This document shows, one piece after another, positions 1-64,000 of a stretch of DNA of 64,000 nucleotides. Every line of letters starts with the position of its first letter. Within the stretch, counting starts at the first letter, position 1. A program made the position numbers and the translations under genes. Under the pieces are notes generated by a model that was given only the letters and a program-made list of their open reading frames with translations, was not told the origin of the DNA and searched no databases. Origin of the DNA: a virus; IMG/VR virus record IMGVR_UViG_3300035204_002571, positions 17,921 through 81,920 of that record. One strand, 5' to 3'.

Positions 1-1179
1 GCTTACAGTAGTATAGCAGAAAAAACAGGCATAACTACAACAAATGTTGCAAATACATTAAATAGCGCTATAGCAGGGTTTGAGCAGCTTGGTTTGGCAG
101 CAGATTTTGGTAGGCCAATTCTAGAAGGCTTTGGGAATGTTATGGATGATATGGGTCTTGGTATTGAAAACGCAACACAATTGACAACAACTTTAACTCA
201 AGCTTTGGCTGGATTAACAACGAATTATGCAAATGCCTACATAATGATGCAAAAGGGCGGACTGGATATGGGGGCAGGCGGAGGTGTTTTGGGCGCATCC
301 ATTGGCATGCAGGCGGCGATGCTAGATGCAGAAAAGACTGGGGATCAAGCAGCTATTGGTGAGCAGTTAGTTTCTGGATTAAAAGGAACTTTGGAATCAT
401 TTACCGGAGGTGATATAGTAACGGTGCAACAGGCAGCAGAGTCTCCAGAGCTTCAGAATCAATTTTATGTTCAGCAGCAGATGCTTTCGAAGCAATTTGG
501 CATAAGTGATCCAAAGCAAGCAACGCGTGTACTTGATCTGCTAGCAGGGCTGGATGAGGCTACAAAGGCTGGAGATGCTGATTCAAAGGCAGAATTGCAA
601 AAACAGTTAGCAAATGAGATGGACGGCAGAGATAAAACACTAGGAGAGTGGGATAAGGCCAATAGACAGTTAGAGATTCAGTCTAATCTTTTGGCAGTAA
701 TAGCAAGGCCAACTCTAACTCAGGCTAAAAAATTTGCTGCTGCTGGAATTGAAAAAACCGTTAGTCCCGCCATTGAGGCTGCAGGCGGGCAGGTGCAAGA
801 GTATGCTGCATCAGGTCAACAGAGCTTGTTTAATTTTCTCAAAGCTCGCGGGCTTATTGATGAGGATGATTCTATATATCAGACTTTAGCAGCACAAGAC
901 AACCCTCCTCCATCGGGCGCTACAGGTGCCGTTACTGAGTTGGATGAACGACAACAACGTCGACGAGCACTTAGGAGTACTGCAGTAACTCGGGCGGCGA
1001 GGTTTATACCAGAAGTAGAAGGCGAGAGGTCCCCAGGGGCTGCCAACCAAGAATCTGGGCGAGATAGTGATTCGCAAGGTAGGCCTGTTCATATTACAAT
1101 AGATCTTACTTCCGAGGCTAGTGAGGTTGTTAGGCTTTCTCAAGATACTCAAAATAGACTATCCGGAGGAGCGGGATAG
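1..1179 (+). CDS. Tail tape-measure-like protein, C-terminal part (5'-truncated by window edge)
   Basis: Frame is open from base 1 (AYSSIAEKTGITTTNVANTLNSAIAGFEQLGLAADFG...), so the ORF-track start at 94 is internal. A/G/Q/L-rich helical sequence located directly upstream of baseplate genes. Confidence 0.6.
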   Translation, partial: AYSSIAEKTGITTTNVANTLNSAIAGFEQLGLAADFGRPILEGFGNVMDDMGLGIENATQLTTTLTQALAGLTTNYANAYIMMQKGGLDMGAGGGVLGASIGMQAAMLDAEKTGDQAAIGEQLVSGLKGTLESFTGGDIVTVQQAAESPELQNQFYVQQQMLSKQFGISDPKQATRVLDLLAGLDEATKAGDADSKAELQKQLANEMDGRDKTLGEWDKANRQLEIQSNLLAVIARPTLTQAKKFAAAGIEKTVSPAIEAAGGQVQEYAASGQQSLFNFLKARGLIDEDDSIYQTLAAQDNPPPSGATGAVTELDERQQRRRALRSTAVTRAARFIPEVEGERSPGAANQESGRDSDSQGRPVHITIDLTSEASEVVRLSQDTQNRLSGGAG

Positions 1180-1182
1180 AAG

Positions 1183-2175
1183 ATGGATTTAATTCAAAGA
1201 CAAACTATAATATTTTTTCTTCCAATTAGTATTGATGCCTTAACAGATGATCAGAGTCCATATACTGCGTCAAAAGATGGTAGTGCATTTTGGGATAAAA
1301 GACAGTTATATATAAACCCACAATCTATAAGCATTAGAGATGCAAAGCTTGTAAAGCCAGACCTCACAAAGGGAGGCTTCGTTGTTCAGTACTGGGGAGA
1401 GCAGCTTCCTGTTATGGAGGTGCAAGGGGTTACGGGTTCAGCAGGTATAGCTGGAATAAATGTTCTTAAAGATATTTATAGACATGAGCAAATTCAATAT
1501 AGACAAGTTTTGGCAGATCGCCAAGCTGAGTTAGCTACAGCTGCATTAGCAGCGGCCGAAGCTGCAGCTTCAGAGTTATCATCGCCATCAAATGTTGGCG
1601 AAAGCTTAACTCTTGCGGCAGATGTACTGACTGGCGGAGCTTTTTCAAGTGCAGTATCTGGCGTAAGTAACGCAATAGATATAATAACAGATCCGTTCTC
1701 TGGAGGTACAAGCTTTGGAGATACATATGGTGGTTCAGGAACATTTACAACGATTCCAACGCTTGCTTCGTTTGCTACAAATGTAGACCTGTATCATCAA
1801 GGAGAATTTTTTAGAGGATTCTTTACAGGATTTAATGTTACTGAGACAGCAAATGAGCCTGGACATTTTAGTTATACTTTTTCTTTTACGGTAACCAGAA
1901 GGACGGGTAAGAGAGAGAACTTTATGCCATGGCATAGAGAGCCGACAGACGCTGCAGGAGAAACTATTATGAGTCAAAAGACTACAGAGGAGAAAGGAGC
2001 TTATCCTGGAAATACTAATTTATCTTTTGAGACTGAAATTACAAGACGAGGCCAATTATTTGATGAACCAAATATAGGCTATGTTAGCAGCGAATTCGTA
2101 GAGCCGATTGTAGACGTAGAAGACCTCTTAAATGAGACACCTGTAAGCAGAAGGAGTCAGGCTAAGGGTGAATAA
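1183..2175 (+). CDS. Tail tube initiator / baseplate organisation protein (tube-fold)
   Basis: LYINPQSISI...TKGGFVVQYWGEQL...GVTG and FRGFFTGFNVTETANEPGHFSYTFSFTV are patterns typical of tube-fold proteins that sit between tape measure and hub. Position fits. Confidence 0.6.
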   Translation: MDLIQRQTIIFFLPISIDALTDDQSPYTASKDGSAFWDKRQLYINPQSISIRDAKLVKPDLTKGGFVVQYWGEQLPVMEVQGVTGSAGIAGINVLKDIYRHEQIQYRQVLADRQAELATAALAAAEAAASELSSPSNVGESLTLAADVLTGGAFSSAVSGVSNAIDIITDPFSGGTSFGDTYGGSGTFTTIPTLASFATNVDLYHQGEFFRGFFTGFNVTETANEPGHFSYTFSFTVTRRTGKRENFMPWHREPTDAAGETIMSQKTTEEKGAYPGNTNLSFETEITRRGQLFDEPNIGYVSSEFVEPIVDVEDLLNETPVSRRSQAKGE

Positions 2176-2184
2176 TTTTAAAAG

Positions 2185-2193
2185 TAGTATAAT
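2185..2193 (+). promoter_or_regulatory. Possible sigma70 -10 element (TAGTATAAT)
   Basis: TATAAT at 2188-2193 in a 40-bp intergenic gap upstream of the hub gene. No clear -35. Confidence 0.35.
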
Positions 2194-2215
2194 AGTTTAG
2201 CAAAGGCGGTTCTGT

Positions 2216-5200
2216 ATGAGTTCTTCTTCAGATTTAAATATTCATAAACAAATGTCTGCAACATTTCAAAGGGTTAGACGAAATATTGTAGAAGGAAGAG
2301 ATCCATTCCACGTTTCTTTAGTTGGAACTGGAGCGTCTGTATTTTTGGATCAAAATCATGCAAACTCTATAACTCCAGATACCAGAAACATTGTAGCCAT
2401 GTCTCCCGAAGCTACTATTCTGGTTAAGAAGAAGGTCTTTTCTTCGTTAAGAAGCGCAAATGACTTAAGATATATAGATAAGACTGAAAAAATGCTACTA
2501 TGGGCAACAAAGGCATTGTTTGCATACAAAGTTCAGCAGATAAGGGCTTATGAGAGCCTTACAAAATTCGAAAATTTTTATGCTGAAAATCAAATGTATA
2601 GCATGAATCTTCTGTCATCGTTTATAAAAGAAGGATCTCTTTTAAATATAGATAAATTGGCATACACTGCTAGTGAATATGCTCAGAAGAAGCTAGAAGA
2701 GTGGCTTGATGAAACCATAGATAAATGGGTGGATGATGATTACGGAACACCATTTACATATGATATTTCTACAGGATCATTTATTGGCAAAGATGAGCCC
2801 GTCATACCAACCTCGCCAAGCATTCTAGATCCCGACTCTCTTAGGAGAAATATGCCCAGCTTAAGAGCTACGGTTACCAACAGAGAGTATATTCAAACAT
2901 TATCATCTTCTCAGGCTAATGCTATTTTGGAAAACAAGAAGAATGAATTTAAAGTAGAGTACGAAGGGGTTGATGGAAATGCAGCTCTTTTGGGAGAAGC
3001 GGAAGAAAACTTATCTATAGAGCTAGATACCTTTCTTAGTGATGTTGCAGATATCGTGGGAATTGGAGCTTCTGCCGAAACTTATGAGGCTATGAACGAT
3101 GATATAGAGGCCACTCTTAGAAGAAATGCATTTTCTGTGGATAATCAGTTGACAACATGGGTTGTTGACCCAGAGAGTGAGGAGAATTATATAATAGGAC
3201 CAGGAACTGGGGTTATTGAGGTTGCAATATTCAACAACTTTAATACAACCACCAATTATAATTCGTCGCCATCTTCTGCAAGCTTCTCTATGACATATCC
3301 CTACAGAATTGGAACAGTCTTGGAGGACGATATAGAGCTTGCTATAGAAGAGGCGCTTTACGGGACTGTAGGCGTGCTTAGCAGCTTGATAGATGGAGAA
3401 TTTAGGTCAGAGGGCATGGGCTCAATCGCTGGGCCACAGGATAGCACGGCGCCTCCGCTAGACGCATCCTCGGTGTTGTCTGCAGCTCTTGAGTTGGGCG
3501 GAATAGGGTCTATGGATTCGTCTTTAGATACAGATTATATCAGAGATAGGCTTAGAACCTTTTATCTTGGAAAGCCGTTTATAAACCCTCCAGACCCTGT
3601 GCATTTTTATATACGTGGAAATAGAACTTTTACTGATTACACGTCATCTGGTTCTTCTTATCCAGAAGAAACTAGTGACGCGCCTTTTGATACAGGGTTC
3701 TTAGAGATTGATGACGTAATTTTAAAAGCAGAGTATCAGCTTTATACGACTCAATCTATAAGTTATGAGCAATACAAGGAGATGAGAAGGTTTCAAGACA
3801 CTTCTTTTGGAATGATTCATGTATTCGGAGGCTTGGTTCAAAATACATCCGAGACATTTAATGGTGGATTTTGGAATTTAAATGTTTCATGCATTGATAA
3901 TATGGAATGGTTAAGGTGGAGCAGGTTTTCTATTAAGCCATCTTTATCTGATCCTAAGAATATACTGGAAGACCCCTTGACTCCGTTTGAGTTAGTTAAG
4001 GATGAGCTTGGACAGGTTGTTGCTTCGGAGAAGGATTTATTATATGAAAATAAATTATTGCTAGACACCGGTCTTTTAAGTTTTGATTCTGGACTTTTCG
4101 CTGGACAAAATGCTACAGAGGGTAATTTGCTCCAGGGACAATACAATGGGGCAGGCTCTTCAGATGGTAAGAAAATTCTTCAGCATCCTAATGGGTTTGT
4201 TTATAGATGGAAGACTGGAGTGATAACAGCGACTGGAGGGTTCCAGGTCGTTGATGCTACAGGGGAAAATCAAGCTGCTACAACACAATTTTCTCAAAGA
4301 TATTCTGTTACAGCAGCAAATGATGTATTAAACAACTTGGATATTCCAAATATCTTAAGCATCTTAATCGTTGGGCAGCCATATAACATAGAGACTTTTA
4401 TAGAGCAATCTTTTGCGGCACATAATAAAAAAGATACTTCTGTAAATATGTCTCCAGACGATCCATTAACCGGAGTTGTAGAGGCAGTTAGAAAGCAGAA
4501 TGAGTATTATGGAAACTTCCATCCATATAGGATGTTAAGTGTAAGTTCATCATCTGCAGAACAGATGATGAGCCAAGCGGGAGTACGCGAAACTGCAAAT
4601 AATAATGTAAAAAATCTGCAAAAAAGAAAAGTTAAGATTAGAAAAAAAATAAGAGATTTAAAGAAGAGCATAAAAGTAGGCGCTAATACAGGAATTCCTG
4701 CCTCAGCCCTTGTATCAACATTAGAGGCTGAGATAGCAACTATTGACGCCGCCATATATCAGCAGGTAAAGACTGGCATGCAAGCAGATGGCGCTTTAAC
4801 GGCGGCTGATGAGGTTGGCATTCAAATAAGTCTATCCGGATTAGCTCAGATGGGAGAGAGTCTAGTTTCTGGCGATGAGGATGAGAATCATGATATAACA
4901 AGAGGAATGATGCTTGTTGGCGCTCAAAGAAGAATAGAGGACGTTAGGCTTAATAGGGATAGAAATTTATTTATAGTGTCGGATCAATATGACATGGCAG
5001 ACATTAGACCCTTCATTCTTAGTTTAAACGAATCTGGGTGGAACTTGTTCAACAGTGAGTATGTTGACGTTTTTGACAGGTGCAAGGCTGCTACAGGTCA
5101 TTTGAAATTAGAATTTTTCTGCAATACACAAGGGCACTTGGAATTTAGACCTCCTCTTTGGAACAGAACTCCTATATCAGTTTTGAAAGAATCTATAAGA

Positions 5201-7459
5201 CTACAGGAAGAGTCCAATGTGACTATTATGCCTTCCTTTATAACGGATTTGTTTCAAACAAGGATAGAGGGATTATATTTAGAAATACACACTTTAAATG
5301 TTAAGATTGTATTGCTATCATTAATGTTAGGAAAGTATCCTGACCTATACTTAATACCAAACATGAAGCTTTCAGGCCCAGCTTCATTGGAATTTTTCGG
5401 AGTAAAGGCTCCTGCGGCTGGAGATAGCGCCGGTAGCGGCTTCCTGGGGGGACTAGGGTCATTTTTAACGGGTGGGGGATCTTCTCAGAGTGGCGCATTG
5501 CAACTAGATATGATGGAGTATGAGAATTCTACAGGAGATTTGGTTGAGCAAAACAATTCATTATTTGGAGAGGGATTAAGGATCACGGCATCCTTTCAAG
5601 ACAAGGGTGATATATTAGGTGGAGACACCGAATCTTTGCTTGGAACATTTGATCCAATTTTTCAAGAAGATGTTGGAGCATTCAATGATGTGCTTAATGT
5701 GGCTGAATCATCAGGATCAAGATCAAATGTTCGGCCGCCTGCGCAGCATTTGGCTAATGCAGAGAACTTGAATTATATAAGAAACACCTTTAAGAAACAG
5801 TTCGGACGAGATCCGGGCAGTGGCCTCGGGCTTGATGCAGCAAGCGGGTTTGTCGATAAAAGCGGCGGATCTGATAAGTCTAGTTTTATATTTGAAATGG
5901 GCGAAGATGATATAGATAATGCTCTTATGAGTAGCAATGGTCTTTTTGCAAAACTTAAAAAAGCTATTTCAAAAAGAGATAGCTATGTATCTATGCTTCA
6001 GGCTAATTTGGCAAAACAAGAGGAGTTAGAAGAGATTGAGGCCTTTTTAGGAACAGGAACGGAGACAGATGATATAAGCGTTTCAGATGGTGGTCAGTAC
6101 GGAATCCCTACGGGAGAGGGAACCGCTGTAGACTTTTTAGAAAAGTTAGCAACAAGCATTGAGAATACTGTAGAGATTATAACGGGGAAAGTTGCGGAGG
6201 GTACAGTTTATGACCACTTGCTTGAAGATGACTCTAGAAACCTTTTGGGATATGGGTCTGGGAAAAGATATATATTAAAAGATGAGTATATCATGAACGC
6301 TACATTTACAGAGACTCCTCCTGATTTTACAAGAGTAGATATCAAGGGCGATGCACCACTGGGTATGGGCCAAGGCCTTAATGCCGGTGTCGATGGCCTG
6401 TATTTTTGGGCAGGAGCAACAGACTTTGACCTATGGAGGCAATATGGATACAAATCTGGTGGAGAGATAAAGCTTCCTTTTGTAAGCGATGTAGAGGGTC
6501 AGGCTAGGCCATATGCTATTTTGGAATTAATTTTACAAAAATTAAATATAAACAGAGCAGATATGACGGTTGTAGGTAATGAATTTTACCAACCAGGAGA
6601 CACAATTTATGTGCCATCTAAAGGGCTGCTGTATTATGTTCAATCTGTCTCTCACAACTTTTCATATGGAAGCAGCTTTACAACAAAGCTTTCTTTGATA
6701 TATGGCCATCCACCAGGTCAGTATGTTCCAAGTCCTTTGGATATTATTGGACAGAATCTTGTATCAAATTTCCTTGAAGATCCAGCTTTGATATATAGAA
6801 CCCAAGGAAGCGATGATAACTATAGAGTATTAAAGCCAGATTCAACGCTTGTTTTCTCGGGAAATATAAGCATGGAAGGCTTGTTAAGCAGTAAGGATAA
6901 CCAAAGAAGATTTACAAATATGATGATAGATATGACAGGATCTTTGTCTGGATCAAAATATGTTTTAATAAGAGGCTTTGCCAAAGATGAAAATGATACA
7001 GATGGAATTAGGAAGGCAAATGAGAAGCTGGCAGTAGTAAGGGCTTTGCTTGAAAATCCGGCTCAAATCTCTCAAAATAATGAACTTAAAAGTATGCGTT
7101 TGCCAAATAATATGCCTGTAATATCAGTAAACTCTACAAAGATTATAGAGCAGGTCTCTTACTTAGAGAGAAGTGATGATACAAATCCTATAGGTGAAAT
7201 AAAATGTATGGACAGAAAGCTTTCTTCTATTTTTAAGTCATCAGTAGATCAGTCCTATACTAATTCTGAAGGAGGAACTGTGCTAAAGAAAGGTACTGAC
7301 TTAGGAGTTTTCCCCAAAGGCGGGCCTCTTCAGTCTAGCTGGCTTGATATACGAGAAGATCTTATGAGTGATAAGAGGGGCGAAATAAAAATTGTCGAAG
7401 TTGGAGTTGTAAATATACCAAACAGCCTATTAGATACAACCCTAGAGACTGCCGAGTAG
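2216..7459 (+). CDS. Baseplate hub protein (gp27 / P2 gpD-like), greatly enlarged, 1747 aa
   Basis: LEFFCNTQGHLEFRPP and the C-terminal INRADMTVVGNEFYQPGDTIYV..LLYYVQSVSHNFSYGSSFTTKLSLIYG match the hub/late-control-D pattern. Synteny fits. Confidence 0.7.
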   Translation: MSSSSDLNIHKQMSATFQRVRRNIVEGRDPFHVSLVGTGASVFLDQNHANSITPDTRNIVAMSPEATILVKKKVFSSLRSANDLRYIDKTEKMLLWATKALFAYKVQQIRAYESLTKFENFYAENQMYSMNLLSSFIKEGSLLNIDKLAYTASEYAQKKLEEWLDETIDKWVDDDYGTPFTYDISTGSFIGKDEPVIPTSPSILDPDSLRRNMPSLRATVTNREYIQTLSSSQANAILENKKNEFKVEYEGVDGNAALLGEAEENLSIELDTFLSDVADIVGIGASAETYEAMNDDIEATLRRNAFSVDNQLTTWVVDPESEENYIIGPGTGVIEVAIFNNFNTTTNYNSSPSSASFSMTYPYRIGTVLEDDIELAIEEALYGTVGVLSSLIDGEFRSEGMGSIAGPQDSTAPPLDASSVLSAALELGGIGSMDSSLDTDYIRDRLRTFYLGKPFINPPDPVHFYIRGNRTFTDYTSSGSSYPEETSDAPFDTGFLEIDDVILKAEYQLYTTQSISYEQYKEMRRFQDTSFGMIHVFGGLVQNTSETFNGGFWNLNVSCIDNMEWLRWSRFSIKPSLSDPKNILEDPLTPFELVKDELGQVVASEKDLLYENKLLLDTGLLSFDSGLFAGQNATEGNLLQGQYNGAGSSDGKKILQHPNGFVYRWKTGVITATGGFQVVDATGENQAATTQFSQRYSVTAANDVLNNLDIPNILSILIVGQPYNIETFIEQSFAAHNKKDTSVNMSPDDPLTGVVEAVRKQNEYYGNFHPYRMLSVSSSSAEQMMSQAGVRETANNNVKNLQKRKVKIRKKIRDLKKSIKVGANTGIPASALVSTLEAEIATIDAAIYQQVKTGMQADGALTAADEVGIQISLSGLAQMGESLVSGDEDENHDITRGMMLVGAQRRIEDVRLNRDRNLFIVSDQYDMADIRPFILSLNESGWNLFNSEYVDVFDRCKAATGHLKLEFFCNTQGHLEFRPPLWNRTPISVLKESIRLQEESNVTIMPSFITDLFQTRIEGLYLEIHTLNVKIVLLSLMLGKYPDLYLIPNMKLSGPASLEFFGVKAPAAGDSAGSGFLGGLGSFLTGGGSSQSGALQLDMMEYENSTGDLVEQNNSLFGEGLRITASFQDKGDILGGDTESLLGTFDPIFQEDVGAFNDVLNVAESSGSRSNVRPPAQHLANAENLNYIRNTFKKQFGRDPGSGLGLDAASGFVDKSGGSDKSSFIFEMGEDDIDNALMSSNGLFAKLKKAISKRDSYVSMLQANLAKQEELEEIEAFLGTGTETDDISVSDGGQYGIPTGEGTAVDFLEKLATSIENTVEIITGKVAEGTVYDHLLEDDSRNLLGYGSGKRYILKDEYIMNATFTETPPDFTRVDIKGDAPLGMGQGLNAGVDGLYFWAGATDFDLWRQYGYKSGGEIKLPFVSDVEGQARPYAILELILQKLNINRADMTVVGNEFYQPGDTIYVPSKGLLYYVQSVSHNFSYGSSFTTKLSLIYGHPPGQYVPSPLDIIGQNLVSNFLEDPALIYRTQGSDDNYRVLKPDSTLVFSGNISMEGLLSSKDNQRRFTNMMIDMTGSLSGSKYVLIRGFAKDENDTDGIRKANEKLAVVRALLENPAQISQNNELKSMRLPNNMPVISVNSTKIIEQVSYLERSDDTNPIGEIKCMDRKLSSIFKSSVDQSYTNSEGGTVLKKGTDLGVFPKGGPLQSSWLDIREDLMSDKRGEIKIVEVGVVNIPNSLLDTTLETAE

Positions 7460-7466
7460 AGGATAC

Positions 7467-9863
7467 ATGGCTACAGCAACAAATCAAATACTGACCTTAG
7501 CAATCTATGAAGGCGATGTTGTAGATGTTAAGAGTGACGGAACAATGCTTTGCACAAGCTCTATTCAGGGGATGGATTCACCCATAGAGGTGCCCGGTCT
7601 ATATGGTGGATGCAGTGATGCAGGAATGTATTCTGGGCAGGGAGGCTCAGGTGTTCAGCCGGGAGACAAGGTGTTGTTATGCAGGGTGCATCCCGGAAGT
7701 ATGGGGGTAACACAGGCTCTTAGAGTTATTCCTGGGAAAAATAGAACAAAAAATACGAAAGAAGTTAGCCCTGGTCCCGGCCAGCCATCCGGAAGAACCA
7801 ACTATCCAGTAAGAACATTAAAAGATGGAGACATTATGATCTCCGGCTCTGGCGGAGGCTTTCTTTCGCTGAGTGGAAACATCATAAAAAATGAAGTTTT
7901 TGTAGGGAATGTTTTAAAGAGCGGACTGTATGTGGGATGCTCTGGCAAAAAGACGGGTCTAGCAACAGTATCTCACACTATTCAGAGTGCTAGCTCTGGG
8001 CACAGGCTTTACTGCGGAGATGTAAACAGGGTAGCTGGCGGTTCGAATGGTCCCGCAAGTACATCTGGTTCGGGGCATGAGATAGGGGCTGTATCGACAG
8101 AGACGGTCGGCAGGACAAAAGGTCTTTTGTCTGATTCGGACGCCGCAGAGACATCTTTTCTTGGAGGAGTAAGAAACCCTGCTATATCACAATATAGATT
8201 GGTTATAAATGAAGTTTCTGAACATAGTAAGTTTAAGGGTTGGGATTTAGAGGCCGTATTAAGGTCAAAGCCAGGGATTGGATCGTTTTCTGGATCGAAA
8301 GAAAATAGGGCTCTTGGGGCTGACAATGTACTGCATCTGCAGCCACATCAGTTGATTGAAATAATAGGTGGAAATGTTGTAAATAATAGCGGCGATATGT
8401 TAGATCCAAATTATGGAGTGCTGGATACTGGAGTTTCAGAAGAGTCTGAGGTTAGCTATGAGGAAGCTAGGCTCAATAGTAGGCGAGGAATTGGTTATCA
8501 TTTTCAGATGTCTACAAACTCTTTGTCAACAGAAACATCAAATGATGTAAATAATTTTGTTTACGCCATTGACAAAGAAGGATCTTTGAAAGTTAGCGTT
8601 CCAAGGTCTTCTAAGACTGGAAATATTCTATATCCAACTAGTGCCAACTTTTATGATGAGGGCGGCACAGTAAGTTCTGGGCCAGATAGTCAAGGGATAA
8701 ATCCTGAAGAGAAAATACCTGTTTTATTAAGAACAAAGGGCAATGAGGCTGCTTTACCCCCGTCAACTGTAGTGACAACATCTCCAAGTCAAAGGGCTGT
8801 TACAGATACTGCTAGAAAAACTGGAATTAGATTTAAAAATGATAACAATTATTTTCAGGGAGTTAGAGAGGTTATTGGTGGAGACGGCAAGAATGTTAGA
8901 ATAAATCCAACGAAATATCATAATATGTATGCTGCGGCTGAAATGTTAATTGCAAATATGGCAGACGGCATCATGGTTCCAACGGATACATCTGAATGCC
9001 CAGGCATAGAGATGGGCAACTCTATAGGCGAACCTTTCGAAAGATATTCAGTAAGCAATGATGGTGATGGAACAGATTCAAATACCGAGACAAAATTCAT
9101 GACAGTTATAAAGGTTGCACCAGGTCAGCCTGCCATAGACACTGGAGGCGGAGTAATAGTTGCAGGGACAGATGGGTCTGCAAGCACAGTGCAAGGAGAT
9201 GATGATGCTAGAATCAATGTTCCTTATGCAAATGCTTTTACGGTAGGATCAGAGGGCGGAACCGACCTGGAGGAGGGTGCGAAAAGTCCAGGAGGTAAAA
9301 GTGCCAATATAAACTTTGAAGGCTCCATAGAAATGTCGGTAGGAAAAGACGATAACGATCAGAAAAGTATACTTCTAGATACCGCCGGAGCCTTGGTGGC
9401 ATGGTTTGGAAAAGATAAGAATGATAGAAGCTTAATAGTTCAAACAGATGGAGGGGTTCTTTTGAATGTGGGAGGAGTAAATGGAGATGTTTTTAACAAA
9501 GGAAGGCTCGATCTAAGGGTTAACGTGACTAACAAGGGGTGGCTTGGAGATGACGACTTTACGCCTCAAGGCGGACCACATGCTTCGGATTATTTGATAT
9601 CAATAAGTGAAAATGGATTGGTAATAGCAGGCATGAAGCCAGACACTCCAATGATAATAAGAAATGATGGAAATTTATCTATTGAAAGTACGGCCAAGTT
9701 AATTCTAGCAGGACAATCGGTAGAGATGAGAGAGGGGAATCGACCTCCAAGCAAAACGCATAAAGCTCCGGTCTCTCAAGATCAAGAGACTCCAACTGCA
9801 GAGTCAGTGGCAGATGACGTTGGGTGTCTTATAACGCTTCTTAGTGAAATAACTGGTGATTAA
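7467..9863 (+). CDS. Baseplate central spike-like protein (gp5/gpV-type), 798 aa
   Basis: N-terminal OB-fold-like segment (GDVVDV...VQPGDKVLLCRV) and C-terminal short beta-strand repeats (SANINFEGSIEMSVGKD, SLIVQTDGGVLLNVG, GNLSIESTAKLILAGQSVEM). Follows the hub. No lysozyme motif seen. Confidence 0.55.
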   Translation: MATATNQILTLAIYEGDVVDVKSDGTMLCTSSIQGMDSPIEVPGLYGGCSDAGMYSGQGGSGVQPGDKVLLCRVHPGSMGVTQALRVIPGKNRTKNTKEVSPGPGQPSGRTNYPVRTLKDGDIMISGSGGGFLSLSGNIIKNEVFVGNVLKSGLYVGCSGKKTGLATVSHTIQSASSGHRLYCGDVNRVAGGSNGPASTSGSGHEIGAVSTETVGRTKGLLSDSDAAETSFLGGVRNPAISQYRLVINEVSEHSKFKGWDLEAVLRSKPGIGSFSGSKENRALGADNVLHLQPHQLIEIIGGNVVNNSGDMLDPNYGVLDTGVSEESEVSYEEARLNSRRGIGYHFQMSTNSLSTETSNDVNNFVYAIDKEGSLKVSVPRSSKTGNILYPTSANFYDEGGTVSSGPDSQGINPEEKIPVLLRTKGNEAALPPSTVVTTSPSQRAVTDTARKTGIRFKNDNNYFQGVREVIGGDGKNVRINPTKYHNMYAAAEMLIANMADGIMVPTDTSECPGIEMGNSIGEPFERYSVSNDGDGTDSNTETKFMTVIKVAPGQPAIDTGGGVIVAGTDGSASTVQGDDDARINVPYANAFTVGSEGGTDLEEGAKSPGGKSANINFEGSIEMSVGKDDNDQKSILLDTAGALVAWFGKDKNDRSLIVQTDGGVLLNVGGVNGDVFNKGRLDLRVNVTNKGWLGDDDFTPQGGPHASDYLISISENGLVIAGMKPDTPMIIRNDGNLSIESTAKLILAGQSVEMREGNRPPSKTHKAPVSQDQETPTAESVADDVGCLITLLSEITGD

Positions 9864-9906
9864 CAAAGCCAGCAAGTATAAGTGGAAGCATTGTGATTAA
9901 TAATCA

Positions 9907-9946
9907 ACTAATTTATTCATAATTTATATAGATAAATTAGTACAAT
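9907..9946 (+). promoter_or_regulatory. 10-bp perfect inverted repeat abutting a -10-like TACAAT
   Basis: ACTAATTTAT (9907-9916) and ATAAATTAGT (9932-9941) with a 15-nt spacer. TACAAT at 9941-9946, ATG at 9972. Confidence 0.45.
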
Positions 9947-9971
9947 ACTAGTTAGTTTAGAGAGAAGTTTA

Positions 9972-12900
9972 ATGGCAAGTAGTTCAGATTATACAGGCAT
10001 ATTGCCGCCTATTGTTGGCAGCATAGTCACCGAAGAAGAATACTCTACTATATATGTAAATTGTAATCCCGAGGCTCAGGGGTCAAGCACTGCTACGTCT
10101 GGAAGAAGCACTCTTGAAAGTCCAGAGTTAGGCGTTATATTTCCTGATAAAGCCAAGACTGATACGGTAGTCCCTCTTATAGGCGGCTCCATCGTTACCT
10201 TGAAGCTTAATAATGCAGAATTTAACACCTCTAGAGGTAAAAGCGATAATAATGATAAAAATCTAACGAAATATAGAACTAGAAATTTAAACAAAAAAAT
10301 AAAAAAAATTCCAGGCATAAGTGCTGCCTCTACAGGGGAGGGCTCAGAGTCTACAGAGGAGAGTACAGCGGCTGAATTTGTTGAAATTTCCAATCTTGTA
10401 GATGCAAGGCTAGAGATAAACAAGGCCTTGTCATCAATGCCTTCTCTCTCTCAGCAGTGGTATAATGCCGGAATCCCAAGTCTTGTCCTTTCTAGGTTTA
10501 AGTCTACAACAATTGATAATGCAGCAGATTTACAAAAAGAGATAGATAAAAAGGCAAAAGACAAGATAAGACTCTCTGGCTTAAGACCTATCGGAACACT
10601 GAAATTTATACCTATAGAAGTTTTGAAAACAATATTGGATATTTTGGCCAATACGGAAAAGGAAGACTTTGGGTTGGCCAACTATATTGGTATATCTGGA
10701 ATAACATTTGCAGAGTTGGCAAAGTATTTAGATGGCTATAAAGAGGACGGCAGAACGTATAGCGGTCTTGGCACAGGGTCGGACCAGGAAGATAAGTTAA
10801 TACAGATTTTATTGGAAATATTTCCAATTTTTCACATAGACGAAGACTACATTGATGGAGAAGATGTAAAGGCTGACATAGGGTATTTTACAGCACATGA
10901 TGATACGCTTTATGTAAAGATGCCAGACCTGTCTGGCAGGGATAGCTCAGGTTACTCTTCAAACCTATATGGCATCGAAGAGGATGATGCTGATGAGCAT
11001 ATAACCTTTTGTTTTGAAATGGCAAAGTTTACAGAGTATTCTGCAGTAGCCTTTGATCACGTAGCTCCACCGGTTCTTACCTTATCAAGTGGAGACGAAG
11101 AATACCCGACCGATGAAAGTGATATCGCCATAACAGTAGAGAAAGAAGGATTGGATCCAGAATCTGGGATTAGTTATTACTTGTCTCCTATTGTAGATAC
11201 TAAAGCTTCGACAAAGGTCAGAGGTTTCAAGGAGTCTTCTGATGCAGTTGAAATGTTTACAGCTCCTGTTCTTACGAAGCCTTATCTAAAGGATACTAAG
11301 CCGATAATTTCTGTCGAAGATGCTTCTTCTGAGTTTGTAGAGATATATGAAAAATTACTAAAACATCTTCAGGATGACGTTAGTGTGTTCAATCCAGATG
11401 ATATGGAGAGAAACTCTCTCATATATAATGATGAAAGACTTGTTTTGAGCCCAGAAGCTAATCATTTTGTTTTTGAAGATTTAGGATTGCCATTAACCGT
11501 GTCTCTGTCAGACGTAGGAATAAGTAATTTATCAGAATTATTAGGAGAGTTAAATCGCCCTGAGATTTTGCTAGGAATGCGAGGATCAGAGTCTTCGAAT
11601 GATAAAAGTGATGAAAAGTTTTTTAAGCCAAAAACAGCTTCTGCAAGAGATATTATGGCATCAAATAGGCCGAATATTATCCTGGATATTGACGAACAGA
11701 TTCCTTCTAATTGGATAAAGTTATCTTCTCCAAAGTCTGCAGAAGAAGATGATGAATGGGAATTGGAGATTCCTTATAAATCAAAGGCAACGAATGAAGG
11801 GACTACGGATGCCGGGTTGGATATTTATAATGATGCGGCCACAGTTGAGTTCGTTCTTTATGCTGTAGATGAATATGGACAGATAGTTAGAGCTCCAGGG
11901 CAAAATGTAAAAATAAGACCAAAATCATCCATGGTGACGATACTTGACCCCAATGGGTTTGGAAGAAATAATGCCATTAACCTATCAGACCCATTGGGGT
12001 CAGCCTCTGTTACTGGAGAGGGGCTAGAAGGAATTACAGTTGCAACCTTTTCCTCTGATGAGTTAGGAGAGAATATAGTTGCAACCCTAGAGGACGGTGT
12101 AGATGGGGTTACTATAAAGAGTACTTCAGATAGTTCTGTAAAAATAAAATCAGATGAAACAGTTGCATCCATTGTTGGTGCTGCGGTTGGCACGTTTTTT
12201 ATGAGACTTGTATCCTCAAACGGAATATCTTCAAACCCGAAGGCTATTTATGTTTCAGAAGATGGAACCCGTGACGGCCCGGATGAAGAGGCTGCAAAAA
12301 TAACTTTTGATGATCCGTTTGGCTTTTCTGTTAAAAAGTTTGGAAAGGCCGTTCACTCTATACCTATAATAATGGATGGCACAAATAGTGCAAGTATAAC
12401 TTTAGAGTATAAGAAAAAAATCTTTACAAGCGATAGCGCTACTCTTTATGCATATATAGCCGTAAGTGATAATGATAATAATTTAGCCATCTTAAAAGAG
12501 GACGTTGGATGGACCGAGGAAGACGGAGAAGAAAAGGCTCCAATTAAAAAGATATCTATAGAAACAGAGAAATCAACAAGCAATTTTTATATCCCAACAG
12601 CTTTGGAATATGAATTTGGATCATCTGATTTTGAAAGAAAGAATAAACGAAAAGCCGTATTAAAGTTTCTTGGGAGCACCGGACAGTTTCTTAATCTTAG
12701 CAGATTCACTGAGCTTGAGGCTCCGGCCAGTGGTTCGGCATCCAACGAGTATCCTGCCTATATTCTGTTAACAAATAATAAGTTGAGCGACACATCTGTT
12801 AGCACATTAGATACCAAAGGTAATGAGTATGCCGTTATCCCTATAGGGTCCTCTTCGGATGATGATAAATCTTATTCTCCGTTTATTTCCGCACCGCATG

Positions 12901-15900
12901 TTTTGGGACTTGTAACACAAGTTGATGGAAACTCTGGCTCTATGTCTATAGAGTCAAGCATTAGCCGTGAGGCTCTAACCGCATCGACTAATGAGTTGGA
13001 TAAAAAGATTAGGCGACTAGATGTTACAAAGATAAAGTCGGGCAAGGAGCAAAACTATAGACTGGTTGCATGCGATAGCTTGACTAGGCTGGCGGTAGTA
13101 TTTCGCGGCCCAGATGAGCCAAAGCTGAAAAAGCTTTATAGCGCAAAGCTTGGAACTAAATCTTTAAAGGGTTATAAAGCCGGCAATGTTAAGTATGCTG
13201 GAGATAATTTGCTTGTTGTAAATTATAAAAGCATAAGTGATGTAACCGATGAGGGCTGGGTTGATATAACTATAACAAAAAAGGATAAAAGGTTTAACGT
13301 TACATATGATTCAACCTTATATAATAGGACTACGGTTACATTCTCTGATAGTTCTGAGATATCAGAAGGTTCTTTCACGGTTGAGGCAAGCGAGGATACA
13401 AACGTATTATTATCTGGAGAAGACAGAATAATACCTTTGGTAGAAGACGGAGAGAGTACATCTAAATTTGTTGATTCGCTTGGGAATGAAAATGCATCTT
13501 CAGTTATATTTCCAATGGGGAAAGGCACTCCTCCCTTTTCTCCGTTTCCATTGATACCTGCGGAAAGTTATAAAGATAGTGCAACTAATTCGGAAGCTTA
13601 TTTTCTATTTAGCAATCCGATTAAAGTGTATCCCAGTGTGGATCTTGTGTTTGGAGCTATAGACAATAGCATTGTTTATGGTATGGCCCTGTCCGACTCA
13701 CCTGTAGACGAAAATGGAAAACCTGGTGTTGAAGTAATAAGCATAAGTACAAGCGGAAATACTTCGGTAGCGATGAGTCTGGAAGACATAAAGGGAGCTC
13801 TGGAAGCTATGGGGGCAGAGGCCGCTGCGGCTCTTGATGCCGCTAAGCAGGGTGCTGAAGATATAGCCGGAGAGGTAACAGACTTAAAGAAGACTCTAGA
13901 AACTACAGAAAATGAGGATGAAAGGGCTGCTCTAGAGAGCCAAATCGCGGACAAAGAAGAAGAGGCTGCTGCAATCAATCAAACGATAGATGAGTATGAG
14001 GCAAACGAGGAAGCAGCTGCGGCTGCTCTTGCAGAGGCAGAGCAGCAAGCCTTAGATGCTAGTTCTGCTGGCTCTGTAGACGTTGCAGGCGGCTTTGCAG
14101 AGGGCGTCGATGCCGTCACAGAGGGCGTCGATGCCGTTATGGGGGCTGTGGGTGACGCATTGGGTGCGTTGAACGATGCCCTGTCTCTATTGCAGACGAT
14201 ATCTGACACATTGTCAAGCTTGGCAAATATGGCAAATCAAATTGCTGATGCGGCAGAAGCAGGGTTGGCGTCTGTTTCGAATAGACCTTCTGATTTTATC
14301 AAGGTAAATATTAAACATGTTTATATAGATAAAGATGCAAATATATCAAATTCTTATGTTTCTATAAAATCAGACCAAACAGTGGGCAAATTAGTTGTTT
14401 CTACGAAGTTTACGCAAGTAGCTGCAATCAGATTTAATGTTCCAGAAATTATTGAGCTTAGAGTTAAGGACAAAAGCAGCGAGCCCTACAGGCTCACTCC
14501 TCCAAGGCAATTTTCATCTGCAGTGATAAACAGTGGCGACAAGCTTTTTCTTAAGACGATTTGTGCAACGCCAAATACAAAGGTTGAAATTGGCGGTTTT
14601 AGAGTAAAGACCAATAAGGGCAGCCCATTTGAGGAGGGGGAGTATAGAAACTTTGTAACAACAGTTCCAGACTTGAGTCAGTTTTCATTATTTGGCAGCA
14701 GTGATTGTTTGAAGATCACAATGACCAATTCTAATGAAAATAGAATGAGGCTTGTAAGTGTGTCTGGAAACGATATTGCCTTAAATCTAGATAAGAAGTG
14801 GGGCAAAAATATACTTGGAGGAAAGAGAAATAAGTCAGGCCCAGCCACAGATCTTCAAGATGCTCTTGGTGACTTTTATTTAAGATTTACATCCGTTAAG
14901 CTGGAGAAGGCAAACATTGCAAAAGAGTTTTTGCAAAGCTTCTGCGATATGTCGTTCCACTTGACTGCAGAACTATCACTTCAGCTTAGAAACTTTAAAG
15001 TTCTTCTTGTGCCTATTAAGGTCATCTTCTGCATTATTGACGTTATATGTGCCCTTCTTCATCCAATAAGGCTTGTTTTCGCTATAATTAGATTATTCTT
15101 ATGCCTATATGATTTGATATTATTATTGCCACAGCTGTCTGTTCCTGCTATGTATTTGGCAATATTGCTTCATATTCTTGAGTTACTGCTTTGCGTCATC
15201 CTGAAGATACTCGGAATTCTAAATGCTATAAACGAAATTATTGCTGCTCTTGAAGTTGCTATAGAGCAGAAGAATTATGCTTCTATAATGGCCCTTGAGG
15301 AAACCTTGAACGAACACTTGTTCAGCCTTGAGGCCGACCTGTCTGTTCTGGAGCCGATTTTAACAATTCTGGCCCTATTCCTTGAGCTGTTAGGCTTGTT
15401 GTTCGCATTTCCTTGTCAGATAGGGGCTGACGAAGATGACGATGCCTGTATTGATCCATCACAACTTGCAGGCTTAATCATAGGAAAGGTGGCTCCATTT
15501 GGGCGAATAGAGCCCGACGCCTTGCTTCCATTGGCTCAGACTTATACAACACTACCTGTTGATGAGGTCGGAACAAAGGGTAACACGCCTCCGGAGTCTG
15601 CTGACGATGGGGGTACCGTAGAAACAAGTACTGGAACTAATCCTACCAATATCCTGAAAGAGGTTATCGAGTATGGTGGCGGAAACGTTACAACAGGTGC
15701 AGATTACGAAGGAAATACTCTTCCTGGCCTTGTTGATAATATGACGGGTGAAAACAAAACTGTAGAAGAGGGAGGCTTTTTCTCAGGAGATACAACCGAT
15801 AGTGGACAGATAGATAATGTTAACTATCAGAATTTACGTTTTAATGAATTTGAGACAGATCAACCAGGGTTTAATGGAACATTCTCATTATCATTCACTA

Positions 15901-17966
15901 AGAGTGTAAAAGAATTTGCAATTTTCACAGGGCCAGATCCAAGGATGGTTAGATTTAAGTTTAAAGAAAAGGGCTTAACAAATGCTTTAGCGTTTATTCC
16001 ATTTTGGTTTATTTCTATATTCTTTAGAAAGAAGACTATAGATAACCTGCAAACTATGGACTCTCCCCCTGGATTTTTAATCCCCAACTCTTCAGGCACA
16101 GGTCTTAAAATAGCCGAAACCGGAGATGACATAGGCTTAACAAGCCCTATAGATGGAGAGACCGGAATCTTCTTGGAGACAAATGATGGCGGAGCGTCTT
16201 ATCAGCCTCTTCCGTTGACTGCAACAATAGAATTACAGGAGCCAGGGGTCGACGAGGATACCAACTTGGCCGTTTTTACTCCCACAACTGTTACAAAGAC
16301 ATTTGGCAACATTCCTATGATAGCTTTAGTTGATGATCAGTTTAATGTATATTTTGTTGAAGAGACAGATGACGGAGGAGGGATAGTTGTAGAAGATATT
16401 GATGGAGTTCCATGCATTACGTCTATTCATGCCAAGATGATCAATCATCCTTCTGCTCCCAAGAAAAAATTTGCAAGAGAAGATAGAGAGGTTTACAGAG
16501 GCAAGGACGATATGCCGGCAAAAAGCGACAGAGCAACCAGCATGTCGGATAGCCCCATTCCTGCTGGTCAAAAGATTATTTATGAGCAAGCAAATGCAAA
16601 TTGGGCATTGGGAATTGACGAAGTTATTGAGTCCTATACAACGGATCCATCGGGCAACTATGGCGGCCCCTTTACTAAGTATGATGATTTTAATAGTGAA
16701 GCAGGAGGCTTTCCTGATGCTCAGACATATTTAGATGACTATGTTGTCGACATCCTGGCGGCAGCCGACCCAGGAGAACCTCCTTTTCCAGACTATGGTG
16801 TATATGATTGGTCAAATGGATCTAAAAAAGAGTTAAAAGATCTTGGAAACTCTATAGATACAGTTAAGGTCTTTGACTTTCCAAATCTCTACATTGTTGA
16901 TGTTAGGCAGGTAGCTGACGATATTGCGGCAGCCTGTGGAGCCTCCGGTCCAATGGAACTTCTGCTTGACCTTCCGGGGTTTGAGAATCCAGATGAGCTT
17001 GAAGATAGCATTAAAAGAATGAAGGAATGTACAGAGGAGTTTATAAAGCACTTTAAGGATACAGAGGAAGACGAGGATGGTATTCCTAAGGGTGTTGCAC
17101 CACGGATTAAGTACAAGTTGGCCAACGGAATGATTCCGGACAAAACCTCAATACCAGATGCTATTGGGAAGTTTAGAGATTTACAGAAATGTTGCGAAGA
17201 CGAGATAGACGTTATGTGCAAGTTTGTTATAAACCCGCTTAATACATCTTTCAAATTATTGAATGATGATGACGAAACGCCATTAACAGACTATATAAAT
17301 CCGGAGCAGAAAGAGCTTAAAGACTTAATTAAATATGATATAATTGATGAATTAGATACAGAAGGAGAGCTTGAAGGTTTCCCCACGATTACAGGCGCAA
17401 TGGAATATGCGTCAGGAATTGGTGACCTTGCAGTTGTAGAGGTTGGAGAAAAAGCTCTTATTAAGATTATTCCAAGAGATTGTTATGATGAGCCCCTGCA
17501 TGCAACCCTAGATCTTACAGAGAAGATTAAGATAGATTTCTTAGAGGACGAAACAGGTTCCGCTGAGTTGGTTGAGGTTACAGAGGGCAGCGGCGAATTG
17601 ATAGAGAAGGATGATACAGAATACTCCTTGGCGATAAGCGCTAAAACGAAAGGGAAAGTGGTTATAAAGGCTACGGTTTGCTCTATGGTAATACAAGCGG
17701 TTACAGATAGGGGAATATTAGGTGGGTCATCAGATGAGACAGATGGAGTAGATTGTATAGATGATGTTGAGACAGAGGATTCAGATGGTGATGATATTTT
17801 TGCTCCAGGATCACTAATGAAAGTAGACAGAACTCTTACAATCTTGTTTGTCCCCGCCGCTGCAGACGGCCCAGGTGCAGGAAGATATGGTGATGCAGAT
17901 AGGGAGGAGAGCGCTCGCTCGGCTAAGCCAGGGCCGCAGAAATTTGGTACAAAACTGGAGAATTAA
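9972..17966 (+). CDS. Giant acidic tail-associated protein (2664 aa) with coiled coil and long hydrophobic Cys-containing helical segment
   Basis: Long intact ORF inside the baseplate module. A/E-rich coiled coil at ~13776-14276 and hydrophobic block at ~14994-15416. No recognisable family. Confidence 0.55.
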   Translation: MASSSDYTGILPPIVGSIVTEEEYSTIYVNCNPEAQGSSTATSGRSTLESPELGVIFPDKAKTDTVVPLIGGSIVTLKLNNAEFNTSRGKSDNNDKNLTKYRTRNLNKKIKKIPGISAASTGEGSESTEESTAAEFVEISNLVDARLEINKALSSMPSLSQQWYNAGIPSLVLSRFKSTTIDNAADLQKEIDKKAKDKIRLSGLRPIGTLKFIPIEVLKTILDILANTEKEDFGLANYIGISGITFAELAKYLDGYKEDGRTYSGLGTGSDQEDKLIQILLEIFPIFHIDEDYIDGEDVKADIGYFTAHDDTLYVKMPDLSGRDSSGYSSNLYGIEEDDADEHITFCFEMAKFTEYSAVAFDHVAPPVLTLSSGDEEYPTDESDIAITVEKEGLDPESGISYYLSPIVDTKASTKVRGFKESSDAVEMFTAPVLTKPYLKDTKPIISVEDASSEFVEIYEKLLKHLQDDVSVFNPDDMERNSLIYNDERLVLSPEANHFVFEDLGLPLTVSLSDVGISNLSELLGELNRPEILLGMRGSESSNDKSDEKFFKPKTASARDIMASNRPNIILDIDEQIPSNWIKLSSPKSAEEDDEWELEIPYKSKATNEGTTDAGLDIYNDAATVEFVLYAVDEYGQIVRAPGQNVKIRPKSSMVTILDPNGFGRNNAINLSDPLGSASVTGEGLEGITVATFSSDELGENIVATLEDGVDGVTIKSTSDSSVKIKSDETVASIVGAAVGTFFMRLVSSNGISSNPKAIYVSEDGTRDGPDEEAAKITFDDPFGFSVKKFGKAVHSIPIIMDGTNSASITLEYKKKIFTSDSATLYAYIAVSDNDNNLAILKEDVGWTEEDGEEKAPIKKISIETEKSTSNFYIPTALEYEFGSSDFERKNKRKAVLKFLGSTGQFLNLSRFTELEAPASGSASNEYPAYILLTNNKLSDTSVSTLDTKGNEYAVIPIGSSSDDDKSYSPFISAPHVLGLVTQVDGNSGSMSIESSISREALTASTNELDKKIRRLDVTKIKSGKEQNYRLVACDSLTRLAVVFRGPDEPKLKKLYSAKLGTKSLKGYKAGNVKYAGDNLLVVNYKSISDVTDEGWVDITITKKDKRFNVTYDSTLYNRTTVTFSDSSEISEGSFTVEASEDTNVLLSGEDRIIPLVEDGESTSKFVDSLGNENASSVIFPMGKGTPPFSPFPLIPAESYKDSATNSEAYFLFSNPIKVYPSVDLVFGAIDNSIVYGMALSDSPVDENGKPGVEVISISTSGNTSVAMSLEDIKGALEAMGAEAAAALDAAKQGAEDIAGEVTDLKKTLETTENEDERAALESQIADKEEEAAAINQTIDEYEANEEAAAAALAEAEQQALDASSAGSVDVAGGFAEGVDAVTEGVDAVMGAVGDALGALNDALSLLQTISDTLSSLANMANQIADAAEAGLASVSNRPSDFIKVNIKHVYIDKDANISNSYVSIKSDQTVGKLVVSTKFTQVAAIRFNVPEIIELRVKDKSSEPYRLTPPRQFSSAVINSGDKLFLKTICATPNTKVEIGGFRVKTNKGSPFEEGEYRNFVTTVPDLSQFSLFGSSDCLKITMTNSNENRMRLVSVSGNDIALNLDKKWGKNILGGKRNKSGPATDLQDALGDFYLRFTSVKLEKANIAKEFLQSFCDMSFHLTAELSLQLRNFKVLLVPIKVIFCIIDVICALLHPIRLVFAIIRLFLCLYDLILLLPQLSVPAMYLAILLHILELLLCVILKILGILNAINEIIAALEVAIEQKNYASIMALEETLNEHLFSLEADLSVLEPILTILALFLELLGLLFAFPCQIGADEDDDACIDPSQLAGLIIGKVAPFGRIEPDALLPLAQTYTTLPVDEVGTKGNTPPESADDGGTVETSTGTNPTNILKEVIEYGGGNVTTGADYEGNTLPGLVDNMTGENKTVEEGGFFSGDTTDSGQIDNVNYQNLRFNEFETDQPGFNGTFSLSFTKSVKEFAIFTGPDPRMVRFKFKEKGLTNALAFIPFWFISIFFRKKTIDNLQTMDSPPGFLIPNSSGTGLKIAETGDDIGLTSPIDGETGIFLETNDGGASYQPLPLTATIELQEPGVDEDTNLAVFTPTTVTKTFGNIPMIALVDDQFNVYFVEETDDGGGIVVEDIDGVPCITSIHAKMINHPSAPKKKFAREDREVYRGKDDMPAKSDRATSMSDSPIPAGQKIIYEQANANWALGIDEVIESYTTDPSGNYGGPFTKYDDFNSEAGGFPDAQTYLDDYVVDILAAADPGEPPFPDYGVYDWSNGSKKELKDLGNSIDTVKVFDFPNLYIVDVRQVADDIAAACGASGPMELLLDLPGFENPDELEDSIKRMKECTEEFIKHFKDTEEDEDGIPKGVAPRIKYKLANGMIPDKTSIPDAIGKFRDLQKCCEDEIDVMCKFVINPLNTSFKLLNDDDETPLTDYINPEQKELKDLIKYDIIDELDTEGELEGFPTITGAMEYASGIGDLAVVEVGEKALIKIIPRDCYDEPLHATLDLTEKIKIDFLEDETGSAELVEVTEGSGELIEKDDTEYSLAISAKTKGKVVIKATVCSMVIQAVTDRGILGGSSDETDGVDCIDDVETEDSDGDDIFAPGSLMKVDRTLTILFVPAAADGPGAGRYGDADREESARSAKPGPQKFGTKLEN
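14098..14137 (+). repeat. In-frame 21-nt-period tandem duplication (EGVDAV x2)
   Basis: CAGAGGGCGTCGATGCCGT at 14098-14116 and 14119-14137. Confidence 0.85.
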
Positions 17967-17969
17967 TAT

Positions 17970-19973
17970 ATGATTGAAATATCGGAATTGCTTACAAGCT
18001 ACGAAAAGACAAAAGAGGGCAAAGATGGTGTTCCTCCGGATCATTTGAAAACTGCATTTGACGCAGCCATAACGTCTTTGACCACAGGCTTTGGGGTTAC
18101 AGACCTCCATGGTGCTCTCGGTCAAGGCGCAGGAGGTCTATCAGATGAATATGCCAAAATGTTTGAAGGAGTTGCGGAAAATTTTAGTACTCTTTTTGCA
18201 GAGCTGAACAAGATGAGATCGTCTTATCTTCCGATAGAGTTGATCGAAGGATTGGATAGTGAGGGGGTTCCCAAAACTATAGAGGAAGTTGTAGATACAC
18301 AGTCTATTCTGGAATCGTATGAAAACACATTCTTTAGAATGCTTGGGATGCCATCAACAGCAGATCTCGACGATAATATGAAATTAACAACTGTCGATGA
18401 GACTGGAAAATATGTTAGTGATCAATTCAAGAGTAAGTACGAACCTATATTAGACAAGAGGCAAATAAAAAGATCAGAAAGACCAGGCGCTCCAACCAAT
18501 AGTATTTATGATTTTGTATCTGGCTCACAAAGCGCAATACAGCTGCTAGAGAGTGAGGGGTTTACAAAGTCTGAAGAATTAAAGGCTGTTTTGGCTTCGT
18601 TAAAGTTTTTATATGATGCGGATGAGTATGATGCAGCAGGAGTTTCTACGTTAACAGGTCTTATAGGAAACATTGGAGATGAAACGGTTGGCTCTACATA
18701 CTCTGATCTGATAACGGCAGATCTTGAAACATACAAGAAAGGATATGCTTCTGAGGATGGCGAGGAAGCCACGGCATCTCCTGAGCTTATACAGGTAGCT
18801 ATATTTAGTATATTAAAAAATTCTTTAATGCATATAGATCCAACTCGAACATATTCTATAAGTACACTGAATTCGTTATTTAATGAGTTTATAACTTTAA
18901 AGCCGGATGTAAACCTTATGCATCTGAATAAAGCTGAGGTTTTTTGGGAATTTTCACATTTATTATTTCCGCCTGTTCAAGATGGCAGGATAGCAAAATG
19001 TATTAATGAGCCAGCGAAGATGGTTGCAGAGCCGTTTACTCCAAACATTTTAAGAACTATAAATGGTCACAAGATGAAGTCAACGTTGCTGGAGGCGGTT
19101 ATAAGGATAAGGTTGGATATAATTAGCGGCACGCAAATTGCATCTCCCAATACAGAGCCTGGATCTGTCCGTCCCCCGATTACTGCAGGAAATTTTTCAG
19201 TACCAGTATCTCATGAGTCTGTTATAGAAAGAATGGGACTTATAGAGTCTTTGATTATAGTGAGATTGTTTACAGCGGTTCAAGGATTTGCTTTTGATGT
19301 TTATAACAGAATAGGAGATATGGTAAGCCTTCAGCATCAAAATGGCAATGTTCCTGGAGGCGAGATGGCTGAGGACAATCAGGCTACGGCTATTGAAAAA
19401 AAGAAATTTTGCGAAACAAACGACCAAAGATGTCAGTTAGAATCTATGAAGCTTATTGAAGACTCTATGTTATTGATATTGGGAGATAGCGATGTCCCTG
19501 AGGTGCTGGACATGCAGGTTGGAGTGGCCCGAAGCTCCGGAATGAAGAATGCACACCTGATGAGCGCTGTTTTGTCAATTATGGACGTACCAAGAAGGTT
19601 TGTTGAGAGTCGGCTGGCATCTTTGGATGAAGAGCAGGAGCGAGCAGCAGAGAAGGCTGGTGATGCTGCAAGGTCTGCTGTTGCAAATAAAATTGGAATC
19701 TCAAAGGGAGTTGGAGCAATTGATGTTTTGGCTTTTCTGATAGCACTTTTTACAATGAAGGAGAGCGAGCTTTTATGCTTGCTTACTCCAGAGCAGTTTG
19801 AAAATCTTGAGGCAGAATATCCAGATGGATTTTTCAGCAGCTTTACGAGAGAATTGACTATAGATAATGCAGTAAATAGGGTTACAGATAGGGCTTATGA
19901 TGCTTATCAGTTATTTAGGCACGCTCTAAGTAAACAAGGAGGCTCCAATACCGTACCTGTTTCTACAGAATGA
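17970..19973 (+). CDS. Hypothetical virion/tail-associated protein (667 aa, mostly helical)
   Basis: Intact ORF with GGAG upstream, embedded in the baseplate module. No recognisable motif. Confidence 0.45.
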   Translation: MIEISELLTSYEKTKEGKDGVPPDHLKTAFDAAITSLTTGFGVTDLHGALGQGAGGLSDEYAKMFEGVAENFSTLFAELNKMRSSYLPIELIEGLDSEGVPKTIEEVVDTQSILESYENTFFRMLGMPSTADLDDNMKLTTVDETGKYVSDQFKSKYEPILDKRQIKRSERPGAPTNSIYDFVSGSQSAIQLLESEGFTKSEELKAVLASLKFLYDADEYDAAGVSTLTGLIGNIGDETVGSTYSDLITADLETYKKGYASEDGEEATASPELIQVAIFSILKNSLMHIDPTRTYSISTLNSLFNEFITLKPDVNLMHLNKAEVFWEFSHLLFPPVQDGRIAKCINEPAKMVAEPFTPNILRTINGHKMKSTLLEAVIRIRLDIISGTQIASPNTEPGSVRPPITAGNFSVPVSHESVIERMGLIESLIIVRLFTAVQGFAFDVYNRIGDMVSLQHQNGNVPGGEMAEDNQATAIEKKKFCETNDQRCQLESMKLIEDSMLLILGDSDVPEVLDMQVGVARSSGMKNAHLMSAVLSIMDVPRRFVESRLASLDEEQERAAEKAGDAARSAVANKIGISKGVGAIDVLAFLIALFTMKESELLCLLTPEQFENLEAEYPDGFFSSFTRELTIDNAVNRVTDRAYDAYQLFRHALSKQGGSNTVPVSTE

Positions 19974-20026
19974 GAATAATATTTCTATTATTTTTAAGGT
20001 AAAAAACAGAGTTAGGGGAATATAAT

Positions 20027-20458
20027 ATGTCTTTCGATTTAACCTTGGAAAGAGGTGATATCAAAATAAGTGCAGATGGAACCATTGATACGGTTAGTGG
20101 CAATTCAAAGTTGCGACAAGATATTATAAAAATATTATTAACCGAGATTGGTGATAATAGGTTTCATCCGAAATATGGAAGTTATATTGGCGCTTTACAG
20201 ATAGGTCATTATGCTGATGGAAAGTTGGTGTCTTTAGATCTTGAGGGGTCTGCCAGAAAGGCTATCAGGAACCTTATGGCACTTCAGAGAGCACAGGGTA
20301 AGAGGCAAAAATTAACGCCGGGAGAGATTATTATAGATATATTGAAAGTTTCAGTTTCTAGAGACGAAGTTGATCCCAGACTTTATAATATATTTGTTTC
20401 TGTATTGACGAAGAGAATGACAGAAGTTAGAAGCAACGTTACAGTAAGAATAGCTTAG
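20027..20458 (+). CDS. Baseplate wedge protein gp25/GPW-like (sheath initiator)
   Basis: KLRQDIIKILLTEIGDNRFHPKYGS is the gp25/GPW signature. 143 aa, directly before baseplate J. Confidence 0.85.
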   Translation: MSFDLTLERGDIKISADGTIDTVSGNSKLRQDIIKILLTEIGDNRFHPKYGSYIGALQIGHYADGKLVSLDLEGSARKAIRNLMALQRAQGKRQKLTPGEIIIDILKVSVSRDEVDPRLYNIFVSVLTKRMTEVRSNVTVRIA

Positions 20459-20466
20459 GAGAGAAG

Positions 20467-23400
20467 ATGGCAAGATTTAGATCATTTAGTGAGATTGTTT
20501 CTACGATGATAGATAGACTGAAACTTTCTCAGCCAAATCTTGATACAAAACCCGGAACTGTTTCTAGGGATTTGTTTGTAGATTTGCCTGCAGATCAAAT
20601 AGCAAGGCTGTATTCTTCAATAAACTTGGTGTCAGAAAAGCAATCTCTGGCAACGACTGTAGGAAGAGACTTGGATCGATTAGCTTCAAACTTTGGAACC
20701 TCAAGAAATACTGGATCATCCGCAAGTGGAATTGTTGTATTTTGCACAAATAGCTTAATGACAGATATATCTATTCCAACCGGAACCGTTGTTACTTCGA
20801 AAAATGGATCAAAATTTAAAACAATTGGAAACTTTGTAATGTCTTCTGCTGATAAAAATAGATTGGCAGCAAATGCCAATCGTATACGGCGTGCGCTGAA
20901 TATTGCCGGAATCAGCAGCTCATATGCTTTGGAGGTGCCTGTTCAGTCTGTTCGTCCTGGAACTACAGGGAATGTAGGATCTCTACAAATAATTAATACA
21001 GATCTTGCTTTTCCGGTTTCTGTAACAAATCTGACAGCAATGGTCGGAGGAGCCAACAAGGAGACAGATAACTCTTTTAGATCTAGAATTTTGTCTGTTT
21101 TTAGCGGAGCAAATATAGGGACATCCTCTGGATATAGAAACTCTATTCTTGGGGTCAATGGTGTGCTTGATGCATTGGTAGTAGAGCCGGGAAGTTCATT
21201 AATGTTAAGAGATGGCACAGAGACGATAGAGACGGGTGACGGGTCAGATAGAATTATAAGCTCTGGAACAGGTGGCAAGGTAGATATATATGTATTAGGA
21301 AGAAAGGTTCAAGAGGTATCTGAATCTTTTATCTTTACAGACTTATCTGGTTCTGGAAATATTTCTGATGAAAGAAATGACTATACCTTGGGGCAGGCCG
21401 GCCAGGACCCGACCAGAACATCTGAGGAAAGAAGGGTTTTGGCATTTAAAAATGGATCACTACCAGTGCAACCTGTTGATTCAATGGTTTCTGTGACCGG
21501 CAGCTCTTCGGGTCTTTTTACAGAGTCTTACGAAGATAGCGACGGAGTTGTCTATGGAAACTTTGAGCTGGAAAAGGATTTAAATCCGGAAACTGGAGGC
21601 AGTCCGTTTGGTTTTGACAAAATACATTTTATATCTAATACGAAGATCGTAGAAGGAGAAGGGCTCACGAAGATTGGATCTTTTAGCTCAGAAGCCCTTT
21701 CTTTTAATGATATCAATGAAATAAATCAAGTATATAGAGATATCAATGAAACAGGAGAGAATTCTGAAGTGAGTTCTGCAGGGAATGAGTTTATAAGTTT
21801 AATACACACCCCTATAATTAGAGTTAGTCAGGTTCAAAATAAGACAACTGGAGAGGTATATTCGGTTGTAGATCAAAATCTGGATTCAGATGGATTAAAT
21901 ACTTCTGGAGTGATAGAGATTTCAGGAAGATCTCTTCCTACTGCTGCAGATATCTTAAGTGTAAATTATACATGGAGGCAGGTATATGATCCATATGTAG
22001 ACTACGCCGGATCATCAAGCTTATCCCAGTTTAGAGACTCATCTTTGACTGATTCTATAGACTGGTCCTCTACCGGTGGGATTTTCGAAGAAGAGTCCGT
22101 AGTAACAAAATCAGAAGATGATTTGATGTTTCAAGTAAAGCTTGCTTATGACATCTCCAAGGTTATCTCTGTATATAAAAGAGAAGAGGTTGAGTCAACA
22201 ATTAGCGTGGTTGACACGTCAGGCACAACGGACTTAGTCGGGATTGAGCTTGACTCTGCAGATGAGGCTATAGACAATATAGTGTCTATTCGAAGAGCTA
22301 GTGATAATTTGGAGCTTTATAATACATTAGCAGCAGATGGAACGTTTGACGCAAGAATTATATATTTGCCATCCGATTCCGTAGGGTCTATTGATGATGA
22401 AGTTGTTGTTTATTATAATAAGGTAGAATTATTTGATATAAACAAAACAGATGGATCATTCTACAATAACGTTGTGGCCCTACCATCCGAGGGGGTGTTG
22501 GACGCAGAAGAGGTTTTTGACACAGTTGAAGACCTGTATTTATCTGGAGATGAAGTTTATGCAACTTATGTTGCAGATATAAGCATTGTGCATCCAAGCA
22601 CAAGCTTGAGCAATCTTCCAATCACAGGAGGAGAGGCTTCGAATACTCTTCTTGGATTAGAGGGTTCTGGGTCTTCTACGAATCAACCAGTATTTTTCGA
22701 ATATGATTCAGGGGGAGATCCTCATTCTATTATCAAATTCGGGCCGGCTAATTTGGATATTAAAGTATCGGGAATTTCTAAACCAGGCAAGATAAAGGTT
22801 TCTGGAGTAACTCTGAATAGATATACTGTAGATGTAACTGCCGGGACAGCAATGAGTGGATTTGTGTTTGATATAGAATCTGAGTTAAAAACAGCATTAG
22901 ATCTAACCTCTATACCTAGCAATATGGGGATAGCGAGGGTGGATAAGGTATGTTTGCTAGATTCTTATGGTGAAATAGATAAAGAGTTTAATATTCTTGG
23001 ATACTATCTAAATGACATAACATATGATATAGGCTCTGCTCAAGCTGATTCAGACCTAGATAATTCTCACTTTACTTTGCCATCTACTTCAACTAATAGC
23101 GCTATATCTATTAGTTCTGGAGATACGATAAGGGTAGAGCTGCTAGTATATAATACAGAGGGTTATGAAGAATTATATTATTCCTCCTCTGAGCTAAGAA
23201 CTACGAGCAATAGGTTTGCCAGAATCGATAGGGTTTCTGTGTCGTCTGGTTTTAGGTCTGTAACTGGGAACCTAATAGGAAGTGTTGAGATAATGATGTC
23301 AAGCCAGCCGAAGTCTGGCTCTACGTATTATGTTGATTATGACTTTTTGGCGCCAAAAGAGGGCGAGAGAATAACTGTATCTTACAATGTTAACAAACTT

Positions 23401-23790
23401 ATAGCTGACGCTACAGTCGAAATAGAGAGAGTTAGGCCTGTTACCGCAGATATTCTTGTGAAAGAAGCAGAAGACCTAACGGTTGACGTAGAGGGCATGC
23501 TTCTTATAAATGAAGAAGCCTTGGGAGAGGCAGATAAGATTGTGGAGAATGTAATAAATTCTGTTACGAATATAATAAATACATCAAGCCTTGGTTCTAT
23601 TGTAGACTATTCAGATATAATAGCCGTAGCCGCTGGAGAGAGCGGGGTAGATTCAGTTAATATTTCCCTATTTAATGAGTCTGGCAAGACTGGAAGAAAA
23701 GCTTTTATAAAGGCATTAGACAATCAAACGATATCTCCTGGAACGGTTATATTCGAAGCAACATCTAGAAATAAATTTAGAATCAATTAG
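20467..23790 (+). CDS. Baseplate J-like (gp6/gp47) wedge protein with large central insertion
   Basis: DTKPGTVSRDL, GRDLDRLASNFG..R, IPTGTVV, GTTGNV, GGANKETDNSFRSRI, GKVDIYV and C-terminal RPVTADILV...GVDSV. AGGAG RBS upstream. Confidence 0.85.
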   Translation: MARFRSFSEIVSTMIDRLKLSQPNLDTKPGTVSRDLFVDLPADQIARLYSSINLVSEKQSLATTVGRDLDRLASNFGTSRNTGSSASGIVVFCTNSLMTDISIPTGTVVTSKNGSKFKTIGNFVMSSADKNRLAANANRIRRALNIAGISSSYALEVPVQSVRPGTTGNVGSLQIINTDLAFPVSVTNLTAMVGGANKETDNSFRSRILSVFSGANIGTSSGYRNSILGVNGVLDALVVEPGSSLMLRDGTETIETGDGSDRIISSGTGGKVDIYVLGRKVQEVSESFIFTDLSGSGNISDERNDYTLGQAGQDPTRTSEERRVLAFKNGSLPVQPVDSMVSVTGSSSGLFTESYEDSDGVVYGNFELEKDLNPETGGSPFGFDKIHFISNTKIVEGEGLTKIGSFSSEALSFNDINEINQVYRDINETGENSEVSSAGNEFISLIHTPIIRVSQVQNKTTGEVYSVVDQNLDSDGLNTSGVIEISGRSLPTAADILSVNYTWRQVYDPYVDYAGSSSLSQFRDSSLTDSIDWSSTGGIFEEESVVTKSEDDLMFQVKLAYDISKVISVYKREEVESTISVVDTSGTTDLVGIELDSADEAIDNIVSIRRASDNLELYNTLAADGTFDARIIYLPSDSVGSIDDEVVVYYNKVELFDINKTDGSFYNNVVALPSEGVLDAEEVFDTVEDLYLSGDEVYATYVADISIVHPSTSLSNLPITGGEASNTLLGLEGSGSSTNQPVFFEYDSGGDPHSIIKFGPANLDIKVSGISKPGKIKVSGVTLNRYTVDVTAGTAMSGFVFDIESELKTALDLTSIPSNMGIARVDKVCLLDSYGEIDKEFNILGYYLNDITYDIGSAQADSDLDNSHFTLPSTSTNSAISISSGDTIRVELLVYNTEGYEELYYSSSELRTTSNRFARIDRVSVSSGFRSVTGNLIGSVEIMMSSQPKSGSTYYVDYDFLAPKEGERITVSYNVNKLIADATVEIERVRPVTADILVKEAEDLTVDVEGMLLINEEALGEADKIVENVINSVTNIINTSSLGSIVDYSDIIAVAAGESGVDSVNISLFNESGKTGRKAFIKALDNQTISPGTVIFEATSRNKFRIN

Positions 23791-23798
23791 GGAAAAGC

Positions 23799-26700
23799 AT
23801 GTTAAGACCAGTTTCTTTTTCAATACCATCCAGTACTGAACTTAGAGTAAAATTTAATGATGAACCAAATGAATTATTAAGTAAAGATAATTTCTTAGTC
23901 GAATCAGTAAGTGGAAATATTGATGATCTCGAAGTAACAAAAGTTGCAATCGATGGGCGTGCCGTAATTGTAACTACAAGGCCCCAAGTCGTTGGGAACT
24001 TTTATGTCTTAAAGCTTTTAGATTCAGATGAAGTTTTGTTTACATCTGCCAAAGGAACCCCCTTAGTAAATGATGATGTAAGCAGAGAACTATTCTTTAT
24101 AGGGCTAAAGAATCATAATCCAATTAGAGATCGAATGGTCTCAAAGGTTCCTAAGCTTTATAATCTAGAAAATTCAAATGTTAATAAGATTATTGAGGCT
24201 CAAGCGGAGGAGTTGTTTCAAGCTCAAAAACATATTGGAGAATTATTAAGTGATAACTACATCTCCGTCGATGTTGTTGATGAGCAGAGAACTAGAAGTT
24301 CAGGCGCAACAGATAGGCTGATTAATGAGAATGCATATTTAGTAAAAAGAGTTTCCGAAAAGCTTACAAATGCCAGCTTGACATTTGATACAATTAATTA
24401 TACTGAAGACTCTGGTATAGATGGACATTTTTCTATACCAAATTATCCAATATCTTTACAAGAGGTTTACGAAGAAGATGAGGAGATATCTCTTTCTTCT
24501 GAGAACAATAGCTTTAAAGGATTTTTGATATCGTTAACAAACAAAAACGTAATAAAACTAACTAACTTAAAACTTATAAAATCTACTGATGAAGAGGATT
24601 GCAACGAAGAGACTGGAACAGAATATAATATTTCATTATACAAATATTCGATTAATAACAACAGATATGATCCGACATATGCTTTTAGCAATATTGACTT
24701 GGAGTCAAATCAGGTATTGCTTTCTGAGTTTGGAAATATAGATGAGCCAACGGTTGGTGATACAATTATGGTGTCATATCTTTATAAAGACGTTGGAAGA
24801 AAGGTTAATGAGGCTTCAATAGAAATATATAATTTACAAGAAGTTGAGTCCGAGTCTGTTCCGACTAATATAACTAGATTTTTTCTGGATAATGCGCCTA
24901 TAGTTGACTCTAATAATGATGTTCCAGAGAGGGGCGGCGTGACGTTTAGAACGGGAGAGAACCTGTCAGATGTGCCGGATGAATTTCAAAGAGAGCTTGT
25001 ATTTAACGCCTCAAAGCTGCCATCGAAGCTTGGAGAATATGCAATAGATTATTCGACAGGAGAAGTTATAGTCGTAGGGGCAGAGGAGATTGGCGATGGG
25101 ACTGGGGCAAACAATAATATTGCATCATATTTGTATAGAAATGTTTTTTCTAAAAACTTAGATTATTATATAAAAGATGATGAGTTTGTTGCATCAAGCA
25201 ATAGAAGTATCGTCAATGAAGAGGTGTCTATAGACTTTAATTATGATAAAGTTTATGTAGAAGGAGTCGATTATCGAGCACCCTGTCATACAGAGGTTTT
25301 TAATGAATATGTTGAAAATAACTTTGAATCCTCATTTGTTATTAAGCCTAAAAATACTCCCATAACAAACGTATTTAGAATTTTTAATCAGACAACAGGT
25401 GAGGTCTATCCGCTGTTGTATCACACAAGAGATGAGGTTGTATTCTCTGGAGTGAGATCTCCAGAATTTAGGACCGAAATCAGTGAGTTGGCAGACTTTA
25501 ACTTGGTTGAACTAGAAAAGTTGAGTCCAATAGGGGAGTTTGTTTGCCCTGCTTTCTCTGTGACAATATCGGCCAATGCATCGAATAGTAATATTCAGTT
25601 TTATCCGGGAATTCCCGCAGAATTAATTGATTATAATTCTCAAGATTATTTTATAAGAAGCACTGGCCTGGACGGTTCTGATGATCTTGAAGACTTGCAA
25701 ATAAGATTCTTTGGAGAGCCCGATTCTGATAACTTAATACAATCTGTTGCAATAAGCTCTACGGCTACTGCGCCAAGTCTAAAGGAAGTTGTAACAATTG
25801 GAACAAAAGGTTTGGTGTTTAGTCTGGATAACTCTTATATTATAAACAACTCTAGAGATGCAATAGGGTCACATGTGAATACATCTGCAGAGTTTTCTAG
25901 ATATGATCTTTTTCTTGTAGAAAAGTATTTTAACGAACTCTCTTCAAACCCCGGAACAGAGAGAGTGGGAGATGACAGCCTGGCATCCTCTATTTTGTCT
26001 TCAAAGGGAGACGATTTTTATGAAAACCTATCAAGACTAAGGAGGGTTGGAGATTACTGTATAGACTATAAGCATGGGCAGGTATATCTTGCGATGTCAT
26101 ATGATCAAGATTACGAACTAGGCAGCGTTAATTACAGGCATGGAGCTATAACGACATTTAATAGAAATATAATCGGAGTTACAGAGGCTACTAAAAAGCT
26201 CATATCCTCAGACTCTTTGGAGGACTCAACCATAATATATGATAAGGTTTCCAATACCAGCGAAGAAGCAAGCATTCTTGATTTAGAAAACACTATTTTG
26301 CTGCCAGATGGAGAAACTATGGCGCTAAACTCTGATGGCGAATTAGACGATATATGTATCATCTTGGATGACTATACGGTTGTTCTTCCGAACAAGGCTT
26401 CAGATGTAAACGGAATTTATACGCTAAGCTCATTAGAGGGCGATAACTTATCTTCTTCGGTCAGAGAAATTAGAGAGGAAGATCTTGGATCAGACCTTAT
26501 AAACGAGTTGGTCAAAAATGGTGGAGGAAATCTTTATGATTCTACATTTATGACATTTGAAGATAATGTTATAGATCTAAAGAAGACATATAGTACAAGA
26601 GTCGCGGAAAGTGGGGATGACTATACTATTATAATTAATGATTCAGAATTTGGAGAAATTTATAAAATTATACATACGTCATCTGGTGCTGAAATATTTG

Positions 26701-29700
26701 ATGAAAAATTAAACGTTATAAAGTTGGATGATTTAGAGGTAGTTTATGCAGAGCAAGATGAAGATGAGGTGATTATAGATATAAAATCAGGCCCTATATT
26801 GGACTCTTTAGACGTAAATGGAGACTTTCTGCTAGATAGCAGAGGCAGCAGATTTAGGATAGTTGACTTTGATCCTGAAACATCTCAGGTTGTGGTTTTG
26901 ACGCCAGCAGAGAATAATGTAGAGGCGGAATTGCCTGAGCTTGGAGGGGCCCAAGTTATTGTTAAAGCTTCGGTAACCTCGTCCGACACTGGTGTTGTAA
27001 TAGTTATTCCTTCTGATTCATATATAAACGATAGAGACCCAATAGATGTTATATATACAACGTCTAATACGCCGAGCGCAGGAACCAAGGTTGGAGTCGA
27101 TCTTCGTTCTGGAAGGCTTTATTTAAATTACCTGTACTCATATGATGATGTTTATGTATCATATGAATATGGAGATAACGAGATAGATTGGTCAATTGGA
27201 AGCTCTATTTTAGAGGGTCAATCTTATCATGTTACATATAAATATGGAGCATTGAGAGATGCTCTTAAAAAGAATTTTGGCATATTAACAAAGATTCCAT
27301 TTTTTCAAAGATTTTCTATAAATACAGATAGAGAGCTATATAGAAGCGCTTTAGAGGGAACGATGCAGGCGTTTACAAAGGGTCCGACCATTCCGGCCTT
27401 TGAAGCTCTTGTTGAATCGTTTACTGATATTTCTCCAGAGATTACTGAGTCAGTTTTTGGTAACTGGATTTTAGGCAGGGACTTTCTATCTCCAGAGGAG
27501 CTAAAGGCAGATGGTACGTTAGAGTTTAAAACATGTAAATTTGGCGAAGGAGTGATGATAAATAATGATACAGCAATTTATATGCCAGCTGTTTCAAATA
27601 TTAATTTAGACGAAGGAACTATATCTGCATGGATATGCCCAGAGTGGGCCGGAGTAGATAATGATGCTACATTAACGATAGATATAGATAATATTGGAAC
27701 AAAAAATTATATTTATAGAATTGGAAGCAATCCCTTTGATTACGATAATCATTTTAATATCCTTGCCTCTGAGCATGCCGTGGGAGGTTCAGATTATTCA
27801 TCTCCCAGCATAACTTTACATAACTTTACAAGCTCATGGAAAGATGGAGTTGAAGGTGGAGAGGAAGAGGAATTTATTGGAGCGTTCGCCCTAACCAAGG
27901 AGGAGCCATCTATAGATAGATCTGTAAAGACAGAGCTTGATCTATCTCTTAAGGTATCAAGCTTTTCTGCTCCTGAGGCAATAAATCCCCCAAGAAGAAG
28001 GCCTTCTGAAGATTTACCTTTCAATAGGGCTAATTTGGGCATTCTGGGCCTTGGAAAGTCGCTTTCTGATGCTTCTAGAGGTCTGATTGTAGCGGGAAGC
28101 GAAGAGGATCTGTATCGCTTCTGTAGCCCAGCCTTTGTGTCTATAGGAGATAAGGAAAAGCTGTTATTTATGATGTTTTCTTTAAGGCCATTATTTAACC
28201 CTGAAAGTGGAAGGATATATACTTTTAGAGTTGGGTATGAGCACATTGAGGCTAATGAAATACCGGATTATAACAGGCTTCATGTTACTCAAAACTGTGT
28301 ATGTTCAGTTGATGATACGTTAGAAGAGCTGTCAAAGTTTAGAGATAAAGATTTTCAATCAATCAAGGTTGATTTGGATTTCAATATAGACTTTGGATAT
28401 ATAAAAGATGTAGATGTTCCATTTGACAATGTTCCATCATCATTCAGGATTCTTGATACGAGAGGGGCCGTGTATGAGGTGTATGCCTTTTTGGATGAAG
28501 ATGATAATGTTATATTGGATGAAATTCCGAATACTGTATCTGGGTTTATAGTAAATAGAATTCCGGAAAATCAACAATATATTACGGCACAAGGCGCGGA
28601 AGCTATAAACGATCTTCTCCCAACCGGTGAGATAACAGTGCTTTATCAGACAATGTCTGTCTTGACCAACGTTGATCCAGATGCAAAAAAATATATTGGA
28701 TATGAAGGTAAAAGCTACATAGTTGATTGGATGTCAGATTTTGTAAACTTTAATATACTAAGAGATCCAATGAATAATAACGTAGAAATAACAGTAAAAA
28801 GCTCTGTTGATTCTAGCAAGAAAAATATAAAACTTTTTTATACAGACCTTATCGACGTTGAGATGGAAGAAGCTATTTATGAGGGTTTAAATTTTGATAA
28901 ATGGTTTAATATCGTTGGAGACGTAACCTCTGTGAATAATTCAAGCAGTCTATCTAACAAGATAGCCGTTGGGACGTTAGACAGAACTACAAAATCTGTT
29001 ATTGACATAGGAAGACTAAAGTACTCTGTTCACAACAGGTTTAGTGAGGAGGATGTTTATATAGGAGCAAGCGCCCGTAATCCGTTAAGAATACCGTTTG
29101 ATGTTAATAAATATGATTTTCCAGACACATCAGTTGGGCTGCCATATAATGCAGATTCCGATGAAGGTTTGTTTATATGTTTTGACGAGCTATGCTTATC
29201 TCCGCTGGCAGAAGACGCTGGACAATGGGTATTTAGATCTCGGGCTGGAAATTCTATTTATGCGCCAACTAGTGTATATCCAACTGAAGATGGGCATGAA
29301 TTTGGATACTCTTATGTTCCCCTTTCTCATGTATTCTCTGGAACTATAAATACAGACGGTGAATTCTCGTCTGTAGTGAGGGCTCATAGGGATGAGGATG
29401 GAACGGGGTGTCCCACTGGGTTGGTTTGCTCTTCTGAGTACAGATATTGTGGAGATGGCCTGCTAGAGGGTACGGAGAAGGGCAGTGGATGGAGGCGTAT
29501 AAACGAAACAAGCTCAGAGCTTATAAATATTTTAATCGGCGGATCTCAAGGCGAGTCTTCCGCATGGATGAAGTTTGGGCACTTTAATACGAGCGCTATT
29601 GGCGGGGTTTATAGAGCCGGCCCTTCTGAACCGCACGCTGATAACTGCAATCATGACGTAACTGACCCTGCAGGTGGTAACCACTTATATACAAAGCTGC

Positions 29701-32700
29701 CATGTTATGGCGGAGATTACTCCGCTACAGTATCGTTTAAGGTATCGGAAGTAGATCACAAGATTGTAAATTCATCGGCAGGAAGGTTCCAGGGGGCAAC
29801 GTCTGGAGTTATGACCGGAATTACTCCAATCCATATTTATGATGACTCAATAAGCATAAAAGTTTCATTGGCAATAAGCAACTCTGGTCAGCCACTGATA
29901 TTGGTCATCGACGGCTTCTCAGAGGAGATAATTGACATATCGTATTTTAATTGGGACGATGGATTCTTTAACGTTCTTTCATTGATTAAGGATATGGAAA
30001 ATGAAACAATCACAATTACATCCGAGGGCCAAATATTAAGCAAGCTTAATATTAATGATTTTGAAGAGGGCGATACTGAGGCGTGTGGAAAAGATCTCCG
30101 TGATAAATCACCATTTTTTGCAATACACCTATTTGATGCATCGTTGCTAAATATAGTTGATTTTCATAATAAATATTCTGGAAATATTATAGATATAGGC
30201 TTAATAGAGTATAGCGCAAGATTAGAGGATGGTGTTAATGCTTTCGAAGATGAGGATATCTTTATAAGCACAGACTCCAAGATTGAGTTTGAATTCAATG
30301 TAGTTGCTGCCGAAGATGGATATTTAGATGGATATTTAGATGGATATTTTGAAGGTTACGGGTACTCTTCGGATCAAGAGTTTGATGTAGATGAGGTTTA
30401 TTTTACATCAGATAAGCTTAGGTATGTTTTTGATAGCGGTGAGGGTGGTTCGGAAAATAGAATCTCTATTTTTAAGGATGGCAAAGGATTCATGAATTTT
30501 AGAATTTATGACAACTCTCTGTCTGCAAGGGGCGATGTTAACATGTATAATATTGCAACAAACATAAAAGACTTTAAACCAGGAGAGCTTCATCATGTGG
30601 CAGCCAGTTGGAGATTGAATACTATTTATGAAAAAGACGAGATGCACCTGTTTATAGATGGTCTTGAAGCTCCAAATATTTATAAATTCGGCGGACCAGT
30701 TCTGGTAAGGATTAATGATAAATTTTCAGATATAAGCAAGGAGGTCTTGCAAGACTTTTTGGTAGATGGCATTGATTTTTGCAATACTTTTTCAGACGGA
30801 ACAACCCTGGCGGGATCATCTACTTTTTCGTCAAATCAGGCAGGGTTCACATCAGATATGGTTGGAAGGTCTGTAATATTCTTAGAGTCCAGTATAGCTC
30901 CAACATATGTCGGCAAAGAGTATATTATAAACAGTGTAGATGGAAACAGTGTAACATTTGTTAGGGGTAGTGATTTAGATATAGTTTCTTTTGATACCTC
31001 GGCTTCTGATATAATCTTCATGCTTCCTCCGACCGCCGGAATCAAGATGCCGATTGCAACAGATCTGAGAAATAGTGAGTTTGCGATATTTAAAACAAAT
31101 TGCGAAGGAGAAGAAGAGGAGCTAGGCGGCGTATTGTATACGGTTGAGGATGGGTCGATAAATGTTCTTAATGGAGAAAATGTAATAAATCCACAATATC
31201 GAGCTAATATAGATACGAAAATAGTTGAGTTTATAGGGAAAGATGATGAATGCAATTTTACAGGAACTATTGATTTTTCGGATTTAGATATTCATATAAA
31301 AACATTTGGATTGATTTATGCAAATTGCAATGACATAATAAATTTGTCGAGTTCGTCATATTATGTATTAGACAAGAAGGAATATGATGTTAATAGCGGA
31401 AAGAGTGTTATTTTGTCGCATGCGGCAGAGCCTGTATCTCTTGAGGATGTGACAATAAAAAGAATAGTGCTGCCAAGAGTGATTCCAAGCTTTGAAGATA
31501 TTAGCGAAGAGTGGGATTACCCATTTGCCAAGATAGAGTTTGAGATGCCTTTGGAGAGTAACGATGGAAGCACGCTGTTAAGCTGTCAGCCAGGCCAGGT
31601 CTATAAAAAGAATGCCGGCAGATATTTGACGTTAAATTTTGATTCTGATAATGTCGTTTTTTGCGGCGAGCTTGACGGGTATGTAGATGGGTATGAAGAG
31701 GCTGATGCGTATCCAAATATCATAAAGATCGTAGGAGAGACTGTTGACGGAACTAATTATGAAGAATTTACTGTAACAGGGAATGGAGACATTCATGGCA
31801 AAAAGTTGTTTAAATCTGTACAAGAGGTGAAGGGCAGGCTCTACCTGGCCGATTCGGACTACGAGCCATGTGTGATTAGCATTTCTGAAACCAACTCTAT
31901 AACGGTTTCCAATAATGATGGAGAATATGCAGAGGTATTTAAGTATACAAATGGAAGTCTTGTCTTGACATCGGTTGGGTCGAATGGAGTTTACCCCTTT
32001 GAACTGCACCCAGGCAGCTATCATCTGAGCTATCCTGCATTTTTAAAGATAGCCATACCAAATGTTGGAGATAAGGCATATATCGGATGCGATATGAATA
32101 GCCAGAATCAATTTGGAGGTACAATAGATGAGTTTAGAGTCATAACAGAGATGTCAAGCGACACAAGGCCTACCGAGAGCGACACAAATGGCACAAGAAG
32201 CATTACAGAGGATTATCTGAATCCTAATCCGCATTGTGCAGATGATCAAACGCTTGTATTGGCACACTTTGATGACCCCATAGACCTTCAGGCTAGAAAG
32301 CTAAGACAGAAGGAGTTTTTAAATACGGAGAGCAACTTTAAGTTCAAGCTGGACTTGGAGGATAGGGAGACACTATTGTCTTATATAAATAATAAGGATT
32401 TATTTGTATCAAAGATGATCCGTATGGGCTATGAGAGGGATGCCGCAATAGAAACGTATATTGAGTGTCACCATGCAATGGGCGGCCCGCTGTTTAATGA
32501 GGCAAAGTTTGTACGAAGCGATGAGATGTTAGTCAGCTCAAGCAGTGTTAATGATGAGTTTGGGCTATCTGCCAAATTCTTTAATACCCCACCTCTGGTT
32601 ATGAATAACAGACTTTCTTACTTCAGAAGAAACGAGGGAACGATTGAGTTTTGGGTAAGTCCGCTTATGGATACAGTTGGAGATGAAGAAGATAGGTATT

Positions 32701-33746
32701 ATGTAGATATTTATTCAATTACAAGAAAAAGAGTTAAATCTTTTTCTCCCACGATAATAGATCTTCCATCTTCTGCTAGAGAAATTGTTGGGATACAGCT
32801 TATGGAAAATACGCAAGAGTTTTCAGAGTTCTTTTCGCAAGATGAAGTGGATCATGTTTTGTTTGATGATATTTATAGAAGCGAAATAACCGGCAGACTA
32901 ACAGGGGGCACTGGCGTTAAAAAGGATTTCTCAATAGGCAGCCGACTTAGTGCTGATGGAAGAAGGGTTTTTCTGGCAGAAGCTCTTCCGGGAGCGAATG
33001 TAGATGTTATAGTTTCATATGCATCTATTGATTCTTCTGGAGACAGGGTATCTGTTTATAAAAACAAGAATAGCCAAATTGTTTTTTCAATTACTGCAAA
33101 TGGCGCGGTTAATTCGTTAGTGAAAGATGTTGACTGGGGTAGGAATACTTGGCACAGGATTATGTGTACATATAAAACAAATTCTAGCGCTGATACTATG
33201 AGGTTGTTTGTCGATGGCGATGAAAGTGGGTTTGTAACATACGGTGAGAATGGGGTTGTATATGGATCCGGGTTTGTATATGGCCAAACCACGCAGGAAC
33301 TCGGAGCATCAAAGCAGGTTGGTTACAATATATCTTTAAAAGATGACTTCAGATTGGTTTGCATTGGATCTGATGTTTTTGAAAAACAATCAGCATTGTC
33401 TAGAATAGATAATATAAGATTTAGTAGAATAATGAGAAACGCGGCAAAAGGGCCGTCTGGAGAATATATAGATACAAATTACTCGTCTAATACAGATACT
33501 GTGCTTCCTGTGGTTAAAGATAATTCTACAACTATAATTTTAGATTTTGAAGAGGAGAGTTATGAAGATAAATATGCAACAGTTATTGATCCGGCAAGTG
33601 GGATATTCAACTTTGACATAGAAGTATTAGATAATTTTAGTAATATTAATAGTGATGAAGTTGAAGATTTGATTGTAGACTTGGTTAATAGATTAAAGCC
33701 GGCGCACACAAATGCATTAGTAAAATTTCCAAGAGAATCATGTTAA
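23799..33746 (+). CDS. Giant baseplate wedge protein (P2 gpI / T4 gp7-like) with LamG/concanavalin-like domains, 3315 aa
   Basis: YRSALEGTMQAFTKGPT and C-terminal LVNRLKPAHT are gpI-type motifs, and the gene follows J. LamG strands: GTISAWI/HHVAASW/MHLFIDG/IDEFRV and GTIEFWV/WHRIMCTY/MRLFVDG/IDNIRFS. Ig-like N-terminus. Confidence 0.7.
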   Translation: MLRPVSFSIPSSTELRVKFNDEPNELLSKDNFLVESVSGNIDDLEVTKVAIDGRAVIVTTRPQVVGNFYVLKLLDSDEVLFTSAKGTPLVNDDVSRELFFIGLKNHNPIRDRMVSKVPKLYNLENSNVNKIIEAQAEELFQAQKHIGELLSDNYISVDVVDEQRTRSSGATDRLINENAYLVKRVSEKLTNASLTFDTINYTEDSGIDGHFSIPNYPISLQEVYEEDEEISLSSENNSFKGFLISLTNKNVIKLTNLKLIKSTDEEDCNEETGTEYNISLYKYSINNNRYDPTYAFSNIDLESNQVLLSEFGNIDEPTVGDTIMVSYLYKDVGRKVNEASIEIYNLQEVESESVPTNITRFFLDNAPIVDSNNDVPERGGVTFRTGENLSDVPDEFQRELVFNASKLPSKLGEYAIDYSTGEVIVVGAEEIGDGTGANNNIASYLYRNVFSKNLDYYIKDDEFVASSNRSIVNEEVSIDFNYDKVYVEGVDYRAPCHTEVFNEYVENNFESSFVIKPKNTPITNVFRIFNQTTGEVYPLLYHTRDEVVFSGVRSPEFRTEISELADFNLVELEKLSPIGEFVCPAFSVTISANASNSNIQFYPGIPAELIDYNSQDYFIRSTGLDGSDDLEDLQIRFFGEPDSDNLIQSVAISSTATAPSLKEVVTIGTKGLVFSLDNSYIINNSRDAIGSHVNTSAEFSRYDLFLVEKYFNELSSNPGTERVGDDSLASSILSSKGDDFYENLSRLRRVGDYCIDYKHGQVYLAMSYDQDYELGSVNYRHGAITTFNRNIIGVTEATKKLISSDSLEDSTIIYDKVSNTSEEASILDLENTILLPDGETMALNSDGELDDICIILDDYTVVLPNKASDVNGIYTLSSLEGDNLSSSVREIREEDLGSDLINELVKNGGGNLYDSTFMTFEDNVIDLKKTYSTRVAESGDDYTIIINDSEFGEIYKIIHTSSGAEIFDEKLNVIKLDDLEVVYAEQDEDEVIIDIKSGPILDSLDVNGDFLLDSRGSRFRIVDFDPETSQVVVLTPAENNVEAELPELGGAQVIVKASVTSSDTGVVIVIPSDSYINDRDPIDVIYTTSNTPSAGTKVGVDLRSGRLYLNYLYSYDDVYVSYEYGDNEIDWSIGSSILEGQSYHVTYKYGALRDALKKNFGILTKIPFFQRFSINTDRELYRSALEGTMQAFTKGPTIPAFEALVESFTDISPEITESVFGNWILGRDFLSPEELKADGTLEFKTCKFGEGVMINNDTAIYMPAVSNINLDEGTISAWICPEWAGVDNDATLTIDIDNIGTKNYIYRIGSNPFDYDNHFNILASEHAVGGSDYSSPSITLHNFTSSWKDGVEGGEEEEFIGAFALTKEEPSIDRSVKTELDLSLKVSSFSAPEAINPPRRRPSEDLPFNRANLGILGLGKSLSDASRGLIVAGSEEDLYRFCSPAFVSIGDKEKLLFMMFSLRPLFNPESGRIYTFRVGYEHIEANEIPDYNRLHVTQNCVCSVDDTLEELSKFRDKDFQSIKVDLDFNIDFGYIKDVDVPFDNVPSSFRILDTRGAVYEVYAFLDEDDNVILDEIPNTVSGFIVNRIPENQQYITAQGAEAINDLLPTGEITVLYQTMSVLTNVDPDAKKYIGYEGKSYIVDWMSDFVNFNILRDPMNNNVEITVKSSVDSSKKNIKLFYTDLIDVEMEEAIYEGLNFDKWFNIVGDVTSVNNSSSLSNKIAVGTLDRTTKSVIDIGRLKYSVHNRFSEEDVYIGASARNPLRIPFDVNKYDFPDTSVGLPYNADSDEGLFICFDELCLSPLAEDAGQWVFRSRAGNSIYAPTSVYPTEDGHEFGYSYVPLSHVFSGTINTDGEFSSVVRAHRDEDGTGCPTGLVCSSEYRYCGDGLLEGTEKGSGWRRINETSSELINILIGGSQGESSAWMKFGHFNTSAIGGVYRAGPSEPHADNCNHDVTDPAGGNHLYTKLPCYGGDYSATVSFKVSEVDHKIVNSSAGRFQGATSGVMTGITPIHIYDDSISIKVSLAISNSGQPLILVIDGFSEEIIDISYFNWDDGFFNVLSLIKDMENETITITSEGQILSKLNINDFEEGDTEACGKDLRDKSPFFAIHLFDASLLNIVDFHNKYSGNIIDIGLIEYSARLEDGVNAFEDEDIFISTDSKIEFEFNVVAAEDGYLDGYLDGYFEGYGYSSDQEFDVDEVYFTSDKLRYVFDSGEGGSENRISIFKDGKGFMNFRIYDNSLSARGDVNMYNIATNIKDFKPGELHHVAASWRLNTIYEKDEMHLFIDGLEAPNIYKFGGPVLVRINDKFSDISKEVLQDFLVDGIDFCNTFSDGTTLAGSSTFSSNQAGFTSDMVGRSVIFLESSIAPTYVGKEYIINSVDGNSVTFVRGSDLDIVSFDTSASDIIFMLPPTAGIKMPIATDLRNSEFAIFKTNCEGEEEELGGVLYTVEDGSINVLNGENVINPQYRANIDTKIVEFIGKDDECNFTGTIDFSDLDIHIKTFGLIYANCNDIINLSSSSYYVLDKKEYDVNSGKSVILSHAAEPVSLEDVTIKRIVLPRVIPSFEDISEEWDYPFAKIEFEMPLESNDGSTLLSCQPGQVYKKNAGRYLTLNFDSDNVVFCGELDGYVDGYEEADAYPNIIKIVGETVDGTNYEEFTVTGNGDIHGKKLFKSVQEVKGRLYLADSDYEPCVISISETNSITVSNNDGEYAEVFKYTNGSLVLTSVGSNGVYPFELHPGSYHLSYPAFLKIAIPNVGDKAYIGCDMNSQNQFGGTIDEFRVITEMSSDTRPTESDTNGTRSITEDYLNPNPHCADDQTLVLAHFDDPIDLQARKLRQKEFLNTESNFKFKLDLEDRETLLSYINNKDLFVSKMIRMGYERDAAIETYIECHHAMGGPLFNEAKFVRSDEMLVSSSSVNDEFGLSAKFFNTPPLVMNNRLSYFRRNEGTIEFWVSPLMDTVGDEEDRYYVDIYSITRKRVKSFSPTIIDLPSSAREIVGIQLMENTQEFSEFFSQDEVDHVLFDDIYRSEITGRLTGGTGVKKDFSIGSRLSADGRRVFLAEALPGANVDVIVSYASIDSSGDRVSVYKNKNSQIVFSITANGAVNSLVKDVDWGRNTWHRIMCTYKTNSSADTMRLFVDGDESGFVTYGENGVVYGSGFVYGQTTQELGASKQVGYNISLKDDFRLVCIGSDVFEKQSALSRIDNIRFSRIMRNAAKGPSGEYIDTNYSSNTDTVLPVVKDNSTTIILDFEEESYEDKYATVIDPASGIFNFDIEVLDNFSNINSDEVEDLIVDLVNRLKPAHTNALVKFPRESC
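30314..30349 (+). repeat. 12-bp tandem repeat x3 encoding DGYLDGYLDGYF
   Basis: AGATGGATATTT repeated three times. Confidence 0.9.
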
Positions 33747-33803
33747 TAGCCTCTATTAATAATCTTGGATGTATCGATAAGTGTTAAAGCTAGGAGATGT
33801 TTG

Positions 33804-36800
33804 ATGGCAAAGGCTAATAGAGAAAAGCTTTCGAGAGTAAACTTTTTTGACGGCCAAAGAGTAACGGAGGCAGATTTAGATGATGAGCAAATTCATCATC
33901 GTGGTCTAGTCTCTAGTTTAACTAAGGACTTTCATGGAAGCGGTATTGTAAGAGACCGTCTTTTTGAAAGCTATGTTTTATTGGATACTGGCGATCCTGG
34001 AGCCTATTTAGGCGATAATGAAGAAAATGAATCAGAATTTGTAATCAACTCAGGGACTTATGATGGTAGGGCGATTTTTTTGGATCGTCAGCCGAGCGAT
34101 ACTGTATATGGAAACAGACTTGAGATTGAGGCTTCAGGGCTTGATGTCGGAGGAAGGCTCACCACAAAGGTTCTGATTATTGGGGCTGCTTTTAGCAGCC
34201 TGAGTGATACTGGGGAACTTGTATCTGAAGTTATAGAATTTAATGAAAATGTTACAAAGGTTACAGAAAATTATTATACACGAGTTGTAGCTGTATTTTT
34301 TAATAACTTTTCCGGAGGAACGGGCAGGACCGAGAATAGTTTAAGCGAACAAAGCTTGAATCTATTGACAGATGATGGAAAAATTGTAATAAGAGAAGCT
34401 GAACCATTTAAGGTTTTCGCAAGAACTCAGACCTCTTTTCAGACCAGCTCTCCCAGTATAGAGCTTGCCAACTTTATAACATCTAGCGAAGAATTATCTA
34501 TAGAGGACGAGATAAAAGAAGGCCTTGGCTCTGTATATAACTTTAATGATCTATATTTTGAATTAGAGGCCCAAGAGGAAGTAACTTTCAGTGTCGATGG
34601 GGACCAGACCACTTCTTATGGACAAAAGTTTTTAGCAAAAGCAGACAATATTCAAAAAATTGATCTTTTATTTTCAGTCGAAAGAGATGAAGATGCACAT
34701 TCTGGAGAGGAATATTTCTTCTCCGGAGATATCGTTATATCGATACATAAGTTATCAACAGATATACAATGTGTAACAGATCCTCATCCAGATAATTTAA
34801 TAGACTTTGATCCAGAGCCCTCTCCTATTATGGAGATGTCATACTCCCAAGAGGACCTTGAAGCTCTAGGATATAAGCTGGATGACACGCCTAAGGTTGT
34901 TAGCTTTGATTTCTCTGGAACGTTAATTGCAGATCCGGGGATAGAGCCTTCGCTTGAGGTTGGCGAATATTACGCAGTTCTAATTAGTCGCCGTGGTGAC
35001 AATAGAACTGGAACCATTGTTATGCAAAAGGGATACGATAAAGCCTCAAGAAAAATTGGCAATGGCCAAACGCTAAATGTAATTGAAAGCTTTGGCAAGC
35101 AAACAACAAGGTTTATAGAATTTGATCCAAATAATTTGGTATACGTTGATGACATGGATTCATCGTTATGGTTTGTTGTTCATTCTGATACAGTTGAAGT
35201 TACAGACGGAATAGCGTACACCGATGACGGCTTCTTGGTCGTATTGCCAAAAACAGAAGAATATGTTGGCAGCACAGAGATCTCTTCCTTTATGAGGGAT
35301 GTGGCGCTTGCCGATGTATCTGAGGGAACAGACAATTTAGTTGTTCTTCAGCGGCAAGATAACTTTGAAACGCCAGGAATACACCCTAGAACTGGAAACT
35401 TTGTAAACACAAGAGTGCAAGACTCACCATCTATTTCGGTTATGTCAACCGATGAGTGGGAGAGTGTAGATGCAGATTATCCCCCTATTTTACTTGCAAG
35501 GGTTCAGGATAATAATGTAAGAGAAGCTCAAGATATAACGGGAACATTTGATCTGCCTGGATTGGTAGCAAGCAGTGAGATCATATTTGTAGACCCTGAT
35601 TCGGATATGATTAATGAAAACCTGATAAACAGGGTAATAACTCCGGATTTGGATTGCGAGTGTAATGCCAGATATAGAATCGTAGGAGTAACATGTGAAA
35701 AAGCATATGCTGGAGATCTAAATGGCGATGAGGAAATAACAACTAGTGATATAGTTGATTTGTTAAATGTTGTCGGGAATACTATAAATACAGAAACGAC
35801 AGAAAGAAGAATTCTCGGCGGTGAGCTAGACCTTGTAGACTTTATAAAGTCAGACCTAAACGAAGACGGGACAGTCGACGGTTTTGACATAGAGCTAATA
35901 GAAGACGCCGTAGATGGATATACCAATTTTACTGTCGAAGAGTCCTTTAATGTATTAACCTTAAAGTTAGAAAATATATTGGAAGAAGATGATTACCCAG
36001 TCTTGTTTGAGGATACGTCATCATCTGGAACTACAGAGAGCCAGGAAGACATTGTTAATTTTGTAACTGATGAGGAAAATCAGGCATTAGCAATCAGAAT
36101 AGGGGATCAGGTCGTTATACCATCAGATTCGTCTGATGCCGGTGTGTACCTGGTTTATTCCAAAACTGTAGACGAAACAGGTGTAGGAGTCACCCTTTCT
36201 GTTACAGATACAGATGGAGAAGAGGTAAGTTTTTCAGGGTCCAGCGCAGGGTTTGATGTTATAATTACAAGCGGAACAAGGGTCAATCTTTTTGCAGATA
36301 ACTTAAAGCTTTTGAACGTCCCGTTTGAAGAGAAGAATTGGGCAATATCGTATATTGGAGCACCACATCAGAGTGAGTTTGTTGATGTATGCGACTTAAG
36401 AAGATATGTAGAAACAAACTTTATAGAAGAGTTTGAAGAAGTATGCGTTTGCGATGAAGACCCGTGTATAGAGACTGGCGATTGTACTCCTCAGTATAAA
36501 AATCAAAAAGTCTTAGCAGATGATTTGTTTATTCCAAGCGGAGAAATTTACAAAGAGCCTGGAGTTCCTTATCATGGCGATATAGAGTATTCTACAATAA
36601 CTATTCCCCTGCCTCCTGGCACTATTGATGACTGCGAAATTGATTTATATACAAACTTTATAAAAGCAGGTTCGGGAAAGTGCAAAACAGAGTCTGGCTA
36701 TCCTGCTATGAAGTATTCGGACGGCACGTATGTCGGATGTGAAGATTCAGGGGCAGAAACAGATATAACAAAAGGAAAGGTAAAGATAACTCAGTGTATT

Positions 36801-38366
36801 GCAAGTCTTTATGTAGATGCTTTTGTAGATGGGTATGCTGTAGATGGGTATGCTGATGAAGAAGACGTATCAACATCCGCAGAAGTTATTGCCGAAAACT
36901 TTACAGATCATACTTATCCAAATACGTCTGGATTTTCCGAATGGGCTCCATCTCCCCCTCTTAGCTACCTGGTGGCCTCTGCCGCCTCGGGATCGAATGA
37001 GCCAGTATTTTTTGATTTAGAAACGATTAATGCCGGAGAGAGATACGCAAGAATAAGCCAGCCTTCTGCTTCGGATAACATCTCTGGAGATTTTGTTATA
37101 GACATAAGAATGTCAAGAACGATTTGGGATGAGAATGAATTAAAGTTTGGAAAAGTTGGATTTTTTACATCATTGGTTATAACGAATGATGATGGGACGG
37201 AGTCGACTCTCAAGCTTGGGTGGAGACAAACTGCGTATCAAAATGTAGAATTATTTTATAGCGGAGAGATCGTTGACACAACGGCTGGAACCGTTGTAAG
37301 TGATTTTGATTTCTCCGTAGAAGCGGGAGATGACTTAGGAGACGAAATAAGGTTTAGGCTAAGAAGGGTCAATGAGGCTGTTTTTGCCATGTATTTTGAC
37401 GATACTCTTTTGGATTTTTCCGAAAACTTTACTGGCCAACTTGTAAGAATAGGTACAGCACCAGATGTGCAGCCTGGAGCCGGAGATGCTAGAGCGCATG
37501 TTGAAATGGCGCAATATGATAACCCAAATGTTGGAGTTATATACGCAACAACTCTTCATGATATGGTGATTAGATATGATTACTCTTCGGTATCTTCAGC
37601 AGAAGAGGAATCGGTTGTGCTGAGCAGGGATTCAGACGGCTTAATTGACAGAACTACGGTGACATTCCCAATGCTATTAACGCAAAGGACAAATATTGTA
37701 TCAGCAACATTAAGCATGACTGTTGCCGATGAGGTCGATGCGGCTTCCGCAGTAGAAAGCTTTAATATTATACCTTATGATATATTAAATGCAGATAATC
37801 TTGGAACCTTGATTGATTATCCGTTAGAAGAAAATGACTCATTCATAGTTACGTTTGAGCCTGGAGAGGCTGTGACCGGTTCAACAATAGACGTTGACGT
37901 AACCTCTCTCGCAATATATTATCTATCACAATCAGGGCATCTGCCAGGATTTTATAAGGCATTAATTATAGAGCCAAGCGCTACAGCTGAGGCTAGTTTA
38001 ACAATTTTGCCCAGCATAACCTTGACAGTAGAATATGAAGATATAACCACAGGGGTTGTATTCAAGGTTGGTACAAACTTGGATCCTAGCACTGGGATAG
38101 TATCCTTGCAAACAAAGAATATTTTGTATGATTCATTAAATGAGGCAAATAGAACGGTTTTGAAATTTGGAGTTCATCTTAAAAAATCAGGATTTATGAA
38201 TGATGACGTAATTATAGGCATTAAAGATCTTGCAAGAATAGGCATAGGTACATGTATTGATGAAACAGATTTCGAAGAAGACGAGCTTTGTTTCTTTATC
38301 GCAGGCAGCACTGCAACCGGAACCTTTGTCGAAGGTCCGTTCCCCTGCTATTTCCATCTACCATAA
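33804..38366 (+). CDS. Baseplate/tail-fibre attachment-like protein (~1520 aa) with dockerin-like duplicated Ca-binding loop
   Basis: Start reassigned to ATG 33804 (AGGAG at 33792). N-terminal RVNFFDGQRVTEADLDDEQ resembles fibre-attachment motifs of myophages/contractile injection systems. Internal GDLNGDEEITTSD...SDLNEDGTVDGFD. Confidence 0.55.
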   Translation: MAKANREKLSRVNFFDGQRVTEADLDDEQIHHRGLVSSLTKDFHGSGIVRDRLFESYVLLDTGDPGAYLGDNEENESEFVINSGTYDGRAIFLDRQPSDTVYGNRLEIEASGLDVGGRLTTKVLIIGAAFSSLSDTGELVSEVIEFNENVTKVTENYYTRVVAVFFNNFSGGTGRTENSLSEQSLNLLTDDGKIVIREAEPFKVFARTQTSFQTSSPSIELANFITSSEELSIEDEIKEGLGSVYNFNDLYFELEAQEEVTFSVDGDQTTSYGQKFLAKADNIQKIDLLFSVERDEDAHSGEEYFFSGDIVISIHKLSTDIQCVTDPHPDNLIDFDPEPSPIMEMSYSQEDLEALGYKLDDTPKVVSFDFSGTLIADPGIEPSLEVGEYYAVLISRRGDNRTGTIVMQKGYDKASRKIGNGQTLNVIESFGKQTTRFIEFDPNNLVYVDDMDSSLWFVVHSDTVEVTDGIAYTDDGFLVVLPKTEEYVGSTEISSFMRDVALADVSEGTDNLVVLQRQDNFETPGIHPRTGNFVNTRVQDSPSISVMSTDEWESVDADYPPILLARVQDNNVREAQDITGTFDLPGLVASSEIIFVDPDSDMINENLINRVITPDLDCECNARYRIVGVTCEKAYAGDLNGDEEITTSDIVDLLNVVGNTINTETTERRILGGELDLVDFIKSDLNEDGTVDGFDIELIEDAVDGYTNFTVEESFNVLTLKLENILEEDDYPVLFEDTSSSGTTESQEDIVNFVTDEENQALAIRIGDQVVIPSDSSDAGVYLVYSKTVDETGVGVTLSVTDTDGEEVSFSGSSAGFDVIITSGTRVNLFADNLKLLNVPFEEKNWAISYIGAPHQSEFVDVCDLRRYVETNFIEEFEEVCVCDEDPCIETGDCTPQYKNQKVLADDLFIPSGEIYKEPGVPYHGDIEYSTITIPLPPGTIDDCEIDLYTNFIKAGSGKCKTESGYPAMKYSDGTYVGCEDSGAETDITKGKVKITQCIASLYVDAFVDGYAVDGYADEEDVSTSAEVIAENFTDHTYPNTSGFSEWAPSPPLSYLVASAASGSNEPVFFDLETINAGERYARISQPSASDNISGDFVIDIRMSRTIWDENELKFGKVGFFTSLVITNDDGTESTLKLGWRQTAYQNVELFYSGEIVDTTAGTVVSDFDFSVEAGDDLGDEIRFRLRRVNEAVFAMYFDDTLLDFSENFTGQLVRIGTAPDVQPGAGDARAHVEMAQYDNPNVGVIYATTLHDMVIRYDYSSVSSAEEESVVLSRDSDGLIDRTTVTFPMLLTQRTNIVSATLSMTVADEVDAASAVESFNIIPYDILNADNLGTLIDYPLEENDSFIVTFEPGEAVTGSTIDVDVTSLAIYYLSQSGHLPGFYKALIIEPSATAEASLTILPSITLTVEYEDITTGVVFKVGTNLDPSTGIVSLQTKNILYDSLNEANRTVLKFGVHLKKSGFMNDDVIIGIKDLARIGIGTCIDETDFEEDELCFFIAGSTATGTFVEGPFPCYFHLP
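36824..36853 (+). repeat. 15-bp tandem repeat x2 encoding VDGYAVDGYA
   Basis: TGTAGATGGGTATGC x2. The same 14-mer TGTAGATGGGTATG also occurs at 31682-31695. Confidence 0.85.
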
Positions 38367-38389
38367 TTTCTAAAAAAATAGGCATGTTT

Positions 38390-38406
38390 TGGTATAATTA
38401 TATACC
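38390..38406 (+). promoter_or_regulatory. Extended -10 promoter (TGnTATAAT), probably leaderless, heading the glycan cluster
   Basis: TGGTATAAT at 38390-38398, 8 nt before ATG 38407, with no Shine-Dalgarno. Embedded in the GGTATA-ATTA-TATACC inverted repeat. Confidence 0.55.
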
Positions 38407-39492
38407 ATGAGTGCATTAAAAATTAGATCGCAGGCGATGCTTGGCACAACTCATAGTTGGGCCGTTACCATAAGAAGTCTTCTTAGAGAGTTCCGAGCAA
38501 TGGGGCATGGCCTATATTTGAATAGTATAAATGGTTATGATTTATATCCAAAGCAGTGGAATAAATTTAAGAGGGAATGTGGAGATGCAGATATAGACTT
38601 AACCTACACATTGCCAAGAAACTTTCCGCATAGATTTAACAGAAATTCCAAATTAAAATTAGCAATATATAATTATGAAACTAGTATTTTGCCTCAAGTT
38701 TGGTCTGATAAAATAAAGCATATAGATTATGCCTTGCCATCAAGCAGATTTTCAAAAGAAGTTTTTGTTAACTCGGGCTGGCCAGAGGAAAAGTGCATCG
38801 TAATTCCTCATGGCGTTAACTTAAAAGACTTTCAGGATAAATCCAAAGTAAATAATCTTAAGACAAGAAAGAAATTTAAATTTTTAAACGTTTCTATTCC
38901 TCATTATAGAAAAAATATAGATGTTTTGGTCGATGCATATTATAGCGCATTTACAGACAGTGATGATGTTTGTCTTTTGTTAAAAGTTAAGCTTGAAAAG
39001 CCAAAATATAAGTTTGAATGCGATGTAATTAAGCAGATTCTAAAGGCTCAAAAAAAGCACAAGGGGAAAAGGCTGCCGCAAGTAGAGGTTGTGCAGCATA
39101 AGTATGATAGTATGGTTCCCTTATATAATACGTGTCATAGTCTAGTTAGCGCATCTTCCGCAGAAGGCTTCGGATTACCCTTGCTGGAGGCTTTGGCAGC
39201 AGGGATGGTGGTTATAGCGCCGAACTGCACAGGTCAGCTTGATTTTTTAAATAGAAGAAATTCCTTATTAGTTGATGTTAAGGAGATAAAGGCAACAGCT
39301 AAGTATCAGTACTGGAGGCCCTCTCCTGGTGCGAAAACTTTTCTTCCAGAGGTTGAATCGTTAGCAGAAAATATGAAAAATACTTATGAAAATCATAAAA
39401 AATTAAAGAAAAAATTTAAAACAGAAGCTAAAAAAACAGTAGAAAAATTTACTTGGGAAAATGCTGCAAAACAAATATTGGATATTTCATGA
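38407..39492 (+). CDS. Glycosyltransferase, GT-B (GT4-like)
   Basis: VIPHGV, HYRKN and the EX7E motif SSAEGFGLPLLEALAAG; ends FTWENAA. Confidence 0.9.
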   Translation: MSALKIRSQAMLGTTHSWAVTIRSLLREFRAMGHGLYLNSINGYDLYPKQWNKFKRECGDADIDLTYTLPRNFPHRFNRNSKLKLAIYNYETSILPQVWSDKIKHIDYALPSSRFSKEVFVNSGWPEEKCIVIPHGVNLKDFQDKSKVNNLKTRKKFKFLNVSIPHYRKNIDVLVDAYYSAFTDSDDVCLLLKVKLEKPKYKFECDVIKQILKAQKKHKGKRLPQVEVVQHKYDSMVPLYNTCHSLVSASSAEGFGLPLLEALAAGMVVIAPNCTGQLDFLNRRNSLLVDVKEIKATAKYQYWRPSPGAKTFLPEVESLAENMKNTYENHKKLKKKFKTEAKKTVEKFTWENAAKQILDIS

Positions 39493-41009
39493 ATATATTA
39501 GATTCTTATAAAAAGAATAATTGGAAAACAAAGGGCGTAATGTTTTCTGATAAAAATATTATAATGAACTCAAAGTCTAAATTATCCTCAGAATTATCTA
39601 ATTTTAACTCTGTATCTATAAAGATAATTGGCAAAAAGATATCCGGAAATGGTCATCTAATTTTATCTATAAAAAATAAAAAGAATGAAATATTATTTTC
39701 TAAAAATGTAAATTTTACGAAAACATCTTGGTCGGAGCATTCTTTTAAATTTAAAAATAAAGTTGAAAATGGAGTATTAGAGCTGTCAAGGGGCAAGACA
39801 TCTTTCGGCAGAGTAGAGATAGGCAGAATCGTTTTAGATGATAATAGGCCAAAGGTTATGCCGAAGAAGAGAAGAGGCAATGATAGCCATTTTGATAATT
39901 ATTTAAATCTTTTAAGTCAATTTTCTTTAAAGAAGAAGGTTGCCGTAATTATTCCTTATGGAATATACGGAGGTGGAGAGGTATATTTGAAGAATATTTT
40001 TGCAAATACTAAAGATATTTTTAATATTGATTTTTTATATTTGTCAAAAAATACACTTAAGTTTGAAATGTCAAATACAAACATAAAACATAAAGACATT
40101 GGAAATTTAAATCGTCTATCTGCAACACTAGTCAACAATAGGTACGATACAGTTATTTTTTATAATAGCGCAAGAGTTTATAATGTAGTCTCAAAGCTGA
40201 AGGTGGAAGATAAAATAAATTCAAACATCATTGAAATATATCATAGTGATTTTCTTTGGCAGGATGCAGTCGCCAAGCTGAGAGAAAGGGTGGGTGTTGA
40301 CTTTATATTTAGAGTTAGTCAAAATTTAGCTGTTGATATCTTGGGCGTACCAGATGAAAGAAAGATGTTTGTTCCGGTAGGGATTGATACTAAGCTTTTT
40401 ATAAGAAAAGAAAATACAGAATTGAGAAGCAAGCTGGGGATTGATAAAAATAAAACTATATTTGGAATGGTGGCCAGATTGTCTCCTGAGAAAAATATAG
40501 AATATGCATTAAGGTTGGTTAAGGGATCAAGAGACATACATTTGCTAATTATAGGCTCAGGGCCATTATCCGGAGCGTTGCAAAGACTTGTTAAGGAAGA
40601 TAAGATAGATAATGTATCATTTTTGGGATATAAAAATAATGTTCAAGAATTTTATAATATTTTTGATGCATTTTTATTAACCTCAAAAATAGAGGGAACC
40701 CCAATATCAATTCTTGAAGCGATGTCATGCTCTTTGCCTATTTACTCAACAGATGCAGGGCAGATAAAGAATGATTTCGGTCATCTAGATAATTTTCATA
40801 TATTGAGTGGCTCCCCAGATGATGACAAAGAGTTCATAAAAAGACAAATAAATATGCCTAATTACTGTCAAAACCTAAGAGAGTATATAGTTGAAAATCA
40901 TAATATTGATATAGTCTCAAATAAGTTTTTTACAAATATTTTAAATGGTTCATTAAACTTTATAGAAAAAGATAAAGATACAGTTATAGTTTCTGGAGAA
41001 TATATATAA
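39489..41009 (+). CDS. GT4-like glycosyltransferase with extra N-terminal beta-rich (CBM-like) domain
   Basis: Start ATG 39489 (ATGA overlap). YGGGE, VPVGID, ARLSPEKN, TSKIEGTPISILEAM. ~130-aa beta-rich N-terminal extension. Confidence 0.85.
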   Translation: MNILDSYKKNNWKTKGVMFSDKNIIMNSKSKLSSELSNFNSVSIKIIGKKISGNGHLILSIKNKKNEILFSKNVNFTKTSWSEHSFKFKNKVENGVLELSRGKTSFGRVEIGRIVLDDNRPKVMPKKRRGNDSHFDNYLNLLSQFSLKKKVAVIIPYGIYGGGEVYLKNIFANTKDIFNIDFLYLSKNTLKFEMSNTNIKHKDIGNLNRLSATLVNNRYDTVIFYNSARVYNVVSKLKVEDKINSNIIEIYHSDFLWQDAVAKLRERVGVDFIFRVSQNLAVDILGVPDERKMFVPVGIDTKLFIRKENTELRSKLGIDKNKTIFGMVARLSPEKNIEYALRLVKGSRDIHLLIIGSGPLSGALQRLVKEDKIDNVSFLGYKNNVQEFYNIFDAFLLTSKIEGTPISILEAMSCSLPIYSTDAGQIKNDFGHLDNFHILSGSPDDDKEFIKRQINMPNYCQNLREYIVENHNIDIVSNKFFTNILNGSLNFIEKDKDTVIVSGEYI

Positions 41010-42130
41010 TGAGTAATGACTTTCCATCTATAAGATTTTTTGGACGGCCCCATGGGAAGGGAGGATATGGAAATGCCACGAGAAATATTTGCCTGGCCTT
41101 TTCCAGATCCGCTGTAAATACGAGGTTTGAACTAAAGGGTGACAAAAAATTTGTTGATAAAAACTTAAATAATTTTGATGGAACGCCAAAGGTTGACCTC
41201 TATCTTCATACTCCTCCGTTTTCAAGGCATAGATCAAATAATTATAAAATTGGATATTTTTATTGGGAGACAAGTATATTGCCGAAAAGTTGGGCAAAAG
41301 ATATTTGCAAGAATGTTAATGAACTCTGGGTGCCTTGCAACTTGACAAAGACGGCGTGTTTAAGAAGCGGCTTTAGTGGCCCTATAGAGATTCTTCATAC
41401 ACCATGTGATACTGATGTTTCTTTTTCCAATGTAGCGATACCATCTCCTATGACGGAAGAATTGATCTTGTCCGATAATACTTTTAAATTTTATTCTATT
41501 TTCCAATGGGGAGAGAGAAAGGGTTATACAGAGCTTTTAAAGTCTTACTATAAAGAATTTGATGGTGATGATAATGTTATTTTGATATTAAAAGTAAACC
41601 CAATAAGAAGTGATAAGAATAATATTGCAAAAATTAAATCAGATATTTTAAAGATTAAAAAGATGGTAAACAAAAAGAATTCTCCAAAAATATATCTGAT
41701 TACAGACCATCTGAACAAACAGGCTCTTATGGGCCTTCACAGGGCTTGTGACGCCTTTGTGCTCCCTCATCATGGCGAGGGCTGGGGGATGCCTATACAT
41801 GACGCTATGATGTGTGACAGTCACATTATAACTACATCATTTGGCGGCATAACAGAATTTTTAAATAATGACAATGCATTTGTAATAGATCACACTCTTG
41901 GGGCTGTAAAGCCGGTTAGCTGGAGTCCATGGTATCAGCCGTATCAGAAGTGGGCATACCCAAAGGTTCAGCACCTCAGAGTGCTTATGAGGAATCTTTA
42001 TGAAAACAAAGATAAGTACTCAAGCAAACTAGAGAGCGCAAGGGTTTTGGCAGCATCTTTGGATATAAAATCTTGCTCCGAAAGAATTGAGCAAATATTA
42101 TTACAAAAAAGATTTAAAAGGTTTTTATAA
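41009..42130 (+). CDS. Glycosyltransferase, GT-B (GT4-like), paralogue of 38407
   Basis: GGYGNA, FYWETSILP, GERKG, PHHGEGWGMPIHDAM. Confidence 0.88.
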   Translation: MSNDFPSIRFFGRPHGKGGYGNATRNICLAFSRSAVNTRFELKGDKKFVDKNLNNFDGTPKVDLYLHTPPFSRHRSNNYKIGYFYWETSILPKSWAKDICKNVNELWVPCNLTKTACLRSGFSGPIEILHTPCDTDVSFSNVAIPSPMTEELILSDNTFKFYSIFQWGERKGYTELLKSYYKEFDGDDNVILILKVNPIRSDKNNIAKIKSDILKIKKMVNKKNSPKIYLITDHLNKQALMGLHRACDAFVLPHHGEGWGMPIHDAMMCDSHIITTSFGGITEFLNNDNAFVIDHTLGAVKPVSWSPWYQPYQKWAYPKVQHLRVLMRNLYENKDKYSSKLESARVLAASLDIKSCSERIEQILLQKRFKRFL

Positions 42131-43062
42131 TGGCGAAAATATTAAAAATAGCAGACTGGCTGGTTCATGGCGGCCATCAATATGAGTTTTTTAAAACTAA
42201 TCATGTATTTTTCTGTACAAAGCCAAGCGGCTTCGCCCCAACTCCGCAAGATTTGGGTAGACCAAGAAATAAGAATGTAAATTATGTTACAGAAGCTAGG
42301 TTATCAAATGAGGCTTATGACATACTCATGGTAAGAACTGGCGTTAATCCTCATAAGTATAAAACACTTAGGTATAAAAGAGGAAATACCCCAGGGATTG
42401 CCGTTGTTCAGACGCACACTCCATCGTCATCTGTGCCGAAATGGGTAAGGTGTATGGTTTGGAATTCTAAAGATACAATGGTCAAATATATGCAAAAATT
42501 CCCGGGTAAAAAACATTTCTATATTCCACATGGATTTGATCCAAATGAGTTTGCAGATTTAAATGTAGAAAGAAACAATAGGGTTCTCAGCGCGGTAAGT
42601 GTTTTTGAAAAAAGAGGGAGCCTTTTGGGGTTTAATGAGTGGAGGTGGGTATCTAATAGGATTGGGAAGTGCGATTTGCTGGGTCACGGCAATGAAGATC
42701 TTAAAGAATCTATAGGATCATTTTCTTTGACCAAATTGGTTAGAAAATATAATAAATATGGTGTTTTTTTAAATACAACAACAAAAAGCGCCATGCCAAG
42801 AACTAGAGCTGAGGCTTTAATGTGCGGAACGCCATTAGTCACAACGAATAATTTTGGTATAAACAAGTATTTGACTCATGGCAAAAACTGCCTTTTTGCC
42901 AACACCAAAGAGGATATGCTTAAGTGTGTAAAAAAGGTCTTGGCATCAAAGAGCTTGCAGGAAGACTTGGGGGCTGCAGGTAGGGAGGCGGCAATTAAAC
43001 ATTTTCATATTAATTTGTATATTAAAAGATGGAATGAAGTATTCAAAGAGGCTCTTAGATGA
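42130..43062 (+). CDS. Glycosyltransferase, GT-B (GT4-like)
   Basis: IPHGFD, SAMPRTRAEALMCGTPLVTT, LGAAGREAAIKHF. Confidence 0.82.
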   Translation: MAKILKIADWLVHGGHQYEFFKTNHVFFCTKPSGFAPTPQDLGRPRNKNVNYVTEARLSNEAYDILMVRTGVNPHKYKTLRYKRGNTPGIAVVQTHTPSSSVPKWVRCMVWNSKDTMVKYMQKFPGKKHFYIPHGFDPNEFADLNVERNNRVLSAVSVFEKRGSLLGFNEWRWVSNRIGKCDLLGHGNEDLKESIGSFSLTKLVRKYNKYGVFLNTTTKSAMPRTRAEALMCGTPLVTTNNFGINKYLTHGKNCLFANTKEDMLKCVKKVLASKSLQEDLGAAGREAAIKHFHINLYIKRWNEVFKEALR

Positions 43063-43925
43063 AAAAGGTGCTTGCTATAACAGACTCCTATAATTGGGCC
43101 ACTTATTTTAGAGCAAAAAATTTAAAGGAGAATTTAAAAAAATATAATTTTCGAATTATATCATTTCATGATATAAAAAAAGTAAATTTTAATGATTTTG
43201 ACATTGTTTATGTTCTTAATTGGCCTATTTATGGCTATATAAGACATAAGATATCAAAAAATAGAAAATATAGACTTGTAACGGGCATATCTAGTCATAT
43301 TGGCAGGAAAAATGCAAAAGAAATGAAAACATTTTTTTCTATTTTTGATTCAATTGGGGTTTCAAACAAGTTTTTGTTTAAAGAGTTTAAAAACGCAAAT
43401 ATAAAAAATATTGTCTATACTCCGTTTGGCGTAAATCATAATATTTTCAAAAAAACAACAAATCCAAATGATTATAAGTTTATATTTGGTTGGGTCGGAA
43501 ACGATAAGAGGCCGGTTAAGAGATATGGCGAAATATGCAAAGTTTTTAAGCAATTAGGGCCAAAATATAAACTATTAACAGTCACTCAAGGGTCAGGGTT
43601 TTCGAGAGAAAAGATGGCGAAGTTTTACAATTCTATTAGCGCTATAATTTGTTATAGCGAATCAGAGGGGACTCCAAATCCTGTTTTAGAGGCGGCTATG
43701 TGTGGCAGGCCTGTTATCTCCACGCTTGTTGGAAATGTGCCTGAGCTCATGGAGGGTGTTAAAGGCTTTCGTCCTGTTAATTCTTATAAATCATTGCTGT
43801 CTGCTGTAGAGAGGTATGGGGATAGAGTTGATTTGAATAATATTGGATCACGAGTCGGCGCGGCAGCCCAAGACGACTGGACCTGGAAGATCAAGTCTAA
43901 AAACTTTGTAAGGCTTTTGGGATAA
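43059..43925 (+). CDS. Glycosyltransferase, GT-B (GT4-like)
   Basis: TPFGVN, GWVGN, SESEGTPNPVLEAAMCGRPVIST. Confidence 0.88.
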   Translation: MKKVLAITDSYNWATYFRAKNLKENLKKYNFRIISFHDIKKVNFNDFDIVYVLNWPIYGYIRHKISKNRKYRLVTGISSHIGRKNAKEMKTFFSIFDSIGVSNKFLFKEFKNANIKNIVYTPFGVNHNIFKKTTNPNDYKFIFGWVGNDKRPVKRYGEICKVFKQLGPKYKLLTVTQGSGFSREKMAKFYNSISAIICYSESEGTPNPVLEAAMCGRPVISTLVGNVPELMEGVKGFRPVNSYKSLLSAVERYGDRVDLNNIGSRVGAAAQDDWTWKIKSKNFVRLLG

Positions 43926-43927
43926 GT

Positions 43928-45013
43928 ATGAAGATTTTAATAGCATGTACCCAATACCCTTATCATGGTGGAGCTGCAACAAATTCATACGCCCTTGTGA
44001 AGGGTTTGAGAAAAAGAAAACATAGAGTATGTGGTCTATTTTTTGAAGATAGTCGGGCCAATTGTGATCCAGACAATATTGGAAAGATTATAAAATCAAG
44101 CTCTAAAATTGGAAGCTATAACCAATTGCGTAAAAAAATAATAAGAATGCTAGGCGGAAGTCCAGATATTATATTGGCTAAAAATTATGTTGCACCTATA
44201 TATTGCAGAAAGTTATTTCCGAATTCAAAAATAATTTATTTAGTATCTGGGGCTCCTATTATGATGCCTTTGTCTAAGGATAATATATCTGCGATTAGAT
44301 ATCTATCTATGGATAATTCAAAAATAAGGAAAAAGTATAGTAAAAACCTTCTTTCTCTAGAGAAGGGGGCTATAAGGGCTTGTGATGCAGTTATCTTGAA
44401 TAGCGGAATATCTAGAAAAGTTTTTTTAAAAACAAATGCTAAAAGCTTGCAAAATAGAAAAGTTTTTAAACCTTTAAATACCTCTATAGTTATAAACAGA
44501 AGAGGGAGGGGTACGAAGGCTAAAGATTTTAATAAGCGAGAGGTAGATATAGCCTTTATTTGTTCTAATTTTTCCAGAACAGTTAAGAACGCAGGATTTG
44601 CCAAGAAGCTTCTTCTTAACAAAAGGCTTGCCGGAAAAACCAAGCTTGTAGTTGGGCAAAACAGTAAAATGTTTGCAAATGTTCCAAATATTATAACTAA
44701 AGGTAAAGTGGGCAATAGTACAATTTTTAGTTACTTGAATAAAACAAAGCTAGTCATTTGTACGTCTTATTTTGATGCCTCGCCAAACATAATTAATGAA
44801 GCGCGAGCATCAGGCTGCAATGTTCTTGTGTCTAGAAACTGCGGCTGGCACAGAAGGTATGGAGCCAAAAGCGTGTGCAAAGATGTATATGGATTAAATG
44901 AGTGGATTAATAAAATTTTGTCATCATGCAAAGGGGAGATTGAATATCCAATCATACAGTCAGATAAAGATATTCTTATAGCATTGGAAAGCATGATCAA
45001 GGAGCTGCTATGA
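43928..45013 (+). CDS. Glycosyltransferase, GT-B (GT4-like)
   Basis: MKILIACTQYPYHGGAA, RTVKN, TSYFDASPNIINEARASGCNVL. Confidence 0.8.
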   Translation: MKILIACTQYPYHGGAATNSYALVKGLRKRKHRVCGLFFEDSRANCDPDNIGKIIKSSSKIGSYNQLRKKIIRMLGGSPDIILAKNYVAPIYCRKLFPNSKIIYLVSGAPIMMPLSKDNISAIRYLSMDNSKIRKKYSKNLLSLEKGAIRACDAVILNSGISRKVFLKTNAKSLQNRKVFKPLNTSIVINRRGRGTKAKDFNKREVDIAFICSNFSRTVKNAGFAKKLLLNKRLAGKTKLVVGQNSKMFANVPNIITKGKVGNSTIFSYLNKTKLVICTSYFDASPNIINEARASGCNVLVSRNCGWHRRYGAKSVCKDVYGLNEWINKILSSCKGEIEYPIIQSDKDILIALESMIKELL

Positions 45014-45075
45014 GTATAATTATAGGATGGCTGACCGGGCAAGCGGGTTTGAAAATTATGCCTGAAAGGTTGTGA
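45010..45075 (+). other. 21-codon translationally coupled mini-ORF (MSIIIGWLTGQAGLKIMPERL), possible gene remnant
   Basis: ATG overlaps the upstream stop (ATGA), with AGGAG just upstream. Fills the gap before 45082. Confidence 0.35.
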
Positions 45076-45081
45076 GAAACT

Positions 45082-46146
45082 ATGTTTGGTACTAAATTTT
45101 GGTATAAAAAGAAAAAAATATTATTTGTAGTAGATGTTCAAGGATGGGCATATGACGATAGAGCAAAAACATGGAAATCTTTGCTTAAAGATGAGTTTGA
45201 AATTGATATACTTAGATTGTCAGAGTTTCCAGTTGGAAGTTATAGTTCAGAGTTTTCAATTATAAATAGAAAAATTATAAATGCTGCCAATGAAGGGGTG
45301 CCCTTAAATTGTTCAAGAATTGTTACAGATCCTAGTTCTGTTAATTATTCTTTTTCAGATTTAGGTAAAATAAAAAAATTAAAACCAGTATTTGATCATA
45401 AAAAATATGATGGGATTGTTTTTTTCTATCATAAGGCGATTGCAGACAGAAGGCTTTTGGCAACTCCCTTTCCAATGAATAAGGTAGCGGTATGTATTAA
45501 TAATGAAAAGTGGAAAGAAGAAGGTGCAGAGTATTTTGCAAAAACTTTTTATTCAGAAGTAAAGATTTTGGTTGGATGTAATAAATATATAGTTGATTCT
45601 TTTTCTGGGCTTCATCCTAACGTAATGCGCGCTTCCCAATGTGTAGATAGTTCTGTCTTTTTTAAAGATAAAAATCTTAATACTAAGCCTAAAAGGAGAT
45701 TTACAGTTGGGTGGTCTGGCAACCATAGTAATCCGCTCAAAAGAGTTGAGTTAATAAAAAAGGCTTGTAACAAAGCAGGTGTAACATTATCTATAAAAAA
45801 AGATCTTAGTAGGAAGGATCTTAATGTTTGGTATAACAGTATTGATATAGTAATTTGTGCTAGTGAGTCTGAAGGAGGCCCTATGTTGTTGCTGGAGGCT
45901 GGCGCTGTTGGGGTGCCGGCCATTACAGCTAATGTGGGGCTCGCAAGAGAGATGGTGAGTCATGAAAAAAATGGTTTAATCTTGAAAGAAGGCAGCGTCA
46001 AAAACATAAAAGAACTTATTTTAAAATTAAAAAACAAACCAGATCTCGTAAAAGCTTATGGAAGAAGAGTTCATCAAGAGATTTTAAAAAATTGGACATA
46101 TGAGGCAAGGTTGCATGAGATCAGGGGGGTGTTGAGGGCGCTATGA
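45082..46146 (+). CDS. Glycosyltransferase, GT-B (GT4-like)
   Basis: ILFVVDVQGWAY, VGWSGN, ASESEGGPMLLLEAGAVGVPAIT, HEKNGLI. Confidence 0.88.
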   Translation: MFGTKFWYKKKKILFVVDVQGWAYDDRAKTWKSLLKDEFEIDILRLSEFPVGSYSSEFSIINRKIINAANEGVPLNCSRIVTDPSSVNYSFSDLGKIKKLKPVFDHKKYDGIVFFYHKAIADRRLLATPFPMNKVAVCINNEKWKEEGAEYFAKTFYSEVKILVGCNKYIVDSFSGLHPNVMRASQCVDSSVFFKDKNLNTKPKRRFTVGWSGNHSNPLKRVELIKKACNKAGVTLSIKKDLSRKDLNVWYNSIDIVICASESEGGPMLLLEAGAVGVPAITANVGLAREMVSHEKNGLILKEGSVKNIKELILKLKNKPDLVKAYGRRVHQEILKNWTYEARLHEIRGVLRAL

Positions 46147-47270
46147 AAATTAAAAAGAAAATAATAATTTATCCAAATCCAAGAAATAAAATAAAAATTA
46201 ATACACATCATGGCGTATGTGGCTTTTTTTTAAATAAGTATCTTTTAAAATATTATGATATTATACCCACAGAGGCATTAAGGTGGATTTCTAAGTCTGG
46301 AGGGGTAGGCCCGGGAACCAAGCAGTCAAATTTGTTGAATTTTGCACAAAAGGCTCATGAGCTAGGTGCGTCCCACGTTATATCTACGCAGCAGCGGGGT
46401 TTTACAAAAATATTTAAAAAACTATCTTCTAGTGATATAGGAAAAATAAGAAAAAGAAATAAAGGTGTAAGTTTTTGCTCAGTTCATGATCATTCTGGTC
46501 ATCGCAAGTTTGCTGAAGACGTACTGTTTGTGGCCCTACCCTTTGATGAGAAAAGGAGAAGGCAAATGCTTAAGGAGTCTGAGACAAAGCTGATTCATAC
46601 AGGATGGTGTGCAGATCATGCCATATTTAATGACAACAAGAATAAGCATGGTGATTTAAATATTGTTTTAGACCATGCTGCTTTGCAAGGTTTTAGAGCA
46701 GATGCAACAAGCTTATATGTTAAGCAGATTAAAAAATTAAAAAAGAATTATCCTAAAAAAGAGATAAACTTATGCAGAATAAAAGGTGGATTTGAGTTTT
46801 TTGACTTCAAGAGAGATGGCTGGACGCATGATCTAAAAAATAGATGGTGGAAATCAAAATATGATGATGGCTGGAAAAACGATAGTAGGTGTCATATCTT
46901 TCAAATAGCAGAATGTTTAAATGATTCGCATATTTTCTGTACTACACATGTTGAGAGTTGCGGGCTTACAGGAATAGAAGCTTTGATGTCAGGGTGCAAA
47001 GTATATATTCCAAGGGGCAAAGATACTTTTAATATGTGGGGAAGTGGTGGAAAAATGGGCAGCTATGAAGGCCCATTTCTAAAGAGCGCTTTATTGAAAC
47101 CATATATGGATTATAGTATTTTTAATTTTAATAATCCACAACAATGCTATAAGCTGTTTAAGCGTGATATTGATATATATAAAGTAAAATACAACAGAAA
47201 GCTGCTTATAGAGAAGAATTCTTGGAAGGCGGCTGCAAAGCAAATATATTTGGGGCTAGAATCAAAATGA
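46143..47270 (+). CDS. Putative glycosyltransferase, divergent GT-B
   Basis: THVESCGLTGIEALMSGC (EX7E) and terminal NSWKAAAKQI. Confidence 0.7.
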   Translation: MKIKKKIIIYPNPRNKIKINTHHGVCGFFLNKYLLKYYDIIPTEALRWISKSGGVGPGTKQSNLLNFAQKAHELGASHVISTQQRGFTKIFKKLSSSDIGKIRKRNKGVSFCSVHDHSGHRKFAEDVLFVALPFDEKRRRQMLKESETKLIHTGWCADHAIFNDNKNKHGDLNIVLDHAALQGFRADATSLYVKQIKKLKKNYPKKEINLCRIKGGFEFFDFKRDGWTHDLKNRWWKSKYDDGWKNDSRCHIFQIAECLNDSHIFCTTHVESCGLTGIEALMSGCKVYIPRGKDTFNMWGSGGKMGSYEGPFLKSALLKPYMDYSIFNFNNPQQCYKLFKRDIDIYKVKYNRKLLIEKNSWKAAAKQIYLGLESK

Positions 47271-48217
47271 AGATATTGTACTTGGATGATAAAAAGCATG
47301 GTTATAATTCGAATATACATCTTGATTTTTTTTCTTGGATGCAAAAAAAACATGAAATCATTGGAGTCGGCACATATTTGGGCGATAAGCTGAAGAGGTC
47401 TTATTGTCCAAGTGAAAAAAATATAAAAAAGCAAATAAATAGAATAATAAAAAAAGAACAACCCGATTTTGTTATAACTTATAACGCCGGAAGCAATAAT
47501 GCGTTTAGGCTTAAATGGTTAAACGAGGTTTTGCCGCAAATCGATTTGCCAAAATTTCATATTTCAACAGATTATTGTAGAAATAGATTTGAGCCTAATC
47601 AGGCTAAGTGGTTTGAGAAGATGGGATTTGCAGCTTCTTTGTTTAGACATAAGGTTTCTTTGAAACATCCATTAAATATTGATAAATATTGGTTTCCTTT
47701 TTCAATTAATACAGAAGAATATCAGGCTAATATTAATAAGAATATTTCAAATAAGGTAAAAAAAGTCGCATTTGTTGGAGCTTATAAAAAGTCTAAGGGA
47801 CTTTATAAGAAGAGGGTAGCGGCTATAGACTTCTTGCGGCAAAATAATTTTTTAAATGAATCTGTAGACAGAATTATTGGTTTGGACTTTATTCAATTTT
47901 GGAGCGAAAATATGTTTGGCTTAACCTGTAGTGGCGTTTGTAATTATTTTGTAGCCAAACATATACAGATACCTGCAGCATATAGTATGCTTGTTTGCGA
48001 TGGAACAGCCCCAGGTATTGAGACATTTCCAGAAGACACATATATAACTTATAATGCAGATAATATTAAAGAGCTTAAGCCAAAAATTCTTTATCATATA
48101 AATAATCCTAAAATTACTAAGAAAAAAATAGATATATTACATAAACATGTCTTAAGAAATCATAGTCATTCTCAAAGAGAAAGGGAGTTAGTTAAAATTG
48201 TCAAAAAATACTTGTAA
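47267..48217 (+). CDS. Putative glycosyltransferase (CgeB/Glyco_trans_1_2-like GT-B)
   Basis: Start ATG 47267 (ATGA overlap). WFPFSIN, VAFVGAY...YKKR, FVAKHIQIPA, HVLRNHSHSQR. Confidence 0.7.
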   Translation: MKILYLDDKKHGYNSNIHLDFFSWMQKKHEIIGVGTYLGDKLKRSYCPSEKNIKKQINRIIKKEQPDFVITYNAGSNNAFRLKWLNEVLPQIDLPKFHISTDYCRNRFEPNQAKWFEKMGFAASLFRHKVSLKHPLNIDKYWFPFSINTEEYQANINKNISNKVKKVAFVGAYKKSKGLYKKRVAAIDFLRQNNFLNESVDRIIGLDFIQFWSENMFGLTCSGVCNYFVAKHIQIPAAYSMLVCDGTAPGIETFPEDTYITYNADNIKELKPKILYHINNPKITKKKIDILHKHVLRNHSHSQRERELVKIVKKYL

Positions 48218-48224
48218 AGAATTT

Positions 48225-48857
48225 ATGATGAAAGCAGAGGAGGCGTCAAGACTTAAGCTGATAGAGCCAAATATGTTCCTAAAAGGAAGTGTAGCTATAG
48301 TGGGCTCTGGGGGCAGGCTGAGATACACCAAATATGGAGAGAAGATAGATGGATATGACCATGTGGTTAGGTTTAATCGAGCGCCAACGATAGGTTATGA
48401 AGATATGGTTGGAGGGAAAAGAACTCTAACGGTCGCTAATCGTCACGTATTTGGAAACAAACAGCTTAAAAGAAAGTCGGGCTGGGAACAAGAGGATCCC
48501 TATTTCATTAGGAATCTCAAAAATACGAATATTTTATATTTTGCAAGACCGCATAGGGTCTGGGACATCAGAGAGGAGAATGTGAGCCCAACAAGTCGAG
48601 TCTTTAAAGTTTCTAATTATAGCAAAATGGTCAAGCTTATAGAGTATCCTATAAAAAATCCTTCTGTAGGTTATGGGTTTGTTATGTTGTGTGTATGCTC
48701 TGGAATTAAGCCTCATCTGTATGGGTTTGATATAGATACAGATAGTAGGGATCATTATTGGGAAGAAAGAGATGAAGTTTTTACTCACAATATTTCTTAT
48801 GAACAGGAAAGGCTTGTTGAGCTACATGATGCAAAGAAGATCAAAATAAACAGTTAG
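48225..48857 (+). CDS. GT29 sialyltransferase-family protein 1 (soluble)
   Basis: Sialylmotif L (VAIVGSGG...GEKIDGYDHVVRFNRAPTIGYEDMVGGKRT), S (PSVG...PHLYGFD), III (HYWE) and VS (HNISYE). Confidence 0.85.
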   Translation: MMKAEEASRLKLIEPNMFLKGSVAIVGSGGRLRYTKYGEKIDGYDHVVRFNRAPTIGYEDMVGGKRTLTVANRHVFGNKQLKRKSGWEQEDPYFIRNLKNTNILYFARPHRVWDIREENVSPTSRVFKVSNYSKMVKLIEYPIKNPSVGYGFVMLCVCSGIKPHLYGFDIDTDSRDHYWEERDEVFTHNISYEQERLVELHDAKKIKINS

Positions 48858-48871
48858 ATTAAATAAATATG

Positions 48872-48892
48872 TTAATAATGAATATAATGATG
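48872..48892 (+). promoter_or_regulatory. Putative promoter motif TTAATAAT-N3-TATAATGATG (copy 1)
   Basis: Intergenic, contains TATAAT, 18/21 identical to 62679-62699. Confidence 0.55.
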
Positions 48893-48930
48893 AATCCAGG
48901 CAGTTAGCTAAAAGCAAGAAAAGGATATTA

Positions 48931-49635
48931 ATGAGTAGAATATTTAAAAACAAGACTACCAAGCTTAATGGCGTTATTAATCTTACTAATAAGAATGCGA
49001 CCGAATTATCAGGAAGAACTAGAAAGTATACTCTTCGGGAGAATGGCCGGCCTCACCCAAAGGTGGTCCGACAGTACGTTAAGATTATAGATATTTTAAA
49101 AATTAAGAATGAAGTAATATTAGATTTTGGGTGCTGTATGGGTCATGCTTCTTTTGTTTTTAAAGAAAGAACCCCTAAAGCTACTTACATAGGTGCAGAC
49201 TTAAATGCGGCAAACTTACTTGCGGGAAAGTCAGAGTATAATCCTAAATTTTTATATAAGGTAAAGTATACCGAGCCATGTTTAGATGGGATTAAGGATG
49301 ATTCAATAGATCTGATTATTGTTAGCAGGCTAACTGATTGGACGGAAGTTGATAATTTTTTTCCTGAATTTAATAGAGTGTTAAAAAAGGGTGGGCATTT
49401 ATTTGTTCGGTCAAACGGAGGAGGCTTGCGCGGAAAAGGTGGTCATGTGGTTTTAAAGCTAAAAGTTTATGAGTATCTTAAAAATGATTACAAATCATAC
49501 AGAACACCCGGGAGAGATCTAGAGGGGTTTGCACTGGCCTTGTGGGGCGATAAAAATAGATATAAAAATTTAAAAAAAGAGTTTACGAAAAAAGAATGGA
49601 AGAAAACTTTTAATGGAATTTTTATAAAAAAATGA
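48931..49635 (+). CDS. Class I SAM-dependent methyltransferase
   Basis: ILDFGCCMG (motif I), YIGADLN, DSIDLII, RVLKKGGHL. Confidence 0.85.
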   Translation: MSRIFKNKTTKLNGVINLTNKNATELSGRTRKYTLRENGRPHPKVVRQYVKIIDILKIKNEVILDFGCCMGHASFVFKERTPKATYIGADLNAANLLAGKSEYNPKFLYKVKYTEPCLDGIKDDSIDLIIVSRLTDWTEVDNFFPEFNRVLKKGGHLFVRSNGGGLRGKGGHVVLKLKVYEYLKNDYKSYRTPGRDLEGFALALWGDKNRYKNLKKEFTKKEWKKTFNGIFIKK

Positions 49636-50246
49636 AAAAAATTATTTGCATTTCTCCAGATTTATTTTTGTCTAAAAGTTTGGCCATTGTAGGCTCCAGC
49701 GGTTCTCTTGGGAGTGGAAAGTATGGAAAAAAGATAGATAGATTTGATGACGTTATAAGGTTTAATAGGGCTCCAACGGAGGGTTTTGAAGAAATGGTTG
49801 GATCCAAAAGAACCTTAACTGTTGCTAATTCACATGTTTTTGCAAACATTCAGCTTAGAAAGAAGTCAGGCTGGAAACAGAAACATGTAAGCTTTATTGA
49901 AGACCTAAGAGAAACAAGAGTTCTTCTTTTTGCTCCGGCCAATATGCGGTGGAAAAACAGGTATAAATATATTCATGCATCAGTAGTTCCCTACTCTGTT
50001 GATTACAAGGCTATGTGCAAGCTTGTACCGGTCCCAAAAAGGCAGCCGACTGCTGGCTTTGGGTTTATAAATCTTTGTGTTAAATCAGGTCTTAAGCCAC
50101 ATCTGTTCGGCTTTGATGTAGAGCCAAGACAGAGAGATCATTATTGGGAAGAAAGAGATAATGATACTTCTTGGCATAGCGTTGGTTATGAGAAAGAAGT
50201 GCTGAAAAAAATGCATAAAAAAGGTATGATCGTATTACATTCTTAG
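49632..50246 (+). CDS. GT29 sialyltransferase-family protein 2 (soluble)
   Basis: Motif L (LAIVGSSG...GKKIDRFDDVIRFNRAPTEGFEEMVGSKRT), S (PTAG...PHLFGFD), III (HYWE) and VS (HSVGYE). Confidence 0.85.
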   Translation: MKKIICISPDLFLSKSLAIVGSSGSLGSGKYGKKIDRFDDVIRFNRAPTEGFEEMVGSKRTLTVANSHVFANIQLRKKSGWKQKHVSFIEDLRETRVLLFAPANMRWKNRYKYIHASVVPYSVDYKAMCKLVPVPKRQPTAGFGFINLCVKSGLKPHLFGFDVEPRQRDHYWEERDNDTSWHSVGYEKEVLKKMHKKGMIVLHS

Positions 50247-50303
50247 GCGTATAGGCATATTGGGATATGCTAATTTTTATTAAAAGGTTATAAGTGCGCC
50301 TAA
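50243..50303 (+). other. Predicted three-stem-junction RNA structure in intergenic region
   Basis: P1 50243-50252/50294-50303, P2 GCATAT/ATATGC 50255-50270, P3 50271-50278/50283-50290 (G-U pairs allowed). Confidence 0.35.
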
Positions 50304-50324
50304 TAGTATGGAGTCGATTATTTT

Positions 50325-51521
50325 ATGTTAATCTTTATAGATATTGATGAAACAATTTGCAATACGCCAGAATCAAGAGATTACTCGCTAGCGCAGCCTA
50401 TTAAAAAGAATATAGAAATAGCCAATAAGCTATATGACGAAGGGAATACCATTGTTTATTGGACAGCAAGAGGCAGCGTGACAGGTATAGACTGGACTGC
50501 TGTTACGCAAGCTCAGCTCAATAATTGGGGAGTAAGACATCATGAGCTAAGGCTTGGAAAGCCTCCTTATGATTTAATGATTTGTGATAAAACCATAAGC
50601 AGCCTAAATATGAAAGGCAATCTAGAGAGAGTTATGAATACACATTCTTCTGTTACGCCGATTCCGCCGGATTTTGATAAAAATGAAAATTTATTTCTAG
50701 AGTCAACAAATACGTATGTTGACTTTCTAATTACAGAAGGCGTTCAGACCGTCATGACTACTGCTGGCACATCTCAGTTTGGGCTGATGTCCTTAGACGA
50801 AATACACAGTTTTAATGCGGTGGTGGCCAAATCTAATGCAAGCAAAAAGATAATAGGTATGCCGCCACTATCTCAAGTGCAGGCCAAAGAGTTTGCCAGA
50901 TTTGCTCAAAAGAAATATTTAAATGAGTCATGTTTTTTGATGGCGCTTTATCCAGATAGATGGTATGACAATGAGACTATTGTTTCTTATTTTTCAGAAA
51001 TTGGTGGAGAGTGTGAGAACCCTCTGTATATTCATTGCATGAAGATGAGGGCAGGAAAAGGAGGGTCTTGGGATTTTACGGGAGACTCTCTTAGGCCATT
51101 AAGTGATAATGGAGTTGTTGTAGGCATTAAGGAGGAGCATTCATCTCTTAAGGATTCATACGACTTTGTATCGTCATTAGACTCAAGTTTAGATGTGATT
51201 GTTGCTGGCGGAAGCATGCGAAGGCATCAGTTTCTTAGATCTGCTGGAGCAAACTCTTTCTTGTCTGGGCTGGGGAATCTTTTTCCAAAAATTGAACAAC
51301 AATACATGGGCGGAGCAAATGTTGATGAAGCTTTATGTCTAGAGACTATGCTTTTTGATGTTTTTATGAAAAATGGATGGCATAAATCATTAAGAGAAGC
51401 CTTGAGGCAACGTGAGTTGACGTGCTTGTTTGACAGAAAGCCTTGGCCTAAGGTGACCGAAGAAGAATCAGATGAAATAAAAAACGTGCTATCTAAAATA
51501 GAAAAGGAGATAAAAGCATGA
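50325..51521 (+). CDS. Fusion: small HAD phosphatase (capsule-locus type) + DHDPS/N-acetylneuraminate lyase-family aldolase
   Basis: N-terminal FIDIDETI, YWTARG, KPPYDLMICDK. C-terminal VTPIPPDFD, TTAGTSQF, VVGIKEE (Schiff-base Lys), GANSFLSGLGNLFP. Confidence 0.75.
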   Translation: MLIFIDIDETICNTPESRDYSLAQPIKKNIEIANKLYDEGNTIVYWTARGSVTGIDWTAVTQAQLNNWGVRHHELRLGKPPYDLMICDKTISSLNMKGNLERVMNTHSSVTPIPPDFDKNENLFLESTNTYVDFLITEGVQTVMTTAGTSQFGLMSLDEIHSFNAVVAKSNASKKIIGMPPLSQVQAKEFARFAQKKYLNESCFLMALYPDRWYDNETIVSYFSEIGGECENPLYIHCMKMRAGKGGSWDFTGDSLRPLSDNGVVVGIKEEHSSLKDSYDFVSSLDSSLDVIVAGGSMRRHQFLRSAGANSFLSGLGNLFPKIEQQYMGGANVDEALCLETMLFDVFMKNGWHKSLREALRQRELTCLFDRKPWPKVTEEESDEIKNVLSKIEKEIKA

Positions 51522-52303
51522 GTGATAAAGTATGGATCCTAGGGCCTTGTAGCCTTGAAAATGAAGATCTTTTTATGGAGACTTTCTCAGAAATTTCTAA
51601 AATAATGCAGGGAAGAGACTGGTATATGAAGGCTAGCTTCGATAAGGCTAACAGAACCAGCCTTCATGGCGGCCGGGGCCCTGGCCTTGAATATTGCATG
51701 GAGGTCTGGAAGCAAATAAAGGCTGACAATCCAGAGGTTAAGTTCTTAACGGATGTGCATGAAACCTGTCAAGTAGAGGGGCTGTCAGAGGTTATTGATT
51801 GTATTCAGATTCCGGCATTTCTATGTCGCCAAACAGATCTCATAGTAGAGTGCGCAAGGCACTTTGACAAGATGAACATCAAGAAGGGACAGTGGCTCGG
51901 ACCAAATAATCTTAATAAGTCAGTAGACAAAGTAAGGGAGATCAACCCAAACTGTGAGGCTTGGATTTGTGATCGAGGAACTAATTTTGGATATCATGAT
52001 TTATTTGTTAACTTTGGAATTGTCGATGAGCTTAAGAAGGCGTTTGATAAAGTGATTCTTGATGCCACCCATTCGATCCAGAGGTCAAGAGCGGTATATG
52101 GTTCACAGGGCGACAGAAGGCTGGCAGAAAGATATCTAGTTGGAGCAGATGTTTTTGGATATGATGGGGTATTTGCGGAAGTTCACCCCAATCCTCCAGA
52201 GGCAGTGTCTGATGCTGATTGTCAGATTTACCTCAGCGATCTAGAGAGGATGGTTAGGATGGCCGACGCTGTTGGTGAGGCGTCTAAAGGTTTGCATGAG
52301 TAG
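51518..52303 (+). CDS. kdsA: 3-deoxy-D-manno-octulosonate 8-phosphate (KDO8P) synthase
   Basis: GPC, KASFDKANRTS..GRGPG, QIPAFLCRQTDL, NIKKGQW, RGTNFGY, DATHSIQ, EVHPNP..AVSDA. AAGGAG RBS. Confidence 0.92.
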   Translation: MSDKVWILGPCSLENEDLFMETFSEISKIMQGRDWYMKASFDKANRTSLHGGRGPGLEYCMEVWKQIKADNPEVKFLTDVHETCQVEGLSEVIDCIQIPAFLCRQTDLIVECARHFDKMNIKKGQWLGPNNLNKSVDKVREINPNCEAWICDRGTNFGYHDLFVNFGIVDELKKAFDKVILDATHSIQRSRAVYGSQGDRRLAERYLVGADVFGYDGVFAEVHPNPPEAVSDADCQIYLSDLERMVRMADAVGEASKGLHE

Positions 52304-52721
52304 AGCTTCTTTGCACTTGCACGTTGGGTTTCATAAAACTGGAACAACATGGCTGCAGCGATTAGTTTTTCCAGAGCTAAAGGGGGTTAATTACATTGGA
52401 AAGCGCTTTAGTGCAAAAGGCGCAAAAAATAATTTTAACCACCTGTATAATGATAGTTACGCCGGGTCTGCTAATAAAGGTAGGGATATTATGGAGCTTA
52501 TTTTTATAGATATTTATAAAGCATGTTTGGGAGGCAAAGGCTTGTTGGCAAAAGAGTATCAGGCAGATCCCGTGCATTTGAGCAAAGAGGTGTCAGAAAA
52601 AGTGTGTGAATTTTTGACAAAAAAGATTAAGCGAAAATTATCAAAAAAGATTACAGAAGAAGATGTTTTAAAAAAATATTTTATTTTTAATAACAAATTT
52701 CAATGTTACCTTAGGAGTTAG
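52296..52721 (+). CDS. Short sulfotransferase-like ORF, apparently truncated or chimeric
   Basis: N-terminal PAPS-binding loop LHVGFHKTGTTWLQ, but only ~141 aa and no 3'-PB motif. C-terminal half resembles an SGNH DxxH end. Confidence 0.5.
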   Translation: MSRASLHLHVGFHKTGTTWLQRLVFPELKGVNYIGKRFSAKGAKNNFNHLYNDSYAGSANKGRDIMELIFIDIYKACLGGKGLLAKEYQADPVHLSKEVSEKVCEFLTKKIKRKLSKKITEEDVLKKYFIFNNKFQCYLRS

Positions 52722-52723
52722 GG

Positions 52724-53413
52724 GTGTTTTTATCGGACACAAAAATGGTAAATGAAGCTCCCGAGCATTATGTCAAGATAGTTAAAAAGGCTTGTTTGGC
52801 AAACAAGATTGTTTTTATACATATTCCAAAAAATGCTGGAACAAGTATAAAAAAAGCTTTAAGGCTTAATAAGTCGCCATGTCATTTGTTTGCAAGTGAA
52901 ATAAAACATGCAATAGGCCCAAAGGAGTTTGGGAAGAACGCAAGAGTTTGCGTTATTAGGAATCCGTGGGACAGACTTGTCTCCATCTATTGCCAGCAGC
53001 GCACTAGAAGGAAAACTCTTTTTTTTAAAGGCATTAAAGGAAGTGGCGGCTTGGTTCCTGGGTTTGAAGATGGGGTTCCGACATTTGAAGATTTTATTTT
53101 AAAATATTTTCCAAAAACCTGGTGGCAAGGTAGGTCTTTATCTCAAACGAAATATATTCAACATAGCAATAAGGATAAGATTATTGTTAATAAGATTTTA
53201 AGGTATGAGAAATTAGATGAAGAATGGGAAAAGCTTTCCAAAGAGCTTTGTTTAAACGTTAGCTCTCTAAATAGAATTAATAAATCAAAAGATAAAAAAA
53301 ATAACTATAGAGAGTTTTACAAAACTAGCAAAAAAGGTTTTAATCATAAATTGATAGACAAAGCATCTGAGTTGGTAGAGATTGATGCGAAGAATTTTGG
53401 GTATAAGTTTTGA
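52724..53413 (+). CDS. Sulfotransferase (Sulfotransfer_2-like)
   Basis: FIHIPKNAGTSI (5'-PSB), IRNPWDRLVSIY (3'-PB), RYEKLDEEW. Confidence 0.88.
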   Translation: MFLSDTKMVNEAPEHYVKIVKKACLANKIVFIHIPKNAGTSIKKALRLNKSPCHLFASEIKHAIGPKEFGKNARVCVIRNPWDRLVSIYCQQRTRRKTLFFKGIKGSGGLVPGFEDGVPTFEDFILKYFPKTWWQGRSLSQTKYIQHSNKDKIIVNKILRYEKLDEEWEKLSKELCLNVSSLNRINKSKDKKNNYREFYKTSKKGFNHKLIDKASELVEIDAKNFGYKF

Positions 53414-54162
53414 TGACAAAAAGATTAGCAATTGTACCGGCCAGAGGTGGATCCAAGAGGTTGCCTGGTAAAAATTTTAAAAGATTAAACGGCAAGCCTT
53501 TAATATATCACACAATAGATAAAGCTATTAAGCATTTTGATCATGTTATATTTACAACAGATGATGACAAAATGATCAAAAAGGCTAAAAGAAAATATTT
53601 TTTCAAAAAGAATATAGAAGTTTTAAAAAGACCAGATCACTTATCTTCTGACACTTCAAAGGTAATTGATACAGTTTGTTATTATTTTGATCAAGAAAAA
53701 TATTTAGAATATGATCAAATATGGCTTCTGCTGCCAACGTGTCCGCTAAGAGGTGATGAGGATATCAGGAGTGCTCAAGAACAACTAACGGGTGAGTACG
53801 ATTCAGTTTTGAGCATAACAGATTACGGATTCCCGCCAACCCTGGGCCTCAACAGGGATGCGAATGGACTTATAACAGATTTTCATGAAAGTAGGCCTTG
53901 GGCTAACAATAATACCAGATCTCAAGATCATCCGGATGTTTTCCGTCCAAATGGAGCGATTTATGGTTCATGGAGAGTCTCGTTCGAGGTTAATCGAAAT
54001 TTTTATTTCGGAAAAGTTCGTGGCAACTATATGCCAAGAGATCGATCTATAGATATAGATACAGAATTAGATTTTATAATTGCAGAGTCTGTTATGAGAA
54101 ATAACGAATACAAAAGAACAAAAAGTATATGGATGTGGATGGGCAGCATAGATGGAAGCTAA
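53413..54162 (+). CDS. Acylneuraminate/ulosonate cytidylyltransferase (NeuA-type CMP synthetase)
   Basis: IVPARGGSKRLPGKN, LLPTCPLR, TRSQD, PNGAIY, SIDIDTELDF. Confidence 0.9.
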   Translation: MTKRLAIVPARGGSKRLPGKNFKRLNGKPLIYHTIDKAIKHFDHVIFTTDDDKMIKKAKRKYFFKKNIEVLKRPDHLSSDTSKVIDTVCYYFDQEKYLEYDQIWLLLPTCPLRGDEDIRSAQEQLTGEYDSVLSITDYGFPPTLGLNRDANGLITDFHESRPWANNNTRSQDHPDVFRPNGAIYGSWRVSFEVNRNFYFGKVRGNYMPRDRSIDIDTELDFIIAESVMRNNEYKRTKSIWMWMGSIDGS

Positions 54163-54862
54163 AGGGACTAAGGTCGGAATAATGCAGCCATATTTTTTTC
54201 CATATATTGGTTATTTCCAACTAATACAAGCTGTCGATTTGTTTATAATATATGATAATATAAAGTATACAAAACGAGGTTGGATAAATAGAAACAGAAT
54301 ACTGCAGAATGGTTCTGATGCATTAATTTCATTGCCAATAAAACGTGATTCGGACTTTCTTGACGTGCGAGATAGAGCAGTAGCGGAGAGTTTTAATAGA
54401 GATAAATTTCTTAATAAAATTATAGGAGCGTATAATCGAGCGCCTTATTTTGAGGAAACATTTTTCTTAATTAAGCAAATTATACAATATGAAAATACAA
54501 ATTTATTTTGTTTTTTGCACAATGCTGTTGCTAAGCTTTGTGAGCATTTAAGTATTATGACAGAGATGAGAAAATCTTCAGATATTAATATTGATCATAA
54601 TTTAAAGAGCCAAGACAAGGTTCTCTCCTTATGTGAAGCTGTCGAGGCAGATGTTTATATAAATGCTATTGGAGGCATAGAGTTATATTCGAAAGAAGTT
54701 TTTTTAGAAAAAAATATAGATTTGAAGTTTATTCAGTCAAATTTAATTGAATATCGGCAGTTTGAACATGATTTTTGTCCTTGGTTATCAATTATTGATG
54801 TGATGATGTTTAATTCAAAAGAAAATATTGATAAATATTTAAATAGGATAAAATTGCTATGA
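54152..54862 (+). CDS. WbqC-family protein
   Basis: IMQPYFFPYIGYFQLI, KRGWINRNRI, YINAIGG, PWLSIIDVMM. Confidence 0.9.
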   Translation: MEAKGTKVGIMQPYFFPYIGYFQLIQAVDLFIIYDNIKYTKRGWINRNRILQNGSDALISLPIKRDSDFLDVRDRAVAESFNRDKFLNKIIGAYNRAPYFEETFFLIKQIIQYENTNLFCFLHNAVAKLCEHLSIMTEMRKSSDINIDHNLKSQDKVLSLCEAVEADVYINAIGGIELYSKEVFLEKNIDLKFIQSNLIEYRQFEHDFCPWLSIIDVMMFNSKENIDKYLNRIKLL

Positions 54863-55821
54863 GATGGAAAAAGTTAGGCAGGATTTTTAATCCGAAAGAT
54901 ATAGTTGATCCCGGAAAAGAATGGATGAGAGAATTCGCGCAATGTACGAGCACATTAGTTTTCAAAGACTTTATACGGATATATTTTTCATGTAGGCCTT
55001 TTGCTGAAAAAGATGGCCAAAGAATTACATATACTGCATTTATTGATGTAGATAGAGATGATTTGTTTAAAATAATAAATGTTGCAAAAGAGCCTATCTT
55101 GCGCCTTGGAGGTTTAGGTGCTTTTGATGAATTTGGAGTATATCCAACTTCGGTTATAAGTGATAAAGAAAATATTTTATTATATTATGCTGGCTGGTCA
55201 AGGTGTAGCTCGGTTCCCTTTGATGTATCTATTGGTTTGGCGAAAAGTGTTGATGGAGTTGTCTTTGAGAGAGTTGGGTCAGGACCTATGTTGTCAAAAA
55301 GTTTTGATGAGCCATTCGTCATTAGTGGGCCCAAGGTAAGAATCTTTGATGGTTTGTGGTATTTGTACTATATTGCTGGAAGCAAATGGTTGATAGATGA
55401 TGGCAGACCAGAAGTTGTTTATAAGATTAGAATGGCAACATCAACAGATGGAGTTAATTGGAACAAAATGAATAATAATATTATTGATAATATTTTAGAG
55501 GAGACAGAGTGTCAGGCTGGCCCAGATGTTTTTTTCTATGAAGGAAAATATCATATGTATTTTTCCTATAGATGTGCATTAAATTTTAGAAAAAATAAAG
55601 ATAGAGCCTATAGGATTGGATATGCGTTTTCAGATGATTTGATTAATTGGACTAGAGATGATAAAAATGTTGGGATAACCTTTTCTGAAGATGGTTGGGA
55701 TAGCAATATGTTACACTATCCACATATATTTGAGCTTGATGGTAAGTTTTATATGCTTTATAATGGAAATGAATTTGGAAGGTGTGGATTTGGAATAGCG
55801 GAGATGGAAAGTTATGATTAA
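54859..55821 (+). CDS. Five-bladed beta-propeller glycosidase-like protein (GH32/43/130-like fold)
   Basis: MRWKKLGRIF, GAFDEFG, repeated S.DG..W (SVDGVVF, STDGVNW, SDDLINW), YMLYNGNEFG. Confidence 0.75.
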   Translation: MRWKKLGRIFNPKDIVDPGKEWMREFAQCTSTLVFKDFIRIYFSCRPFAEKDGQRITYTAFIDVDRDDLFKIINVAKEPILRLGGLGAFDEFGVYPTSVISDKENILLYYAGWSRCSSVPFDVSIGLAKSVDGVVFERVGSGPMLSKSFDEPFVISGPKVRIFDGLWYLYYIAGSKWLIDDGRPEVVYKIRMATSTDGVNWNKMNNNIIDNILEETECQAGPDVFFYEGKYHMYFSYRCALNFRKNKDRAYRIGYAFSDDLINWTRDDKNVGITFSEDGWDSNMLHYPHIFELDGKFYMLYNGNEFGRCGFGIAEMESYD

Positions 55822-56242
55822 ATATTCAACGAATATATCTTCGAAAAAAGATATAAAAAACCATTTTTTAAAGTGTGAGCATAGTTTTGTTCCAGCTTTA
55901 AGTAGTTATGTTGATATAGATAGTTATACAGATAAGATATTCGATAATGCGATAAGGTTTGAGGGGTTTTGTGAAAAAAATTTAGTAGGCTTGGCAGCAG
56001 GATATGTTGGGTCTATTATGTATATAACTAATGTTAGTATAGATCCGGATTATACAAATAATGGCATTGCTAAAACTTTGATGAAACATTGTATAGACTT
56101 CTGCATTGATAGTTCGATAAAGCGTATCGAGTTAGAGGTATATAGGGAAAACAAAAAAGCTATATCTTTTTATAAAAAAATAGGCTTTGAGTTTATCGGC
56201 CCTAAGAAGATGAGGTTTGAAATTAATGAAAAGAGATTATAA
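55814..56242 (+). CDS. GNAT N-acetyltransferase
   Basis: VSIDPDYTNNGIAKTL, LEVYRENKKAISFYKKIGF. Confidence 0.88.
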   Translation: MIKYSTNISSKKDIKNHFLKCEHSFVPALSSYVDIDSYTDKIFDNAIRFEGFCEKNLVGLAAGYVGSIMYITNVSIDPDYTNNGIAKTLMKHCIDFCIDSSIKRIELEVYRENKKAISFYKKIGFEFIGPKKMRFEINEKRL

Positions 56243-56963
56243 TAAAGAAATATTAGATGTTAAAGATCATAAGTATTCTTATGATTTTGATTTTGATATT
56301 ATGCACAGGTATATGCTAGAATCTTTTAAAAATTTTTTCACGAAAGGCAATGTTTTAGAGCTTGGAAGTTCGTTTGGAGACTTTACAGTTAAGCTTTTGC
56401 CATATTTTAAAGATATAACAGGAATAGAGGCTTCTGAAACTGCAGCAAGTAAGTCTAAAGAGCTGTTGGGAGATAAGGCTTTAATTATTAATAATTTATT
56501 TGAAGAGGTCAGCCTAGATAGAAAATATGATAATATTATATTGGCCCATGTTTTGGAGCATATAGACAAACCAGTTGAATTACTTGAAAGAATAAATAAT
56601 GAATGGTTAAGTGATAATGGTAGATTGTTTCTGGTATGTCCAAATGCAAATGCTCCATCCAGACAAATAGCTGTAAAGATGGGGCTAATCAGTCACAACC
56701 AAGCCGTTACAAAAGCTGAGGAGAAGCATGGACATAGATGTACCTATACATTAGATACTTTGGAAAGAGATGCTACGCTAGCTGGTTTGAGTGTAATACA
56801 TAGATCTGGAATATTCTTTAAAGCTTTGGCCAATTTTCAATGGGATAGGCTGCTTAAGACGGATATAATCTCTGAAGAGTATTTAGATGGATGTTATAAA
56901 TTGGGACAAAATTATCCAGATTTATGTTCTAGCATATTTCTTTTGTGTGAAAGTGGAAAATGA
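56226..56963 (+). CDS. Class I SAM-dependent methyltransferase
   Basis: VLELGSSFG, GIEAS, HVLEHIDKP, LVCPNA. Start set at ATG 56226. Confidence 0.88.
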   Translation: MKRDYNKEILDVKDHKYSYDFDFDIMHRYMLESFKNFFTKGNVLELGSSFGDFTVKLLPYFKDITGIEASETAASKSKELLGDKALIINNLFEEVSLDRKYDNIILAHVLEHIDKPVELLERINNEWLSDNGRLFLVCPNANAPSRQIAVKMGLISHNQAVTKAEEKHGHRCTYTLDTLERDATLAGLSVIHRSGIFFKALANFQWDRLLKTDIISEEYLDGCYKLGQNYPDLCSSIFLLCESGK

Positions 56964-57907
56964 CACCTTTAGTTGCGCCACTCTGCCCAGGTTCTGATAT
57001 TTTAGTAAAAGATTTTAATTTAGATTATTTTATATCTAAAATAAATAATAAAGAATATTTTTCATTTTGGAAAATTAATCATGGGCACTGGGAGCAGCTA
57101 TATTCATATTTTGTTATGTTGAATGGACAGCATTATACAAAAAATGAAAATTCTAATAAAAATAATATTGCTCCAAAACAAATATCAGATAGTGATCTTA
57201 TGGGATATTGCAAATGGGCAGTAAAAAGATCACACTCCCCTTTGTTTGGGGCTTCATGGGAAGAGTTGTATAAAGTAATTAGTTTAATTCATAGTGTTTA
57301 TCTTAATGGCCACCCATCCGAAGGTGATGATTATATTTTCGCATTATCAGATGGATCCCATAGAGATTATACATCTATAAATGATAATTTATATTCTAAA
57401 TTCAAAAAATATTATGTACATAATATACATGATGTTATTAGAGCATCTATTTATAATCAGAATGGATTGATATTATGTAAAAATAACCTCGAATATGAAG
57501 AGCATTTGAGATTTGTGCCTGCTCGTGGAAACATTTTTAAAAAAGCCTATAGAGGTGGCATTTTGACAAATCTTTTTGACGCCATACAGGGAATGAGGAT
57601 TCTATATGTGGGGCCTGGGAAAATTGATAATGAAAAGTATCCTCATATAGACGCAATTAAAATTCCTTCTTCAAGAGCAATTATGAAGCGAGATAATACT
57701 CTTTCTGAAATTAAAGCATGGTGCGAGATGAGAGAACATGAATCAATAGACCAAATTATATTTTTTTGTTGCGGATATACGCAGGTATATTTAATACATA
57801 CGTTACACAAGATGTATTCTAATACTTTTTTAATAGATGTAGGGCAATCATTAGATCCTTTGATAAAAAAGAATCACACAACTAAGCCATGGGAGGTGAA
57901 GCGATGA
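56960..57907 (+). CDS. Hypothetical protein, possibly GT-D fold (DUF1792-like) glycosyltransferase
   Basis: FSFWKINHG near the N-terminus and IIFFCCG...FLIDVGQSLDP at the C-terminus loosely resemble the GT-D pattern (S..RFGDGE...IDIG). Divergent. Confidence 0.35.
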   Translation: MTPLVAPLCPGSDILVKDFNLDYFISKINNKEYFSFWKINHGHWEQLYSYFVMLNGQHYTKNENSNKNNIAPKQISDSDLMGYCKWAVKRSHSPLFGASWEELYKVISLIHSVYLNGHPSEGDDYIFALSDGSHRDYTSINDNLYSKFKKYYVHNIHDVIRASIYNQNGLILCKNNLEYEEHLRFVPARGNIFKKAYRGGILTNLFDAIQGMRILYVGPGKIDNEKYPHIDAIKIPSSRAIMKRDNTLSEIKAWCEMREHESIDQIIFFCCGYTQVYLIHTLHKMYSNTFLIDVGQSLDPLIKKNHTTKPWEVKR

Positions 57908-58560
57908 CGAGTAAGGCAGTGGGCGTTTATAGAGTAACTGAAGAATTTGAAGAAGAGCTTTGCAGATACACAGGGGCTTCTTATGCTGTTGCTGTTGATA
58001 ATTGTAGCAACGCTTTATTTCTTGCGTTAAAATACGAAAAGGTTGGAGGAACTGAGATAAGCATACCCTGCAGAACATATCCATCTGTACCTTGTGAAAT
58101 TATACATGCTGGGGCAAAGGTTGCTTTTGAAAAAGTGGAGGGCACTACAATTTCTGGAGCATATCAGCTTAAACCCTCATGTGTTTGGGATTCGGCATTA
58201 AGATTTACTCACAATATGTATATGCCGGGAACCCATATGTGTGTTTCTTTTACGGGTCCATTTAAACACTTTAGACTAAGCAAGGGAGGGGCGATATTGA
58301 CTGATAATAAAGATGCATATGAATGGTTCAAAAGAGCTAGATGCTCTGGAAGAAGGCCATGCCCATATCATGAAGATGATTTAGATATGCTTGGATGGAA
58401 CTTTTATATGATGCCTGAGCTGGCAGCACGAGGCCTTCTTCTTATTAGGCAGTTTTATACTCAGATAGGCAATGAGCCCATACATCATGAGGATGCAACT
58501 ATGTCATATCCAGATTTATCACAATTTAAAATATATAAACAAACAAAGGAAACTTTATGA
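57904..58560 (+). CDS. DegT/DnrJ/EryC1/StrS-family PLP sugar aminotransferase, short form (~218 aa)
   Basis: FEEELCRYTGASYAVAVDNCSNALFLAL, WDSA, SFTGPFKH..GGAILTD, GWNFYM. Start ATG 57904 (ATGA overlap). Confidence 0.85.
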   Translation: MTSKAVGVYRVTEEFEEELCRYTGASYAVAVDNCSNALFLALKYEKVGGTEISIPCRTYPSVPCEIIHAGAKVAFEKVEGTTISGAYQLKPSCVWDSALRFTHNMYMPGTHMCVSFTGPFKHFRLSKGGAILTDNKDAYEWFKRARCSGRRPCPYHEDDLDMLGWNFYMMPELAARGLLLIRQFYTQIGNEPIHHEDATMSYPDLSQFKIYKQTKETL

Positions 58561-59231
58561 AAAATCAGTTAAAAAAAGATGTTTCATCAGAGAAGGTTTT
58601 TGGTATTGGGATTCACAAGACAGGCACAACTACCCTGAGGGATATGTTAAAATTATTGGGTTATAAGATGTGTCCGCAAGTTAAGGCTTATAGGAAGGTA
58701 GAAAATTGGATTGATAAAGATTATTCTACTATAATAGAGTTTGCCAAACCTTATGAGGCCTTTCAGGACTCACCTTGGTGTTTTCCTAAGTTTTATGAAA
58801 AATTAGATAATGCTTTTATAAATTCAAAATTTATATTAACCATAAGAGATTCTTATGACTGGCTGGAGTCATATAGGGGGCAGCTTGATAAATTAGACTA
58901 TATGAATTCTGGCCGAAAAGAATGGCTGGTTTTTGGCAAGTATACTGCGAAAGATCTCAATAAAATTATATATAACTGTCTTCCAACGAATCAGAAGAGT
59001 TTTTTAAAAAATAAAGATAAATTTTTAAAGGTATATAATAAACATAATAAAGATGTTGTTTCTTATTTTAAAAATAAATATAGAAAAGATTATAATAAAA
59101 AACTTTTAGTTGTAAATTGGGCATCAGGCGATGGGTGGGCTGAGATTTTGGGGTTTGTACAAAAAAGAAAAGATGACATTTATCATAACTCTCCAATGAT
59201 TTGGTCACAAAAGAGAAAGGAGCGGAAATGA
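58557..59231 (+). CDS. Sulfotransferase family protein
   Basis: KVFGIGIHKTGTTTL, FQDSPW, SKFILTIRD...WLES, DGWAEILGF. Confidence 0.85.
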   Translation: MKNQLKKDVSSEKVFGIGIHKTGTTTLRDMLKLLGYKMCPQVKAYRKVENWIDKDYSTIIEFAKPYEAFQDSPWCFPKFYEKLDNAFINSKFILTIRDSYDWLESYRGQLDKLDYMNSGRKEWLVFGKYTAKDLNKIIYNCLPTNQKSFLKNKDKFLKVYNKHNKDVVSYFKNKYRKDYNKKLLVVNWASGDGWAEILGFVQKRKDDIYHNSPMIWSQKRKERK

Positions 59232-59956
59232 AAGGCATAATATTAGCGGGAGGCCTGGGGACTAGGTTAGCACCCCTGACGAGAAATGATAATAAACATC
59301 TTTTACCAGTATATAACAAAAGAATGATTGAATATCCTATAAAAACTTTGGTTGATGCTGGGATTAAAGATATTATCTTGGTAACTGGAGGAAAAAGGCC
59401 TGGAGCTTTTTTGGAGCTTTTAAAAAATGGAAAAGATTATAACGCAAACAGAATTTATTATACATACCAAGATGGAAATGGAGGTATTTCAGATGCTTTA
59501 AAGCTGGCAGAGCCATTTTTAGAGCCAGGAGAATCATGCATTGTTATTTTGGGTGATAATTATTTTGAAGATAATATTGCAAAGAATATTGAGGAGTGGA
59601 ATGGGTCTGGAGCTTCTGTGTTTTTAAAGCATGTTGAAGACACTTCAGGCTTCGGCATTGCCGAGATACAGGGCAATAAGATAGTTTCGATAGAGGAAAA
59701 GCCTGTAAAGCCAAAATCTAATCTTGCAATACTTGGACTTTATATGTTTGATCATAATGTTTGGAGGTATATAAAGCAAATTAAACCTTCTATTAGAGCC
59801 GAGTTAGAAATAACAGATGTTTTAAAAATTTATATGAAAGATAATAATCTCAGCTATACTTTTTATAATAAATTTTGGTCAGATATGGGAATTTTTCAGA
59901 CATGGGTAGACGTGTCAATTCGAATGGCAAAAAAAGATATAAAGGAGAGACAGTGA
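59228..59956 (+). CDS. rmlA: Glucose-1-phosphate thymidylyltransferase (RmlA/SpsI-like)
   Basis: MKGIILAGGLGTRLAPLT...KHLLPVYNK, LGDN, EEKP, RAELEITD, WSDMG. Start ATG 59228 with AAGGAG. Confidence 0.88.
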   Translation: MKGIILAGGLGTRLAPLTRNDNKHLLPVYNKRMIEYPIKTLVDAGIKDIILVTGGKRPGAFLELLKNGKDYNANRIYYTYQDGNGGISDALKLAEPFLEPGESCIVILGDNYFEDNIAKNIEEWNGSGASVFLKHVEDTSGFGIAEIQGNKIVSIEEKPVKPKSNLAILGLYMFDHNVWRYIKQIKPSIRAELEITDVLKIYMKDNNLSYTFYNKFWSDMGIFQTWVDVSIRMAKKDIKERQ

Positions 59957-60918
59957 AGATTCTGGTGACAGGACATTGCGGTTTTATTGGACAAAATTTT
60001 GTCAGAATGTTCAAAGAAGAACATGACATAGTGGGCGTTGATAAATTGGGGTATGCTTCAGATTCGTCTGCTTTTAATCTGTGCCCTTCTTACAAGGATG
60101 ATATATCAAGTCCAGATTTTATTGATAAATTTAAGCAGATAAATAAGAACGGCTCTTTTGATGCCATTGTTAACTTCGCCGCAGAAAGCCATGTAGATAA
60201 TAGCATTAATTCCCCAGGCCCATTTATGTATAGTAATTTTATTGGAACATATAATATGCTGGAAATCGTTAGAAGATATAATATTAAAAGATTTTTACAG
60301 ATTGGAACAGATGAGGTTTATGGGGATTTGAATGCAGATGATCCACCATTTGCAAATTTATATGAGATGAAACCCAGCTCTCCATATTCTGCGTCTAAAG
60401 CTGCGGCCGATCTTCTTGTTTTGTCATATTGTAGAACTTATAATATAAATGGAGTAGTTACTCGTTCTTGTAATAATTATGGTCCATATCAATACAGGGA
60501 AAAATTAATTCCCGTTATTATAACAAATTTATTGAATAATAAAAAAATTCCTATATATGGAACAGGACGAAATATAAGAGAATGGATTCATGTTCGTGAT
60601 AATTGCGAAGGCATCATGGCAGCTTTAAAGTTTGGAGAATCAGGTGGGATATATCATATGGGTAGTGGGGTAGAATTGACAAATTTAGATATAGCAAGAC
60701 AAATATTGTCTATTATGGATAAGCCAGAAACCTTAATATCAATGGTAGAGGATCGCCCGGGCCATGACTTTAGGTATTCATTGGATTCAAAAGAAACACA
60801 TTCTAAGCTAAAGTGGAAGCCAAAAATAATGCTTCAAGATGGGTTGAGAGAAACTGTTGAATATTATAAAATAAAGCTGTCTAAAGATGGGGATAAAAAT
60901 GAAAAATCCATATTCTGA
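59953..60918 (+). CDS. rmlB: dTDP-glucose 4,6-dehydratase
   Basis: GTG start at 59953 with AGGAG. VTGHCGFIG, FAAESHVDNS, TDEVYG, PSSPYSASKA, NNYGPYQ..EKLIP, DRPGHDFRY. Confidence 0.92.
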   Translation: MKILVTGHCGFIGQNFVRMFKEEHDIVGVDKLGYASDSSAFNLCPSYKDDISSPDFIDKFKQINKNGSFDAIVNFAAESHVDNSINSPGPFMYSNFIGTYNMLEIVRRYNIKRFLQIGTDEVYGDLNADDPPFANLYEMKPSSPYSASKAAADLLVLSYCRTYNINGVVTRSCNNYGPYQYREKLIPVIITNLLNNKKIPIYGTGRNIREWIHVRDNCEGIMAALKFGESGGIYHMGSGVELTNLDIARQILSIMDKPETLISMVEDRPGHDFRYSLDSKETHSKLKWKPKIMLQDGLRETVEYYKIKLSKDGDKNEKSIF

Positions 60919-61963
60919 ATTGCCAGAAAAAAGCTTTTGGAAGCTAGCTATTGCTCAAAAACATATTTTTGATGTGGAGTCACTTTGGGTTCCAAAGTTT
61001 GATATTAAACCTGAAGATAAAGTAGTGACTTATGGTTCTTGCTTTGCACAGCATATAGGAAGAGCCTTGAGGAGTAGGGGCTTTGATTGGTTTATTGCAG
61101 AGAAGTCTATTCCTGGATTAAGTCAAGAAAATATTAAAAAATATAACTATAATCTTTTTTCGTCACGAACAGGAAATATTTATACTACAACTTTATTGCA
61201 GCAATGGGTTAATTGGGCGTTAGAAATTAATGAGATCCCATCAGAAGTGTGGGAAGATAATGGTCGTTTTTATGACCCCTTCCGCCCGACAGTCGAGCCA
61301 AATGGCTTTTCCTCCAAAGAAGAGTTGATTGAGTCGCGCAATTGGACAGTAGAGTGCTTTAAGGAATCAATTGTTAATGCTGACTTTTTTGTATTTACAC
61401 TTGGCTTAACTGAGCGTTGGATTAATTCCAACCTTTCTTATGAGTATCCGATGTGTCCTGGTACGGCGGCCGGTGTATTCAATGATGAGGTGCATTCTTT
61501 TGATAATTTACAATTTTCACAAGCAATTCGAGCTTTGGCTTATTCGCTTAGGAAGATGCGAAAAATAAATCCTAAATTGAAGTTTCTTCTTACAGTCTCT
61601 CCAGTGCCGCTCACTGCAACAAAATCAGATGATCATGTATTAGTTGCAACGATGGCGTCCAAATCTATATTAAGGTCCATTGCTGGTCAGTTAGCGTGTA
61701 ATAAAAATTATGTTGATTATGTCCCATCTTATGAGATTATTAACAGCCCTTCTTTTGGAGGCATGTTTTTTGAGCCCAACAAAAGAAGCGTGAGCAAGTC
61801 AGGTGTGAGTTTTGTTATGGACATGTTTTTTAACTCGCTTCATAATAAATTTGGCCCCAAAGTTGAGGCGGCACATATTGACGAATCAGATGAAGATATG
61901 GATGAAAATATGGATGAAGCAATCTGTGAAGAAGAGCTGCTTGAGGCTTTTGCGAAAAAATGA
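60899..61963 (+). CDS. GSCFA-domain protein (SGNH-like)
   Basis: TYGSCFAQHIG, FVFTLGLTE.W, LLTVSPVPL.AT, SKSILR, YVPSYEI. Confidence 0.9.
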   Translation: MKNPYSELPEKSFWKLAIAQKHIFDVESLWVPKFDIKPEDKVVTYGSCFAQHIGRALRSRGFDWFIAEKSIPGLSQENIKKYNYNLFSSRTGNIYTTTLLQQWVNWALEINEIPSEVWEDNGRFYDPFRPTVEPNGFSSKEELIESRNWTVECFKESIVNADFFVFTLGLTERWINSNLSYEYPMCPGTAAGVFNDEVHSFDNLQFSQAIRALAYSLRKMRKINPKLKFLLTVSPVPLTATKSDDHVLVATMASKSILRSIAGQLACNKNYVDYVPSYEIINSPSFGGMFFEPNKRSVSKSGVSFVMDMFFNSLHNKFGPKVEAAHIDESDEDMDENMDEAICEEELLEAFAKK

Positions 61964-62682
61964 AAATATGTGTTTTAGGAAATAGTCATGTAGGAGAGAT
62001 TAAGCACGCTTGGGATATATTGTCACCTTGCCATAAAGACATTAGCTTTACTTTTTTTGCAAGCAGAGCGAGTGGTCTAAAGGAGGCCGTTCTTCGTGGA
62101 AAGGAATTGGTTGCTGCATCTGAGAAGTTAAAAGGTGATTTTAAGTTCACTTCTGGTGGCAAAAAAACTGTTAAGCTTAATGAGTATGATATTTTTTTAA
62201 TTTATGGTTTCGGAATTGACGCTTATTGCCCACCTATAGGAGTATATTCTTCTGATTGTTTGGCTTCCGCAATAAAAGATCATTATAAAAAGAGTAAAGG
62301 CTTTAGGCTTGCAGAGCTTATTAGGTCGGCTGTTGATACTAAGATTTTGATCGCACACGTTCCGCTTCCATCAGGCAAAGAGTCAAAGTTCAACAAAAAT
62401 ACGTCAGTCAGTAATGAGGTAGATAATTACGCACGAATGATATCGACCGCAAATAATATATTGTTTAAACCATTGAATATGGAAATCCTTGAACAGTCAC
62501 CTCTTACCAGGGTTAATAATGGATATGTAACGCGGTCAATTTACTCCAAGGGGTCCAGGAGTCTTTCTGTTGGCGATAAAATGGATGATGCGTTACACCC
62601 TAAGGGAGAAAATAAGCACATGAATATTGATTTTGCCGTTATCTTTCTCAATAATATGTTAAATAAGTTGAAGAGCTTTTAA
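61960..62682 (+). CDS. SGNH-like hypothetical protein (possible O-acyl transferase/esterase)
   Basis: N-terminal ICVLGNSH and C-terminal ENKHMN..F. Confidence 0.5.
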   Translation: MKICVLGNSHVGEIKHAWDILSPCHKDISFTFFASRASGLKEAVLRGKELVAASEKLKGDFKFTSGGKKTVKLNEYDIFLIYGFGIDAYCPPIGVYSSDCLASAIKDHYKKSKGFRLAELIRSAVDTKILIAHVPLPSGKESKFNKNTSVSNEVDNYARMISTANNILFKPLNMEILEQSPLTRVNNGYVTRSIYSKGSRSLSVGDKMDDALHPKGENKHMNIDFAVIFLNNMLNKLKSF

Positions 62683-62699
62683 TAATTCGTATAATGATG
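62679..62699 (+). promoter_or_regulatory. Putative promoter motif TTAATAAT-N3-TATAATGATG (copy 2)
   Basis: Overlaps the upstream stop, 16 nt before ATG 62716. Matches 48872-48892. Confidence 0.55.
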
Positions 62700-62715
62700 G
62701 TAAGCGGTTAATAAT

Positions 62716-63510
62716 ATGAATGATTATAAAATAGCACAAATAGGGAACGGCTTTGTAGGCAACGCTTTAAATAGATCCTTCAAAAAAAATGGAGTAGATA
62801 CAGTTGTTTATGACAAATTTCAAAATATAGGAAAGCTTGAAGATGTTTTAGATTCAAGCATAGTCTTTCTATGCCTTCCTACGCCTTATGTTGAGGGCGA
62901 GGGCTTTGATCTAAGTGCTATAAAAGAAAATTTTGAAAAATTAAGAAAATTAAAATATAAAGGTTTATGTGTAATTAAGTCCACGGTTGAACCAGGCGTG
63001 TCAAGAAGCCTTTCTAAAAAATATAATTTAAACGTTGCGCATAATCCAGAGTTTCTGACCGAAAGAACTGCTTTTGAAGATTTCGACAGTCAGGAGCATA
63101 TCGTTTTGGGCAAAACTTCAGAATCAGAACTTTTTAATTGTTTGATTCTTTTATACAAAAATCTTTATCCAAATGCGTTTATCTCTATTTGTACTTCGGA
63201 CGAGTCGGAGGCTATGAAGTTATTTGCTAATTCTTTTTATGCACAAAAGGTAATGATATTTAATGAGTTTTATTTATTATGCAATGCAATTGGGCTAGAT
63301 TTTGAAGCGGTTAAGCTTTTGATGTTAAAGAATAATTGGATTGCACCCCACCATATGACGGTTCCAGGTCCAGACGGAAAGATGGCCTACGGTGGGCATT
63401 GCTTTCCAAAGGATACAAATGCATTAAATACATTTATGGAAAAGAATAATACAAGATGTGAAGTCATAAATGCTGTGATAAAAGAACGAAATAAAATGAG
63501 AGAGGATTAA
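62716..63510 (+). CDS. UDP-glucose/GDP-mannose dehydrogenase family, short form lacking C-terminal domain
   Basis: IGNGFVG, LCLPTP, IKSTVEPG, HNPEFLTE, KLFANSF, YGGHCFPKD (catalytic Cys). 264 aa. Confidence 0.88.
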   Translation: MNDYKIAQIGNGFVGNALNRSFKKNGVDTVVYDKFQNIGKLEDVLDSSIVFLCLPTPYVEGEGFDLSAIKENFEKLRKLKYKGLCVIKSTVEPGVSRSLSKKYNLNVAHNPEFLTERTAFEDFDSQEHIVLGKTSESELFNCLILLYKNLYPNAFISICTSDESEAMKLFANSFYAQKVMIFNEFYLLCNAIGLDFEAVKLLMLKNNWIAPHHMTVPGPDGKMAYGGHCFPKDTNALNTFMEKNNTRCEVINAVIKERNKMRED

Positions 63511-63513
63511 ACT

Positions 63514-64000
63514 ATGGTTACAGCTATAGTCACAGGATCGGCAGGCTTTATCGGAGGACACTTAACAGAAGCTCTGTTAAAGGCTGGAAATAGAGTAATA
63601 GGCATAGATGATATGCGCTCTGGCCTTGAGTCCACAATGGAATTGCATATTTCTTATGAAAATTTTATTCCAAAATATTATGATATAAGGTCTGAAAAAA
63701 TTGATGGTGTATTTAGAGAGTTTTCTCCTAATGTAGTTTTTCATTTAGCAGCGATTCCAGGGGTGACTCCTTCGGTTAAGGAGCCTTTTATTTCTAATGA
63801 TGTAAATGTTGGAGGAACATTGAATCTTCTTAATTCTGCAAGAAAATATAATGTTGATAGATTTATCTTCTCTTCATCATCTTCGGTCTATGGAGGCACA
63901 GACAAGTTGCCTACGAAAGAAGATTGTTTGTTGAATCCAAAATCTCCGTATGCTTTGCAGAAAAAAATAGGAGAAGAATATTGCAAGATGTTTTCAGACT
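63514..64000 (+). CDS. NAD-dependent epimerase/dehydratase (extended SDR), 3'-truncated by window edge
   Basis: Not in the ORF track. Manual translation: MVTAIVTGSAGFIGGHL...FHLAAIPGV..S...NVGGTLNLL...FSSSSSVYG...PKSPYALQKK (YxxxK). Confidence 0.9.
   Translation, partial: MVTAIVTGSAGFIGGHLTEALLKAGNRVIGIDDMRSGLESTMELHISYENFIPKYYDIRSEKIDGVFREFSPNVVFHLAAIPGVTPSVKEPFISNDVNVGGTLNLLNSARKYNVDRFIFSSSSSVYGGTDKLPTKEDCLLNPKSPYALQKKIGEEYCKMFSD

Follow-up and report, generated by a model that had tools for sequence, protein, structure and literature searches.

We found that a fragment of an uncultured giant marine phage, by its genes a tailed phage with a contractile tail (Caudoviricetes), carries an island of soluble glycan-synthesis enzymes directly after its tail-fibre genes. 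The window, the whole stretch analysed here, comprises 64,000 nucleotides (17921-81920) of contig IMGVR_UViG_3300035204_002571; coordinates are counted from its first letter, and all features lie on the + strand. Thirty co-oriented ORFs occupy 38407-64000, and 11 of them encode sugar transferases (9 GT-B and 2 mini-GT29). The last ORF runs to the contig end, which cuts the cluster, so that the island has at least 30 genes. Our preferred reading, to which we assign a probability of about 45%, is a cytoplasmic, lipid-carrier-free, phage-encoded glycan assembly line that most likely coats the phage's own particle proteins. Its acceptors would probably be head proteins or the two giant fibre/baseplate proteins whose genes immediately precede the island.

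The contig comes from IMG/VR, where it is entered as a virus, and it encodes sheath, tube-like, gp25-like and gp6/J proteins. The gp25-like baseplate protein (20027-20458; phrog_2669, E 2e-13) and the gp6/Baseplate_J wedge protein (20467-23790; phrog_6, E 3e-42; PF04865, E 1e-21) form a baseplate entry whose best cultured match is Bacillus phage G, at 32% identity. The last structural genes before the island (23799-38366) encode two giant fibre/baseplate-distal proteins of 3315 and 1533 aa, the candidate acceptors, and the larger one carries a Laminin_G_3 lectin-like domain at aa 3073-3158. Both are syntenic and 43-72% identical in G001, G002, L025, L028/29 and L030. The virus record G001, a syntenic relative of 222 kb, contains TerL (phrog_675, E 1e-60), portal (E 5e-52) and major head (E 1e-69) genes together with DNA polymerase and endolysin genes. 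With the contractile-tail genes found here, these markers bear out the phage origin of the contig. CheckV completeness is 19% for the 82-kb contig and 66% for G001. Two markers of the 'Moraphage' lineage (PMC12619734), PF00152 (lysine-tRNA ligase) and PF07724 (ClpA), were absent from the 222-kb relatives, which are 66-67% complete.

The 1533-aa gene is separated from the first transferase gene, GT4 no. 1, by a gap (38367-38406) that measures 40 bp, as initially annotated, and holds no terminator-like hairpin. An extended -10-like element, TGGTATAAT, lies 9 nt upstream of the GT4 no. 1 ATG and is conserved in G002 (L026), L025 and L028/29 despite diverged flanks; it also precedes the tape-measure-like gene of G001. 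As a promoter-like sequence it belongs to the ordinary extended -10 class and carries no information on timing. The fibre-to-GT4 junction is present in contigs of five sequence-distinct relatives (proteins 43-79% identical), which establishes that related phages keep the adjacency of baseplate and glycan genes. Across the 38.4-kb junction GC content drops from 0.39 to 0.34, and the relatives show an equal drop. A 2044-nt Logan contig from an independent assembler spans 36638-38681 with 0 differences and even depth. Together with the synteny in the five relatives, this bridging contig answers the earlier worry of a misassembly at 38.4 kb: the junction is real.

Four core GT4 genes open the island; a variable cassette of 24 genes, against 4-7 in relatives, separates them from a conserved distal block, and the ORFs overlap at 22 of the 29 junctions. 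The core GT4 genes, all of the GT-B type (38407-39492, 39453-41009, 41009-42130 and 42130-43062), match the Pfam families Glycos_transf_1, Glyco_trans_1_4 and 1_2. Three further GT-B genes (43059-43925, 43928-45013 and 45082-46146) bring the GT4/GT-B genes recognized by Pfam within 38407-46146 to seven. The next two ORFs (46143-47270 and 47222-48217) have no Pfam match and were assigned GT4 and CgeB-like GT-B folds by ESM Atlas structure matches (TM 0.70-0.80). Several island GT-B genes are CgeB-like, and their closest Atlas clusters are mostly viral. Homologs of GT4 no. 1 are 58-79% identical in the five relatives containing this gene, and those of nos 2-4 are 33-67% identical in L025, G001, L029, L030 and L033; L028 stops inside GT4 no. 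2. Three of the GT-B genes at 43059-48217 have homologs in L030 and L033 at 43-48% identity.

Two mini-GT29 genes (48198-48857, PF00777 E 3e-21; 49632-50246, PF00777 E 2e-25) flank a SAM methyltransferase gene (48931-49635; Methyltransf_11). The ulosonate module behind them includes a DHDPS/NAL-like class I aldolase with an extra N-terminal domain (50325-51521), KDO8P synthase (KdsA; 51518-52303; NF003543, 247 bits against a cut-off of 242), a sulfotransferase (52724-53413) and a PseF/KdsB-like cytidylyltransferase of the CMP-ulosonate type (53410-54162), which scores below cut-offs (111 bits against 206). A 149-aa ORF at 52272-52721 is a doubtful candidate for a sulfotransferase remnant. Pfam and NCBIfam matches then identify a WbqC-like protein (54152-54862), a GH130/GH43-like beta-propeller (54859-55821), a GNAT (55814-56242), a second methyltransferase (56217-56963), a half-length DegT-like aminotransferase (57889-58560) and a second solid sulfotransferase (58557-59231). 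The same tailoring block holds a 315-aa ORF without an assigned family (56960-57907). RmlA (59201-59956; NTP_transferase, E 4e-49), RmlB (59875-60918; dTDP-glucose 4,6-dehydratase, 362 bits against a cut-off of 365), a GSCFA-family protein (60887-61963; GSCFA, E 2e-45) and a 240-aa ORF without an assigned family (61960-62682) come next. The distal block, also recognized by Pfam/NCBIfam, starts with a short NDP-sugar dehydrogenase-like protein (62716-63510) and continues with an NAD-dependent epimerase/dehydratase (63514-64000) that the contig end truncates. The DegT-like half is 79% identical in L040, the single relative with a homolog of the 315-aa ORF (31%); the distal dehydrogenase and epimerase are 72% and 78% identical in G001 and 62% and 69% in L033. 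In relatives, the distal block also encodes a LysM protein and a fusion of GT4 with a TubZ/FtsZ-like domain, and the G001 glycan block ends at endolysin and replication genes. Cumulatively, these assignments confirm the inventory of the initial annotation: about 29 co-oriented, often overlapping genes, about nine GT-B transferases, two GT29s, and nucleotide-sugar and sulfo/methyl/acyl tailoring enzymes.

The CMP-Kdo pathway is incomplete in the window, with KdsA at the NCBIfam cut-off and the cytidylyltransferase below cut-offs. Because neither KdsC nor KdsD has a family match there (Pfam/NCBIfam), these steps may come from the host, or another route may run via the DHDPS-like aldolase, in whose family the Schiff-base Lys269 and Tyr235 are conserved. 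The dTDP-L-rhamnose pathway is represented in the window by RmlA and RmlB only, with no RmlC or RmlD. As DegT-like, GNAT and WbqC-like genes accompany these two, an N-acylated 4-amino-4,6-dideoxyhexose is the more likely end product of the dTDP branch. An anionic glycan is a reasonable expectation, given the sulfotransferases, the NDP-sugar dehydrogenase and the predicted Kdo-type acid.

GT29 enzymes, the 'sialyltransferase' type, are known mainly from animals and plants. Both island GT29s score above the PF00777 family cut-off, and in the family alignment they keep the catalytic His and sialylmotifs L (VGSSG...ID..D.V.RFN.A), S (P..G...C...G..P.L.GFD), III (HYWE) and VS (H....E). The family profile aligned over the whole domain with pig ST3Gal-I (E 1.6e-20). 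An AlphaFold model (pLDDT 91, pTM 0.89) retrieved GT29 structures only (ST8SiaIII, ST6GalNAc2, ST3Gal-I, ST6Gal1) as its first 30 Foldseek matches in the PDB (E 1e-11 to 2e-7, TMq 0.59-0.66); the first non-GT29 fold match was Maf. Motifs and predicted fold place these proteins in CAZy GT29, with the GT-A variant fold. The family was found in only 4 MAG/SAG genomes among about 185,000 species and sits mainly on viral contigs. Of the 22 viral loci, 18 (13 of the 17 distinct ones) have a cytidylyltransferase homolog no more than 10 kb away, KdsA is nearby in 8 of the 17, and a GT29-aldolase-KdsA-cytidylyltransferase module, likewise present in 8 of the 17 distinct loci, is new here as a recurrent arrangement. 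Sialylmotifs and GT29 fold are common to the phage proteins, plant RCKT1/MGP2 (the CMP-Kdo transferase of RG-II, PMC11288761) and the E. coli K6 GT29-GT107 protein (PMC13171606), and motifs L, S, III (HYWE) and VS and the fold are likewise shared with bacterial GT29 (PMC5811610). Like the known GT29 ulosonic-acid transferases, the mini-GT29 genes are linked to CMP-Kdo rather than sialic acid synthesis. The proteins are minimal by comparison (about 205 aa against a catalytic domain of about 270-300 aa) and, unlike those enzymes, have neither a membrane anchor nor the conserved disulfide Cys pair.

A simple hydropathy scan found no membrane-helix-like segment in any ORF of 38407-64000, and no Pfam match to Wzx, Wzy, ABC-2 or priming transferases was obtained in the island. 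G000, G001 and G002 all lack Bac_transf (PF02397). The G001 block contains no multi-span ORF from fibre gene to endolysin, where the block stops without the wzx, wzy or ABC genes that might have been expected downstream; across its 222 kb, only a tape-measure-like protein has four or more membrane-like segments. The reported absence of polytopic, Wzx/Wzy/Wzm/Wzt and priming genes therefore stands in the island, in its continuation in G001 and in all 222 kb. Neither priming genes nor the flippase, polymerase or transporter that mark a Wzx/Wzy-, ABC- or synthase-dependent polysaccharide locus were found in these genomes; as only 19% and 66% of the genomes is covered, exporter genes may sit in the remainder. 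As evidence, the absence is weaker than first assumed, because soluble GT4 enzymes are just as characteristic of the assembly of LPS cores and capsules on lipid acceptors of the host, whose own MsbA, Wzx or ABC systems then export the product.

In the proposed mechanism, phage-activated sugars would be made from host precursors. KdsA, the pyruvate-type aldolase and the cytidylyltransferase would supply a CMP-activated Kdo-type ulosonic acid, with host KdsC/KdsD needed; RmlA, RmlB and the DegT-like, GNAT and WbqC-like proteins would yield an aminated, N-acylated derivative of dTDP-4-keto-6-deoxyhexose; and the NDP-sugar dehydrogenase and epimerase would probably provide a uronic acid. The nine soluble GT-B enzymes would build the chain, the four conserved ones laying a clade-wide core, and the two mini-GT29s would use the CMP donor to attach the ulosonic acid. 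An acidic glycan would then be completed by the methyl- and acetyltransferases and the PAPS-dependent sulfotransferases.

We favour the particle as the target because the island begins 40 bp past a fibre gene with no terminator and the junction is kept in five relatives, because the island and G001 encode no export or priming protein and, apart from the G001 tape-measure-like protein, no ORF with four or more membrane-like segments, and because conserved flanks around a variable cassette of 4-24 genes fit a diversifying surface structure beside receptor-binding proteins. The CgeB-like GT-Bs with mostly viral Atlas neighbours, the 22 of 22 viral mini-GT29 loci that are glycan islands without membrane proteins, the occurrence of TGGTATAAT before both GT4 no. 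1 and the G001 tape-measure-like gene, and the precedent of mycobacteriophage capsid and tail glycosylation (reported in PMC12619734) point the same way. Decoration of the particle is weakened by the lack of a Ser/Thr-rich stretch or other recognizable acceptor region in structural proteins of the contig or G001 (neither the tube nor the G001 major head protein has a Ser/Thr-rich tail), by the dissimilarity of the GT genes to mycobacteriophage virion GTs, and by the reading of KdsA/KdsB sets in cyanophage S-SCSM2R as host-surface genes (according to PMC12801897).

The same enzymes could instead remodel the host envelope, a possible though less likely alternative in which lipid A-Kdo2 or undecaprenyl phosphate serves them as acceptor for a new LPS core, O-unit or capsule that host MsbA/Lpt, Wzx/Wzy/WaaL or ABC systems then export, for instance to block superinfection or keep progeny off debris. 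GT4, KdsA, cytidylyltransferase, RmlA/B and GH130-like genes are usual contents of bacterial surface-glycan loci, O-antigen loci also show flanks plus cassette, and LPS-core assembly requires no phage-encoded membrane protein. Marine myoviruses with 13 GTs, KdsA, KdsB and GH130 have been so interpreted (in PMC12801897). However, no priming transferase, ligase, flippase or transporter occurs in the island, its continuation or the 222 kb of G001; the island lies between tail-fibre genes and endolysin, not among early genes; and a virulent-looking giant phage would profit little from altering a cell soon lysed.

Sequence alone does not fix the acceptor, and the relatives' LysM protein and GT4-TubZ/FtsZ-like fusion might have cell structures as their targets. 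It is nevertheless improbable that the enzymes glycosylate host proteins or phage proteins outside the virion, or that they make a soluble or secreted oligosaccharide (decoy, matrix): we know of no precedent for such a role in a glycan block this large, and it leaves the conserved fibre-gene adjacency unaccounted for. Very improbable is glycosylation of modified genome bases against restriction. The classical GTs of phages are DNA glucosyltransferases, and DNA glycans made of several sugars exist (Pyle et al. 2024, cited in PMC12619734), but thymidylate-synthase-type hydroxymethylase is absent from G000, G001 and G002, the block occupies the late-gene part of the map from tail fibres to endolysin, and 11 transferases, a Kdo-type acid, sulfation and methylation far exceed known DNA glycans. 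Least credible of all is an artefact, either a bacterial chromosome (a prophage or contractile injection system by an O-antigen locus) or a chimera at 38.4 kb, suggested by the GC drop and by the contig being a cut fragment of exactly 81,920 bp. The shared junction and GC drop in relatives, the evenly covered bridging contig and the phage genes of G001 refute it as far as sequence data allow.

Comparable gene sets already occur in published marine phages. The cyanomyovirus S-SCSM2R (>200 kb) has 13 GTs, KdsA, KdsB, a GH130 phosphorylase and epimerases, described in PMC12801897 as 'cell wall synthesis and modification' genes and read as host-surface or DNA modification. Its genes are scattered over the genome as described there, with no sulfotransferase among those named, whereas the island genes form a single uninterrupted block tied to the tail module and include sulfotransferases. 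Its KdsA is 39% identical to the window KdsA; tblastn of GenBank phage records, S-SCSM2R included, matched LR756508.1 only and gave no GT29 match in S-SCSM2R. The mycobacteriophages Che8, Corndog and Myrna have virion glycosylation (Freeman et al. 2023, per PMC12619734), with 2-4 GT genes and glycans demonstrated at C-terminal extensions in that account. As in these phages, the island GTs are phage-encoded and soluble, without lipid-carrier machinery, and a capsid/tail glycan shield is proposed; unlike them, the island has at least 30 genes with its own sugar-nucleotide pathways and sulfation, and no C-terminal acceptor extension of that type was found on its phage's structural proteins. The two sets of GTs show no homology at E 1e-5.

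Flagellin glycosylation islands combine Maf with CMP-Pse/Leg, and the sps/cgeB system of the Bacillus spore crust decorates a protein assembly in the cytoplasm. The phage island differs in its acceptors and has no Maf family protein, but it resembles both in its soluble enzymes, nonulosonate or rhamnose-type pathways, strain-variable make-up, location beside structural genes and lack of a flippase, and sps/cgeB also in its CgeB-like GT-B genes; to our knowledge, decoration of this type has so far been demonstrated for no phage. Megavirinae fibril clusters and the chlorovirus PBCV-1 capsid rely on virus-encoded, clustered sugar-nucleotide synthesis and GTs, which act on particle proteins in the cytoplasm or virus factory. 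Those viruses infect eukaryotes and use other enzyme families; the island belongs to a tailed phage and relies on GT4 arrays, GT29s and sulfotransferases. It nevertheless shares their clustering of GTs with sugar-nucleotide enzymes, and its gene count of at least 30 is comparable to theirs, in keeping with the giant-virus-like complexity first suggested.

The window starts at base 17921 of its source and ends where this source ends, at base 81920 of a single 81,920-bp IMG/VR virus record that is about 19% complete and carries all of its large ORFs on the plus strand. Upstream of the glycan genes, we found a 1722-aa tail fibre, a 1096-aa sheath (L001:12149-15439), a tube-like protein, a gp25-like protein and a gp6/Baseplate_J protein, the closest cultured phage for the latter being Bacillus phage G (32% identity). 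A 2664-aa protein (9972-17966) is probably the tape-measure protein, as it possesses four membrane-like helices (aa 1677-1786) typical of such proteins; its length suggests a very long tail. Directly before the glycan island come two giant proteins (3315 aa and 1533 aa; 23799-38366), the larger with a lectin-like Laminin_G_3 domain. In this region and the sheath, acidic-aromatic [LV]DGY repeats occur 9 times against 0.66 expected from shuffles, at positions retained in the homologs of a relative (G001); nothing connects them with glycosylation.

Two nearly identical IMG/VR contigs of 222 kb (G001 and G002; 66-67% complete) are syntenic with the window. Identities to these relatives are 76% for gp25, 73% for the J protein, 70% and 71% for the 3315-aa and 1533-aa proteins, and 75, 61, 63 and 65% for GT4 nos 1-4, the first glycosyltransferases of the island (38407-43062); the tape-measure homolog of G001 has 2738 aa. 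G001 also encodes a terminase (E 1e-60), a portal (E 5e-52) and a major head protein (E 1e-69), together with DNA polymerase, SbcC and an Amidase_2 endolysin. Its PrkA/DUF444/SpoVR trio (11399-15897) and GroEL (144082-145737) lie beside DnaB and ribonucleotide reductase genes. A PDB sequence search gave no match for the sheath or for the G001 terminase. The junction between fibre and GT4 genes was found as well in loci L025, L028/L029 and L030 (GT4 no. 1 identity of 58-79%), making five sequence-distinct relatives with G001/G002 included. A Logan contig from a seawater run spans 36638-38681 with 0 differences and an even depth of 19-27, a check on the assembler and not on the sample, as this run may be the source sample. 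GC content falls from 0.39 to 0.34 at the junction, and the same drop in G001 indicates a property of the island rather than a chimera signal. Cumulatively, these results support three points that the initial annotation raised for checking: that the contig is phage, that the 38.4-kb junction is genuine, and that related phages keep glycan genes next to the baseplate module.

A GTA[TC]AAT/TGGTATAAT element at 38384-38392 is of an ordinary extended -10 type, uninformative on timing. As TGGTATAAT or AGTA(T/C)AAT, it stops 9 nt short of the GT4 no. 1 start codon, which implies a very short leader, and is kept while its flanks diverge, with copies at about 9985-9993 in L025, L026, L028 and L029; TTGGTATAAT is also found ahead of the tape-measure-like gene of G001. 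No terminator was found at the junction, and a scan for sigma-70 promoters exceeded chance slightly in 48-64 kb but not in 33-52 kb.

The island, running from 38407 to the contig end, contains 30 ORFs, with overlaps at 22 of 29 junctions. Pfam identified seven GT4/GT-B enzymes (38407-46146). The next two ORFs had no Pfam match; their ESM Atlas folds are GT4 and CgeB-like GT-B (TM 0.70-0.80), with nearest clusters that are mostly viral, and nine GT-B genes are thus consecutive. They are followed by a GT29 (48198-48857), a methyltransferase and a second GT29 (49632-50246), and then by a DHDPS/NAL-like aldolase, a KDO8P synthase, a 149-aa ORF, a sulfotransferase and a cytidylyltransferase. Next come WbqC-like, GH130-like and GNAT proteins, a methyltransferase, a protein of unknown function, a half-length DegT-like aminotransferase and a sulfotransferase, and after these RmlA, RmlB, GSCFA and a second unknown (61960-62682). 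A short NDP-sugar dehydrogenase and an epimerase cut by the contig end close the block. The 315-aa ORF at 56960-57907 has its sole relative in another locus, L040. Both the DegT-like protein (57889-58560; 223 aa) and the dehydrogenase (62716-63510; 264 aa) are unusually short, and the short forms are kept at 79% identity in L040 and 72% in G001, respectively. Such lengths are conserved in other viral loci; the two are reduced forms maintained by selection and not broken genes. The 149-aa ORF (52272-52721) contains only the PAPS-loop motif of sulfotransferases; a related hydrothermal-vent metagenome contig has 864 different bases in place of the surrounding stretch (52230-52725), and the ORF may be what is left of a gene at a site of recombination.

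When six lineages were compared all against all, a three-part architecture emerged, the layout of a surface-antigen locus. Part 1 consists of the four core GT4 genes, of which nos 2-4 occur in all lineages with a locus extending that far; only L033 lacks no. 1, its locus beginning just before the no. 2 homolog. Part 2 is a variable cassette of 4 genes in G001, 6 in L033, at least 7 in L030 and 24 (19.6 kb) in the window. Part 3 is a conserved distal block with a dehydrogenase-like protein and an epimerase and, later, GDP-mannose dehydratase (GMD), GT4, GT2 and GT4-tubulin genes. The vent contig (10.6 kb) matches 50439-56000 at about 97% identity for the most part, falling to about 80% in the initial 1.8 kb and with one segment exchanged, indicating that parts of the cassette circulate. 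A 1099-aa ORF inserted in the L029 cluster had no match in a PDB sequence search.

As the contig stops inside the island, its downstream continuation was read from G001. There, the epimerase is followed by two sulfotransferases, a GDP-mannose dehydratase, an unknown, a LysM protein, a GT4, a GT2 and a fusion of GT4 to a tubulin/FtsZ-like domain, beyond which lie the endolysin, a helicase loader, DnaB and PrkA/DUF444/SpoVR. No island ORF showed a membrane-helix-type peak in a Kyte-Doolittle scan, and no ORF in G001 1-47000 had more than two membrane-like segments by hydropathy; those with one or two were either small ORFs lying within genes on the opposite strand or proteins with a single segment. 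Across the 222 kb, the same kind of scan found four or more segments in the tape-measure homolog only. Bac_transf priming enzymes were absent from the island and from the relatives (66-67% complete), and no wzx, wzy or ABC genes were detected by this crude method downstream in the nearest relative, which like the window's own record is incomplete. Thus the gene content described initially, without membrane proteins, proved correct in the ORF, Pfam, ESM Atlas and hydropathy results, and in G001 the export genes that might have followed it do not appear as far as the endolysin and replication genes.

The fusion protein (824 aa; G001:22397-24871, equivalent to L010:2397-4871, minus strand) is the final gene of the glycan block, directly before the endolysin. 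It combines a GT4 domain (aa 201-339) with a tubulin/FtsZ-family GTPase domain that has a GGGTGS signature and TubZ-like RepX as its best PDB match (E 1e-14); a second-lineage homolog (L033:16518-19013) is 57% identical. It could link glycosylation with a phage cytoskeleton.

The two GT29s are only about 205-220 aa long and keep all four sialylmotifs. Their family profile aligns along the entire catalytic domain of pig ST3Gal-I (E 1.6e-20), and the first 30 structure matches to a predicted model (pLDDT 91) are all GT29, the next being the flagellin glycosyltransferase Maf. The family comprises 163 clusters (50% identity) at E 1e-30 or better; among the best 150 of these, all at E 1e-32 or below, almost all are 190-240 aa. 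A pattern scan confirmed by tblastn located these mini-GT29s in 22 IMG/VR loci on contigs of up to 459 kb; among GenBank phage records, only an uncultured 484-kb phage has one. Across about 185,000 species of prokaryotes the scan detected them in just 4 genomes, every one a MAG or SAG. One of these four, a 168.7-kb Opitutales MAG contig (CALSMY010000008.1), has many co-oriented ORFs and no membrane protein in the 20 kb around the gene, and may be a misbinned phage or prophage. Of the 22 viral loci, 18 have a homolog of the window's cytidylyltransferase within 10 kb of GT29, as do 13 when only the 17 distinct loci are counted, and in 8 of these 17 the aldolase, KdsA and cytidylyltransferase are all present; no ORF with four or more membrane-like segments was seen in the 22 loci. 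In the aldolase, for which over 300 marine homologs were found, both the lysine that forms the Schiff base and the catalytic tyrosine of DHDPS/NAL enzymes are conserved. Its extra N-terminal domain (about 100 aa; 50325-50650), similar to the 'capsule biosynthesis protein' PDB 9IQW (E 3e-8), is absent from most of these homologs and stands alone in L034 and L039. The mini-GT29 donor is likely CMP-Kdo or a near relative, given that RCKT1, a GT29 of plants, uses CMP-Kdo as its donor (PMC11288761) and that a GT29-GT107 protein of E. coli K6 has been linked with poly-Kdo (PMC13171606). Our literature search yielded no report of a phage combining GT29 with Kdo, nor of KDO8P synthase serving as an auxiliary gene in phages.

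The predicted chain would contain a Kdo-type acid and an N-acylated amino-dideoxyhexose, probably a uronic acid, O-methyl groups and sulfate, the PAPS for sulfation having to come from the host as there is no APS kinase. We put the odds that its acceptor is the proteins of the phage particle a little short of even. This reading draws on the position of the island, fixed between fibre genes and endolysin, on the lack of lipid-linked machinery, on a cassette layout adjoining receptor-binding proteins, on the CgeB-like enzymes, and on precedents in mycobacteriophages and giant viruses. Counting against it, no mucin-like Ser/Thr acceptor stretches were found in the structural proteins, nor any homology to proven virion glycosyltransferases. 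The target could instead be the host envelope, with LPS cores or capsules made on host lipids and exported by host systems; the same enzyme families build such structures, and comparable cyanophage genes are read so (PMC12801897), yet we consider this destination rather unlikely. Some other target is improbable. DNA glycosylation is very improbable, as a hydroxymethylase was not found and the chemistry is far too elaborate. It is scarcely credible that the locus is an artefact: as far as sequence data can show, the phage genes of syntenic G001 rule out a bacterial chromosome, and the recurring junction, the shared GC drop and the Logan bridge rule out a misassembly.

Our boldest reading, with a probability of roughly 0.35, is that a giant marine phage clade covers its tail fibres, or the particle as a whole, in an acidic glycan that differs between strains, bears Kdo, sulfate and methyl groups and is made wholly in the cytoplasm, and that the GT29s of about 205 aa are phage-borne transferases of CMP-Kdo or a related ulosonate, which would make them an extensive and predominantly viral branch of the family behind eukaryotic sialyltransferases. 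If abundant marine giant phage particles do carry variable acidic glycans, our picture of how they adsorb, adhere to marine gels and decay, of grazing, and of the way host defences recognise them would need rethinking. The recurrent mini-GT29/aldolase/KdsA/cytidylyltransferase module offers small soluble enzymes for a direct test of GT29 Kdo-transferase activity, long suspected from plant RG-II and E. coli K6, and gives phages a place early in sialyltransferase family history.

Marine myoviruses with large sets of glycan genes are already published, S-SCSM2R having 13 glycosyltransferases, KdsA and KdsB (PMC12801897), and core glycosyltransferase genes are reported in aquatic jumbo phages (PMC12619734). 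Unlike the latter, the relatives of the window (genomes 66-67% complete) are without two core markers of that 'moraphage' lineage, and membership in it is unsupported. We found nothing in the literature on jumbo phages with sulfotransferases. What is new here is the largest cassette of the clade, with 11 glycosyltransferases and a GH130-like protein in the cut block, a GT29-based ulosonate module of wide and mainly viral distribution, and a defined three-part architecture; if marine giant phage particles do carry such glycans, virion glycosylation would extend from a few actinophage genes to islands of giant-virus complexity.

What the first reader, a model, noticed from the sequence alone, without database searches (positions are those of the whole stretch)
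48225..54162. Non-canonical CMP-Kdo (or related ulosonate) route feeding GT29 transferases
Seen: kdsA, a HAD phosphatase fused to a class I aldolase, a NeuA-type CMP synthetase and two GT29 genes within 6 kb. No neuB/neuC, kdsB, kdsC, kdsD or waaA in the window. Established: KdsA makes Kdo-8-P; activation needs a phosphatase and a CMP transferase; GT29 uses CMP-ulosonates, and plant GT29 members are linked to Kdo/Dha transfer in RG-II. Inference: the HAD domain substitutes for KdsC, the NeuA-like enzyme for KdsB, and the GT29s are Kdo (or novel ulosonate) transferases rather than sialyltransferases.
Basis: partly seen in the sequence, partly recalled or inferred. Interest (0 to 1): 0.85.

Follow-up and report, generated by a model that had tools for sequence, protein, structure and literature searches.

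The report
Phage Kdo-type sugar module with mini-GT29s
A huge uncultured marine phage carries a tightly packed, membrane-free gene set that most likely builds an eight-carbon acidic sugar of the Kdo type, activates it with CMP and attaches it with two miniature relatives of animal sialyltransferases; the gene set recurs in many phages, is untested, and one of its core enzymes (an aldolase-like protein) has no known role in such pathways.

Summary
At 48198-54162 (+) lie two GT29 paralogues, a SAM methyltransferase, a HAD::DHDPS-like fusion, a metal-type KdsA, two sulfotransferase-like ORFs and a NeuA-type CMP synthetase. The genes are soluble and translationally coupled. They sit about 10 kb downstream of the baseplate genes of a myophage record that is only 19% complete.

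The order [GT29]-[HAD]-aldolase-KdsA-...-CMP synthetase recurs in more than 30 IMG/VR loci. Three complete or near-complete phage genomes with the cassette each have exactly one GT29 and one cytidylyltransferase, and no NeuB or KdsD.

New here:
- The aldolase-like gene sits directly upstream of KdsA in every locus that has KdsA.
- In one lineage KdsA is replaced by NeuB while the aldolase, HAD, GT29 and CMP synthetase stay.
- Two phages with canonical KdsA+KdsB lack the aldolase; one of them also carries a KdsD-type isomerase.
- The best fold match of the HAD is a phage terminal-phosphate phosphatase (AfhF), not KdsC.

I infer that the product is a Kdo-derived octulosonate, possibly not Kdo itself. 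This scan found the same cassette before in at least 11 other genomes. I found no paper describing it.

The parts
48198..48857 (+). GT29a: soluble ~210-aa minimal GT29 (sialyltransferase-family) glycosyltransferase. The likely start is the ATG at 48225.
   Evidence: PF00777 at 76 bits against a cut-off of 23. Sialylmotif-like L, S, III and VS segments can be read in the sequence. No TM helix. 49% identical to GT29b.
48931..49635 (+). Class I SAM-dependent methyltransferase lying between the two GT29 genes. Its stop overlaps the GT29b start by 4 nt. It is a candidate O-methylase of the sugar or glycan.
   Evidence: PF08241, PF13649 and PF13847 hits. Methyltransferases also recur at or inside the cassette in related loci.
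49632..50246 (+). GT29b: second soluble minimal GT29.
   Evidence: PF00777 at 90 bits, matching profile positions 58-271 of 272. 44 bits to pig ST3Gal-I, 2WNB. Relatives in 23 of 33 clustered loci.
50325..50620 (+). HAD phosphatase domain (residues 1 to ~95) of the fusion protein. It is the proposed octulosonate-8-phosphate phosphatase.
   Evidence: D6, D8, T10, T47, K79, D83 and D88 are invariant or nearly invariant in 31 homologues. AF2 model pLDDT 86.6. Best PDB fold is the phage AfhF D-arabinose-1,5-P2 phosphatase, 31% identity, TMq 0.75. The same small HAD sits near NeuB in 20 of 51 other viral loci.
50640..51521 (+). DHDPS/NAL-superfamily class I aldolase-like domain (residues ~106-398), a new viral subfamily whose role is unknown. 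Its stop overlaps the KdsA start by 4 nt.
   Evidence: PF00701 at 33 bits. Lys269 aligns to the Schiff-base Lys of T. maritima DHDPS. TIM barrel modelled at high confidence, with Foldseek TM (target-normalised) ~0.8 to both DHDPS and NAL at ~18% identity. 120 clusters at E<=1e-30 among 1.84 billion representatives. Directly upstream of KdsA in all KdsA-bearing loci.
51518..52303 (+). KdsA: metal-type 3-deoxy-8-phosphooctulonate synthase.
   Evidence: NF003543 at 247 bits against a cut-off of 242. 187 bits to A. aeolicus KDO8PS, with GPC, KANRT, QIPAFLCRQTDL, KKGQ, DATHS, EVHP and SDA conserved.
52272..52721 (+). Small ORF with a sulfotransferase-type PAPS-loop motif (HKTGTT). It is either a truncated or an atypical sulfotransferase.
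   Evidence: Only a weak Sulfotransfer_1 hit (E 0.007, residues 18-41). Its status is uncertain.
52724..53413 (+). Sulfotransferase (Sulfotransfer_2 type). Its stop overlaps the CMP synthetase start by 4 nt.
   Evidence: PF03567 at 33 bits against a cut-off of 22. Sulfotransferases occupy the same slot in L056, L078 and L079.
53410..54162 (+). NeuA/PseF-like CMP-ulosonate synthetase. It is the only cytidylyltransferase in the record.
   Evidence: TIGR03584 at 111 bits (below its cut-off of 205.7). KdsB models score 42 bits or less. Full-length match to N. meningitidis CMP-Neu5Ac synthetase. Single PF02348 hit in the record.

Best explanation
This is a self-contained, cytoplasmic phage module for a CMP-activated 3-deoxy-octulosonic acid, together with its transfer.

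Proposed steps:
1. KdsA condenses host arabinose-5-phosphate with PEP to give Kdo-8-phosphate. This rests on conserved catalytic motifs.
2. The DHDPS-like Schiff-base enzyme then acts on the 2-keto-3-deoxy head of that phosphorylated product. The reaction is inferred and unknown. The candidates are C4 re-setting by retro-aldol and re-addition, or a dehydratase-type step.
3. The fused ~95-aa HAD domain removes the terminal 8-phosphate (inferred).
4. The NeuA-like enzyme makes the CMP-sugar (inferred).
5. The two soluble mini-GT29s transfer it to a cytoplasmic acceptor, most plausibly a glycan being built on virion proteins by the neighbouring GT4 array. The methyltransferase and sulfotransferases tailor it (inferred).

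The sugar is Kdo-derived, and I judge it about as likely as not to differ from authentic Kdo.
For: Gene identities are given.

Conserved synteny. Aldolase-KdsA adjacency holds in 31 of the 34 distinct aldolase loci recovered from IMG/VR. A CMP synthetase lies within a few kb in 27 of the 33 clustered loci, and a GT29 in 23 of 33.

Closed system. Complete or near-complete genomes G001, G002 and G004 have no NeuB, no SIS domain, one CTP_transf_3 and one GT29, and these two lie within ~5 kb of each other inside the cassette locus.

Canonical contrast (n = 2). LR756500.1 has KdsA (344 bits), KdsB (276 bits) and a KdsD-type SIS protein. S-SCSM2R has KdsA plus KdsB. Neither has the aldolase.

Synthase swap. 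L084-86 keep the HAD, aldolase, GT29-like gene, PhyH and CMP synthetase but carry NeuB::TIM-barrel instead of KdsA. Their aldolase has changed the putative substrate-side residues Y235, H237, R242 and R299 while keeping the Lys. This fits an enzyme that handles the synthase's product.

Aldolase active site. By alignment to DHDPS, it has Lys269 at the Schiff-base position, Arg242 at the position of DHDPS Arg138, and an invariant Arg299-Arg300. This fits an anionic (phosphorylated) substrate tail.

HAD. The four HAD motifs are invariant, and the closest solved structure is a phage terminal-phosphate sugar phosphatase (PMC13326640).

Cellular location. No TM helix occurs in any ORF from 38.4 to 63.5 kb, and 4-nt overlaps couple the genes.

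Precedent for a GT29 taking Kdo: plant RCKT1 (PMC11288761) and the E. coli K6 GT29-GT107 ORF (PMC13171606).
Against: No enzyme of this cassette has been assayed, and the donor, the product and the acceptor are all inferred.

The record is only 19% complete, so this phage itself could encode NeuB or KdsB elsewhere.

The cassette KdsA keeps every Kdo8P-synthase motif, and nothing in the sequences demands a non-Kdo product.

The aldolase's position in the pathway is inferred from linkage and from a remote alignment (~18% identity). The aligned catalytic Tyr position is His237, so even aldolase chemistry is not assured.

The canonical-versus-cassette contrast rests on two canonical phages only.

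Earlier notes of this scan report aldolase-only cassettes without KdsA or NeuB. If that aldolase belongs to the same family, it could be a synthase in its own right.
Confidence: 0.45

Rival explanations
1. The module is the same but the product is authentic CMP-Kdo. KdsA, the HAD and the NeuA-like synthetase simply replace KdsA, KdsC and KdsB, and the GT29s are plain Kdo transferases as in plants. The aldolase-like protein is then accessory. It could be a Kdo/Kdo8P lyase that buffers the pool, a scaffold for KdsA, or an anomer or ring-opening helper.
For: KdsA is canonical in all its motifs. Plant GT29 RCKT1 is needed for Kdo in RG-II (PMC11288761). CroV's predicted Kdo pathway also uses an N-acylneuraminate-cytidylyltransferase-like enzyme (PMC9614988). 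This is the simplest chemistry.
Against: It does not explain why the aldolase is present and translationally coupled in every KdsA cassette, nor why it is absent from the two phages examined with KdsA+KdsB. It also does not explain why phages would replace KdsB at all.
Confidence: 0.25
2. There are two parallel acidic sugars. KdsA makes Kdo. The DHDPS-like enzyme independently condenses pyruvate with an anionic aldehyde to make a second 2-keto-3-deoxy acid, for example a Dha-like heptulosaric acid or a phosphorylated ulosonate. Both are activated and transferred, one by each GT29.
For: Arg242 sits at the position of DHDPS Arg138, which (from my own knowledge) binds the carboxylate of the 4-carbon aldehyde-acid substrate. 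The window has two GT29 paralogues. Kdo and Dha co-occur where GT29s are implicated in plants, and the route to activated Dha is unknown (PMC11288761). Earlier scan notes report aldolase-only cassettes.
Against: Most cassettes, and all three complete genomes, have one GT29 and one synthetase only. The aldolase was never found without a PEP-dependent synthase next to it in my set. No enzyme that could supply the aldehyde-acid is evident.
Confidence: 0.12
3. The GT29s use a nonulosonate (sialic-acid-like) donor that is made by genes in the missing ~80% of this genome or by the host. In that case KdsA, the HAD and the aldolase serve another purpose, such as boosting or diverting host LPS precursors.
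For: The record is 19% complete. Other phages pair the same GT29, HAD and synthetase families with NeuB: L022, L020, L027, and LR756508.1 with four GT29-like stretches beside NeuB. The synthetase is NeuA-like.
Against: Complete relatives that carry the cassette have no NeuB anywhere, and they have only the one synthetase and one GT29. GT29, KdsA and the synthetase are contiguous and coupled in the window.
Confidence: 0.08
4. The island glycosylates phage DNA (a hypermodified base) rather than protein or polysaccharide.
For: The closest characterised homologue of the HAD works in the arabinosyl-5-hydroxycytosine DNA pathway. GT-B enzymes of the GT4 type are the DNA arabinosyltransferases there.
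Against: Acidic, sulfated and methylated sugars, together with more than 10 transferases, fit a glycan and not a base modification. No GT29 is known to act on DNA. I did not look for a pyrimidine hydroxylase or hydroxymethylase, so that point is open.
Confidence: 0.03

Closest known systems
Canonical bacterial and plant CMP-Kdo pathway (KdsD, KdsA, KdsC, KdsB, then a GT30 WaaA or another Kdo transferase). It also occurs in canonical form in some phages (LR756500.1; S-SCSM2R, PMC12801897) and is predicted in CroV and Fadolivirus (PMC9614988).
   Same: It has a metal-type KdsA with all catalytic motifs. The logic of synthase, phosphatase, CMP activation and transfer is the same.
   Different: There is no KdsD. 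The phosphatase is a ~95-aa AfhF-like HAD, not a KdsC-type one. The activating enzyme is NeuA/PseF-like, not KdsB. The transferase is GT29, not GT30, GT99 or GT107. An extra, obligatory DHDPS-like enzyme is present.
Plant GT29 RCKT1/MGP2, the putative CMP-beta-Kdo:RG-II Kdo transferase (PMC11288761), and the bacterial GT29-like proteins of marine Gram-negatives (PMC5811610).
   Same: All belong to the GT29 family and carry the sialylmotifs. Like the bacterial GT29s, the phage proteins lack the TM anchor and the conserved disulfide cysteines. A Kdo-type donor is proposed in each case.
   Different: The phage proteins are ~205-220 aa, essentially a bare catalytic core. They are encoded next to their own donor pathway. 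Neither donor nor acceptor has been tested.
Kdn and Neu5Ac 9-phosphate routes (NeuB-type synthase + HAD phosphatase + CMP synthetase), as in animals and Bacteroides thetaiotaomicron.
   Same: A PEP-dependent synthase makes a phosphorylated ulosonate, a HAD phosphatase follows, and a NeuA-type synthetase activates the product. Sister phage cassettes use NeuB in exactly this arrangement.
   Different: Here the synthase is KdsA (8 carbons), and a DHDPS-like enzyme is added.
DHDPS/NAL superfamily of pyruvate-dependent class I aldolases (DapA, NanA, KDG aldolase, KdgD).
   Same: It has the TIM-barrel fold (TM ~0.8), a Lys at the Schiff-base position, and an Arg at the DHDPS Arg138 position.
   Different: Identity is ~18%. 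It scores far below all equivalog cut-offs. AGTSQ replaces the G(S/T)TGE motif. His lies at the aligned catalytic Tyr position. It has an invariant Arg-Arg. It is a discrete, mainly viral subfamily that is always linked to KdsA or NeuB.
Phage HY126 AfhF / RB69 gp51, the D-arabinose-1,5-bisphosphate 5-phosphatase of the arabinosyl-5-hydroxycytosine DNA pathway (PDB 9IQW; PMC13326640).
   Same: It is the best structural match of the HAD domain (31% identity). AfhF removes the terminal phosphate of an arabinose-derived sugar, and the C6-C8 end of Kdo8P is that same arabinose-5-P end.
   Different: The genomic context differs: no A5P isomerase, kinase or UDP-sugar pyrophosphorylase is present. Here the HAD is fused to the aldolase-like domain.

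Membership tests
Canonical Kdo pathway | Kdo8P synthase (KdsA) is present and its catalytic motifs are intact. | tested here: met
   NF003543 at 247 bits against a cut-off of 242. It falls below TIGR01362's cut-off (235 against 314). The motifs are conserved against Aquifex KDO8PS.
Canonical Kdo pathway | Arabinose-5-phosphate isomerase (KdsD/KpsF, SIS domain). | tested here: not met
   No SIS domain is found in the record or in 5 related viral genomes, 3 of them at least 95% complete. The host enzyme is presumed to supply A5P.
Canonical Kdo pathway | KdsC-type (C0 HAD, YrbI) Kdo8P phosphatase. | tested here: not met
   The HAD is a ~97-aa family. Its best fold match is AfhF (TMq 0.75). KdsC and Kdn9P phosphatases reach only TMq ~0.43.
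Canonical Kdo pathway | KdsB-type CMP-Kdo synthetase. | tested here: not met
   KdsB models score 42 bits or less against cut-offs of 155-281. KdsB structures match only the N-terminal ~90 residues. True phage KdsBs score 200-276 bits.
Canonical Kdo pathway | GT30 WaaA-type Kdo transferase. | tested here: not met
   No PF04413 hit in the record.
GT29 (CAZy) sialyltransferase family | Pfam PF00777 scores above the gathering cut-off, and sialylmotifs L, S, III and VS are present. | tested here: met
   76 and 90 bits against a cut-off of 23. Motif-like segments can be read in the sequences, and they align to ST3Gal-I.
GT29 (CAZy) sialyltransferase family | Type II membrane topology with a stem, and an L-S disulfide (eukaryotic members). 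| tested here: not met
   The L motif starts at about residue 15-30 and there is no TM helix. This matches the bacterial GT29s of PMC5811610.
GT29 (CAZy) sialyltransferase family | Uses a CMP-beta-ulosonate donor with inversion. | not testable with these tools
   This is inferred only from linkage to the single CMP synthetase.
DHDPS/NAL class I aldolase superfamily | TIM-barrel fold and a Schiff-base lysine on strand 6. | tested here: met
   PF00701 at 33 bits. Foldseek gives TMt ~0.8 to DHDPS and NAL. Lys269 (GIKEE) aligns to the catalytic Lys.
DHDPS/NAL class I aldolase superfamily | Catalytic Tyr (Y133/Y137) and the G(S/T)TGE carboxylate-binding motif. | tested here: inconclusive
   In the HMM alignment, invariant His237 occupies the Tyr position, and Tyr235 lies two residues before it. 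The motif reads AGTSQ. No residue-level structural superposition was available.
DHDPS/NAL class I aldolase superfamily | Orthology to DapA, NanA, KDG aldolase or KdgD. | tested here: not met
   All equivalog models score 28 bits or less against cut-offs of 206-397. The family profile finds only 719 of 1.84 billion representatives at E<=1e-3.
Sialic / nonulosonic acid pathway | NeuB-type synthase. | tested here: not met
   No PF03102 hit in the record or in the 5 related genomes. One sister lineage has NeuB instead of KdsA.
NeuA-type CMP-nonulosonate synthetases | Full-length similarity to CMP-Neu5Ac, CMP-Pse or CMP-Leg synthetases. | tested here: met
   89 bits over residues 4-233 to 1EYR. The best NCBIfam model is PseF at 111 bits, below its equivalog cut-off of 205.7. 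This shows family membership, not a named specificity.
HAD phosphatase superfamily | Motifs I-IV and the Rossmannoid fold. | tested here: met
   The DxDxT motif, Thr47, Lys79 and Asp83/Asp88 are invariant or nearly invariant. AF2 pLDDT is 86.6, with HAD-family fold hits.

The most novel reading that the evidence does not exclude
The viral DHDPS-like enzyme is a new kind of ulosonate-editing enzyme. It acts on Kdo-8-phosphate (or, in sister phages, on a NeuB product) to give a previously unknown octulosonic acid, such as a C4 epimer or a 4-deoxy-keto derivative. Only the NeuA-like synthetase and the mini-GT29s then accept this sugar. Huge marine phages would thereby coat their virion (baseplate or fibre) proteins with a sulfated or methylated acidic glycan made through a pathway orthogonal to host LPS synthesis.
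Probability: 0.3. Interest if true: 0.8.

Novelty: new variant of a known kind. Interest (0 to 1): 0.62.

Why it matters
If the reading holds, four things follow.

1. Phages would be a large natural reservoir of small, soluble GT29 enzymes, free of disulfides and membrane anchors. Each sits beside its own donor pathway. That makes them a tractable system for testing directly whether GT29 enzymes transfer Kdo-type sugars. In plants this question has been answered only genetically.

2. The pathway would show a complete non-orthologous rebuild of Kdo activation: an AfhF-like HAD in place of KdsC, and a NeuA-like enzyme in place of KdsB.

3. It would point to a new DHDPS-superfamily activity tied to ulosonate synthesis.

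4. Together with the neighbouring GT4 array, the sulfotransferases and the absence of any membrane or export component, it argues that very large marine phages glycosylate something in the cytoplasm, probably their own virion proteins, with acidic glycans. That would bear on host recognition and on particle stability in seawater.

Tried and rejected
I therefore could not read the genomic context of the 311+ aldolase homologues.
- A pattern scan of 185,579 prokaryote genomes with the aldolase alignment confirmed no relative. Only two patterns were used, so this is weak evidence of absence. The Atlas lists some members as bacterial.
- A single-sequence pattern scan of viral contigs with GT29b found nothing. 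GT29 relatives were recovered only through the aldolase loci.
- The word-index search for longer (358 aa or more) GT29 relatives found none. I could not say whether the phage GT29s are nearer to plant Kdo-type or to animal enzymes.
- Foldseek could not tell DHDPS from NAL as the nearer fold of the aldolase.
- No model coordinates were available, so no pocket analysis was possible.
- Sequencing runs: seawater and marine metagenomes hold the stretch, and no RNA holder is listed.
- I found no paper on this cassette. The search for 'AfhF' returned only unrelated acronyms.
- I considered and rejected the idea that the aldolase replaces KdsD by supplying A5P. A pyruvate-type retro-aldol can yield A5P only from Kdo8P itself, and the aldolase persists when KdsA is swapped for NeuB.
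- I also rejected altered KdsA substrate specificity, because all motifs are conserved.

Full report
**What the DNA is.** The window is bases 17,921-81,920 of an 81,920-bp IMG/VR virus record that CheckV rates 19% complete. Upstream genes match tail sheath and baseplate wedge PHROGs, so this is a contractile-tailed phage, probably with a genome of several hundred kb. All genes run on the + strand. Only seawater and marine metagenome runs hold the stretch. From 38.4 kb to the contig end lies a sugar island. It contains seven GT4-like transferases, the finding itself, and then WbqC, a GNAT, methyltransferases, aminotransferase fragments, a third sulfotransferase, RmlA- and RmlB-like genes and others. 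None of these ORFs has a convincing transmembrane helix, and many starts overlap the preceding stop by 4 nt.

**Observation.**
- Two GT29 domains are 49% identical to each other.
- A single 398-aa ORF joins a HAD domain to a DHDPS-family barrel.
- KdsA scores just over the NF003543 equivalog cut-off. All the KDO8PS motifs visible in the alignment to the Aquifex enzyme are kept, including the metal-type Cys.
- The cytidylyltransferase matches CMP-Neu5Ac synthetase over its full length. KdsB matches only in the nucleotide-binding N-terminus.
- The record has no NeuB, no SIS, no WaaA N-domain, and one cytidylyltransferase. It is a fragment, so these absences do not settle the matter for this phage.

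**The cassette is conserved.** Searching viral contigs with the fusion protein and with an alignment of aldolase homologues gave 34 distinct loci.
- tblastn and ORF clustering show a recurrent order: methyltransferase, GT29, [HAD], aldolase, KdsA, [O-methyl- or sulfotransferase], CMP synthetase, PhyH-like oxygenase, followed by a dTDP-sugar set.
- The aldolase lies immediately upstream of KdsA in every locus that has KdsA.
- In the 33 clustered loci, a GT29 is present in 23 and the synthetase in 27.
- The HAD is fused (only in this phage's cluster), adjacent, or a few genes away.
- The carriers are not one lineage. G001 (458,729 bp) and G002 (370,804 bp, terminal repeats) have baseplate wedge genes, whereas three 135-149-kb genomes have no phrog_6 match.

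Three complete or near-complete genomes carry the cassette (G001 100%, G002 100%, G004 95%). In them there is no NeuB and no SIS domain. Each has exactly one CTP_transf_3 and one GT29, both in the cassette. Within what these phages encode, the GT29 can be fed only by the KdsA-derived sugar through the NeuA-like enzyme. All cassette synthetases, whether KdsA- or NeuB-linked, are of the same PseF/NeuA-like type and score below any equivalog cut-off.

**Contrast with canonical phage Kdo genes.** LR756500.1, a 462-kb uncultured phage, has KdsA (344 bits), a true KdsB (276 bits) and a 408-aa protein with a KdsD-type SIS domain. Cyanophage S-SCSM2R has KdsA (279 bits) next to KdsB (200 bits). Neither has the aldolase. 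PMC12801897 reports the S-SCSM2R genes as the first kdsA/kdsB in a cyanophage. On this small sample (n = 2), the aldolase goes with a NeuA-like synthetase, and no KdsD-type (SIS) gene was found in the five cassette genomes searched.

**Synthase swap.** In L084-86 (one lineage), the HAD, an aldolase of the same family (29% identity), a GT29-like gene, a PhyH-like oxygenase and the synthetase are kept. KdsA is replaced by a 632-aa NeuB fused to a xylose-isomerase-like barrel. That aldolase keeps the Lys and the TTAGTS motif but changes Y235, H237, R242 and the first Arg of the RR pair. Other phages carry NeuB, the synthetase and the HAD, with or without GT29 and without any aldolase: L020, L022 and L027. 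LR756508.1 carries NeuB and the HAD beside four GT29-like stretches; no synthetase was detected there by tblastn. The small HAD is near NeuB in 20 of 51 loci. Together these results say two things. The HAD, synthetase and GT29 families are generic CMP-ulosonate machinery. The aldolase most likely works on the common 2-keto-3-deoxy part of the synthase's product, not on a precursor specific to arabinose.

**The aldolase-like family.**
- It is discrete. A profile of 20 members finds 120 clusters at E<=1e-30 and only 719 at E<=1e-3 among 1.84 billion representatives. The ordinary DHDPS/NAL family is largely not reached.
- Members are mostly ~290-aa stand-alone proteins from marine metagenomes. 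The Atlas labels the main cluster 90% viral.
- No GenBank phage record, cultured or uncultured, has it.
- A profile search of the PDB gives DHDPS at 1e-10. Lys269 aligns to the Schiff-base Lys, Arg242 to the DHDPS Arg138 position, and His237 to the catalytic Tyr position.
- The AF2 barrel is confident and equally close to DHDPS and NAL.
- From my own knowledge of these families (not tested here): DHDPS Arg138 binds the substrate carboxylate; NAL has Leu at that position; NAL has Asp191/Glu192 where this family has the invariant Arg299/Arg300. This suggests an anionic substrate tail, such as the 8-phosphate.
- One relative is fused to a GT2 domain (P0213).

I could not determine the reaction. 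I rank the options as follows:
1. Stereochemical or dehydratase-type editing of the phosphorylated ulosonate.
2. An accessory role in a plain Kdo route.
3. Independent synthesis of a second keto-deoxy acid.

**The HAD.** The ~97-aa family has the four HAD motifs invariant. Its confident model is closest to PDB 9IQW, phage HY126 AfhF (31% identity). KdsC and Kdn-9-P phosphatases are much more distant. According to PMC13326640, AfhF removes the terminal phosphate of arabinofuranose-1,5-bisphosphate. The phosphate end of Kdo8P is that same arabinose-5-P end, so a Kdo8P phosphatase role is chemically reasonable. It remains an inference.

**GT29.** The phage proteins are bare catalytic cores with no anchor. 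This resembles the 23 bacterial GT29s of PMC5811610, which lack a TM domain and the conserved cysteines. A Kdo donor for GT29 has genetic support in Arabidopsis (PMC11288761). It is also invoked for an E. coli K6 GT29-GT107 ORF (PMC13171606).

**Verdict.** The same cassette was noted and followed up earlier in this scan on at least 11 other genomes, with the same reading.

This window adds several points:
- the HAD::aldolase fusion;
- a GT29 duplication with an intervening methyltransferase;
- sulfotransferases inside the cassette.

The comparative work adds:
- the KdsA/NeuB swap;
- the closed-system count in complete genomes;
- the canonical-phage contrast;
- the AfhF link.

I found no publication describing the cassette.

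Noticed in passing
L094 (LR756500.1 122136-140861, reverse complement), locus 6249-11966: A 462-kb uncultured phage carries a canonical Kdo operon: KdsA, a true KdsB, and a 408-aa protein whose C-terminal half is a KdsD-type SIS isomerase (the N-terminal ~210 aa are unassigned). Beside it lie a sulfotransferase-like gene, a GT2, a polysaccharide pyruvyl transferase and a methyltransferase.
   Followed up: partly
L093 (LR756508.1 315812-334432), locus 6186-11336: A 484-kb uncultured phage has four GT29-like stretches around a NeuB and the small HAD. The array is unannotated in GenBank.
   Followed up: partly
L084:11264-13162 (also L085, L086): NeuB (with a SAF domain) is fused to a xylose-isomerase-like TIM barrel (632 aa). 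It sits in the cassette position that KdsA holds elsewhere.
   Followed up: partly
P0213 (583 aa, metagenome protein): A GT2 glycosyltransferase domain is fused to an aldolase of the same viral DHDPS-like family.
   Followed up: partly
window 57889-58560 and 62716-63510: The DegT-type aminotransferase ORF is only 223 aa and matches just the first ~85 profile positions. The UDP-glucose dehydrogenase ORF is 264 aa and lacks the start of the NAD domain. These could be split genes, frameshifts or decayed genes.
   Followed up: no
window 38407-50246: The transferases are strongly basic (net charge +15 to +43 for the GT4-like ORFs, +8 and +16 for the GT29s). KdsA and the HAD::aldolase are acidic (-12 and -11).
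   Followed up: no
GenBank/RefSeq T4-like phages (e.g. NC_015279.1 157424-157711; NC_019909.1 g052): The ~100-aa AfhF-like HAD phosphatase is widely labelled 'phosphoheptose isomerase' in RefSeq phage records. This looks like a mis-transferred name.
   Followed up: no
G002:C1:176762-178279 (370,804-bp phage with terminal repeats): The baseplate wedge match contains one in-frame TAG. This may hint at stop-codon recoding or a split gene in that huge phage.
   Followed up: no
window 54859-55821 and 60887-61963: A GH130/GH43-like beta-propeller ORF and a GSCFA-family ORF sit inside the sugar island. Their roles are unknown.
   Followed up: no

Follow-up and report, generated by a model that had tools for sequence, protein, structure and literature searches.

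Why would a marine bacteriophage carry two genes of glycosyltransferase family 29 (GT29), the family behind all animal sialoglycans, and what would it do with them? The genes lie in the 64,000-nt stretch of DNA analysed here (the window), which comes from a marine jumbo myophage with relatives of 442–459 kb. The first-pass annotation, which did not mention a jumbo phage, had described them as soluble, minimal, eukaryote-type GT29 paralogues that arose by local duplication and flank a methyltransferase gene. Two intact open reading frames with the motifs it described are present, and the gene between them does encode a methyltransferase of the class-I SAM type:

48225 to 48857, plus strand: GT29-A, soluble minimal GT29 glycosyltransferase, 210 aa (PF00777, 76.3 bits)
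48931 to 49635, plus strand: SAM-dependent methyltransferase, class-I (PF08241, E 3e-10; also PF13649 and PF13847)
49632 to 50246, plus strand: GT29-B, soluble minimal GT29 glycosyltransferase, 204 aa (PF00777, 90.3 bits, profile positions 58-271)

The start of GT29-A is most likely the ATG at 48225, 8 nt past the stop of the upstream gene; an alternative TTG at 48198 would add nine residues. The stop codon of the methyltransferase gene overlaps the start of GT29-B (ATGA), and a methyltransferase with 64-67% identity also precedes GT29-B in the sister contigs L029, L030 and L033. One other protein, P0029, is a GT29 fused to a SAM methyltransferase. Because BLASTP finds no similarity between its methyltransferase and that of the window, we regard the fusion as an analogous association only. 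A 7148 bp Logan contig from each of two seawater runs, possibly the source sample, spans 46000-50087 with zero differences. A promoter and terminator scan from 37.5 to 55 kb gave no excess over the shuffled expectation and no operon boundaries, and none of the public runs listed as containing the region is an RNA data set.

Assignment to GT29 is borne out by profile, motifs and fold. Both PF00777 scores are far above the cut-off of 23 bits, and searching the whole contig gave the same outcome as searching the window. As the annotation claimed, both copies have sialylmotifs L, S, III and VS in that order, and all four are in register with ST3Gal-I in a profile alignment. The match to pig ST3Gal-I (2wml; E 5.5e-22) covers the whole family profile and superimposes motif III (HYWE) and motif VS (H-x4-E). 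Conservation across 17 family members is complete for H170 and Y171 and at least 90% for H182. The missing motif-L cysteines were also correctly noted; residues other than cysteine occupy both the motif-L and the motif-S cysteine positions of ST3Gal-I, and in place of this disulfide pair the family conserves a cysteine of its own, C149. Neither protein has a membrane anchor (maximum 19-residue Kyte-Doolittle mean of 1.18 for GT29-A and 1.48 for GT29-B), motif L starts about 15 residues from the N-terminus, and the type II topology of eukaryotic Golgi sialyltransferases, with its N-terminal anchor and stem, is absent.

The fold was modeled for copy B only. The AlphaFold2 model (pLDDT 90.8, pTM 0.89) has the predicted GT-A variant 2 fold of solved sialyltransferases, matching 2wml with Z 17.0 and an rmsd of 2.8 Å over 180 residues, ST6GalNAc2 with Z 16.7 and ST8SiaIII with Z 15.6; Foldseek retrieved 5bo9 at E 2.5e-11. 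We also considered whether these could be GT42 (CstII-like) enzymes and rejected this identity, as neither copy has a Pfam GT42 match at E <= 0.1 and CstI/II fit the model with Z about 10, below the 15-17 of GT29 structures. The one Pfam match at E <= 0.1 besides PF00777 is a sub-threshold TubZ_C_3 hit in copy B, and PHROGs and NCBIfam hold no family for these proteins. Both copies are soluble members of GT29 without the conserved disulfide. Inverting transfer from a CMP-activated ulosonic acid is predicted, supported by linkage to a CMP-synthetase and to KdsA or NeuB.

The label "eukaryote-type" did not survive. The pair belongs to a large branch of GT29s of about 205 aa found mostly on marine phage contigs, and bacterial GT29s lacking these cysteines have been published. 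Counting proteins of 195-225 aa at E <= 1e-30, the branch comprises 169 clusters at 50% identity. Members are found on 20 viral contigs of IMG/VR, while cellular occurrences are sporadic and come from a few Pelagibacterales, Opitutales and Flavobacteriaceae genomes; longer homologues include green-algal proteins (Pyramimonas, Mesostigma; 70-77 bits). Among cultured or deposited phages, megablast found nothing that matches the region, and tblastn recovered a single unannotated record, LR756508, with 33% identity. The enzyme family is already known. We found no paper describing the use of GT29 by phages, or the linkage of phage GT29s to exchangeable CMP-ulosonate cassettes.

How did one phage come to have two? 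The part of the annotation that called the copies products of a duplication stands, in that they are true, lineage-specific paralogues, but the duplication is old rather than fresh. GT29-A and GT29-B are 49% identical over 203 aa (BLASTP, E 8e-68) and 59% identical in nucleotides. Identical codons number 57 against 48.4 expected, and synonymous sites are near saturation. In the tree, GT29-A and P0163 are sister to a group of GT29-B with P0001-P0003, all closer to GT29-B than GT29-A is, and the clade has an SH-aLRT of 99%. A 24-nt stretch shared by the two genes had been singled out by the annotation, and it does occur exactly twice (0 expected in shuffles):

48750 to 48773, plus strand: first copy of the identical 24-mer, encoding DHYWEERD (sialylmotif III) of GT29-A
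50136 to 50159, plus strand: second copy of the identical 24-mer, in sialylmotif III of GT29-B

We rejected this stretch as a mark of gene conversion or recent duplication because it encodes motif III and, with the residues fixed, codon usage yields such an identity with P about 0.03. The copies diverge most between motifs L and S, where identity falls to 28% compared with 65-69% within motifs, a pattern that would fit different acceptor or linkage specificities.

The genes that follow the pair bear on the donor sugar:

50325 to 51521, plus strand: fusion of a putative HAD-type phosphatase domain with a divergent aldolase-like domain of the DHDPS/NAL family (PF00701, E 2.8e-8)
51518 to 52303, plus strand: KdsA-type 3-deoxy-8-phosphooctulonate synthase (PF00793, 135 bits; NF003543, 247.4 bits)
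53410 to 54162, plus strand: CMP-ulosonate synthetase (cytidylyltransferase), NeuA/PseF-like rather than KdsB-like (PF02348, 65.5 bits)

The synthase passes the KdsA equivalog test of NCBIfam (NF003543, cut-off 242) and is divergent, since TIGR01362 scores 235, under its cut-off of 314. For the CMP-synthetase the top NCBIfam model is PseF, at 111 bits and under the PseF cut-off; KdsB models score 29-42 bits, far under theirs. In the fused protein, the candidate for a KdsC-type phosphatase is a HAD-like domain of the DxD type, about 100 aa long and N-terminal, which is 47-67% conserved in relatives and matches no curated HAD model at E <= 0.001. The whole protein is 98% identical in L029, and in most related loci it follows GT29, encoded by one ORF or by two. 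The contig has no NeuB. A search for KdsD (PF01380, SIS domain) found no match in the 82 kb of contig sequence, roughly 19% of the genome, and arabinose-5-phosphate can come from the host.

Because a KdsA-type synthase, a putative HAD phosphatase and a NeuA-like CMP-synthetase adjoin the pair, the donor is most likely CMP-Kdo or a close derivative, and a Kdo-type octulosonate is more likely than sialic acid. Two features speak against plain CMP-Kdo: the CMP-synthetase is not of the KdsB type, and the canonical Kdo route has no step for a DHDPS-like enzyme, so that the sugar may be a modified or different ulosonate. GT29 domains have been linked to Kdo transfer in plant rhamnogalacturonan-II (RG-II) (PMC11288761, PMC5811610), and a GT29-GT107 protein of Escherichia coli K6 is tied to Kdo (PMC13171606).

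Can the donor be read from the GT29 sequence itself? Among about 40 related loci, the small GT29 has as neighbour either KdsA (in the window and 10 other distinct loci) or NeuB (about 17), never both, at a distance of 0.5-6 kb (L010, with 8.6 kb, is the one exception), and a CMP-synthetase is within 8 kb of GT29 in most. The partner switches at least four times on the GT29 tree, and near-identical GT29s have KdsA as partner in phage L021 and NeuB in L006, so the GT29 sequence does not fix the donor. We rejected GT29 phylogeny as a donor predictor on these grounds. The complete relative G002 has a GT29 and neither KdsA nor NeuB.

Both GT29 genes are within a 26-kb island directly after the baseplate genes. 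The island opens with a glycosyltransferase array on the same strand, 40 nt past the last structural gene (baseplate/fibre):

38407 to 48217, plus strand: array of seven GT4/GT-B glycosyltransferases and two weakly GT-B-like ORFs, with no TM segment in any

This array is the presumed builder of the acceptor glycan, and the island also encodes methyl-, sulfo- and acetyltransferases. None of the 30 ORFs from 38.4 to 64 kb has a transmembrane segment. Giant acidic baseplate/fibre proteins are encoded just upstream of the island, and in a complete 459-kb relative (G001) baseplate J lies about 27 kb upstream of GT29 and KdsA.

With the GT29 pair beside genes for a CMP-Kdo-type sugar, it is probable that the phage itself builds a glycan and finishes it with acidic sugars. 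We hypothesize that GT29-A and GT29-B are cytoplasmic, inverting enzymes that put a CMP-Kdo-type sugar from the phage cassette onto two sites of a phage-built acidic glycan, a reading to which we give a probability of roughly 0.6. The host, a Gram-negative bacterium, would provide arabinose-5-phosphate, from which the synthase, phosphatase and CMP-synthetase would make a CMP-activated 3-deoxy-2-ulosonic acid. The two GT29s would then transfer the ulosonate to a complex acidic glycan, each at a position or acceptor of its own; the upstream GT4 array would assemble this glycan, and the methyl-, sulfo- and acetyltransferases of the island would decorate it. O-methylation of the ulosonate or of its acceptor is the probable role of the methyltransferase, which is translationally coupled to GT29-B. 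As carrier of the glycan, a protein of the phage is most likely, with the giant acidic baseplate/fibre proteins as candidates. The virion is possibly the acceptor, and what points to it is gene position together with the absence of membrane proteins; lipid carriers and exporters of the host are an alternative. The most specific version of this scheme, to which we give a fairly low probability, is membrane-free cytoplasmic protein glycosylation that would place a sulfated, methylated glycan on baseplate or fibre with the GT29 paralogues capping two positions with Kdo-type sugars. Virus-encoded cytoplasmic glycosylation of virions is known in giant viruses (PMC9614988) and, according to the work of Freeman et al. 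2023 as cited in PMC12619734, in mycobacteriophages.

The island and both GT29s could instead remodel the host envelope, placing ulosonate on LPS core, O-antigen or capsule intermediates that the host then exports, with superinfection block or altered receptor display ("lock-out") as the outcome. Marine viral LPS and capsule genes, KdsA and NeuA included, have been interpreted in this way (PMC5332604), bacterial GT29s have been proposed to act on LPS (PMC5811610), and the cellular relatives of the branch are compatible with such a role. However, the 26-kb island contains no priming phosphoglycosyltransferase, flippase, polymerase, ligase, transporter or any membrane protein, and it stays beside the tail genes even in a relative whose baseplate protein is only 39% identical. 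We consider envelope remodeling unlikely, though it is the strongest competitor to capping of a phage-built glycan.

A different question is whether both copies work. GT29-A is missing from L029, L030 and L033, the closest sister contigs; in L029 and L030 the GT29-B orthologue is 94% identical. Other seawater runs cover the GT29-B to KdsA segment without GT29-A, and related loci have a single GT29 within +/-10 kb, except for L046 (LR756508), which has two matching places. GT29-A is thus dispensable in close relatives, and GT29-B could be the sole working transferase, with GT29-A a redundant accessory copy heading for loss or a non-catalytic partner. We find this improbable, as GT29-A is full length and retains every family-invariant residue, both histidines included, and its nearest relative, P0163, 58% identical and present on 13 contigs, points to long-term purifying selection. 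P0163 and P0003, relatives of GT29-A and GT29-B respectively, probably share one 27.7-kb contig, judging from the identical length of the longest contig recorded for each; a search of viral contigs with P0163 gave no match. What the locus adds is a case in which two paralogues have been kept together with a coupled methyltransferase, while one of the copies is naturally present in some relatives and absent in others.

The least probable alternative, that the GT29s hypermodify phage DNA by adding a Kdo-type sugar to hydroxymethylated bases, draws on the finding that phage glycosyltransferases attach Kdo-like and other sugars to 5hmC, but those enzymes have a GT-B fold and not that of GT29, the DNA glycans are mono- to trisaccharides far exceeded by at least nine glycosyltransferases plus sulfo- and methyltransferases (bioRxiv 10.1101/2023.12.21.572611), and the 64-kb window holds structural and sugar genes without a hydroxymethylase, TET-like or DNA-metabolism gene.

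Marine phages commonly carry GT29s of this small, soluble, disulfide-free kind, hard-wired to exchangeable CMP-ulosonate cassettes with KdsA or NeuB. If active, these enzymes would give the prokaryotic GT29 branch its first biochemical function, reveal an unstudied acidic glycan on ocean phage particles or infected cells, and supply E. coli-expressible catalysts for Kdo or sialic-acid-type glycosylation. Should the glycan be carried by the virion, this would be the first case of an ulosonic-acid ("sialylation-like") glycan on bacteriophage particles. It would also give this large branch of phage and bacterial GT29s its first biochemical role, and CMP-ulosonate chemistry would gain ready-made enzymes that are soluble and free of disulfides.

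How does the phage pair compare with systems already described? The giant viruses CroV, Fadolivirus and Mimivirus likewise have their own Kdo-type nucleotide-sugar pathway and soluble glycosyltransferases, which they use for particle glycans (PMC9614988). They infect eukaryotes and use a KdsB-type CMP-Kdo synthetase, whereas that of the phage is NeuA/PseF-like; the term "GT29" has 0 occurrences in that paper, which reports no giant-virus GT29. GT42 CstI and CstII of Campylobacter share a related GT-A variant fold and a CMP-sugar donor with the phage enzymes, with a clearly weaker structural fit, and their family conserves the sialylmotifs poorly (PMC5811610).

Animal Golgi sialyltransferases (ST3Gal-I 2wml/2wnb, human ST6GalNAc2, ST8SiaIII, ST6Gal1) have the same fold (Z 15-17) at 22-27% identity, with the motif III and VS histidines aligned. 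The phage proteins, about 205 aa long, cover ST3Gal-I residues 83-341. Missing from them are the cytoplasmic tail, the anchor and the stem, as well as the beginning of the catalytic domain and the conserved disulfide. Both are predicted to be cytoplasmic, with a basic pI of 9.3-9.8, and their donor is probably not Neu5Ac.

Two other systems pair GT29 with Kdo. GT29-like proteins of plants and green algae, for which transfer of Kdo or Dha to rhamnogalacturonan-II has been proposed, are associated, as is likely for the phage, with a supply of CMP-Kdo and not sialic acid, yet they are membrane-anchored Golgi enzymes of 500+ aa with putative activity (PMC11288761; PMC3522684). The E. coli K6 capsule protein is also a prokaryotic GT29, there linked to synthesis of a Kdo polymer from CMP-Kdo; it is fused to GT107 in a transporter-dependent capsule locus with export genes, whereas the phage GT29s stand alone without export genes (PMC13171606).

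The prokaryotic roots of GT29 are debated (Petit et al. 2018). The 23 bacterial GT29s of Petit et al. (2018, Sci Rep 8:2946, PMC5811610) are also marine, lack the anchor and the L and S cysteines, and have a putative function. By that paper's description of the bacterial type (four sialylmotifs, no anchor, no L/S cysteines), the phage proteins belong with them, although the words "phage" and "virus" have 0 occurrences in it. The published enzymes are chromosomal and mostly from alpha-proteobacteria, whereas the pair described here is carried by a jumbo phage, duplicated and set in a CMP-ulosonate cassette.

Three tightly packed genes occupy 48225-50246 on the + strand, and the first-pass annotation was right to place two GT29 genes on either side of a methyltransferase gene:

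48225-48857, +, GT29-A, 210 aa; PF00777, 76.3 bits
48931-49635, +, SAM-dependent methyltransferase; PF08241, E 3e-10
49632-50246, +, GT29-B, 204 aa, its start overlapping the methyltransferase stop; PF00777, 90.3 bits

Both GT29 scores are to be read against a gathering score of 23. The ATG of GT29-A at 48225 lies 8 nt past the upstream stop, with TTG 48198 as a possible alternative start. The two proteins are 49% identical over 203 residues and basic (pI 9.3 and 9.8), and neither contains a hydrophobic segment, in keeping with the proposed absence of a membrane anchor. A family profile built from 17 members matched pig ST3Gal-I (2wml) over its full length (E 5.5e-22), as well as ST6Gal1, ST8SiaIII and ST6GalNAc2. 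In the profile alignment, motif III (H-Y-W-E) and motif VS (H-x4-E) line up with their counterparts in the animal proteins, while the animal motif-L and motif-S cysteines stand opposite non-Cys residues, so the motif-L cysteine loss described from the sequence holds. H170 and Y171 never vary across the family, and conservation of H182 is at least 90%. A confident AlphaFold2 model of GT29-B (pLDDT 90.8, pTM 0.89) gives Z 17.0 against ST3Gal-I, where 180 residues align to chain residues 83-341 at an rmsd of 2.8 Å; Z is 16.7 for ST6GalNAc2 and 15.6 for ST8SiaIII, compared with only ~10 for the GT42 enzymes CstI/CstII. HMM, motifs and fold, the last from the GT29-B model, agree on GT29 membership, and both proteins are soluble GT29 catalytic cores in a stripped-down form.

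The genes had also been read as a local duplication, a claim of which the paralogy survives and a recent date does not. In a 77-sequence tree, GT29-A plus P0163 is sister to (P0003, (P0002, (GT29-B, P0001))), where P-numbers denote metagenome relatives, and a 34-sequence tree of locus-derived proteins is concordant. Because this six-member clade has 99% SH-aLRT support, the copies are true paralogues duplicated inside their own phage lineage. The duplication itself is old: the genes share 59% nucleotide identity, and the same codon is used at 57 of 100 identical residues, where codon usage by itself predicts 48.4. The window does contain exactly two copies of the identical 24-nt stretch; as a mark of recent duplication it was rejected, since it encodes DHYWEERD, the most conserved motif, and has P ~0.03 given codon bias. 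Closer relatives exist elsewhere (P0163, 58% to GT29-A; P0003, 65% to GT29-B), and these two are probably on the same contig, since the longest contig recorded for each is 27,692 bp. Identity between GT29-A and GT29-B is 69% in motif L, 65% in motif S and 28% in residues 100-139 between them, where we would expect any difference in acceptor or linkage specificity to be seated.

The nearest sister contigs (L029, L030 and L033) have the order unknown ORF, methyltransferase, GT29-B, so that GT29-A is missing as a clean one-gene difference. GT29-B is 94%, the HAD-aldolase 98% and KdsA 97% identical to these contigs, whereas upstream genes reach only 47-67%. Against L029, identity rises gradually from ~40% to ~95% across the methyltransferase into GT29-B (49000-49750) and stays at 92-98% from GT29-B downstream (sulfotransferase, 92.5%). 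This step, together with the one-gene absence, shows that the surrounding sugar-gene island is mosaic and that GT29-A is accessory. Logan contigs from two runs, possibly the source sample itself, carry the unknown ORF, GT29-A, methyltransferase and GT29-B with zero differences; contigs from other seawater runs span GT29-B to KdsA, not GT29-A.

The source is a genome fragment from a marine jumbo myophage. The window corresponds to positions 17921-81920 in an IMG/VR contig of 81.9 kb (CheckV completeness 19%) whose sequence is found in public seawater metagenomes. We assign it to a phage because tail sheath, tail fibre and virion protein genes lie upstream of the window, a sheath initiator and a 1107-aa baseplate J protein lie inside it, along with several giant proteins (1533-3315 aa), and the baseplate protein has 38-39% full-length identity to its counterparts in both complete relatives (459 and 442 kb). 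The best cultured match to this protein, from Bacillus phage G, covers the N-terminal quarter only.

The label "eukaryote-type" is not supported. An exhaustive profile search gave 8732 matches at E <= 0.001 and, at the stricter E <= 1e-30, 169 cluster representatives; nearly all among the best 150 relatives are 195-225 aa long. Relatives lie on 20 IMG/VR viral contigs, 2 of them the complete genomes, and on 17 marine metagenome contigs. A pattern-limited scan of one representative for each of 185,579 prokaryote species found only 4 genomes (two Opitutales MAGs, a Flavobacteriaceae MAG and a Pelagibacteraceae SAG), and order-level profile searches (~300 genomes each, for Opitutales and the order of Pelagibacteraceae) were positive in 3 of 301 in both. 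Anchorless bacterial GT29s lacking the L/S cysteines have been published in a paper whose GT29 tree has the bacterial sequences as basal and whose text leaves phages unmentioned (Petit et al. 2018, PMC5811610). PHROGs and NCBIfam hold no model for mini-GT29s, and our literature search turned up phage GT29s only as a single count in a list of CAZymes from a coral virome, with no description of them. The enzyme family is already known; for its phage setting we found no publication. In order, the fused mini-GT29 forms P0029, P0188 and P0106, all metagenome proteins, join GT29 to a SAM methyltransferase (409 aa), an FdtA/WxcM-like domain to GT29 (460 aa) and GT29 to an HMGL-like aldolase/carboxyltransferase (527 aa).

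The co-directional island (~26 kb, 38407-64000) begins 40 nt past the last structural gene and contains, besides the three genes listed:

50325-51521, a single ORF in both the window and L029, joining a putative HAD phosphatase to a divergent DHDPS/NAL-like domain
GT4 glycosyltransferases (seven), with two further ORFs that are weakly GT-B-like
KdsA, passing the NCBIfam equivalog cut-off (247.4 vs 242)
CMP-synthetase, NeuA/PseF-like
Sulfotransferases
Sugar genes of dTDP-4-amino-6-deoxyhexose type, an acetyltransferase, a second methyltransferase and a nucleotide-sugar dehydrogenase

None of 30 island ORFs has a transmembrane segment. Its glycosyltransferases and sulfotransferases have strongly basic pI values of 9.0-10.1, against acidic values of 5.1-6.4 for KdsA, the HAD-aldolase and some of the enzymes that modify sugars. 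The HAD and DHDPS/NAL-like parts align to two distinct stretches in several relatives, L005, L019 and L023 among them. Between KdsA and the next sulfotransferase, an ORF of 149 aa (52272-52721) that is sulfotransferase-like at its N-terminus has no counterpart in L029, where that gap is ~20 bp, making it a second one-gene indel. A DegT/aminotransferase-like ORF (57889-58560) of only 223 aa covers profile positions 14-97 of 360; this short form is 79% identical in L010 and hence conserved rather than locally truncated.

Comparing window proteins with all fetched loci by tblastn, we found a remarkably well conserved gene order, with GT29 followed by KdsA or NeuB within 0.5-6 kb (8.6 kb in L010 only). 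KdsA is the partner in L005, L013, L017, L019/20, L021, L023, L029, L039/40 and L045, and NeuB in L004 (10649-11521 region; Pfam-confirmed, 243 bits), L006-12, L014-16, L027, L032, L034, L036, L038, L041, L044 and L046; no fetched locus had both. Whole-record searches confirmed this exclusivity, finding KdsA only in G003, G001 and the window's contig and NeuB only in G005. The complete 442-kb genome, G002, has neither; its mini-GT29 (244.8-245.3 kb) lies ~81 kb from the baseplate gene and would need host CMP-sugar. A CMP-synthetase is usually present in related loci, and DHDPS-like and HAD genes often are, the DHDPS-like enzyme being the cassette's most constant partner without an explained role. 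In L010, an ATP-grasp gene follows the cassette and an exostosin/GT47-like gene (9168-9974; PF03016, E 3e-12), of a family best known from eukaryotes, lies directly upstream of GT29 on this marine viral contig.

These arrangements suggest that the mini-GT29 supplies the transferase step of a CMP-ulosonate module that can be exchanged, in the window probably of the eight-carbon (Kdo) type, and the donor of GT29-A and GT29-B is probably of Kdo type as well. The DHDPS-like enzyme has no step in the textbook Kdo pathway, and the island CMP-synthetase is not KdsB-like, so the sugar may be a Kdo derivative. Reading the donor from GT29 sequence was rejected: partner type switches at least 4 times on the GT29 tree, and L006 (NeuB) and L021 (KdsA), each in the region ~10001-12300, combine near-identical GT29s with different partners, which points to a swappable donor cassette. 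Enzymes of this type may be promiscuous. That a GT29 can use CMP-Kdo has literature support as an inference, from plant RG-II candidates (PMC11288761), from Petit et al. (PMC5811610) and from the GT29-GT107 protein of E. coli K6, whose two families are both described as moving ulosonic acids from CMP donors (PMC13171606).

The GT29 cores are intact and soluble with conserved histidines, and their linkage to CMP-ulosonate supply is conserved over many phages. We hypothesize that GT29-A and GT29-B are likely inverting enzymes that take a Kdo-type sugar from its CMP ester and attach it to two different sites of a glycan built by the neighbouring GT4 enzymes. More tentatively, the coupled methyltransferase would modify the Kdo-type sugar or its acceptor; the association recurs, because P0029 fuses GT29 to an unrelated SAM methyltransferase. 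We favour a phage protein as the glycan carrier, since the island encodes no membrane protein, follows the baseplate/fibre genes and has the same layout in the distant, complete 459-kb relative G001 (baseplate J 305-308 kb, GT29 335.5 kb, KdsA 338 kb). Giant-virus fibrils (PMC9614988) and mycobacteriophage capsids (Freeman et al. 2023, as cited in PMC12619734) offer precedents. Remodelling of the host envelope, instead of a virion glycan, is a serious alternative (PMC5332604), and glycosylation of DNA (bioRxiv 2023.12.21.572611) a minor one.

The locus adds a pair of paralogues that have both been retained, the methyltransferase coupled to them, and GT29-A as a presence/absence polymorphism. 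Animal ST3Gal-I has an anchor, a stem and a portion before residue 83, whereas the phage proteins lack all three; they share the absence of both anchor and L/S cysteines with the bacterial GT29s of Petit et al. 2018.
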